Below, one piece after another: positions 1-41,441 of a stretch of 41,441 nucleotides of DNA. The notes under the pieces are model-generated. The model was not told where the DNA came from and made no database searches. It saw only the letters and a program-made list of their open reading frames with translations. Both the position numbers and the translations under genes were made by a program. The stretch is from Emiliania huxleyi CCMP1516 (lineage: Eukaryota): assembly GCF_000372725.1 (NCBI RefSeq), contig NW_005201202.1, positions 310,001 to 351,441 on the forward strand. Direction: 5' to 3'. Position 1 is the stretch's first letter, and every line of letters begins with the position of its first letter.

Positions 1-864
1 GAGAGCGCGCGCGTATGCATGTAGATGTGTAGGCCTCTGGCCACTACACGGCCGGAGCCGCGTCCTCGGTCTGTGGTCATGATCGAAAAAGAGGTGCGCG
101 TGGCGCGTGGCGGGGGCGTGCCCGCGCGGCCGCGGTGCGCGCGAGACCGAGAGGGTGTCCGCGGGACCGCGCGGGCGCGCGCCGCGCGAGAGAGCGAAAA
201 AGAGAGAGAGCAGAGACGAGTCAGAGCGGAGCGGAGTGAGAGACCCCGACCGCGCGAGACCGCGCCGCGTGACCACAAAAAGTCCACGTGACTCGTGACG
301 ATGTGCACCGTTTCATCGACCGCACGAGGATCACGACCACATGGGTGCGCACAGCCACAGGGCTCGTAACCCCTTCTCGTTCTCGGGCGAGAGGGGCCCG
401 GGGCCACACGCACAGCACACGCACCGCCAACGCAAGTGGACAGCGCGAGAGCGCGACAAGGATGTGTGTATGTGACTGGTGTGTGATGTAATAAATAAAT
501 AAAACGGACACCTCTACTAGGGGAGATGGGTAAAAAGGAACAGGTCCCCGCCCGTGCGATCTTTGTGCAGGCTTCTTTGTTGATGTATGTAAGAGCCGGA
601 TGCTTAGGCCGGATGAAGAATACCGCAGATCGGACCGGCGCCGATCGAGAGTTAACAGCGGCAAAACAGCGGCAACAAAACTAAATCACAGAGTGTGGGG
701 GGGCCAGCTAGGTAGGGGGCCAGAGGGGGGGCCCGCCGGCTGAGAATTCTTTTCGCTTGTGTTACGTGCCAGTCCACGCCCCCCCCCTTGCCGTGTCAGT
801 GTGCACACAGAGAGGCTTAAATTCTAAGAATTCTTTTCCTGCCAGTGCTGTGAGAGAGGCTTGT

Positions 865-2060
865 ACTTGGAGCACTTGGGGAGTGCAGTCATTAACCTCA
901 CACCCAGGGCCGGGGTGCGGGGAGCTAAGAAGCGCACCCAGGAGCGCTCCAGCGCGGGCCTGGGCCCCCTGGCTTTAAAGGGTGGGCCCTGGGGCGCCTG
1001 CGGCTTAAACGGCTTAAAACCTGCCCGGGCAGGTTTTAAGAGCTGCTGGGCCGCCGCGATTCCTTAAACGGTCTTCGCCCTTTTACGTACACATTTCGAG
1101 CGAGTGAAAACCAACTCCTGAGCACGGCGCCGCAGGCGCCTGTTGATAGGTCCAGGTGATAGCCCTGGATGGGCAATGCATTCGCCTACTTGGGCCTCAG
1201 ATCGCCCGACCGCGTCCCGGTGCTCTGTGGTCGGATTTGTGACGCCGCCGCACCGCGCCGCGGCCGGGGGCCCGCCGGAGGACGAGGATGGCCGTGACGG
1301 ACCGGGACGAGCTCTGGGAGGTTCAGTGTCAGTGAGTATATTGAAGAGACTGACCATGTGCACAATATCTTGACTGAGAGCTAAGCCAGGGGAGGCGATG
1401 CCGGGGCCGTACAGCAGCTTAATGGTGCTTCGCCGGCGTAGAAGCGGCCGCGGAGGGCTCCGGGTGCCTGAAAAAGACGAGTTACGTGGGCTGTGGGAGA
1501 GTTACTGTCGACTCAAACGACACTGTGGCGTGATCCTCTCATATATGGCTAAATAATTGACCGAGCCGTTTTAAAGTTCCACCGCTACGACTGGAGATAT
1601 ATCGAGATTTGGTCACCATGTCCATGACCCTTATGACGCGAAAGGGTTAAACGCTTAAAAGGTGCGGGAGAGCTCCCGAGGTCGATGGTCCGGGAGGCTC
1701 CCCCGGTAGACGCCGGAGGCCGGGAAGCTGGCTACAGTCAGCTAGCACGCGTCCCCTGCGAGTATGGCTCCTGCCAGTGCACCAGACTTACAGATGTGTC
1801 TTCAGAGGCGGGTTTGTGCCTAATTTTTGCAGTAACCAGTATTGGAGAAACGGCGACAAATGCCGGTGAGGCCGATTTTCTTAAACGGTCTTAAAAGAGG
1901 GACCCCCCGCGCCTGCAATCTCTTAAATGGCAATTTAAGCCCCCAAACCTCCTCATTTCTTAAAAGCTCTTTAAAAAATCCGGCCCTCAGAACCCTAGGG
2001 GTCCCCTAAGCGCTAAGGCGCGGGCCGGATGGGGTTGCGGGCTAGAGAGCCCAAGCCCTG
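865..2060. mobile_element. Degenerate or nested non-autonomous element cluster, TTAA-rich
   Basis: 865-941 and ~2003-2052 align to the reverse complement of 18610-18737 (ACTTGGAGCACTTGG..CCTCACA.CCAGG.CCGGGG..AGCT.AGAAGCGCACCCAG; GGCCGGAT..CGGGCTAGAGAGCCC). TTAA words are dense at ~970-1070 and ~1875-1980. CTTAAACGGTCTT occurs at 1063 and 1880. No credible ORF. Confidence 0.55.
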
Positions 2061-2186
2061 GGGGGGCCGGGGTGCGCGTTCGCAGGCATGCATTTTACGA
2101 ATTATTTTTCGCCAGTCTCGTGCCTAGTGTCGTAGAGTTGCCTGGCAAAGGTTCGATTCTAGAATTTTTTTGTCGGCGCGCCTCAT

Positions 2187-3230
2187 ATGGACGCGCGAAC
2201 CACCGCTGCCCTCCGCAGTCGGGACGCTCGCATCCGCGAGCAGAACATCCAGCTGAGCGAGCAATACGCGCAGCTGAGCCAGCAGCAGGCCGAGGCAGTG
2301 GCCGAGCGGCGCCAGCACGCCGAAGAGGCGAGCCAGCTGGTGAGGCGCAACGTTCGCCTCGTGAAGCGCGTCAACGAGCTCGCACGGGCGAGAGAAGAAG
2401 CGGAGCGCAGCGCATTCGAGCTTCGAGCTGAGCTGCAGCGAGTTACCGAGCTGTACCACAATACGGAAGAACTCGCCGAGTCGCTCGATCGCCGCCTGCG
2501 GGTCGACGACGTCCCTGACCTGGACGAGACGCGGTACGACGCTGCCGCGACGCCGACTCGCACGCTCGTGGGCTTGGAGGAGGGACTGGACTCACCTGCT
2601 GAGCCGCCCGCCACGCCGAGCTTCTCCCTGCCGACGCGGCCGCTGCGCACGTTTCAGCGCCGCGGCGGCCTCCACGCACCAGCTCTGTCACTCCTCTCGC
2701 CTCTCGTCGAGTGCAGCACGGGCGGCACGGCAGGCACGGCAGACGTGCTCAGTCCGATTCGGCCGGCCGCCGCCGCTACTCGGAGGGGGCGCCCGCTTCA
2801 CTCGCCTCTGAGCGAGCCGCGCCGGAGCAAAGAGGCGTTGCCCTCGCCGCTGCACGACCTGGCCGCCGTGCCGTCTGCAACCATTGACCTGGCGCCAGCA
2901 AGCCGCTCTTTGCGCCTGCCCTTCACTCCGTCCAAGGCGGCGCTCTCAGCCCTGGCCGGGACCACCGTGCCGGCAACTGCAGAGGCACGGGTCCAGGTAC
3001 TCGCCGACCAACGCCAGTCGGTTGGCCAGTCGCACCCTCGAGCGGTCGTCGCTCCACCACGCAAGGCAGCGAATGGAAGAGCAGGAGAGCCCTCCCTGGG
3101 CTCAACGGCGGGCCTGCGTGAAGTCAATCGAAACCTATCCGGCGGTTCCCCAAAGGGGGTCGCCTTTCAGTTCCTCACCGCGTCCGAGAGCGAGCAAGAC
3201 CGGTTGGCCGGGCGACTCTTCGGGCGTTGA
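2187..3230 (+). CDS. Hypothetical protein with N-terminal coiled coil and S/T-P-rich disordered tail
   Basis: 347-aa ATG ORF preceded by an AT-rich tract. Residues ~10-105 are E/Q/R/L-rich and heptad-like. No family recognised. Confidence 0.65.
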   Translation: MDARTTAALRSRDARIREQNIQLSEQYAQLSQQQAEAVAERRQHAEEASQLVRRNVRLVKRVNELARAREEAERSAFELRAELQRVTELYHNTEELAESLDRRLRVDDVPDLDETRYDAAATPTRTLVGLEEGLDSPAEPPATPSFSLPTRPLRTFQRRGGLHAPALSLLSPLVECSTGGTAGTADVLSPIRPAAAATRRGRPLHSPLSEPRRSKEALPSPLHDLAAVPSATIDLAPASRSLRLPFTPSKAALSALAGTTVPATAEARVQVLADQRQSVGQSHPRAVVAPPRKAANGRAGEPSLGSTAGLREVNRNLSGGSPKGVAFQFLTASESEQDRLAGRLFGR

Positions 3231-3524
3231 GAAGATCCTGATGGAGAGCTGTCAAGCGGTGGGGCGGAACAGTTTGCGGGATGCAGCGCTCAACGCCGCA
3301 AGCTTTTCTTTTGCAGCGCGAGGAGGACTCTGGACAGCAGGTGGAGCAAGGCTGTCTGTGTGAGACTGAGTGAGAGCCCGGCGGCCGCGCGCGCGATGGC
3401 CCGCCCGGCCGCCGCGCACGCGAAGCCGCCCCCCACCCCGGGACCGACACTTCGCACGCAGAGACCAGGCTTCCAGAGCTCTTGGCGACAGCGATCGGCG
3501 TACCCGTGGCGGTACCGTGTATGT

Positions 3525-3600
3525 TTTCTGTCTGTCTCGGCTGATCTGTCTGTCCTTCCTTCTCGCTTCTGTCTGTCTGTCTGTGTGTGTGTGTGTGTGA
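3525..3600. repeat. (TCTG)n/(TG)n microsatellite
   Basis: tctgtctgtctgtctgtgtgtgtgtgtgtgtg and adjacent TCTG units. Confidence 0.85.
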
Positions 3601-3800
3601 ATGTGACATTCATTTGAAATTCATGAGGACTCGGTGGCAGCGAGCTCCAACATCCATTGCTCGGAGATGAAGCCCTCGCCTCCGACCTTGACCATGCGCC
3701 TGCCAAAACGGCGATTGCCATGCCACGGCACAGCCGCAGCCGCCGGCGGGCACGGCAGTTCCAAGCGCGAACTTCACGACGACGGGCGCAGACGACCGGC

Positions 3801-4834
3801 ATGGGTGCCGCGGCGAGCAGCGGCAGCGGGCGCAGGTCCGGACGGCGCCGAGAGAGTCAGCCATCTACCTTCACGTCGCTGCTTCGGCGGTGCCTCTGCC
3901 TCCCCGAGAAGCCGACACAGCGGCAGAGGCGGCCGCTGGTCCTCCGCGGGAAGGGTTCTCGCAAGGCAGAGCGGGACCGGAGGGGAGGGACGGGGAAGGC
4001 GACGGCCGAGGAGAAGGAGTCGCTCACAGGTGGCCGTGGACGAAGCGTGCGCCATGCGCCCCAGGCAGAGATGAGCAAGCCCCTTCGCCGCGCAGCCGTT
4101 AAGGCGAGCACGCCCGCGCTGGCCCGCATGCCATCCCGCCCGCGCGAGCATTCCTGTCTTGATCGCAGGAGTGCAGCGACAACGATTCGGGCGTGTCGAT
4201 CACCCTCCACTCTCAGATTCGGAGCCACGCCATTTCGAATCAGCCGGGGGCTCACGCATCGTTCGGAAACGAGGAGCGTCCGATGCTGGACGAGCGGCCG
4301 GCAGAGGGCGACGAGGCGATGAGCATGGTTGGAAGACCAGTGCACACGATGAGCAGCAAGTGGAAGCGCAGCTCCGGGGGCGATGATGCGATGACCTTGG
4401 TTGGCCGTCCCCTCTACCCCGCCGCCCGGACCGACGGAGACGACTTAATGAGCATGGTTGGGCGGCCTCTTCACGTCTCGGGCAACAGGTGGAACATCTC
4501 GACCGGCCCGACCTCTGAGCCTGTGCCTATCAGCGCGCTCGATGCCGACGAGGCGGACGAGGGGTATTTTGACGAGGCTGATGAGGCCGCTGCACGTGAC
4601 GAGTCCGTTGCCCGGGCCGACTGCCTTGCTCGTGATGGTGCCTGCGCACTTGAGATTGCGCAAGGCGAGGCATGGGGTGTGCAGATGCAGGTGTCGGCGG
4701 GCCTGGGCAAGTACCACGCCGCAATGGCTGCGGCGCGCGAGGAAATCAACCTCGCGACGCGTGACGTTGGCCGGGTCGGCCCCGCGACCGGGCGCAAGTT
4801 CAGGCGCTGCGTGTACGACACAGAGCTGGAGTGA
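3801..4834 (+). CDS. Hypothetical 322-aa protein with a predicted N-myristoylation motif; exons 3801-4103 and 4169-4834
   Basis: ATG at 3801 gives MGAAASSG. A 65-nt GC-AG intron (AAG|GCGAG at 4104, CGCAG| at 4168) joins ORFs 3657..4322 and 4193..4834 in frame (RRAAVK|ECSDNDSGVSITL). Confidence 0.65.
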
Positions 4835-5137
4835 CTTACATTTGTCGAGAAGGTGGTTGCGCAACCAAGTCTCGCTGTCTCTCCTCAGAGCAGCATCTCA
4901 ATGGACGGGCACCGTGGAGTGAATCTTGGAGGCGGTGCAAAGCATGCTGCGATCACCCAGTCCTGTGTCTGAGGTGTGTGAGTTGTATGTCTTGGTTTTC
5001 TTGCCGGCGCACACATACCTCATACGGCTTTTTACCGAGCGTTATTTGCGCGCCTTCTCTCTGACTCTCTATAGGCCACCCTTAGACGCGGCTGTCCGGC
5101 CTGTTGCGTCCTTTCCACACTTTAACCCCCAGCCGTG

Positions 5138-7975
5138 CTATCTACTAATCGGCGGCAACGGTGGTTTTGGTGGTGGGAGCCTCTGGAGCAAGCCCTCAGC
5201 CTCCTCGTCCGCAGCCGAGGGCGCCGGCCCCGGGTCAGGCGCTACTTTCGCAGTGCTTCGCGCTGCTGCGTCTGACCCACTCCCAACGGCCTCTTCCGCC
5301 ACCTTGATGCCCAGCTTCTCTTTCCTTCGGTCGCACACGTAAATTGTATCCATCGACACGGCCAGCACCTGGCAGGTGGAGGACGTGATAAAGAAGGCGA
5401 GCAGGAAAACAAGAACGCCAGCATAGACTGGTGAGTACTCGGCGACGTAGTCTGGCAAACTCTGCAAATAAAAGAAGGCGCTCACAGCGCAGCCAATGGG
5501 CGTGGTGAGCCCGATGAGCAAAAGAAGCAAGCGCTGAAGCACGGCATTGACGATGGTCTGAGCGCCCAGTAGACCAAATGCCTTCTTGCAAGACCAGCAA
5601 AAGCCGTCCCCCTCGACCGCCACGTAGATGAAGCCGTAAAATGAGATGAACGAGACCGTCTTGGTGATGCAGTACACGCAGCACTGCAAGCACTTGACAA
5701 CGAGCTTGAGCAGTCGTTGCCGCTCAGAGGCGCCGCTTTTCTCGACCACGTATTCTAGCGCCTGCAGTGCAAGCTGCAGCAGGTTGCAGATGGCGATGAC
5801 GCCCGCGCCAAACGCCATGGAGCCGAGATGTCGAGACAGCACCGTCCACAGCGACGAGCCGATGGCGCACAAACCGAGAGACGGGCACCCCCTGCAGCAT
5901 GGCTTGGCGGGATGCCGAATCTGCTCGGCGTACCAGGCCGCAACGACACCGGCCATGGTGGTCCAAGCAACAGCGCGCACCGTCACGATAAACCAAAGGG
6001 TGAGGAACAGATGGATCACCACGAGCGTGGCCCTCGCCCCGAGGCCCCGCTCCTCCCAGGCGTAGTAGATGAAGTAGAGGCCGAGGACACCGTAAGTGAG
6101 TAGCGCCGACTGCGCCAGCATCCGGCCGAGGGGAAAGAAGATGATGGCCACCGCAGACTTGAAGATCTTGGTGCACCGCCGCAGCACGCTGATGAGTTTT
6201 TGGATGTAGCGGGCGCACAGGATCAGCACAATCACATTGATGGCAACGAGGATGATCTGAGCGACAGCGAGGATCGTCCAGAGTGTTTGCGCTTCCCCGG
6301 ACGCCGCCGTGGTGTAGGCGGAGGTGCCGTTGTACACAGAGTCGAGCGAGGACTGGGCAGACTCTAGCAGGTCGGACGTCGACAGGCTGATGCTGGTCCC
6401 GTTGAGGGCGTCATCGAGCGCATCGGCTGCGGCGTCGAGCCAGCCCGCCCGCAAGGCGAAGTAGATGGCGAGCAGAATCATGAACAGCACCTCGGCAATA
6501 ATCAGACCGACGATGACGGGGCCAGCAAAGAGCCACAGAAAGAGGGGCCAGACGAACGCGAGGGCCAGAGGCACCGCCACTCCAAACACGAGGAGGGCCA
6601 CCAGTCCATCGCCTGTCCCCACGCCCTCCACCGCGCTCACAGCGCTGCTAATTGCTCCCGACAATGTCGCCAGATAGGCAGCGGACTCGTCGGTGCGGTC
6701 CACGGGCCGGTATGTGCGAGCGTCGTTCATCGCAAGCTCCAGGTCACATGCATTGCGCTGCTCGGAGCAGTCCGCGTCAGGCGTACCGTCCGCGCAGAGC
6801 TGCCAAGCAGAGCTAGTCTTACTTAATGGCTCGCCGCCGCTGCTGCTGTCATCGGGCGGTGGCAGCAACGGTGGCGGCGGCGATGGAGGCGGCTGCGAGG
6901 GCGGCGGCGGCAATGGTGGCAGCAGTGGGGGCGGTAGAGACGGCGGAGGCTTGGTGGGTGGCGGCGGTGCCGGTGGCGGCGGCGAGGGAGGGGGAAGTCC
7001 AGGCTGAGGTGGCGATGGCGGCGGCGGTGAAGGAGGGAGAGATGGCGCTGGAGGGAGCACGGGCGGTGGGAGCAATAGCGGCGGCCGCGAGGGCAGGGGT
7101 GTTGAGGGCGGGGGCGCTGAGGGTGATGGCGATGGCGGCGGCGGTAAGGGCGGCGGCGGTGATGGCGGCGGCGGTAAGGGCGGCGGCGGTGAGGGCGGTG
7201 GAGGTGAGAGCGGCAGCAGTGGCGGCGACAGGGACGGCGGGGGCAAGGTGGGCGGCGGCGGCGGCGGCAGTGGCGATGGCGGTGAGGGAGTCGGGACCAC
7301 CACATCCTCCTCCGCATCTGGCGCGTAGCACGCAACGAGGCCACCGAGCGAGCTGACCAAGGCAGGATCGGTGCAGTTCGGAGATACGCAAAGCGCGACG
7401 GCGGCGAGCGCCTCTGCGGTCTGCGTCGGGAAGCAACGCGACGCGATCGAGGTGGTCGCATACGGGTAGAGCAGCTCGATCACCCCCTCACCGTCGGAGG
7501 TTGGGTATTCTGTGCCCCCGACGACAGTTGGCTTGTTAAGATCGAAGGTCTCTGGGCACGAGCTCACGCAGAGTCGCTCTGGATTGAATGCCCATATCGC
7601 ACCAGAGGCGAGTGTTGCGCTCTGGCTGATGATATCGGACTCGAGCCGCGGGTAGATGACGGCCGCCATGTCCTCGACTGCGGTACCCGGCTTGCCACAG
7701 AAGTTGCCGTGCGAGTCGCTTGGATATATAAGGGCCTCGAGCAACGTCGGATCGCGCCGTATAGAAGCGTACGTGAGGGCCGCAGAGAGACCAAGGCCGG
7801 CTGCGAAAAGAGCGAGGCAGAATACGTCGGTGCACCAGCGTTTGCTGCGAGGCTCGAAGAGTGGCTCCTTCTTTTCGTCACCCGGCTTTGCATCCGTCGG
7901 ACTGACGTCTTTCTCCTTCTCACTAATCGCACCGTCCTCTCTCTCGGAGCAACACGAGCAACGGCGGCACGCCAT
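5138..7975 (-). CDS. Choline transporter-like protein (CTL/SLC44 family) with a polyproline insertion
   Basis: 945-aa ORF with the family motifs RWCTDVFCL, YPSDSHGNFCG, HLGSMAFG, CLQCCVYC and YGFIYVAVEGDGFCWS, and about 10 hydrophobic segments. Confidence 0.9.
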   Translation of the reverse strand: MACRRCSCCSEREDGAISEKEKDVSPTDAKPGDEKKEPLFEPRSKRWCTDVFCLALFAAGLGLSAALTYASIRRDPTLLEALIYPSDSHGNFCGKPGTAVEDMAAVIYPRLESDIISQSATLASGAIWAFNPERLCVSSCPETFDLNKPTVVGGTEYPTSDGEGVIELLYPYATTSIASRCFPTQTAEALAAVALCVSPNCTDPALVSSLGGLVACYAPDAEEDVVVPTPSPPSPLPPPPPPTLPPPSLSPPLLPLSPPPPSPPPPLPPPPSPPPPLPPPPSPSPSAPPPSTPLPSRPPLLLPPPVLPPAPSLPPSPPPPSPPQPGLPPPSPPPPAPPPPTKPPPSLPPPLLPPLPPPPSQPPPSPPPPLLPPPDDSSSGGEPLSKTSSAWQLCADGTPDADCSEQRNACDLELAMNDARTYRPVDRTDESAAYLATLSGAISSAVSAVEGVGTGDGLVALLVFGVAVPLALAFVWPLFLWLFAGPVIVGLIIAEVLFMILLAIYFALRAGWLDAAADALDDALNGTSISLSTSDLLESAQSSLDSVYNGTSAYTTAASGEAQTLWTILAVAQIILVAINVIVLILCARYIQKLISVLRRCTKIFKSAVAIIFFPLGRMLAQSALLTYGVLGLYFIYYAWEERGLGARATLVVIHLFLTLWFIVTVRAVAWTTMAGVVAAWYAEQIRHPAKPCCRGCPSLGLCAIGSSLWTVLSRHLGSMAFGAGVIAICNLLQLALQALEYVVEKSGASERQRLLKLVVKCLQCCVYCITKTVSFISFYGFIYVAVEGDGFCWSCKKAFGLLGAQTIVNAVLQRLLLLLIGLTTPIGCAVSAFFYLQSLPDYVAEYSPVYAGVLVFLLAFFITSSTCQVLAVSMDTIYVCDRRKEKLGIKVAEEAVGSGSDAAARSTAKVAPDPGPAPSAADEEAEGLLQRLPPPKPPLPPISR

Positions 7976-8118
7976 GATGCGACAACCGTCGCATGTGTAA
8001 CCGTGGGAACTTCGGCATACACTGAGAAAGAAGAGAAAATGAAACTCAGGTGCGCGAGTAGGCGTCCAGAGAATTCTTTCTGTCCCGTTCCAATCCCAAT
8101 GTGCCCGCCGCGGTGATC

Positions 8119-9435
8119 ATGGCGCTACGCGAGCTGCCAACAACATGCACGGTCGTGGTTGGGTTGGAGTCCTCAGGCACGCGATATGTCGCACGCGAGC
8201 TCTCCCGGCTGCTCGGGGACAACTGCACTGCCGGAAGGCAACCAAAAGGACCCCGCGCCTCCGCTTGGAGTGCAGCGGGGTGTGCTTGGGACGGTGAGAG
8301 GCCGCCGTGCTGGGAAGGTCCCGATCGGCAGGTGGTACAGCATGTCTCGCTACCTTTCGGCGGCTTCTGCGGCTCGGGGACCGCGTACGTGTTGCAGCGT
8401 ACCTCCATCTGTCACGGGAGCACGGAGGCCGGTCGATGGTTCCTCAACCTTTCTTCTCACCTTGATCAAAGCAATTGCCGGGCGGTGGTGGTGACGCGTG
8501 AGAAGGTCTTCACCCGTATCAGCAAGGTTACCCAGCACTGCCGCACCGATGTGCAGAGGAATCGCTCGGCCACTCTAGCAGCCGCCAACGCGAGCACCAA
8601 CCTCTCCGCCGCCAAGGTGGCCGCAGTGCGAAGCCTGCGCAGCGACGCGGTGCGAGAGGAGGAAATTGGGAGGCAAATCCTGCGGGAGGCGATGGCCAGC
8701 GCTCCCGATCGCATCTTGGTCGTGCCGTACGACGAGCTGGAATGGTTGCGGGAGCACCATTGGGGTCGCATTGGGATATTCGTCAGGGGCGCACCATTCA
8801 CGGCCGGGTTGCCCAGATTCCGGAGCGCAAACAGAAAATGGCTGATTGGCGGCAGGCAGCGTATGGACGACATGTTGGAACTCTCGGCGCCGCTCAGAGA
8901 ATCTGGCATCATCAGCTCGGCAGACTTGCAAGCGCTTCCTCGACGGCCACCGACGCGCAACAGCAGCAGCATCCAGCGTCGAGGGTCCCCACTCGCCAGG
9001 TTTGGGCGACAGCACGTGCCAACTAGGAGGGTGAACGTGAGTAGAGCGCGCGGCCTGTCTCACCGCAATCACCTCGTCGCAGTGCGGCTCATGGTTGGAA
9101 ACATCAGCGAAGCTACTGTTTCTCGGCGGTCCACAGGGGCCGCCTTGAGGCGGTGGAAGGATCTCAGCAGCGAGGCTGCGACGGTGTCTGCCAAAGCAAG
9201 GGCGGCTCAGGCAGCCGCGACAATGCTGTCGGGGTGGCTAAGGCAAAAGCGGCTCAGGGCTCGGTCGGAGATCATTGCTGCGAGTGGGCAGCTGAACTTG
9301 AGCCATTCTGATTTGGTTGGGTTGACTGACGCGGTTGCAGATTCGCCAGTGATTAGCCGTGCCTCGGTGAGACTTGCACTCGAGCGCGTAAAGTCTGGAC
9401 GACAGCGCCAGACAAAGCAGCGCTCGCTGGTGTAG
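8119..9435 (+). CDS. Sulfotransferase-like P-loop protein with a basic C-terminal extension
   Basis: First ATG at 8119. VVVGLESSGTRYV resembles the 5'-PSB (GxxxSGT) loop, and ILVVPYDEL resembles the YEDL motif of sulfotransferases. Confidence 0.55.
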   Translation: MALRELPTTCTVVVGLESSGTRYVARELSRLLGDNCTAGRQPKGPRASAWSAAGCAWDGERPPCWEGPDRQVVQHVSLPFGGFCGSGTAYVLQRTSICHGSTEAGRWFLNLSSHLDQSNCRAVVVTREKVFTRISKVTQHCRTDVQRNRSATLAAANASTNLSAAKVAAVRSLRSDAVREEEIGRQILREAMASAPDRILVVPYDELEWLREHHWGRIGIFVRGAPFTAGLPRFRSANRKWLIGGRQRMDDMLELSAPLRESGIISSADLQALPRRPPTRNSSSIQRRGSPLARFGRQHVPTRRVNVSRARGLSHRNHLVAVRLMVGNISEATVSRRSTGAALRRWKDLSSEAATVSAKARAAQAAATMLSGWLRQKRLRARSEIIAASGQLNLSHSDLVGLTDAVADSPVISRASVRLALERVKSGRQRQTKQRSLV

Positions 9436-9790
9436 TGTGTTCTCAAGACTCAAGTGTCAAGATAAAACTCTGTGGCGTGTCTTCGAGCGCTCGCGGCCGG
9501 TGGGACGGCGTTTGTTTGTTTTTAAATTAGAAGGTGCGTACCTAGGTACTCTAGTACTCGAGCCTCGAGGACCAAAATCCACAGTCTGGGATTTCGCGCA
9601 ATCACTTGATTCTGAAAAGCTCCGCGAGTGTCCCGTTCCGTTTTCTCACACATCCATAAACTCACTTTGGCCTCACTGAAGCGATGCCTCAATCCTTAAT
9701 CCTCGGATTTTAGATTAGGACGCACCGCACCCTCATTTAAATCAAAGTCCGCGCGATCGTCCAGTTCCGTCACGTGAGGCATCGCACAAC

Positions 9791-11505
9791 TCACTGCCGC
9801 CTGAGGACGTGCGCGCACGCCATGAGCGCCCCGATCATCAAATGGTGCCGCCCAACCTTCGCCCACGCGGGGTCGGCCGAGACCACCTCAGCGAGCTCCG
9901 CCTTGCGAGTGGTGAGGAGCACGGCGCAGCCTCCCGGCCGCAGGACGCGCCGCCACTCTCGCAGCGCCGCGGCATACAGCCCCTCCCGCCGACCGTGCTT
10001 CCGCCCGAACGGCAAGTCGCTCAGCACGGCGTCCACGCTGCCGTCGTGAAGAGGCAGCCGCGTCGCATCGGCGTGCATCAGCAGCAGAGGCAGCGCCCCT
10101 TGCCGGGCTGCGGCATCGGCGTTGGCCGCCGCGCCCTCCAGCTGGGCGGCGTTCCGATCGCACCTGCAGTACAAACACGGTGCGTTTCGCACGGGCCGCA
10201 CACACACAGTGCGGGCAGCGCGAGGGCGGCAGAATGCGGCTGGAGATGGCCGACTACGCGCCTTCCCGCTGGCTCGAGGACGGGGAGGTGTGTAGAGCAT
10301 CTACTCTCGATGGCCCGACACACGCGGCCAGCGGCTGCAGCCGAGCGGCTTCGAGGAGGACGCCCGCTCTCCCACACATCGGGTCGAGGACTCTGCAGCC
10401 CGGCCGCAGCTCGGCGAGCGACGCGAGCGCCCACCCTATCGGCGGGTGCAGCGCGGGAGCGACACAGTAGCTCCTCGCCTGCGTCGTGAAGACACCGAGC
10501 TCAGGGCGGGAGGACGGTCTCGGGCCGTGTGCTCGGAGCACAGCGTGAGTACGAGGGAGACGAGTGCGATGAATTCGGCGGAATGCAGCGGAGGGCGCGT
10601 CTCCTCGAGTGGTAGCATGAGCACGGGGTTCGGCGTCCGCATCTAGAGCCCTCGCGCTCAGCCGGCCAGTCGTGAGCCGGCGGCACTCTGTGTGGGCGGG
10701 GAGCTCGACGACGACCTGCGCGCTGCTCCACTGCAGAAGTATCTCGAGCGCGTAGCCGCGCGCCGTGGCGCAGAAGCCTCCCCGCCTGGCCGCGGGAGCG
10801 TCGTGCCACGTGTGCAGAGGTGTCGCGCCATACTGCTACCGCTGCTACTCCGTGGCCTGGTCAGTGCAGGAGGTGCGGAGGAGTCGCGCCATACTGCTCC
10901 TACTACTCTCTGTTTGTTTGCCTGGCCGCGGAAGCGTCATGCCAAGCCTCGGCCAGCATCCGCCCAAGCTCCTGCCGTGTTACGCCGCCTCCATTCTCCG
11001 CGCCGCCACGCCGCGCTGTCACTCGAAAGGGGACGCTGCTGGCTTGAGCAGCCTCGGAGGCAGCTGTCGGCACACCATTGACTGCGGCTCGCCAGGCCTT
11101 CTCCAGCGCCGCTGACTGGGGAAGCACCTCCCTGGCGAGCAGGCAGCGGAACGCGTCTGAGAAGGCCTCGTCGCCGCAAGGCATGCGCGGCATCGGCGAA
11201 GCCCAGCAGAGCAGGCTCACACACTCGGCAGAGCGCAGCAAGCGCACTGCGGCGAGCGGAGCGGCCGTGCGGAACGCAACCTTGCCCTGAAGTACCGTGA
11301 CGCCAGTCGCCGCGAGCGACTCTGTGACTTCCGACGCCGCCAGATGTTCGAGCCCGATGCCCACATGGATGAGATAGTGAGAGCCGTCGCCGTGGAGTGG
11401 GAGAAATCGCGGGACGAGCGGCGGACACGGGCTCTCTGTCGGCCAACGCGTTGCGACGAGGTCCGTTCGGCGTCGGCCGGCCGCCGAGAGGAAGCTTGAG
11501 CTCAT
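9791..11505 (-). CDS. THUMP-domain RNA guanine-N2 methyltransferase (THUMPD2/3, Trm14-like), 416 aa; exons 11505-10922, 10785-10656, 10478-10315, 10163-9791
   Basis: Motifs GLEHLAASEV, LRSAE, FRVTARRGG, VLDPMCG, ADATRLPL and DAVLSDLPFGRKHG. Three GC-AG introns splice in frame. Confidence 0.85.
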
Positions 11506-12298
11506 GCGGCCGACGCTTACCTCCCAAGCTCACGTTCTCCACACCAGCAGCCAACGGCCGAGCTGGCGCCCAGCACAAGGCGGGCAGAGAGGCAATACCC
11601 GGGTATGGCTCGAAAGTACTCGAAAGCTCGAGGGACTCTCTTCCAAGGTACGGTTGGGGGGGAGTGCACCGCCGGCCCGGATACAGTGGCCGCCACTGTG
11701 TCCTGTGAGCTTGTTTGTGTCTGTGTGTCGCTCGTGCGTGTCGTCATCATCTGTCCAGCGTCCACCCATACCGCGTCGGTGTCCACATACATACATACGA
11801 AGAGAGAGACTACCGGCCCCAGCTTCGGCTGAGGGCTGACAAGCTGCCGAGCCCAAATCACTGTGCGAGTCGTGATTTCTTGTTGGTTTTCTAAAATCTC
11901 TCTCTCTACATACGCCACTGTACGCACTTAGGCGGGTTCTGCTAGAGGGCTACCGTAGAGCCGTACTGCTTATGTCATATCGCCTCTTATCAGGCTTATG
12001 GCCTTATGTAGCAGTAGGAGCCTACGCATTCGATGCGGCCCGGCCACACGGTGAGCACTCGCGCTAGCTAGCGCTCGCACGGCACCGGCAGCCACCGGGT
12101 TTCCGGGACTTCGAAGGTGTATCCGTTCTTCGGCGTTTTGTCGTCTCTCTCTCTGAATCCCCCATCCGTAGGATGTAGGAATAATCAATAAAGCCGTACT
12201 CACCGCGGGGAATGTATCACAGCAAGAAAACAAAAAAGCGCCCAAAAGCCCACGGCGGCAGCCGGCACGCGCGCACGGGCGCCCCGCCTCTCGCACCG

Positions 12299-15200
12299 TC
12301 AGGAGAGCAGGTCGCCGAACGGGTCAGCCGCCGCGGGCGCCGCGCTGCCCGGGCCTGGCGCCGTGGCGGGACTCGGCGCATCCGAGAACGTCGCCCACTG
12401 CATTCCACCCGGCGCTCCTCCAAGCATGCTGCCCCCGAAGCCGCCCTGCATCCCGCCCTGCATCCCGCCCTGCATTCCGCCCTCGAAACCGCCGCCGCCA
12501 CCGAAAGCGACCGGAAAGGCCGGCGCGGTGCTGCTGGCAAACGGGTCAAACGCGGTCGATTGCGCGGGCTGCGCGGGCTGCATCGGCGCCCCCATGCCCG
12601 CGGCGGGGAACTGCGCCGGCGGCATCGCCGCCCCCATACCCCCGGCGGAGAACGCCGGCGCGTCAAACGCGGCGCCTGCCGCCGGAGCGCCGCCCGCAGC
12701 AAACGCGGGCGGGTCAAACGCCGCCGGAGCGCTACCGGCGGCGAACGCGGGCGGGTCAAAGGCGGCCGGCTGCGAGGGGGGCGTCGCGGACGCCGCCGCC
12801 CCCTCGGCGGCGGCAGAGAAGCCGAACAGCTCCGAGAGGTCAAACTCGTCGGCAAAGGCGGACTCTGCCGACGGCAGCGGCGGCGGAGCGCTCGCGTCGC
12901 CGTCGAGGTCGATGGCGTCGAAGTCGATGAGAGACGCCTCCGCCGCCTGCTGCGCCGGCGAGGCCGCGCTCTCGGCCGACGTCCGCTGCGAGCTCCCCGC
13001 GCTCCAGTCGAGCAGCGCCGTCACCGGCTTGTGGTCCGAGACGAGCACTCCTGCACGGAAGGTCCGGGGGAGGTTCGGCGAAGGGCGAGGGACGGCCGTG
13101 CAATCGGAGGCGCGCGCGCGCCCTGGCATGCGACGTACGCGACCGGCTTGCACGCGGCGCCTTGCGGCTCGAGCCAGAGCACGCGGTCGCAGTACGACGG
13201 GACGCGTTGTTTTTCAGACGAGTCGTACCTGAGAGCGGAGGGAGGGAGGGGGGGCTGGGGAGGGGAGCTGGAGGGGAGAGGGTTGGCGCGAGGGGCAGGC
13301 GAGGGAGAGGGGAGGGGGGGGAGGGGGGGGGAGGGGGGGAGGGGGTAGGAGAGGGAGGGGAGCTGGGGGTGGAGGGAAGGGAGATGCTTACCGGCTGGTG
13401 CCAGCGTCGTACTTGTACGTCGGCTGGAAGTCGATGCTCGCCTAGTCTCAGGTACTCTCGGGTACTCTCGGGTACTCTCGGGTACTCTCGGGTACTCTCG
13501 GGGCGCTCTCGGGTGCTCTCGGCTGGAAATCGATGCTCGCCTCGGCAAAGCCCTGGAACGCGAGGCCCGCCCGCTGCTGCGCGCGCAGCTGGTCAATCTG
13601 CAGCAGCTTCCCCCACTTGCCCTGCGCGACGGCGTCGCGCACGACCTGGTTCTGCTCCTCCTTTGCGCCGCCCGGCTCGAGCCGGTAGTTGAGGTCGCCG
13701 GCGAAGACGCACAGGTCGTGCTCGAGAGGCGACGGGAAGGGGCCGCCGCGCAGCCGCTCTCCGTACGCCTTTTGCAGGCCGGCCACGATCTCGTCAAACG
13801 TGTCGTTGCGCTCGTCCGCGTGCGAGGCTCCCGCGGGGAGGTGGGCGTTGATCAGGCAGAGCTGCGAGCCGTGGACAGCCATCCGGACGGCGGTGCCGCC
13901 CTTGTTGCCCGCGCGCGCGTCGCCGACGCCGAAGCCGCACTTGATGACGTCGGCACGGACGTGCGTCACCGCGCTCACCAGCCGCGGGTGGACGTACACC
14001 ATCAGCAGCACACCGACGCACTGCTCCATGCCGACGGCGACGTACCGCTCGCCGTGCAGCGACGTGAGCACAGCCTCGACCCGCGCGGCGCACTCCTTGC
14101 GCCGGCTCACGTCATCGCTCAGCACGTTCCGCGCGGTGAGGTCGACAAACTCCTGGAAGCCGATCGAGTAGATGTCCGGCACCGCCGGCTCGTGCTGCGC
14201 GCCGTTGCGGAACCACTCGCTCAGCAGCGCCTCAGAGCAAACCTTGCCGTTGACGTTCCAGGTGCCGACCCAGAGCCGCACCCGCGCGCCGCCGCCGCCG
14301 CTGCTGCCGAGGGTGCTCGAGCGGCGGAGCGCCGCGGGCGCGACAGCGCCGCCGAGCAACGACTCGATCGCCGCCTGACGCCCGTCCTCGAGGAACGTCT
14401 CGTGCACGTACCGGTTGACGGCGATGCGGCCCTGCTGCACGGTGCCCTTAGCGCGCTCGATGAGCGACCGCTTGCCCGAAGCCTCGGGCTGCAAGCTCGA
14501 CGCGCTGCCCTTGCCGATGTTTGCGGTGCCCGCGTACTGCATCGACACGGCGTCGCCCGTCGTGGACCACATCTGCTGCAGCGAGGCGAGGAGCGCCGGC
14601 TCGCACGCGCGCGCCACCTGCTCCGCTGTCGAGCTCAGCGCGAGGGCGGAGGCGAGCTCGCGCAGCTGCGCCGACGCGGCGTGCAATCCGAGGGCGGCGA
14701 GCATCAAGTTGGTGCGGTTGAGGCAATCGAGGCAGTTGACGCGCACCAGGCCCTGAGTCCACAACAACAAGACCATCCTGATCGGGGATCACGACTACGA
14801 CCACTCAACTAGTACCACCCGACCTGCTGCGTCCGCCGCACCACCGCCGCCGCCGCCGCCGCGCCGCCGCGCCGCCCGCCCGACGCCAGCCGCGGCCCCT
14901 GCGCGACCAAGTGGCCGATGGAGCGCACCTAAAAGACGACACGCGCGATCGAAAGAGTGTGTCAAGAAGAGCGTCGCCCTGGTGGCCGAGGGGGCGCACG
15001 TCGGCGGCGAGGTGCGCGACGCCCGCCTTGAGCCCGTCGGCGCGGCTCGACCTTGACGCCTGGCGAGATGCAGCCAAGATGCGGCCGAGATGCGGCCGAG
15101 ATGCATCCGAGATGCATCTTTGACGCCTGGCGCAAATCGAAGGGGACGTACTTGATCCGCTGCCCCGTCGGCACGCTCACGCGGGCAGCGCACTCGGCGA

Positions 15201-16437
15201 GCGCAGCGGCAAGGGCCGCCTCCTCGCCCTAGGCAAGGTGGGGGCAGGGCAGGTAAACTTCTCCACACACACAGGGGCGGTGGGGCAAGGGCCGGGCAGC
15301 CCTCGCGACTCCACGTCTACAGACAGGAGCCCCGTGGCATGCAGGTATGGTGAGATCTGGGGAGATCTGAGGAGATCTGGGGAGATCTGGGGAGATCTGG
15401 GGAGATCTTCCGCATCTAGCAGCCAGCGCCTTGGCGTCGAGGAGCGAGACGAGGAGGGCGGGAGAGCCGTAGGCGGCCAGCTGCTGTGCGACGTGCCGCT
15501 GCAGCGCTGGCAGGCAGAGCGCGGCGTTCCGCGTCAGCTTCGGCTTGGTGTTTACCTTGATCGTCGACGTGCGCTGCTCCCAAAACAGCGGTGCCGAGCC
15601 GCGCACCTGGACGAGCGACGCCATCGCCCCCTCCGCGCCGCCTCGCAGCTCGAAGCGGAGGGACTGCTCCGTCTCGACGTAGTTTGCGGTGTGGCCGTCG
15701 TCGTTGATCCCGCGCGCCTTGAAGCGCGTGCCCGCGTGCTCGCACGACCGGCGTGAGACGAGGCACGCCGTCATCGAGACGCCCGAAAGAGGCTCGAGCG
15801 GCTCGCAGAGGAGCGCGCCGTGGACGATCGGGCTGAGCCACGGCCCGATGCCCGCCTCGACGAGCGGCTGCAGCGCCGCGCCGTTCCACACGAACCGCCC
15901 CTCCACGTGCTCCCACGCCAGGGCCTCCTTCCCCGCCGCCGCGAGCGCAAACTGCCGCTGCAGCGTCAGCGTCAGCGGCGCCTGGTGCGAGAAGAAGAAG
16001 TCGCCGGCCTCGAGGAGCTCCTTGAGCTGCAGCCGCTGCTTGGTGCCGTCGGCCGGCCCCGCCGCGTCGGCGACCGCGCCCGCCGCGCCCGCTGCAGGCC
16101 TCGCGTCGCTCGCGCCGAGCGACAGAAAGCCGACCTTGGTCACCGCCGCGGCGCGCACCACGCCGTCCGCCGAGAGCACCCCGCGCTCGGCGGAATCGGT
16201 CACGATGACCAGCGTCCGCTCGTCCGGAAATGAGAGCACGCCCACCAAGGCGTGGACGACGCAGGAGCGCGCCCGTGCCTGAGCGGGGCCGATCAGCCTT
16301 TCCAGGTCCGAGGGCGACACGACGCGGATCTCGCGGCTCCGACGGCTGACAAGAAGGGCGGCGCCGTGCGAGCCGGTGAAGACGTAGCACGAGTCGTCGG
16401 GTGAGGCGTAGAGGCGGCCGAAAGCCGAGTCAAGCAT
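12299..16437 (-). CDS. Synaptojanin-like protein (Sac1 domain + inositol polyphosphate 5-phosphatase + endocytic tail), ~1131 aa; exons 16437-15430, 15228-15127, 15059-15000, 14928-14824, 14752-13541, 13441-13392, 13228-13122, 13050-12299
   Basis: Sac1 motifs SRRSCEHAGTRFKARGINDDGHTANYVETEQ, QVRGSAPLFWEQ and RVNCLDCLNRTN. 5-phosphatase motifs GTWNVNG, GFQE, GNKGG, GDLNYR, PTYKY, PSYCDRVLW and SDHKPV. All exon phases are consistent. Confidence 0.92.
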
Positions 16438-17704
16438 ATCCGTGTTTATCGCAGGCAACCGGGAAGAAACCAGTGCTCTTGGAAATGGGGAGGCGGTAAT
16501 AGCTGTGTGGTGGCGGCGTGCCGTCCTCCCATCCCTCCCTTGGGTTGCCCGTTTTCTTTCTTTCTTTAGGCGGTAATAGGAAGGTATCAGGGCGTATGGG
16601 GTCAGTCGTTCACCTTGTCCTGCCTGCAGCCTCGAAAGGGCGGGGCTGTCCCGGCACCCGGGAAGCCGGGCAGCGTGACGCCGCCACCTTAACCTCCCAT
16701 ACGTGATTGAGGCTTCTTCCTCGGGCTGTTCCATCTCCTCGTCTCTTTCCCACCTAGGCGGGGCGGTGGGGGCGGCGGGCGCGGGGTGCGGGGTGCGGTG
16801 CGGTGCGAGATTGTGTGTTAGTGAGTGTGTGTGCAGCGTCATGTGTCCTGAGGGAGGGTGTAGAGGATGTAGAGTGTAGAGCGCTGTAGAGCTGTAGAGA
16901 TGTAGAGCGCTGTAGAGCTGTAGAGCTCTACATCCGCCGCGTGACGATGCGCCTCCGTTGTAGAGCGATGTAGAGCGCGATTTTGCTGTAGAGTTTGTTG
17001 TAGAGGCTCTACAGCAAAACCGCCGGGAAGGCAGTGACTCAAAAAGGTCGAGCCGCGCTAATGGGGTGTCTCCGAGCTTACTGGAGCTCTGATGGACAGC
17101 CCTGACTATCCCTGACACACAGAGAGTCACTCCGACGACACACAACACCCTATAACTGCGTCATGACCAGCCTGCCATGTGTCGCCGGTGCCGCATTCGT
17201 CGCTGTGCTTCTTTAGCAGGCGGTGGACTGTCGGCTGCGAGGACGGTCGCATTTGCGCGAGGCGAGGCGATCATTGTTGAGCGTTGCATGAGCCATGACT
17301 CGCGCCAGCGCGTGCGGGAGCTCCTGGCTGAGCGTTGAGTCCAAGCGAGTTGCGCTGGCCACGATCGCTACGCCGAGCCGAGCTGACGCGCCGAGGCGCT
17401 GGCCAGTCGCAGCCGTGAGGCATGCCACAGCAGCAGAGGCACCTGCCACCCATTGGGCGGGCAGACAGAAGGCCAGGGCAGCACTGGCAAGTGCAACGCG
17501 CCTCATGTCGGAGAGCGACCGTGCCTCGTTCGCCGCTTATGATGTAGAGTTTGTTGTAGATATTTCACGTTGTAGAGCGCCTCTACATCGCTCTACAACG
17601 GAGGCGCATCGTCACGCGCCGGATGTAGAGCTCTACAGCTCTACAGCGCTCCAGAGCGCTCTACATCTCTACAGCTCTACAGCGGAGCGCGCTACTTTCT
17701 CCCC

Positions 17705-18125
17705 TTGCCGCCTCCTCCCTCGCCGCCTCATCCTTCGCCGCCTCATCCCTTGCCGTCCTCGCCGCCCCCTCCCTCGCCATCTCCTCCCTCGCCGCTTCCT
17801 CCCTTGCCGCCTCATCCCTTGCCGCCTCCTCCCTCACCGCCTCCCCTCTCGCCTCCTTCCCCGCCGCCTCCTCCCTCGCTTCCTCCTCTCTCGTCTCCTC
17901 CCCCCTCGCCGCCTCCTCTACCTCCTCCTCCCTCGCCGCCTCCTCCCTCGCCGCCGCCTCCCTCGCCGCCTTTCCCCTGGCCGCCTCCTCCCTTGCCATC
18001 TCCTCCCTCGCCGCCCCCCCCCCTCGCCGCCTCCTCCCTCGCTTCCTCCTCGCTCGCCGCCTCCTCCCTTGCCGTCTCCTCCCTCGCCGCCTCCTCCCTC
18101 GCCTTCGCCTCCACCCTCGCCGCCT
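17705..18125. repeat. Degenerate 15-bp tandem array (CCTCCCTCGCCGCCT)n; reads SPPPP on + and REEAA on -
   Basis: Repeat unit visible directly in the sequence; open in several frames. Confidence 0.85.
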
Positions 18126-18164
18126 CAAGTAAGCTGCTCGCCGCGGAAGCTGCTCGACAGGTGC

Positions 18165-18610
18165 CTCGCAGCTGCGTATTCTCGTATTATCTTCGAGTAA
18201 GGCGTCTCGCAGCTGCGTATTCTTGTATTCTCGTCGATTAGTGTAGGTACTGCGTGGGGGCGGTACGTATTCCCGTATCACGTATCACTAGCTCCGAGTA
18301 GAGGGGGCGTCCTTGCAGTTAAGGGGAAACCTGGTACGCGGGGCTAACCCTCGGAGAGTATTCTTTAGCTCCGAGTAGAGGGGGCGTTCCGCAGCTAGGG
18401 GGACCCACAGCGCGAGGGAAAAATTCCGCCGCTGGGGGAACCCCGGAGCGCAGAACCAACCCTCGGAGACCCGTGTTATGGCCCTGCGAACGCGCACCCC
18501 CCCCCACGGTCGAGGAAGAGGGTGCGTTCTGCAGTTAAGGGGTAACCCGGTACACGGAACTATCCCTCGGAGACGTGTTATGGCCCTGCGACCGCGCACC
18601 CCCCCCTTAC
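18165..18610. repeat. Modular direct repeats, TE-subterminal-like
   Basis: CTCGCAGCTGCGTATTCT x2; TAGCTCCGAGTAGAGGGGGCGT x2; TGCAGTTAAGGGG.AACC.GGTAC x2; GTGTTATGGCCCTGCGA.CGCGCACCCCCCCC x2. Confidence 0.8.
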
Positions 18611-19147
18611 TTAGCTCTTAGGGGTCAGGGCTCTCTAGCCCGTAGCCCGATCCCGATCATCCGGCCAACTGGGTGCGCTTCTGAGCTCCCCGGTCCTGGA
18701 TGTGAGGCTACTAACCGCACTCCAAGTGCTCCAAGTGCTCTACTCTCTACATCCTCTACACCCTCCCTCAGCATGTGTCATGTGTGTCCCACTTCTTGTT
18801 TCCTTAACAACGAAGGCTAGCTCAGAAAGAATTTTACAACACGAGAAAGAAAGAAAAAGCAATGCGGAGAAGAAAGACATTGTTTGGATTGCAATCTCAC
18901 CCCCGATGGGCATATACCCACGATATATATACGAATACGTACAGGCTCACCACCCATCTCCGACGCGCAATGAGCCATGACGGTCAGGTCATGCCATGAG
19001 GATGAGCTGACCCTCTGCGCTCTGAAACCGTGCTCTGTGGCGTTCCGTGCTTTTTGGCACTGTTTCTGATGAGCTCGACGCGTTTTGCGCACGCCTGCCA
19101 CGCGGGTTTTTGTATACACGCATGAGGCAAATAGAGCTCGTGCGACG

Positions 19148-19456
19148 TCAGCTACGTACACCCACCTCGTAACTACATTCGCACCTCGGTACATGCCGGT
19201 TGGTCAGCCCAAGCACGCCGTCGGCAAAGCTCACCGGGCCCCACGCGGTGGGTTGAGCTCCTTTCGGGTAGAACCACGCGCGATGCCAGTCGTCGTCGCT
19301 GAACTGGGCGAGGAGCGGCGCGTTGCTCGACGGGCGCCAGTCGTGCACGCCAACGTGCACGCGCAGGACGCGCGCGCGCAGCAGCTTCATCGTGGCGTTG
19401 TCGTCGAAGAGCTGGTACTCGCCTCCTTGGATGTCGACATCCAGCATGTCCAAAAA
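19148..19456 (-). pseudogene. 5'-truncated FkbM-like (Methyltransf_21) methyltransferase fragment
   Basis: LDMLDVDIQGGE matches the D..k.DiqG.E motif, followed by RVHVGVH and GPVSFADGVL. The N-terminal SAM-binding part is absent, and the fragment begins ~60 bp after the ITFG1 stop. Confidence 0.55.
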
Positions 19457-19514
19457 ACGCGTGTTCACGACACACGACGACACACACGCGTGCTCCGGCC
19501 TCCGCGCTACGGCT

Positions 19515-22500
19515 CTAGAGAGGGAGCGCCGGCCTCAGCGCCTTGTTCTCACGAAAATCGTGCACCCGCTCGACCACCTCGAGCACCGCGATGACGGCGC
19601 CGAGCAGCAGGAGCAGCGCGCTGCACACGAGCGCCACCGCCAGCTGCTGGCGCGGCTCGAGGTACAGCTGCATCTCCCACCCGTGCGGCGCGTCGAGCGG
19701 GTGGGGAATGACGGTCAGCTGCGAGTTTGGCAGCACCGCCTGCTCGAACCGCCGCAGCCGACCCGCCGGCATCCCGACCATTAGCTGCTCGACGTAGTCG
19801 TTTGTGAGGCCGAGGCCGACGAGCAGAAAGGGCGAGGCCAGCGGCGAGTACCCGCCCTGCGGCAGCTGCACCCCCACCCGCGACTGCTTCTGGCGGTTCC
19901 ACGACCAGATCGACGACACGCTCACGCGCGACCAGCGGGTCGGCAGCGACGTCGCAAACTGGTACGTCACCGCCGGCTGGTGCAAGCTCGGCTGGCGCAG
20001 CCAGGCGCCAAACGGCCGGTCGACCACCTGCGCGGCGCACCGCCCTGCGGCGCCGACGCCGCCGCTCGCCTCCACGGCCGACGCCTCCACCGCGGCGAGC
20101 GCGCTCGAGTTGAGGCCGCTGCCGCCGCCCCAGCCGCCGCCGCCCCAGCCGGCCCGGGCGTTCTCTCCGGCGGCGGGAAGCGTGACTGTCCCCTCCTCGC
20201 CGGGGACGACGGCGAAGGCGTCGGAGGCGCACGCGCCGTCCGTCGTCGTGGCCTTCAGAAAGTACTGCCCGCTCACGCCGGAGTTGCGCCACGCGCGCAG
20301 CCGGCCTAGTCCCATACCTCCAGAGTCTCGAATCCAGTGTGGGTTCAGTCCCGTGGGTGGTGCGGTAGCCCGCCGTCGGCTTGCAGCGCGAGAACGTCCC
20401 ACGTGCCGTCCTCGTACAAGTCGTAGAAGGCGCCCGCGCTCGCGCCGCCGAGCATCTGGAGCGAGGCTTTGGTTCAGTGCTCCCTTCCAGGAGTGCTCGG
20501 TGGTGTCTCTCGCGGCCGCGTGGAGTGCGTGGACATCGGCGAATCTCGGCGAATCTCGGCAAATCTCAGGTGTGTGGTGTGCGTGGGCCTCGCCTAATCT
20601 CGGCAAATCTCGCCTGATATCGCCCAACCTCTGCGAACCTCGGCTAGTCTCGGCGAATCTCGGCCGTGAGGTCTGCGCGGCCCCGAAGGCCGCGCCTCGG
20701 CCGCCTCGGCCCGTGTCTCGGAAGTGGCCCGGCCCGGCTGCGTCCCGGACGTGTCTCTGAAGAGTCTCGGACAGTGTCGCGGCACCGGGTAGAGGCGCAG
20801 CTCGGACGGCGGCGGGTAGACGGCCGTCTCCGCCTCGTACAGCCGCAGCGCGCCCTCGTCGCCTCCGCCGGCCTCGAGGCAGCGCAGCCTGCAGCACGGT
20901 GCGTGGACGCGCCGTCGACGTGTCTCGGGCGGGGGGGCGGTGGAGGTGCAGCGCGCGGGCGGTGGGGCATGGATGTGGAGTCTGCGCTCGCGGCGGGTGG
21001 GGGCAGGAGAGGGGTGTGGGTGGGGGCAGGAGAGGGGTGTCGGAAGCCGAGGGGGGGGGGGGGGGGAAGGGGAAGGGTCCAAAAGGGGTGTCCAGGGGGG
21101 AAGCAGCGTCGAAGGGTCTCGGAAGGGTCTCGGAAGGTCTGAGAAGGGTCTCGGAAGGGTCTCGGTAGCTTCGAGGGGGGGTGTCGGAGGGGGGAGTGTT
21201 GGAGGGGGAAGGGTCTCGGAAGGCGTCGCCTCTCGTCGTTGAAGAGGAGCAGCACGCACGGCTCTCCCGCAGAGCAGGGCGAGAGGTCCGACGCGCTCGC
21301 GTCGGCGGGCGCGACTAGCGGCAGCAGCGCGTCGGGGAAACCGTTGAGGTCGAAATCGGCCACCGACAGCGTCGGCGGCCTCGCGCCGAGCGGATTCGCC
21401 AGAGCCCACCCGCCTGGGAGCGCCCACGCCTGCTTGAAGAACGCGAGCGCGCGCGGCTGGCAGAGCGACTTTGGCTGCGGCGGGCGCGTCGCGCAGTCTG
21501 CCTCTGCGTCGAACTGCTGACCGACGGCCGGGCGGCTGCTCGTGAGGGCCGGGGGGTCCGGCTTCGGCTCGCCGAGGACGGCATACCACGCGTGGAGCTC
21601 CAGCTGAGAGGAGGAGGAGGAGGAGGAGGAGGAGGGAGGAGGAGGAGGAGGAGGGAGGGGGGGAGGACTTGTTTGCCAGGAAGAGAAGGTCGACCGCGCC
21701 GTCAGAGTCGAGGTCGGCAAACGCGAGTTGCCCCGCGCCCTCGGGGAGAGAGAAATTGTAGTCGGGCGCCGCGGCCCAGCGCGGCGCCCCCACCTTTGCC
21801 GCGTTCTGCACCCAGACCAGCAACCGGCACGCCACGGTCTCACAGCCGCGCGGCGCGCTGCTGTCCAAACCGACCCTGCTCGCCGCGCCGTCGGGCAAGG
21901 CGACGACGACTAAGTCGGCGATGCAGTCGCCGTCGAGGTCGACCTAATCACAGGCGGCGAGCCGTGAGTAAGACGCCGTTCACAGCAAGCTGCGCCGCCG
22001 TGAAGGCCGCGACTTGCGCGTTCGAGTTTGGCGCCGCGGGCATGATCAGCGGGCCCGGCTCCTGCGTCATCGCACGCGCCAAATGTGAGGGGGCGGGACT
22101 ACGGTCCCGTGCCGTGCCTGCGGAGCATCGCGTGAGCAGACAGGCGGCGCGTGCAGCGGACACGGCTGAGTACAGCCGAATACCTCTGCCCTCTAGCAAC
22201 CTCTCGGCAACCTCTCGGCCATCTCGCGGCTATCTCCGGGCTATCTCCGGCTATCATCTAGGGGCGAGGCTACCCCCTTCTCGCCAGAGCTGCTCGCGTC
22301 GGCACCGTCCGCCGCGTGGCCAGCCGCGTCGCCTATGAGGAAAAAAGAAATGCGGGACCCGAAATGCCGGCACACGGGCCAGCCGTGCCTGCGCCGTTCC
22401 GCGCCGCGGCAGCGTCCAGCCGCCGCGACGCCCCCACCGCCCCGGCCCGCGTGTCGGCACGCCCGCCGCCCGCCCGCCCGCCGCCCGCCGCCAACCCCGC

Positions 22501-25083
22501 CGCAGATGCGCCGGCCGCCGGCGCGGGCCTCCGCGCTGCCGCCTTCGGCAGCGGCTTGCTTGGCCGACTGCGAAGGCCGCCCGCCGCCACGGGGACGCCC
22601 GCCGCGGGGGCATACGCCGCGCCGCCGCCGCCCGCCAGCCACCGGGCCTGCAGCAGCGACGCGGGCGGGTCGGCGCCGCCGTCGGCATCGGCGGCGGCGC
22701 CGCCCGCCGCCTCCTCCACGCCACCCTGCTCGCCGCCGGCCGCCGCCGCCGACAAGCGCTCGCGCGGCGCCGCGGCCGCCACGCTGCGGCCGATCGGCTC
22801 GCTCACGGCGCGGTCCGCCGCCGCCTCCTCGTCGCCCCGCGCGGGCGCAAAGGCTCCAAACGGAGTCGCGACCGCGAAGTCGCCGGCTTGGCCGCGCGGT
22901 CGCATGAGCGCCGCGGTGCTCGTCGGCGCGGGCAGACAGCGCGTCCCGCCCACCACCTGCTCTCAGACAGTCTCGGGTCACCTCGGGTCACCTCGGGTCA
23001 CCTCGGGGGCGTGTCGCCCCGGCACCCAGCCGTGCACCTAGCCGTGCGCTGCAGAGGAGCTGAGAGGCGCGAAGCAGGCCTGCCTGCCCGTCCTGCCTGC
23101 CTGTCCTCCTTCACGCCCTCAGCTCTGTCTGCCTGTCGCCCGCGCCGTGTCTGTCTGTCCGGAGCCTGCCTGCCCGTCCTCGCACTGCCCGTGTGTGCTG
23201 TGACCTTGGGCCCAGGGGGGGTGTGCTTGCGCGAAGAGGCCTCGCTTGCCCGTGTGCGGTGTGCCGTGCGACTACCCGCCTGCGGTGACCCGGCCGGGGC
23301 AGCTGCTAGGGGCAGCTGCTAGGGGCGATCGAAGGCACGCTCCAAAGCCTCGCACCCTCCTGCCCCGCCCTCCAGAGCCTCGCACCTGTCCAGCGCGTGG
23401 AGACAGGCGCGCGTCCCGCATCTACACACGCCACCGCGGTGCAAGTCAGACCGCAGCCGCAGCAATCGCCAACGCCGCACCTCTCGTTGAGCATGCCGCA
23501 GCTCGGTCCGCCTGACGGAGTTCCGAGAGGGGTCCAAGAGGGGTCCAAGAGGGGTCCGAGAGGGGTCCGAGAGGGGTCCGAGAGGGGTCCGAGAGCGGTC
23601 CGAGCGGGGTCCGAGAGGGGTCCGAGAGGGTTCCGAGAGCGGTCCGAGAGGGGTCCGAGAGGGGTCCGAGAGGGGTCCGACCGCCGCCGCGGTGCGCACA
23701 GACGGAACGCGCCGAACACTGCAGCACCCCGTCTCTCGGCTATACTTCGGCTATGCAACACGCCGCATCTCGGCTATACTTCGGCTACACAGGTGTCCGG
23801 GACGGGTCCTGCACACGTCGACCACGCGTCCGCCGCGGAGGAGGGCGTGGAGGGCGGGCGCTGGAGGCGGAGGCGCTGGAGGCGGAGGCGCTGGAGGCGG
23901 AGGCGCTGGAGGCGGAGGCGCTGGAGGCGGAGGCGCTGGAGGCGGAGGCGCTGGAGGCGCGGAGGGCGGCGGAGGGCGGTGTGGTGGGCGGGATGGTCGC
24001 GGCGGGGATGGAGGCGGTGGTGGGCGCGGCCATAGCAGAGAAGGCAGTCTCGTTGGCGGCCGTGTCTTGGCTACACCTCGGCCTCGACTATATCTCGACT
24101 GTATCTCGGCTACCTCGGCTATATCTCGGGTGATCGCTCGCCCGTCTCTTCGGTTGCGTTGGCAAAGCCGGCGAGGAGGGCGAAGCTCTTGCCGCCTAGA
24201 TGACCCGAGATGACTCGAGATGACCCGAGATGACTCGAGATCAGGCGAGGGGGAGCTCTTGCTGCCGTCGACGTCGACCGGCGTCGGCTGCTCCGAGGCG
24301 GGCGGCAGCGGCGTGCAGTGGAAGCTGTGGTTGCACAGCCTCATGTTGACCAGCGAGGAGCAGTACGGGTGCGCCTGCTCACGGGTGGTGGCGGGCTCAC
24401 GGGCAGAAAGGGCTTGCACAGGAGACGGTGCCGTGGGGCGGCGGGGAGGGCGAGAGGGAGGAGGCAGAGGCGGGTGGGGAAGTGGCGGCGGCGACAGTGA
24501 GGGCGGTGGCGGTGGCGGCGGAGGCAGCGATGGAAGTGGCGGTGTCGGCGTCGCGGAGCTTCACACTATTGATTCCCATCGTATTCAATAAGATTGCTGC
24601 ATAGAATCGCCTCGAAGACGACGGCGTCGAGTGCTCCGTTGTAGTCGTAGTCGCCCGGGATGAGGCCGAGCAGGCCTGGCATTGGCCAGGTGCTGCGCTC
24701 CTCGAAGCGGAGAACGTCGGGCCGCTGCGCGCGCGCGGGGCGAGCGGTGGCGAGCGAGGCGTGAGCAGTGCGCCGGAGGGAGGCGGGGGCTGTCGGAGGC
24801 AGGTGCGCGAACGCGTGGGCCGTGCGGCGTCTGCGCGGCGGCTGGCTCTCACCCAGAGCCACGCCGCGAGCTGCTGGTTGCCATTCCCGTCGAGGGACGC
24901 GGCGAGGATGTCGATGAGCGAGTCGCCGTCATAGTCTGCAAATGCGAGTGGCGTTGCGTTGAAGCGGCTCAGTCCGACGTTGGCGGTGACGTCGCGCAGG
25001 ACGGTGCTGGTCGGCACGTAGGGATTGACGGGGAGGCGCAGCACCAGGTCATGGCCGGGGTCGGTCCTGTCGTCCGCAGGCAT
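19515..25083 (-). CDS. ITFG1: LINKIN / T-cell immunomodulatory protein (FG-GAP repeat membrane protein); 5' end and middle exons uncertain
   Basis: LRDVTANVGL..LAFADYDGDSLIDIL, IPGDYDYNGALD, PNSNAQ|VDLDGDCIADL, FADLDSDGAVDL, VADFDLNGFPD, AFYDLYEDGTWD, GLGLTNDYVEQLMVG, VLPNSQLTVIPHP..W.MQLYLEP, then a C-terminal TM and short charged tail. Confidence 0.85.
23524..23682. repeat. Intronic 11-bp tandem repeat (GAGAGGGGTCC)n
   Basis: About 14 near-identical copies; the same unit type occurs at ~34757-34800. Confidence 0.9.
23859..23960. repeat. 15-bp tandem repeat (GCTGGAGGCGGAGGC)n
   Basis: About 6 perfect copies; reads PPPPA or ASSAS on the minus strand. Confidence 0.9.
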
Positions 25084-25445
25084 GTGGCAGGCACTCGAGG
25101 ACCTGCCGAGGGGAGGAGCAGGGCGTCGGCGGCGGCGGCGCCCGATAAAGAATTCACTCCGTTTAGGATACATTGGAGCGTACTAGGGTCCGTCTGGAGT
25201 CGTCGCGTGCCTCCACAAGGAAGAGCTACACAGTACCTGACATCCCAAAGCAGTAGTGGAGGAGCGAGGGCAAAGGAGCAGAGCGCCCTCACAACCCGAA
25301 AATCCGTGAAGACTGGCAGGAGGGATGAAGACCCTTCATATGAGAAGACGCTCCTCAGTGAGTACCTGCGATAAAGTAGTAGCCTCACACGAGTTGGGGC
25401 CCCTACCCCAATCGTTGACGGCGAACTACTTTTGGGCTTCACTTC

Positions 25446-27774
25446 CTAGCATCCGTGAGGATACATTGGAGCGTGTGCGTCGGCGAAACGCTCCTCGTTC
25501 TCCTCAGCCTCGGTGATCTGCACCCTCTCTCGGCAGAACTTGGCCAGGGAATGGATGAACTTTTGACGCAACGGCCTGATGAAGACCTGTGCGATGAGGA
25601 TGAATGGCTGGCTGAACGGGTTCCACATGGGAGCCTCCGAGTCGGGGCCGCCGCTCGCGCGCTCCGAGTTCATCGTCTCGCGAATGTTCTCTTCCGTGAT
25701 GCCAATTTTTCGCAGCACAACCTGCCTCATCGCCTGTGAGCGTGAATAGTTGGCTGTCTGAATGCTGCGGAGCAGGCGGAATAGGATGGCGACGAGCGCA
25801 ATGCCGAAGAGGCAGCCGCAGATTACGCTAATGATGGCGGCGAGCTCGAGCTGCCCGCGAAGGGCCGAGTTCGCCCACCGCTGCATCTCTCCGTCGTCTC
25901 CGAAGTTGAAGAGAGCCAGGGTGCCCCACGAGTCGTCAAAGGTGTCGCCGACGAGGACGAGCTCGCCGCGGATTGGCACATTGGTCGCATAGACGCTCGA
26001 CTGGAGAGCTTTGCGGATCTGGGCGTGCATCGACGCCAGGGCTCGCACGCGCGCGCCCTCGTCGCCCTGCAGCGCGTCGAGCTCGCAGTCGTTGTCCGTG
26101 AAGCGCACGCGCTCTCTGTGGATGGGCGGAGTGAGCATATTTAGCGTCAAGAACCGAATGTGCGCGAGGTCGAGCAGCAGGTACGCGACGTTGCTGGCGT
26201 ACACGAACCTAGCTGTGGGGTAGCCAGCACCTCCGACAACGTCTATCGACAGGTAGATATTTTCCGTGCAGTCGTCGGCACAGGCGTGCGTGTTGGCGTA
26301 CTTCTCGTGCAGACGTGTCGCGTCTGCCTGATCAATCCTCATTCCGGATGGACGGCCGCCAGATGGTGACCATGTCTGGTTGCGCGTCGATAGCCAGGTC
26401 GATGCGCTGTCCAGAGTGGTTCGCTGGCTCATGCCGCCGCCCTGTCGTAGGGTGAGTACGAGCGATCCATGCTCAGAGTGCATGGTGGACACGCTCAATA
26501 CCGGCGAAAGCGCCGAAACGCCGTGAGACAGTTGGAGGTTGCTCTTGCATTTGGGGAACCACATGGTTTTGTTGGCCTCGAGGAGGCGCCGGGCAAAGGC
26601 GTTGACGGAGAGGCCGTAGAGCCCTGGATCGGCGAAGCCAATTTCGAAAGACTCTCTTTCGCACCACGAAGCGTGGGGGCATGAGCCACCGCAGCACCGC
26701 ATGCCCGAGAGCGCGGTGGTGAACTCCTCCTTGGTGACCCGACCGTTGCTGTCAGCATCGTACGTCGAGCGGAGGAGACTAAAAGCAGCGTAGTTGGTGA
26801 CCTCGTCCGTGCCGTCAAGGATCGATCGGATGTCGCATTGGTCCCACGCGTCGGAGGCCGGGAGAAACTCGGCTGTGGCCGGCGGCAGGTCGGTGGCGGC
26901 GCAAAAGCGGTCGTTGGGCTGCCTCCACTTGACCTCAACATCCCTCCCGCTGGCCTCGATGTCGAGGAGGTAGATTGAACCGGAGCCCTTTGCGTACAGC
27001 GAGGCGGAGGCGATGGCCGAGGAGATGGCAACAAAGTCGCCATCGCCCGCATACCACGAGACATGGTTGATGGTGGCATTGTCGACGCGTGCCGAGAGGG
27101 TGGGGACATGCTTCCACCACGCGCCCACGCGCAAGCCCGGCACTACAGCGCCAGGCTGCACCGTGATGACCGGGAGCGGGACAGCTCCCCCTTTTTGCAC
27201 CGAAGCTTGGTCGACTGTGAATGCGCCTGTGGCGCCGGGTGGAACGGTCACCTTGACCAGACATACGCGCCTGCACGACTGGAGCACCTCGCTCTCGCAA
27301 CCAATGGGGTTCCTGGCCGTGAGCGCCTCGGCAATGTTGGCATCCGTCGATCGAACCACGAACCGGAAAGACCTGGCGGACGTGAGCGACGCGTACTCCA
27401 CATCCGCAGTGGAGCCGGGTAAAAAGTCGAGATCGCACGCTCCTAGGGTTAGCTTGAGCCCATACGCTGGATCGTACCGCTTCGTCTCCGCGATCACGTA
27501 TGACCCTATTGTTATCCCACAGGAGGCATGATCTGATGGGCGCCACTATATGGCGACGTATCCCCACAGGAGACGCAGCGGCGCCTGGCAATGCGATGAG
27601 CATCCAAGCGAGCACGAACGCAACAAGGAAGATGAAGAAGAACGTCAGGCGCACGCATCGCCTTCGACCCGCTTTTCTAGCCTCCGTCTTCTGCTTTGCC
27701 ACCAGGCGCGCCTCGAAGACCTGCTGCGGCGTCTTGCTCGGCCCAGCGGGGCCGACCTTGGCCGGCGGAGGCAT
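25446..27774 (-). CDS. Membrane protein with an EF-hand in a large inter-TM domain; exons 27774-27585 and 27505-25446 (3' end may splice further)
   Basis: A 79-nt GC-AG intron (27584-27506) joins the two ORFs in frame (IALP|GSYVIAETK). TM1 is FFFIFLVAFVLAWMLIAL, the EF-hand loop is DADSNGRVTKEEF, and TM2 is LAAIISVICGCLFGIALVAILF. Confidence 0.75.
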
Positions 27775-28321
27775 GGTCGCGGGTACGGGGCGGGCCGTTT
27801 CAATTGTACTGACTACTGTCACTGTCAAGCGGATTGATTTTGTTTTTCTGTTTTTTTGTTTTAGGTATGTTGTTGGCAAATCAAGACACAGAGCTCACAC
27901 AGAATCACAGCGGGAGGAAAGCGGCGAGTCGCAATTCCAGGGGTCGTTGTGGCGGGCCACCCTGTCCAGCCAGAGAGGCATGGATGCCAATCTGGGGTCT
28001 CTCGACCGAGTCTGATTTCGCCTCGCCGCCTCCCGGTGGTAAGGCTGTAGAGCCAAAGCGGCGGAGATGGCGGGGGAGGGCGGGGGATCGAGGAAAGCAC
28101 GACTCGCACCGACCCTTCACGAACCGAAAGGCTGCACCCGGGGAAGGCACAGTAATCCGGGCACGTGTTGGGCGCCCCGTTCCGTCTGGGGCTAGGTCGG
28201 CTCAGGGCCCCATCCACTTCCCTCCCGCTTGGCGCGTGATGATGAGGAGTTGCCACCCAGGCCAGCCAGGGCAGGGGCGGAGGGCGAGGGCGGAGGGTGT
28301 TTTGTTTTTTATGATCTTTAG

Positions 28322-28503
28322 ATGAGCGACCCGGAGGGTGATGGCGGCGGACGGCCATTCCTACGAGCGGAAAGCAGATCGAGCGCTGGCTCGCGACCAA
28401 GTCGACGAGCCCGATGACGGGCGAGGCGCTCCAGCACACGCACACCTTCCCAAACCACGCGCTGCGCGGGCGGATTCGAGAGGAGTGGCAACCGGCGCAT
28501 TAA
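28322..28503 (+). pseudogene. U-box domain fragment with frameshifts
   Basis: MSDP/VMAADGHSYERK/QIERWLATKSTSPMTGEALQHTHTFPNHALRGRI is the U-box consensus, but it needs at least 2 frameshifts. Confidence 0.75.
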
Positions 28504-28733
28504 TATTGAGGTTTGAGCGGTTTCGCGCGCCCATTCTCGTGGCCCTGGGGTGAGCGGTAATGTTCTGTTTCCGCAACCGTGTGAACACCTCTGGGCCGGC
28601 GCGGGGGGCCCAGAGGGTGTCCATGCGGGGGGGAGATGGGGCCCCATGGCCCGCCGCAGGCGCCGATTTTTCAGGGTTTTCTTTTTTCTGCTATTTTTTA
28701 CTTGTTTTCATGGGAATTCGGCGTACTTGCGGC

Positions 28734-29760
28734 CATGCTGTCAGGCTGTCAGGTGCTGTCAGGTGATCTGTCGGGCTGTCGGGCAGCTGTCAGGCACTGT
28801 CAGGTGCCTCTGTCAGACCAGCTGTCAGGTGCTGTCAGTGCTGTCGGGTGCTGTCGGGTGCGTGTCTGACATGCGAGGGGCTCTGTAGCTGTCGGGTGCT
28901 GTCGGAGCTGTCGGGTGTTGCTGTCAGACGCTGTCGGAGCTGTCAGAGCTGTCAGGCTGCTGCTGCTGTCAGACGTTGGGCTGTTGCTGTCAGGTGCTGT
29001 CAGGTGGTGCTGTCGGGCTAGCTGTCGGGGTGCTGTCAGGCTCTGACACACACCAGCCACACTTATGACACTATCAAGAGGAGACCAGCGGGTACGCAGC
29101 TGCCCCCTTCCTACGGCGTGATCACGCCGGCAGGGGCGGCCGCCTGGGCCGCAGCCTGGGGAGCGCAGATGGCGGCGCAGGCGCAGGCCGCGGCGGCGGC
29201 ACAGACGGCGCGCGGCGGCCACCCCACCCAGACGCCGTAGGCATATGGCTGTAGGGCCCCAGAAGGCTAGCTGGTAGCTTCATTTGTAGTAGCAGCACAG
29301 CCGCCGGTGCTAAAGCCGTAGAGTCTAGAGAGGGGTGTCCGCAGAGCCTCTGCCAGAGGTGGGGGCTGGGGCGGGAGGGTTGAGAGAGAGACCCATGACC
29401 ATCCCATGACTACATGGACCACACTCACATGTTCATGTCTTTGCATGTAATAGTTTTGTTATACCCTCATGGGGCACAAGAAAGAGGCTCTACGGGGGGG
29501 GTCTGACTGTGTACGGTCTGTGCTGCTGTCGGGCTGTCAGCGCTGCTGTCAGGCCACTGTGTGCTTTCGGGCTGTCGGGCAGCTGTCAGGCTGTCACGTT
29601 AGGGCCTGACAGCGACGGAGCGCCTCGCCTGTCAGGCTCTGCTGTCAGGCTGTCAGATACGTGCTGTCAGACTGTCAGAGAAAGTGCTGTCAGCGCTGTC
29701 AGGCTGTCGGGCACTGTCAGGCGCTGTCCGGGGTTTGCTGTCAGGCTGTCAGACCAGGGC
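28734..29760. mobile_element. Element with two blocks of CTGTC(A/G)G repeats
   Basis: Dense CTGTCAG/CTGTCGG words at ~28737-29047 and ~29500-29755 around a non-coding core. The ends show only weak similarity (CCATGCTGTCAG...CTGTCAGACCAGGG). No TSD found. Confidence 0.6.
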
Positions 29761-32700
29761 TCAGGCAAGGCCGTGGCACTTCCCCAGATGTGGCCGCCCG
29801 CCCAGCCCGGCCAGCACCCGCTCGAGCGCCGCTAGGCGTCCCCACCCTGCCGGCAGGGCGACGCGCCAGAGCACGTTCGCGCACACGACCGGCCCGTCCG
29901 CGTTGACGCCCTGCTCCGCTCTCCCGGGCCCGCCCACGAACTTGAGCTCGAGCGTCTTGCCCGCGCAGCCGCTCGCGGCGAGGAAGCCCGCGCTGCCCAA
30001 CGTGGCCACCAGCTCTGCGAGCGCCGCCCGCGGCAGAGCGTACTCGAGCGACACCCACCGCGCCGTCGGCCCCGGCTCCGCCGCACCGCCCTCGCCCTCG
30101 CCACGCGGCGCCGCGAGCGGCGGCGCGCCGCGGTACCAGTTCTCGCCGTCATAGCGCGCCGCGCCGGGTGCCGGGGCGCGGCCCACGTCCTCGAGCGCGC
30201 ACGCGCAGAGCTGCGGCTCTCCGAGCGCCCACCAGACCCAGAGGTGGCGGTAGGCCTGTGAGCGGTGAGTGAGGAGGAGATGCTCATTGATTAGGCGGGT
30301 GCACGGGTCAGTGCTCCGCATCTAGGGTGGCAGGCCTCGCACATAGCGTCGCAGCGCGCGACAAACGCGGCCAGGTCCATGGTGTGCACGTGTCGCCGCA
30401 CGTAGTACCGAGGCTCGCACTCGAGCGTGATGCTCACCTGCACGAGATGACTTGACGTTGTACTCTGCAGAGTACAGGCTCGCACGCGAGCGTGATGCGC
30501 CCACCGCCACGCCCCGCACGCCCAGAGAGACGCGCGCAGCCCGCAGCGACGGCGGAGCAGCGGGCGCGGAGACGCCATGGCCTTCCCCGCCGCGGCCGCC
30601 GCCGCTCCCGTTGGCCGCCGTGCCGGCAGCGACCGCAGCCTCGCCCTCCCCCTCGCTACGTCTCTCCCCCTCTGCCCCTCCCCCTCCCCGCTCCCCGCAC
30701 GCCTCGCCCCCCGCCCCTCCCTCTTCGGAAAGACTCACCCGGCGGCCGGCGCCGCACCGCAACTCGAGCGCGACCACCGCGTCCGCCAGCGTGCCGTCCC
30801 GTGGCGCCGAACCGTGCGACCCCGCTCCTGGTGCAGGGACATGGGGAGCTGAGGGCGAGAATGCAGTGTCGTGCGGTGTGGTCAGACTCTGAACGGCCGA
30901 ACTATGGCTGCAGAGCGACTGCAAGCAGCAGCATCGCGGCTGCAAAACAGCGGAACACGCTGCCTTCGAAAGTGCTATTTGGAAGGCAGGGATCGGCTGT
31001 TCTGCATCTGAGTGCCCCGCGCCGAGCGTCGCCCCGCCGACCGTCTGCTCGAGCAGCATCGGCCACGAGCCTACGGTCAGGTCGTGCGCCGCGAGCACGC
31101 GCCGCAGCTCGCGCAAGCTCAGCCCCGGCTCAACCGTCACCCGCCGCCGCGCCGCGTCAATGCAGAGCACGCGCCGCATCCCGCCCAGCCGCAAACTGAG
31201 CACGCCCGCCCCCTCGCCGCCCGCCTCGCCGCCCGCCTCGCCGCCCGCCTCGCCGCCCGCCTCGCCGCCCGCCGCCGCATAGGAGCCGCTCCAGCTGTGT
31301 GCAGCGCCCAGGGGGAGCGCCTACAGCCGAGAGAGAGCCGAGATGTAGCCGAGAGATAGCCGAGAGAGATCCGAGAGGTAGCCGAGAGATGGCCGAGAGG
31401 TAGCCGAGAGATGGCCGAGAGGTAGCCGAGATCCGCGGGGCGCGCCTCCAGCCGCAGCGAGGCGGCGAGGGCGAGGGCGCCGCCCACCTCTGCCGCCGTG
31501 GCGCACGGCAGCAGGAGCCTCGGCACAAAGAAGCGCGTCCCGCTCGCGTCGCTCACCTCGGTGGGCGGCACGGAGACCCATATCTCCCCATATCTCCCCA
31601 TATCTCCCCATATCTCCCCATATCTCCCCTCACCTCGGTGGGCGGCAAGGAGAGCAGCGGCGAAGCTGCAGCGCCACTCTCTGCCGCCGCGAGCGCCTCG
31701 GCCGCAGCCACCACCCGTCGCGTCTCGCTCGACCGGAGCAGCATCGACACGAGAGCGAGGTCGCGCAACGCCTGCCGGACGTGTCGTGGGCGTGTCGTGG
31801 GCGTGTCGTGGACGTGTCGCGGGCGTGTCGTGGACGTGTCGCGGGCGTGTCGCGGACGTGTCGTCGTGTCGCGGGCGTGTCGCGGGCGTGTCGCGGGCGT
31901 GTAGCGGGCGTGTAGCGGGCGTGTCGTGGACGTGTCGTGGACATGTCGTGGGCGCGCCTCGTCGCAGCCGAGCAGGCAGTGGGTGCCCCACGGCGCGGCC
32001 GCAAGGCTCGCCTGCAGGAAGGTTCCGAGAAGGTTCCGAGCAGCTTCCGAGCAGGCAGCGCCCCGCAGTCGCAAGGCTCGCCGGCCACAGCCCCGCGCGG
32101 CGGACGACCAGCGCTCTCACCGCGGTCAGCGCGTGCTCGAGGCTCTCGGCGACGCCGCCCTCCACCCACCCGTCGCCGTCGAGAAGCTGCGTCGTGGCCT
32201 CTCCGCCGAAGCGCTCGAGCGCGACGCGCGCCCGCCCGCACCTGTGCCCGCCCCCCTCCTCCGCCGCCCAGAGGCAGAGAGCGCCGAGCTCGCCCTCGAG
32301 AATCAGCGACGGAGGCGCGGCGGCGGCGGCGGAGGAGGAGGAGGAGGAGGAGGAGGAGGAGGAGGAGGAGGAGGAGGAGGCGGAGGCGCGGCGAGGACCG
32401 CCCGAGCTGAGTGCGAGGGTGGCGGCGGAGCTGCAGTGCTCGAAGCGCACCCAGCCGCATAGCGAGCCGCCGCCCGCGCCATCCGCGCCGCTGCAGAGCG
32501 CGGCCGAGCCCTCGACAGGCTCTCCGAGCGCCTCTCGGAGCAGCCGCGCCCAGTGCACGCCCGCGTCCACCAGCCACGCGCCTTCTCCGGCCTGCGAGCG
32601 CCACGGCGGCTCCCGCCCGCCGCCCGCCGCGCGGTCTGCCGGGTCGGCTGGGTGGTGGTGCGAGAGGTGCGCCGAGACCACGCGGCCGATGGCGCCCTCC

Positions 32701-33167
32701 TGCAGCCGCTCGCGCAGCCAGCGGACGGACGGCTTGAACTGCCAGTTCTCGAGCACCAGCCACACGGGCGCACGCGGCCCGAGCTCGGCGATCGTGTCGA
32801 GGATGCGGCGGGCCGCTTCGATCGATGGCGCAGCCGGCTTCTCCGAGAGCACGTGCTTGCCGGCGCGGAGCGCCGCCTCGACCGCTGCCGGCATCAGCGG
32901 GATCGGCAGCACGAGCAGCACAGCGTCCACGTCCGCATCTGCAAAGAGCTGCTCCATCTTGGCGAAGCGGCGCACCTCCCGCTCGGGGTCGGCGGCGTGG
33001 ATCTTGGCCTCAGCTCGCGCCATGGACTTGCGCGTGCGCGAGCACACGGCAGTGAGGCGCACGCCGACCCGCTGCTCGAGCGCGAGCAGCGCCGGCACGT
33101 GCGCCCGCAGTGCAAACCACGAGCAGCCGACCAGGCCGAGCTTGAGCCGCGGTGGCTCCCACGCCAT
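29761..33167 (-). CDS. Fusion of a Gfo/Idh/MocA NAD(P) oxidoreductase with an FAD-linked aldonolactone/alditol oxidase (FAD_binding_4 + ALO), 868 aa; exons 33167-32082, 32011-31958, 31771-31634, 31556-31446, 31320-31023, 30827-30505, 30437-30336, 30255-29761
   Basis: Gfo motifs KLGLVGC, ADADVDAV, GKHVLSEKP, DAGVH and EALRDL. ALO motifs LGAAHSWS, VTVEPGLSL, QTVGGATLGAGSHGS, AARVSLGVRGV, EYALP and GGRPHLGK. Seven introns splice to one open frame. Confidence 0.82.
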
Positions 33168-33755
33168 CGGTCAACACTGATACGGCCTCTCCCACGCTCT
33201 CGGGGGAACTCTGTGGGCAGATGACGAGCGCAGCTAGCCGATAGGCGTCCCGCGCGTGAACGTGTTTTCTTCTTCTGGCGAGTGATCTGTGATCTGCACA
33301 CGTTCTCGTTGGTGCGCCAGTTCTGTGGGAGGGAGTTTTCTGGCAAAACTAGTTTTTCTCAGCCGTCGGCAACGATTTTTTTTCGTGCCACTCTCGGGCT
33401 TTTAGAATTCTTCTGCCTTGGAAAAGTCTTCCTCTCGTTCTCCCCGACCCCCATGAGGATGAGCCATGTTTGGCTGAAAGCTAGTGTGTGTTTGATGATT
33501 GATGTACTCACCTATGGTCCTCTCGGTGGAGGCCGAGACGGGTGCGCATGTGTCCTCGAGACGGGTGTCTCAGAAGTCAGAACGCAAAACAAGTAAGGTC
33601 TAAGCGCGTGAGGGGCGACACGAGAAGCGGAGGGCGCAGGCGGAAGTGGCAACACCCGCCGCCCCTAACTCCACGCAGAGCATGCGCGACGTATGTGGCC
33701 CCGCTCTCCTCCGCCCCGCGGGGCGGAGCGCTATTCGCCGCGTGCGGGCGCCGGC

Positions 33756-36700
33756 TCACTCCCACTCGGTCGTGGCGGGCGGCTTGGAGGTGATGTCGAG
33801 CGCGATGCGCGCGATGCCCGGCACCTCGGCCAGGATGCGCCGCTGCAGCTCGACGAGCATCTCGAGAGGGAGGTCGCGGCCGGGCAGCGCGGGCTTGCCC
33901 GTCATGAAGTCGCGGGTGATGAAGGCGCGGATGCCGATCGAGCGCGCTCCCTCCACGCCGAAGCCGACCGGGAAGAGCACCACCGGCACCTGGGCGAGCG
34001 AGCGGAGCAGGTTGTACTTGGTCAGCGTCTGCGTGACGATGTGGTCCGCCGCGCGGAGCTGGTCGAGCGCGTCGCGCGTGAGGGTCGTCGGCGTGATGGC
34101 CTTTGGCGCCGCGGCGATCTTCTCGCCCAGCACGTAGACGATCCGGTTCACGTCGTGCAGATGGCACGGGATCTCTTGCGCCAGCGTGAAGAGCGCCTCC
34201 CACTGCTCGTCGGGCGGAGCGTCGGAAGAGAGCGCGGCAAGGTACGAGTACGAGCGGCCGTCGCCCTGCGCGTGGAAAGGGGAGGGAGCGCCGAGCGGTG
34301 AGCGCCTCCGCCGCGTGCATCCACACCACGCGGCACGCGGGGGAGGAGGGCATGGGGGCACGGCCTCGGGCGGAACACAACTCTCCTCCGGGGCGGTCGG
34401 ACGTAAACTGCCACTGGGTTCGCGTCGTCACGGGCGGGGCGGGTGTACAGAGTGTGCGAATCTGGTGTGCCGCTGTGCGCGCGCCTGGACGCCGACCGTG
34501 CGGACGGGCAGCAGCGCCGAAGTGAGGCGCAGCTCGGGGTGGCGGGCACACTCGGCAGCGAGGGCGGCCGAGGAGCGGTCGTACTCCTCGGTGAGGTACG
34601 GCTCGGTCGCGCAGAGCGTGCGGATGGCGAGGCCGGGCCCGGGGAAGGGCTGCCTCCAGACGAGCGGCGCCGGCAGCCCGAGCTCGATCCCGAGCTCGCG
34701 CACCTCGTCCTTGTGGTAGTCCTTGAGCGGCTCGATGATGCGCCCCTGCGGGACGAAGAAGGGGTCCGAGAAGGGGTCCGAGAAGGGTCGGGAGAGAAGG
34801 GTCGGGGAAAGGGTCGGAGTCCAACGCGGCTGGCTTGGGAGCCGGTGGAAGAGGGGCCGGGGGGTTGGGCTGGCGCGTGGGGCGTGGACTTGGCGGGTAA
34901 GAAACAAGGTGGAGAGAAAGGGCCGGAAAAAGAAGGGGAAAAAAAAGAGGGGGAAGGGAGGGGGGCCCGGTCCCCGCAGGTCGCCGAACAAACCTGCGTG
35001 TCGATGGGGGCGCGGCCTTGATACCCTTCCCGTTGGAAGAAAACCCAGGGGTGGAAGCCCGGACTCGAACAAGGTCCGGGCCCCCACACGNNNNNNNNNN
35101 NNNNNNNNNNNNNNNNNNNNNNNNNNNNNNNNNNNNNNNNNNNNNNNNNNNNNNNNNNNNNNNNNNNNNNNNNNNNNNNNNNNNNNNNNNTTGTGGTGCG
35201 TCTTGATGACGTTCGCGTTGGAGGAAACGAGGGTGGAGGCCGACTCGATCAGGTCGGGCCGCAGCGTGCCCTGCGCGAGGTACACATCCTCCGCCTTGAG
35301 CCCCTTCTTCTCGACCATCGCCTGGGTGACCCGCATGAACGTGTCGCCGATGATCTTGCGCTTGAGCTCCGGCGCGCACTCGGTGGCGAGCGGGAGCGAG
35401 GTCTTGCCGTTGACCTCGGTGACCGCCTCTGCAAAGTCCTTGGTCGCGTCGAGCGCGTCGATCGGCACGCCCAGCGCAGCGAGCGCCTTCACGACGCCCG
35501 ACGACTCCTCGTGACGCATGAAGCCGTGGTCAATGTGCAGCGCAATCAGCCGCTCCGGCCCGATGGCCTTGTGCAGGAGAGCAGCACAGACGGAGGAGTC
35601 GACGCCGCCGGAGACGAGGACGAGCACCTTCTTGTCGCCCACGGTGGCGCGGATCTCCTCGATCGCCGCCTCCTGCCGCGACTCCATCGTGTAGGAGCCG
35701 GACAGCTTGGCAACCTGCGCGCCGGCGCGGGGCGGGCTGGGGCGGGGGGCGGGCCGGGGCGGAAGGGCGGGCCGGGGCGGAAGGGCGGGCCGGGGACGGG
35801 GCGGAGGGGCGGCCGTGGGAGGGGAGGCGCGGCGGGAGCGAGGCGGAGGCGCCTTGAAGAGGAAGTTCGAGAGGATGGCGTTGCCGTCGACCGACAGGTC
35901 CACCTCGGGGTGGAACTGGACGCCGTACAGCCGCCGCTCGGCGCACTCGATCGCAGCGACGATCTGGCCCGAGCGGCCGACGATGCGGAAGCCGTCGGCG
36001 GGCTTGTCGACCGAGTCGCCGTGCGTGAGCAGCACCTTGGTCGACGAGCCGAGCCCCTCGAACAGCGTCGACCCCTCCTCGACCTGAGTGGCGCGAGCGA
36101 GGCACCAGGGCGGTGGGGAGCGGCGAGGACAGCGGTGAGGGCGGGGTGGAGTGCGGTGGAGTGCGGTGGTGAGGGCGTGAGGGTGGTGGGGAGGGGCGAG
36201 ACGGCCCACGCCAGGAGCGAGCGGCGCNNNNNNNNNNNNNNNNNNNNNNNNNNNNNNNNNNNNNNNNNNNNNNNNNNNNNNNNNNNNNNNNNNNNNNNNN
36301 NNNNNNNNNNNNNNNNNNNNNNNNNNNNNNNNNNNNNNNNNNNNNNNNNNNNNNNNNNNNNNNNNNNNNNNNNNNNNNNNNNNNNNNNNNNNNNNNNNNN
36401 NNNNNNNNNNNNNNNNNNNNNNNNNNNNNNNNNNNNNNNNNNNNNNNNNNNNNNNNNNNNNNNNNNNNNNNNNNNNNNNNNNNNNNNNNNNNNNNNNNNN
36501 NNNNNNNNNNNNNNNNNNNNNNNNNNNNNNNNNNNNNNNNNNNNNNNNNNNNNNNNNNNNNNNNNNNNNNNNNNNNNNNNNNNNNNNNNNNNNNNNNNNN
36601 NNNNNNNNNNNNNNNNNNNNNNNNNNNNNNNNNNNNNNNNNNNNNNNNNNNNNNNNCCGCCGCAGCTGTAGTTCATCAGCTGCATGCCGTAGCAGACGCC

Positions 36701-36955
36701 GAGGATCGGGAGCCCCATCTCGAAGATCTTGGGGTCGTACTTGGGCGCGTCGTCCGCGTACACGGACGCGCCGCCGCCAGAGACGACGAGCGCGGCGTAG
36801 CCGTCCCGGCGCAGGTCCTCGGCGGATGTGTGGAGGGGCAGCAGCTCGCACTCGACCTTGAGCTCGCGGAGGCGGCGGTCGATCACCTTGCCGTACTGCG
36901 CGCCGGCGTCCAGGATCGCCACGCGCTCGGAGTGGGCGGGGGCGGCAGGGCACAT
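33756..36955 (-). CDS. GMPS: GMP synthase (glutamine-hydrolysing), interrupted by two assembly gaps
   Basis: [104 protein letters not shown]. Confidence 0.95.
35091..35190. other. Assembly gap (N run)
   Basis: Run of n. Confidence 1.
36228..36656. other. Assembly gap (N run)
   Basis: Run of n. Confidence 1.
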
Positions 36956-37530
36956 ATCTGCCGGGCCGAGCGCAGCGAGCGTGTGAGCGCACCGATAAAA
37001 AAGTACGGGCTGAGAGGCGAGGGCCGCCCCGGCCGTGCGGCGACGCAGGGCGTCGCGTACGACGGCAGGCGCAGCCGGGGATGCCGCTGCACCCGCGAGC
37101 GGGCTGCGTGGGAGGCGACCCGGCCGCGCCGTTGGCAGGCGAAGCGCGGCGGTGCAACACGGCTGGCGGGCGCGAGCGAGCGAGCCGCGGCGGTTCGGTG
37201 GCGACCGTGGCGCGGCCATGAAGACGCGCCAGGCTGCTGGGGCGGTGCTCGCGCGCGCGGGGCGGGAAGGTGCAGGCTTACCTCTCCGGCGATGAGGGTA
37301 TGGACCGGAGCTGCCGGCGGGAAGGGCGAGCCGCAACGATTTTCTTTCTTTTGTGCTTTCTGACGTTCTTCATTGAAATCGCACCAGTCACCTTCCAATC
37401 AATCACCCACCCTATCAAAAATCGGCGGCAGCTGTGCCTCTTGTGCAGCTGCAGAAAAGTTGTCCTGCTGTGCCGGCGTGGTGTACTCGCCCGAGCGCTT
37501 GATCCTTGTTTGTTTGTCCGCGTGATAACA

Positions 37531-37652
37531 TCGTTGCCGCACAGCTTGCACTTCCCCCAGCTGCGGCGGTGCTCGAAGCCAGCGCAGCCAGCTTCCGCGT
37601 TGCAGCGCATCCGGCACGCGGCGACAGTCATTTGCTGCCCTGTCGTGCACAC
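37531..37652 (-). pseudogene. Orphan PAN/Apple-like cysteine-domain fragment
   Basis: CTTGQQMTVAACRMRCNAEAGCAGFEHRRSWGKCKLC has the C-x3-C-x5-C-x2-F...C-x-L spacing of PAN domains. Confidence 0.4.
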
Positions 37653-38264
37653 ACAGAGAGTAAGTAAGTAAGTCTGTCTTCGATGGAGTACATGTAAGTG
37701 CCCGAGGAGTAGAGAGATCGCAAGAATTCTACCATTACATACAAGGCCCTCTCACAGCAGGCTGGCTCTCGGATGGCAACAACAACAACAGTCAACACAA
37801 ATGGCAACCCTGTCTGCACGTCTCGCGCGCGCGTGAACAGGGCCCCAAATGACGTGTGAGTGTTAGAGTTGTTTGGTATTGCTAAAAATCTCTCTCGGAT
37901 GGCACTACAAAAGTGTACAAAAGGCATGAAATCCCACTCGATACCTCCCAAGTCTCAGCCACAAGGACTAGGTGCGTGCGCTATTGGATGGAGACTCTCA
38001 AGCTCAGCGGTGCAGTTCGCTTCCCCCTCTTGTCCTCGTCACCGTACGCGTACCCGTTCTGCCTCGCGGTCGATCGGCGACCAGCCGAGCCACTCCTTGC
38101 ACCTTGGCGCGGTCGACGGCCTCGCCGTCGTCCCACTCGCTGCACGAGTCGAACGAACTCGTCCTCTGATCCGTACCCCGTGAACTTGTCTGGCGTCCAA
38201 TCGTTCCACTCGCCTTGCAGCTCGTCTTGTAAGTCTTCAACATACGCATACGCGTTGGCCTTTA

Positions 38265-38680
38265 CGAGAGTTTCCGGCAACCCAGAGGGAAACCAGAGGG
38301 TCCCCAGCACTTGGAGTTTCCGGAAATTTCCAGGGAAACCAGAGGGTGTTTGGTGCTGCATTCTGGCAACTCCGAGTTTCCCGGAGTCTGAGAGCTGGTT
38401 TGGGGCAAGATCTGAGGCGAAACCGAGGAACCGGCAAACTACCGGGTATTTTCCAGGCACATGACATGTATACCTGGGGTTTTCCAGGATTACCCGCAAA
38501 ATACCCGGTATTTTGCCGATTAGGCTGATTTGGGGCCCAAACCAGCCTCAGACTCGGCTCAGAGCCCGGGAAATTGAGTGATGTATGATGAGGAGTTTCC
38601 CCAGGAAACTAGAGGGTGCTGTAGGGAACTGGTAGGGAAACGATCAGGAAACACGGAAAGGAAACCAGGGTCCAGGCAGG
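38265..38680. repeat. MITE/foldback-like region with nested inverted repeats and GGAAAC/TTTCC words
   Basis: GAGTCTGAG(A)GCTGGTTTGGG (~38385) pairs with CCCAAACCAGCCTCAGACTC (~38535). ACCGGGTATTTT (38441) pairs with AAAATACCCGGT (~38497). GGAAAC.AGAGGG occurs x3. Confidence 0.55.
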
Positions 38681-39021
38681 GTGCGAGCGAGAGGAAACAT
38701 ACGTAAAGCCTAACATACGCGGCGAGCCGACGGCGTAATACTGCCGCCGCGACCAGCGCGGGCGGTCGCCGTAGCCCTGAAGCCAGGCGCAGCTTGCCCA
38801 TGGAACAGAAATAAGGAAGACCGAGAGAGAGAGTCAGCGAGCTGCACGGCCCAGAGGCCCACAAGTGCGGAGGAGAGCAGGGTCTTCGCGGCACGGGCCT
38901 CCACGCCTAGGCTAGGCATTCTCGCGGCTGTGCAACTCAGCCCTAGCACCCAGAAAAGCAAGAAATCGGAGCCGCATCGCAGCCTGCGACCACAGTTTCG
39001 ATCGGCAGCATCGCAGCCCGA

Positions 39022-40089
39022 ATGCTGCCCTGCCTCCTCCCTCTCCGAGCCATGGTCGCCTGCCTGCTCGCCATGTCGTCCGCCAAGTCGATGTACCGGC
39101 CGCAGCGCGCGGCCGCGGCGGCCGCTGCGGCCGCACCGTCCACGGCGCCGGCTCCCGCGTACAACTACTCGCGAGACACGATGGAGGCGTATCAGGACGC
39201 GTCCGCGTCCAACGCCGGGAGATATCAGGCCGTCCGCGACCGCCTCGACGTGTCCTATCACGGCACCTACGCGCTCGCCCGGCAGCGGCTGCAGGACCGG
39301 CTGATTGGCTGCGCGCTGCGCGGGGTGCGAGGCGGCCGGACGAGGCCGTGGATCATCTTCACGGCGGGCGCGATGGGATCGGGCAAGAGCCGCACCTTTG
39401 AGTACCTGGTCGAGCGCGGCATCATCCCGCTGCAGGGCGTGCAGATGCTCGACTCGGACGCCTTCAAGACGCGGCTCCCTGAGTGGGAAGGCTACCTGGC
39501 GCGCGACCCGCTCTCGGCGGGGCTGCACACGCGGCGGGAGAGCGGCTACATGCTCGAGATCGCGCAGGAGGCGGCGCTGCGCGAGCGGCGCCACGTCTGG
39601 GTCGACGGCTCCCTCCGCGACGGGGAGTGGTACCAGTCCGAGTTTGCACGGCTGCGCAGGGAGCACCCTGACTACTCGATCGCGATCGTGCACGTGGTGG
39701 CGACGCGGCAGGCGGTGCTCGAGCGCGTGAAGCGGCGCGCCGCCGTCACCGGCCGCCACGTCCCCGAGGCGGAGATCGACGACTCGCTCGTCCGCGTGCC
39801 GCCGGCGGTGCGGCTGCTCGCGCCGCGCGTCGACTTTCTGGCCGTGGTGGACAACTCGGCCGAGCGGCCGCACCTGGTCGAGTACTGCACGGGGGAGACG
39901 TGCAAGCTGTGCGTCGACGACTGGGAGCAAATCGCCACCCGCCTCGAGTGCGACGCGGACGAGGGCGCCGCCGCCGCCGCCCCGCCCGAAGAGTGCCAGA
40001 TCCACGACCTCGACTGGGGCGACGTGTCGAAGAACTTTGAGGCGGCGCGGCGCACCTCGAGCGCGGCGAGCAGCGACGAGTGGGGCTGA
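39022..40089 (+). CDS. Zeta-toxin-like P-loop kinase domain protein with a hydrophobic N-terminus
   Basis: WIIFTAGAMGSGKS (Walker A), LDSDAFKTRLPE, HTRRESG, VWVDGSLRD, R..RA..TGRHVP, VVDNS; single exon, 355 aa. Confidence 0.8.
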   Translation: MLPCLLPLRAMVACLLAMSSAKSMYRPQRAAAAAAAAAPSTAPAPAYNYSRDTMEAYQDASASNAGRYQAVRDRLDVSYHGTYALARQRLQDRLIGCALRGVRGGRTRPWIIFTAGAMGSGKSRTFEYLVERGIIPLQGVQMLDSDAFKTRLPEWEGYLARDPLSAGLHTRRESGYMLEIAQEAALRERRHVWVDGSLRDGEWYQSEFARLRREHPDYSIAIVHVVATRQAVLERVKRRAAVTGRHVPEAEIDDSLVRVPPAVRLLAPRVDFLAVVDNSAERPHLVEYCTGETCKLCVDDWEQIATRLECDADEGAAAAAPPEECQIHDLDWGDVSKNFEAARRTSSAASSDEWG

Positions 40090-40628
40090 CGCGGCGGATC
40101 CGCACGCTCCTGTACATCTCTGGTTGGCGAGGGTCGGGGGAGGCATGCCATGTAATTATCGAGAGGGGGGGTTGTGAGGTCTCAGCGCGGCAGCCGCGTT
40201 CGTGTCGCCCGTGTCGGCCAGGGCCTCACACCGCATACAATTTTGTCTATTGCAATATATGTCTATTACGCCGTTCTCTCTGTCGAATGTTTAATCTCAG
40301 TGTGCGCGCCGCTCTGGGCCGCTCTCCGTGTCTCGATCTCTCGTCGCTTGCGTGCCTGCAGCTGCACTGCCCGCTCTCTCGCCCCTCGCGCCCCTCCCCC
40401 TCCCCCCGCTCAAACCCCCCGGTCGCGGTCCGAGACCGCGCGCGCGCGCGGGCGCGGCTCTCAGTTTCACTTTTTCGCAGCGTACGAACTTGACGTGCCA
40501 CTTCTCCGCACGCCGGTGTCCCCGCCGAGAGGGCGAGGTGGTGGCAACAATGGTGGTCGCAACAATACCGTACAGCCTCTCGAGTGGCGGCGGAGGGGCG
40601 GCACGCCCTCCGCCCCCCCGCGCGTCTC

Positions 40629-41441
40629 TCACGCGCGCTCGGCGTGCAGCGCGCGCGCGTGCAGCTTGAGGGCGAAGAGCGGGTGCTGCACCTCGGGCAA
40701 GAGCTCGGTGGCCTCGTCCAGCGGGCTCAGGTAGAGGTCCTGCAGCAGCAGCCGCGCGCCGCGCTTGCCCGCCTCGACCGTCTCGAGCGCGTTCGCCGCG
40801 TCGCACGTTTCGACGTGCACGCGAAGCTTCTCGGAAAGGTCCTCCTCCTTGAGCCGCTTCGCGCGCACCTGGCTCAGGCGCGGGGGGAGGGGGGGGGGGG
40901 CTCCGGCTCAGGGGGGAGGTGCGCCCCCCGTATGCTCTCCCGCTGCCCTCTCCGCCCGCCCCGCCCCGCCCCGCCCCGCCCCGCCCCCACACGGCAGCGC
41001 GCGCCTGCTCGAGCAGCGCGTCGTGCTCCGCGTCGCGCGGCCGCGCCCGCTGTCGCCCGCCGCCCGCCTCGCCGCCCGCCTCGGCCAGCTGCGACATCAT
41101 GCCTACGCTGACAGCACCCCCCCCCGTCGAGCTGCGGCGGGCAGCGATGCGCCCGACGTGCGGGCTGCCGATCAGCGCGCGAGAGACGTCGGGGATGTAC
41201 TTTGTCAGGTTCTTCTTCTTCTCCCGCTCGTCGGCGAGCGCGCGCTGCTTGACGATCTTCGCCTTGAGCTGCAGGCAGCACCTGCGGAGCAGCAACGCGA
41301 GCGCGTCAGACGGCGCGGGCGCGGCGGCGTCCTCGGGCGAGACGCGGCCGGCGCTTTTCGATGGCGCGTTTGACCGCCTCCCGCACCTCCGGGATGTCGT
41401 CCCCGATGTACTCCTTGCCCGTCCCCTTGAAGGGCACCTGC
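40629..41441 (-). CDS. TOP6B: DNA topoisomerase VI subunit B, 3' part (gene begins beyond the window)
   Basis: VPFKGTGKEYIGDDIPEVREAVKRAIEK|CCLQLKAKIVKQ...NLTKYIPD and EKLRVHVE match the plant/algal TOP6B transducer and C-terminus; three GC-AG introns. Confidence 0.9.

Follow-up and report, generated by a model that had tools for sequence, protein, structure and literature searches.

The predicted introns analysed here appear to be recent insertions, each made when an exon broke at staggered positions and a piece of an existing intronic 10-11 bp tandem array was copied into the gap, a reading to which we assign a probability of roughly 0.55. They lie in a window (the whole stretch of DNA that was analysed) of 41,441 nucleotides from Emiliania huxleyi, and it is likely that new introns are still being made by this copying of a shared short repeat into staggered breaks. 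The parts of the proposal that were directly observed are the exon copies at intron ends, a family of arrays occurring in both orientations, intron positions that differ between two algae, and one pair of presence/absence alleles. The repeats are most simply explained by insertion at a staggered break.

The initial annotation of this DNA had named 10 headline introns and three weaker cases. All of these intervals were recovered as described, in five haptophyte-type genes encoded on the minus strand, and each starts with GT or GC and ends with AG. The genes are:

Gene A, 9800-11510, minus strand: RNA methyltransferase with 3 coding introns (limits approximate)
Gene B, 12300-16437, minus strand: Sac1 plus inositol 5-phosphatase (synaptojanin-like), 7 introns (end coordinate approximate)
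Gene C, 19515-25083, minus strand: ITFG1/FG-GAP-like, 7 introns modelled; the middle (about 22050-24130) lies outside the model
Gene D, 29770-33167, minus strand: Gfo/Idh/MocA oxidoreductase fused to an FAD-binding domain, yielding a product of 868 aa once its 7 introns are removed (end coordinate approximate)
Gene G, minus strand: topoisomerase VI B-like by a Pfam match under the cut-off; holds predicted intron 40869-41004

Our intron set consists of 29 introns modelled by hand, predicted from reading frame and protein alignment, which occupy 3,885 of 40,912 window bases and employ GC donors in 21 cases. Excluded from the set are the introns in the middle of gene C, for which no homologue could be aligned, and two in the GMP synthase gene that are interrupted by runs of N. 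A short intron considered near 21603-21668 was discarded as a one-base frameshift in a TCC run, and a structure search with the gene G fragment returned no matches. The introns discussed individually, all on the minus strand, are the following (scores are those of the anchored extension test described below):

10479-10655, gene A, GC-AG: weak 6-nt copy; AGATG at +12; score 6, p 0.10; gap-free junction
10786-10921, gene A, GC-AG: its final 23 nt are a copy of the end of the preceding exon; score 19
13442-13540, gene B, GC-AG: 22-nt copy of the next exon, then a 10-bp array; score 21; gap-free junction
14929-14999, gene B, GT-AG: next-exon copy of 18 nt, or about 29 nt if a gap is allowed; lacks an array; score 12
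15060-15126, gene B, GC-AG: 13-nt repeat across both junctions; 11-bp array filler; score 13
15229-15429, gene B, GC-AG: absent from the initial list; no significant exon copy; AGATG at +13; 10-bp array; gap-free junction
24196-24265, gene C, GC-AG: gapped next-exon copy, about 26 nt long; the acceptor lies at the end of a 10-bp array; score 11, p 0.0012
30256-30335, gene D, GC-AG: weak copy; AGATG at +13; score 6; gap-free junction; also in contig L002
30438-30504, gene D, GT-AG: next-exon copy of about 30-35 nt, then a 16-nt palindrome; score 16; gap-free junction
30828-31022, gene D, GC-AG: weak copy; AGATG at +14; score 6; gap-free junction; also in contig L002
31321-31445, gene D, GC-AG: 9-nt matches on both sides; 11-bp array; score 12; gap-free junction
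31557-31633, gene D, GT-AG: 25-nt repeat giving both splice sites; purine-rich 10-bp array; score 22; gap-free junction
31772-31957, gene D, GC-AG: absent from the initial list; no significant exon copy; 11-bp array; score 5; gap-free junction
32012-32081, gene D, GC-AG: next-exon copy, about 44 nt long and with two deletions, that continues into an 11-bp array; score 13
40869-41004, gene G, predicted GC-AG: marginal 11-nt repeat; score 8, p 0.015; boundary from reading frame only

To evaluate the exon copies, the donor side of each intron was compared with its own acceptor side by an anchored extension score, with 812 mismatched pairs among the 29 introns serving as the control (mean 3.3, 99th percentile 8, maximum 11). 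Nine of the 10 headline introns reach or exceed the best mismatched pair, and the score summed over all 29 introns was 215 versus 100.8 +/- 9.0 in 20,000 permutations (maximum 147), which supports the initial interpretation in this respect. The claim of at least 10 repeat-bounded introns holds only in part, as clear exon copies were found in 9 of the 29 modelled introns, about a third, while 40869-41004 is marginal (its p value is uncorrected and the repeat is a low-complexity GC run) and the three weaker cases (10479, 30256 and 30828; p about 0.10) are not significant relative to mismatched pairs. The individual repeats themselves were as originally written, apart from the 22/23 match of 30438-30504, which is offset by 2 nt. 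Altogether, 20 of the 29 introns have no individually significant copy. The 16 introns outside the initial list exhibit a faint excess, with 60 of 160 matches at positions 3-12 versus 47.3 (p 0.012), or p 0.07 by the anchored score. The clear copies range from about 13 to 44 nt with gaps allowed, and this variability is unlike a fixed transposase footprint; for the longest of them, in 32012-32081, the gapped score was 45 versus a cross-pair maximum of 29. Copies of the next exon dominate, since the main arm copies the previous exon in only 2 of the 9 clear cases. Both splice sites are drawn from the repeat in 31557-31633 and 15060-15126, and the acceptor otherwise lies mostly outside it.

Several observations speak to the soundness of the predicted junctions. 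The length is not a multiple of 3 in 9 of the 10 headline introns, and 13442-13540 (99 nt, phase 0) terminates in an in-frame TAG. Splicing had been claimed to restore the original coding sequence, and alignments to orthologous proteins are gap-free at 5 of the 10 junctions (13442, 24196, 31557, 31321 and 30438), with two orthologues in the case of 24196. At 10786-10921, however, the spliced product carries 3 extra residues relative to 3 of 3 orthologues. Another three junctions (14929, 15060 and 32012) fall within variable protein regions, the 40869 junction had no orthologue in the comparison, and 31557-31633 requires a GAG acceptor, which is rare (1 of 29 introns). The metagenome contig L002 is 99.3% identical to window positions 29660-31214 and contains introns 30256, 30438 and 30828. 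The exon copy of 30438 is unaltered in it; since this is an independent assembly, that duplication is not an artefact of the window assembly. These are the only three window introns that L002 spans, and as all are present, it provides no intron-absent allele in the window's own species.

The mutually unrelated, newly synthesised filler that the initial annotation had envisaged between the copies was not supported. Most fillers are 10-11 bp tandem arrays with a common core in both orientations, CTCGG being present on either strand in 11 of 22 array units, and the sharing of units amounts to 4.45 versus 3.62 +/- 0.10 in shuffles. Introns 15229-15429 and 31557-31633 have a 48-nt array in common, in opposite orientation (89.6%, E 1e-11), and the array unit of 31321-31445 reappears, reversed, at 22201-22255. 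A window scan for a period of 10 or 11 detected 12 arrays, nine in modelled introns and three in the unmodelled middle of gene C. Such an array is missing from 3 of the 9 clear cases (10786, 14929 and 30438). In three cases picked by eye, the exon copy and the first array unit overlap by 4, 8 and 4 nt, including 4 nt in 13442-13540. Similarity beyond the arrays is limited: k-mer sharing among the 29 introns is modest relative to dinucleotide shuffles, with few 6-7-mers beating all 200 shuffles, and whole-intron comparison yielded 3 pairs at E<1e-3, two of which are C-rich low complexity, leaving one convincing pair. Arrays of similar units were also found in prokaryote and virus contigs; among the 11 viral and 120 prokaryote-collection loci that pattern scans returned, none of at least 1.5 kb came near the array count of the window or of the algal locus L001 described below. 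Other pattern scans for further haptophyte DNA returned 0 matches, plus 1 chance match in a coding region.

Based upon these features, a sequence of events can be proposed. Two offset nicks would leave 10-45 nt of exon available for duplication, whereupon a free end would pair over a few bases with an array at another site and then be extended. Fill-in would then seal the site, thus doubling the break site on both sides of the captured piece. An insert in coding DNA should persist only when cleanly spliced out. In the usual case, the first copy would begin with GT or GC and serve as the donor, with the captured piece ending in AG; sometimes the copy would contain AG|GY and give both sites. Tolerance of GC donors would enlarge the set of usable sites, and the copies would later decay by substitution and small deletion. 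The underlying chemistry could be DNA-templated repair synthesis of the polymerase theta type or reverse transcription of intron RNA, both of which are compatible with the proposal.

A second alga offers what may be a fresher view of the same process. Among the 79 loci of the metagenome set, 13 were examined by translated search, and L001, L002 and L013 were the only intron-bearing orthologues; the comparison of orthologous DNA is that of one gene, the gene D fusion, in one other species, with L001 being one 16-kb locus. L001 contains introns at 5 positions, 0 of which are common with the window's 7, in agreement with the idea that positions are not conserved in orthologues. Perfect exon copies of 31, 15 and 29 nt are found in 3 of the 5 L001 introns. 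L013 is 96% identical to L001 over 1,491 nt and lacks the intron with the 15-nt copy, having a single 15-nt copy there. As L013 retains the other three introns in the span, it is genomic, and a presence/absence difference between alleles is seen in this second alga. The intron-less L013 state could also be the result of intron loss. Relatives of the gene D fusion with single open reading frames encode 791 aa (L003) and 765 aa (L007). As a side observation, full-length orthologous proteins on multi-kb metagenome contigs hint at possible intron-less orthologues, depending on the gene caller used. A synaptojanin search of the viral contigs found no match.

It is possible, though somewhat unlikely, that the fillers are instead a non-autonomous mobile element, i.e. 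an Introner in the broad sense, inserted via target-primed reverse transcription, or excised intron RNA inserted likewise, with a fixed RNA 3' end, a 5' end truncated at microhomology and a long, variable target-site duplication. Duplications of variable length and microhomology at the 5' end are both known from non-LTR retrotransposition. Consistent with such an origin, both orientations are seen and the microhomology sits at the variable end. Four of the 5 L001 introns share array or interior sequence plus an acceptor end, with locus-specific 5' ends, and in three of these the shared stretch measures 37-68 nt; the final 9 nt are identical in 4 of the 5. In the window, AGATG is found at +8 to +14 in 6 of the 29 introns, once each (clustering p about 1e-6) and in 0 of 29 exon starts, and its reverse resembles the end of intron 24196-24265. 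The fixed L001 acceptor end and the positional AGATG look like element termini and hence favour a mobile element, counting against repair capture. On the other hand, the window introns share array units only and not whole bodies, no poly(A) or autonomous element was seen, and an end fixed at AG could result from nothing more than selection for clean splicing, as the L001 array unit itself contains no AG.

We consider it improbable that the introns arose by tandem duplication of an AG|GY exon segment, or by staggered-break repair whose filler was locally templated or untemplated, with the arrays growing independently afterwards, a view close to the initial one. The two introns taking both splice sites from the repeat (31557-31633 and 15060-15126) would fit this scenario, as would the palindrome of 30438-30504, which begins in the end of the copy, and an L001 intron that re-copies 9 nt of its own duplication, both of which recall synthesis-dependent end joining. 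The similar arrays in prokaryote and virus contigs also make convergence possible. Nevertheless, the acceptors lie mostly outside the repeat, identical units occur between genes in opposite orientation, and the L001 introns share a terminus. A local exon origin of the array units was likewise unsupported, as the units resemble the exon sequence beside them no more than that beside other introns (p 0.76). Lastly, it is very improbable that these are old introns with ends made exon-like by splice consensus, GC bias or assembly error: short matches do come easily in DNA of around 70% GC whose consensus is GY-rich, most introns are individually non-significant, and a doubled L001 intron could be an assembly loop, but the mismatched-pair control keeps consensus and composition fixed, the 30438 copy is reproduced in a separate assembly, and the positions are not common to L001.

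Insertion of array pieces at staggered breaks has partial parallels in known systems. In Daphnia pulex, neointrons are attributed to staggered double-strand-break repair, with repeats of 4-12 bp (33 cases), AT-rich introns and mostly unknown sources (Li et al. 2014, PMC4202315). Like these, the present introns have direct repeats of adjoining exon (9 of 29 equal or surpass every mismatched pair), presence/absence alleles and a proposed repair origin, whereas their copies are GC-rich and about 13-44 nt long, GC donors occur and the filler is a shared 10-11 bp array (PMC4202315). Daphnia-type inserts lack homology to other introns; here array units and termini are shared, which leaves the sharp "non-Introner" label of the initial annotation unsupported. 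Introner duplications are given as 3-9 bp, with 4 bp in a Chrysochromulina example, and families are listed for E. huxleyi (5 families, 653 elements; duplication status "?" in 4 and "N" in 1), Chrysochromulina, Prymnesium and Phaeocystis (Gozashti et al. 2022, PMC9860276). As in Introners, one splice site comes from the target-site duplication with the other carried in, and L001 interiors are shared; unlike in Introners, the duplications are long and variable (about 13-44 nt in the window; 15, 29 and 31 nt in L001) and no homology extends from end to end among the window introns, with the E. huxleyi families compared by description only (PMC9860276). Introners at unrelated loci are homologous along their length; the sharing observed in 41 kb plus one 16-kb locus is at array level in the window, with one convincing pair among 29 introns, and takes in array and acceptor end in 4 of 5 L001 introns. 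As regards terminal inverted repeats, a further Introner trait, the start of the L001 array unit looks by eye complementary to the last 7 nt. Lineage-specific, polymorphic positions are found in the second species (0 of 7 shared, one L013 absence). Where AGGT exon segments undergo tandem genomic duplication, the whole intron is an exon copy (Yenerall and Zhou 2012, PMC3443670). The duplicated AG|GY sites of 31557-31633 and 15060-15126 and the restored coding sequence are similar, but here only one end is exon-derived, foreign filler lies between, and acceptors come mostly from the filler (PMC3443670). Identical repeated boundaries of 2-11 bp in dinoflagellates (Mendez et al. 2015, PMC5032977) and the introner elements of Amoebophrya, with 3-5 nt repeats, terminal inverted repeats and non-canonical ends (PMC7789003), likewise place a locus-specific repeat at both intron ends with one left in the mRNA; the excerpts compared describe no minisatellite filler such as that seen here. 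The anatomy reported here appears to be a variant of repair- or Introner-type intron gain, and no description of it was found in the literature searched.

Several implications follow for haptophyte genomes. About a third of the modelled introns still bear a legible trace of their apparent origin, and the second alga contributes fresher examples along with an intron-less allele. An unlikely extension would be a self-feeding intron factory in haptophytes that operates without a conventional transposon. Excised intron RNA would supply a 3' portion, ending exactly at its AG, that is reverse-copied into nicked exons with long, variable duplication, such that introns beget introns and the 10-11 bp arrays are the replicating unit; the process would be under way at present, with wild populations carrying segregating alleles. 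Both the duplication and the donor sequence are measurable here, and the haptophyte genomes and metagenomes in public databases could serve to tell repair capture and RNA-templated insertion apart. Introns of this class would presumably tend to be missed or misclassified by Introner searches demanding end-to-end homology and short, fixed duplications. The E. huxleyi genome reportedly contains both many GC donors and intronic 10-11 bp repeats, and, if true, long-copy insertion would link these two traits.

Six genes on the minus strand of the window yielded 29 predicted introns, which we modelled manually from reading frame and protein alignment; the reading frame is the sole basis for all gene G introns and one gene E intron, and the set excludes the middle of gene C as well as two gene E introns interrupted by N.

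Modelled genes and intron-less frames of the window
Gene A, minus strand: RNA methyltransferase, 3 modelled introns
Gene B, minus strand: synaptojanin-like, 7 modelled introns
Gene C, minus strand: ITFG1/FG-GAP-like, 7 modelled introns
Gene D, minus strand: Gfo/Idh/MocA and FAD-binding fusion, 7 modelled introns
Gene E, minus strand: GMP synthase, 2 modelled introns
Gene G, minus strand: topoisomerase VI B-like (weak Pfam match), 3 modelled introns
5141-8116, minus strand: long frame without introns, choline transporter-like
25449-27545, minus strand: long frame without introns, no Pfam match
38947-40089, plus strand: frame without introns, Pfam zeta-toxin / P-loop kinase match (E 1e-18)

GC content is 57-76% per 1-kb bin (N run excluded), and the two minus-strand intron-less frames are lower in GC, unlike the intron-rich, high-GC genes. 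Named homologues of two window genes come from Prymnesium parvum and Chrysochromulina, which identifies the window as haptophyte DNA. An extra base in a TCC run at about 21636, either an assembly error or a polymorphism, shifts the frame of gene C. Donors are predominantly GC (21, with 8 GT); together with the 10-11 bp arrays described below, this resembles E. huxleyi, for which Read et al. (2013) reportedly described many GC donors as well as 10-11 bp repeats in its introns. Among the ten junctions of the initial annotation, five align to orthologues without gaps, three fall in variable regions and one has no orthologue, while removal of 10786-10921 leaves three extra residues relative to all three orthologues. 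At 31557-31633, where G precedes every AG inside or adjoining the intron, a GAG acceptor is the only usable one; the intron is possibly a young insertion with poor splicing.

The initial annotation had claimed at least ten introns bounded by duplicated exon segments, and the excess of such copies over chance is real. Against 812 mismatched donor/acceptor pairs, which control for splice consensus and composition, nine introns scored 11-22 versus a mismatched maximum of 11, and the sum over all 29 introns was 215 versus 100.8 +/- 9.0. These nine clear cases all belong to the original ten; the remaining one, 40869-41004, is borderline (uncorrected p 0.015), and the three introns proposed as weaker cases do not reach significance (p about 0.10). 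A faint excess among the 16 introns not originally listed (60/160 versus 47.3 expected, p 0.012; anchored score, p 0.07) is as would be expected of decayed copies. Once gaps are allowed, the copies prove longer than first stated: roughly 44 nt for 32012-32081, 30-35 nt for 30438-30504, 29 nt for 14929-14999 and 26 nt for 24196-24265. A metagenome contig with 99.3% identity to window 29660-31214 (L002) contains all three introns of that span, with an identical copy at the 30438 intron.

The filler between the copies had been described as mutually unrelated, which does not hold. A 10/11-period scan of the window found 12 tandem arrays, nine in modelled introns and three in the stretch of gene C without a model. 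With looser criteria, Tandem Repeats Finder recovered 22 units, not all of them intronic. Common substrings between units are longer than in shuffles (4.45 versus 3.62 +/- 0.10; 0 of 2,000 as high), and CTCGG, on either strand, occurs in 11 of the 22. Introns 15229-15429 and 31557-31633 have 48 nt in common at 89.6% identity in opposite orientation, and the array unit of 31321-31445 recurs, reversed, at 22201-22255. Three of the nine clear cases contain no array. We also encountered 10-11 bp arrays with ATCTCGG-containing units in a pattern-selected set of prokaryote-collection and virus contigs (L081-L211). Outside the modelled genes, degenerate CTGTCAG-rich arrays at 28736-29045 and 29515-29760 form a family distinct from the intronic repeats, and there is a long inverted pair of CTACAG/CTGTAG-type repeats (16850-17010 / 17545-17690); a 15-bp array comes next (17678-18150), and the whole resembles a mobile element or what is left of one.

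A further motif, AGATG, occurs once per intron at +8 to +14 from the donor in 6 of the 29 introns (10298, 10640, 15413, 30319 and within 15060-15126 and 30828-31022; clustering p about 1e-6), and may be either the end of an inserted element or a splicing signal aiding weak GC donors. It frequently lies inside TAGATGCGG, and probably occurs in two unmodelled introns as well (22255, 23419).

In keeping with the recent origin initially proposed, none of the seven gene D introns of the window is present in the orthologue of a second alga found by metagenome scan (L001; 386/806 aligned residues identical), which has five positions of its own. Three of these five introns open with the next exon copied perfectly over 31, 15 and 29 nt; another matches over 6 nt, and the remaining one shows no match. 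The same 10-bp array is present in four, all with identical terminal 9 nt, and three have 37-68 nt up to the acceptor in common. A presence/absence difference was also found in this alga: an allele (L013; 96% identical across 1,491 nt) lacks the intron that carries the 15-nt copy, contains the 15 nt once and, within the stretch it covers, retains the three other introns. Since assemblers usually work with words longer than this repeat, assembly collapse is unlikely; intron loss is conceivable, and the perfect copy points to a recent gain. At L001 4404-4623, the 31-nt copy and array unit occur twice in tandem; a nested event, an unequal crossover or a loop in the assembly might explain this. 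L013 also contains, in a different gene, an intron whose junctions carry a 10-nt repeat.

Insertion between two offset nicks would be the simplest route to an exon, a copy with filler and a second exon, together with a one-copy empty allele. We favor, at a probability of roughly 55%, a staggered break into which an array is captured through microhomology priming, whichever enzyme is responsible; in three cases chosen by eye, exon copy and first array unit overlap by 4, 8 and 4 nt. That the copies are long and vary in length speaks against a cut-and-paste transposase, and the occurrence of common units in both orientations suggests that the template lay at another genomic site, with a different intron as the likeliest candidate. 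A possible but distinctly less probable source is intron RNA or a retro-mobilised element, its 3' end being fixed, for which the common L001 termini might speak; splicing selection would account for both the GY at the copy start and the AG at the filler end, which blurs the separation of this reading from array capture. Local synthesis with later array growth seems improbable, array units showing no greater similarity to the exon sequence flanking them than to that of other introns (p 0.76). Chance or artefact is very improbable given the excess over mismatched pairs.

As far as the accessible text of each source describes them, Daphnia neointrons have exon repeats of 4-12 bp (PMC4202315), and Introners have 3-9 bp duplications able to supply one splice site (PMC9860276). 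Among the matches listed in the latter, E. huxleyi has at least five Introner families with at least 653 elements, mean lengths of 37 and 70 nt and a duplication status of '?' or 'N'; our comparison with these is by tabulated description rather than sequence. The window introns are also unlike tandem genomic duplication (PMC3443670), dinoflagellate boundary repeats (PMC5032977) and Amoebophrya elements (PMC7789003), as portrayed in the available portions of those papers. Term searches found no mention of haptophytes in the available main text of a 2024 Introner preprint and no such intron anatomy in the available text of PMC4580454, PMC11347835, PMC3488318, PMC8469720 and PMC7407515; our search, which covered mostly open-access papers and the main text of preprints, found no paper on haptophyte introns that combine a long exon copy with a minisatellite as filler. 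Exon-copy introns are a real and frequent feature (9/29 in the window, 3/5 in L001), resembling repair-associated or Introner-type gain, yet at odds with some defining features of each as described, and their gain is probably still under way.
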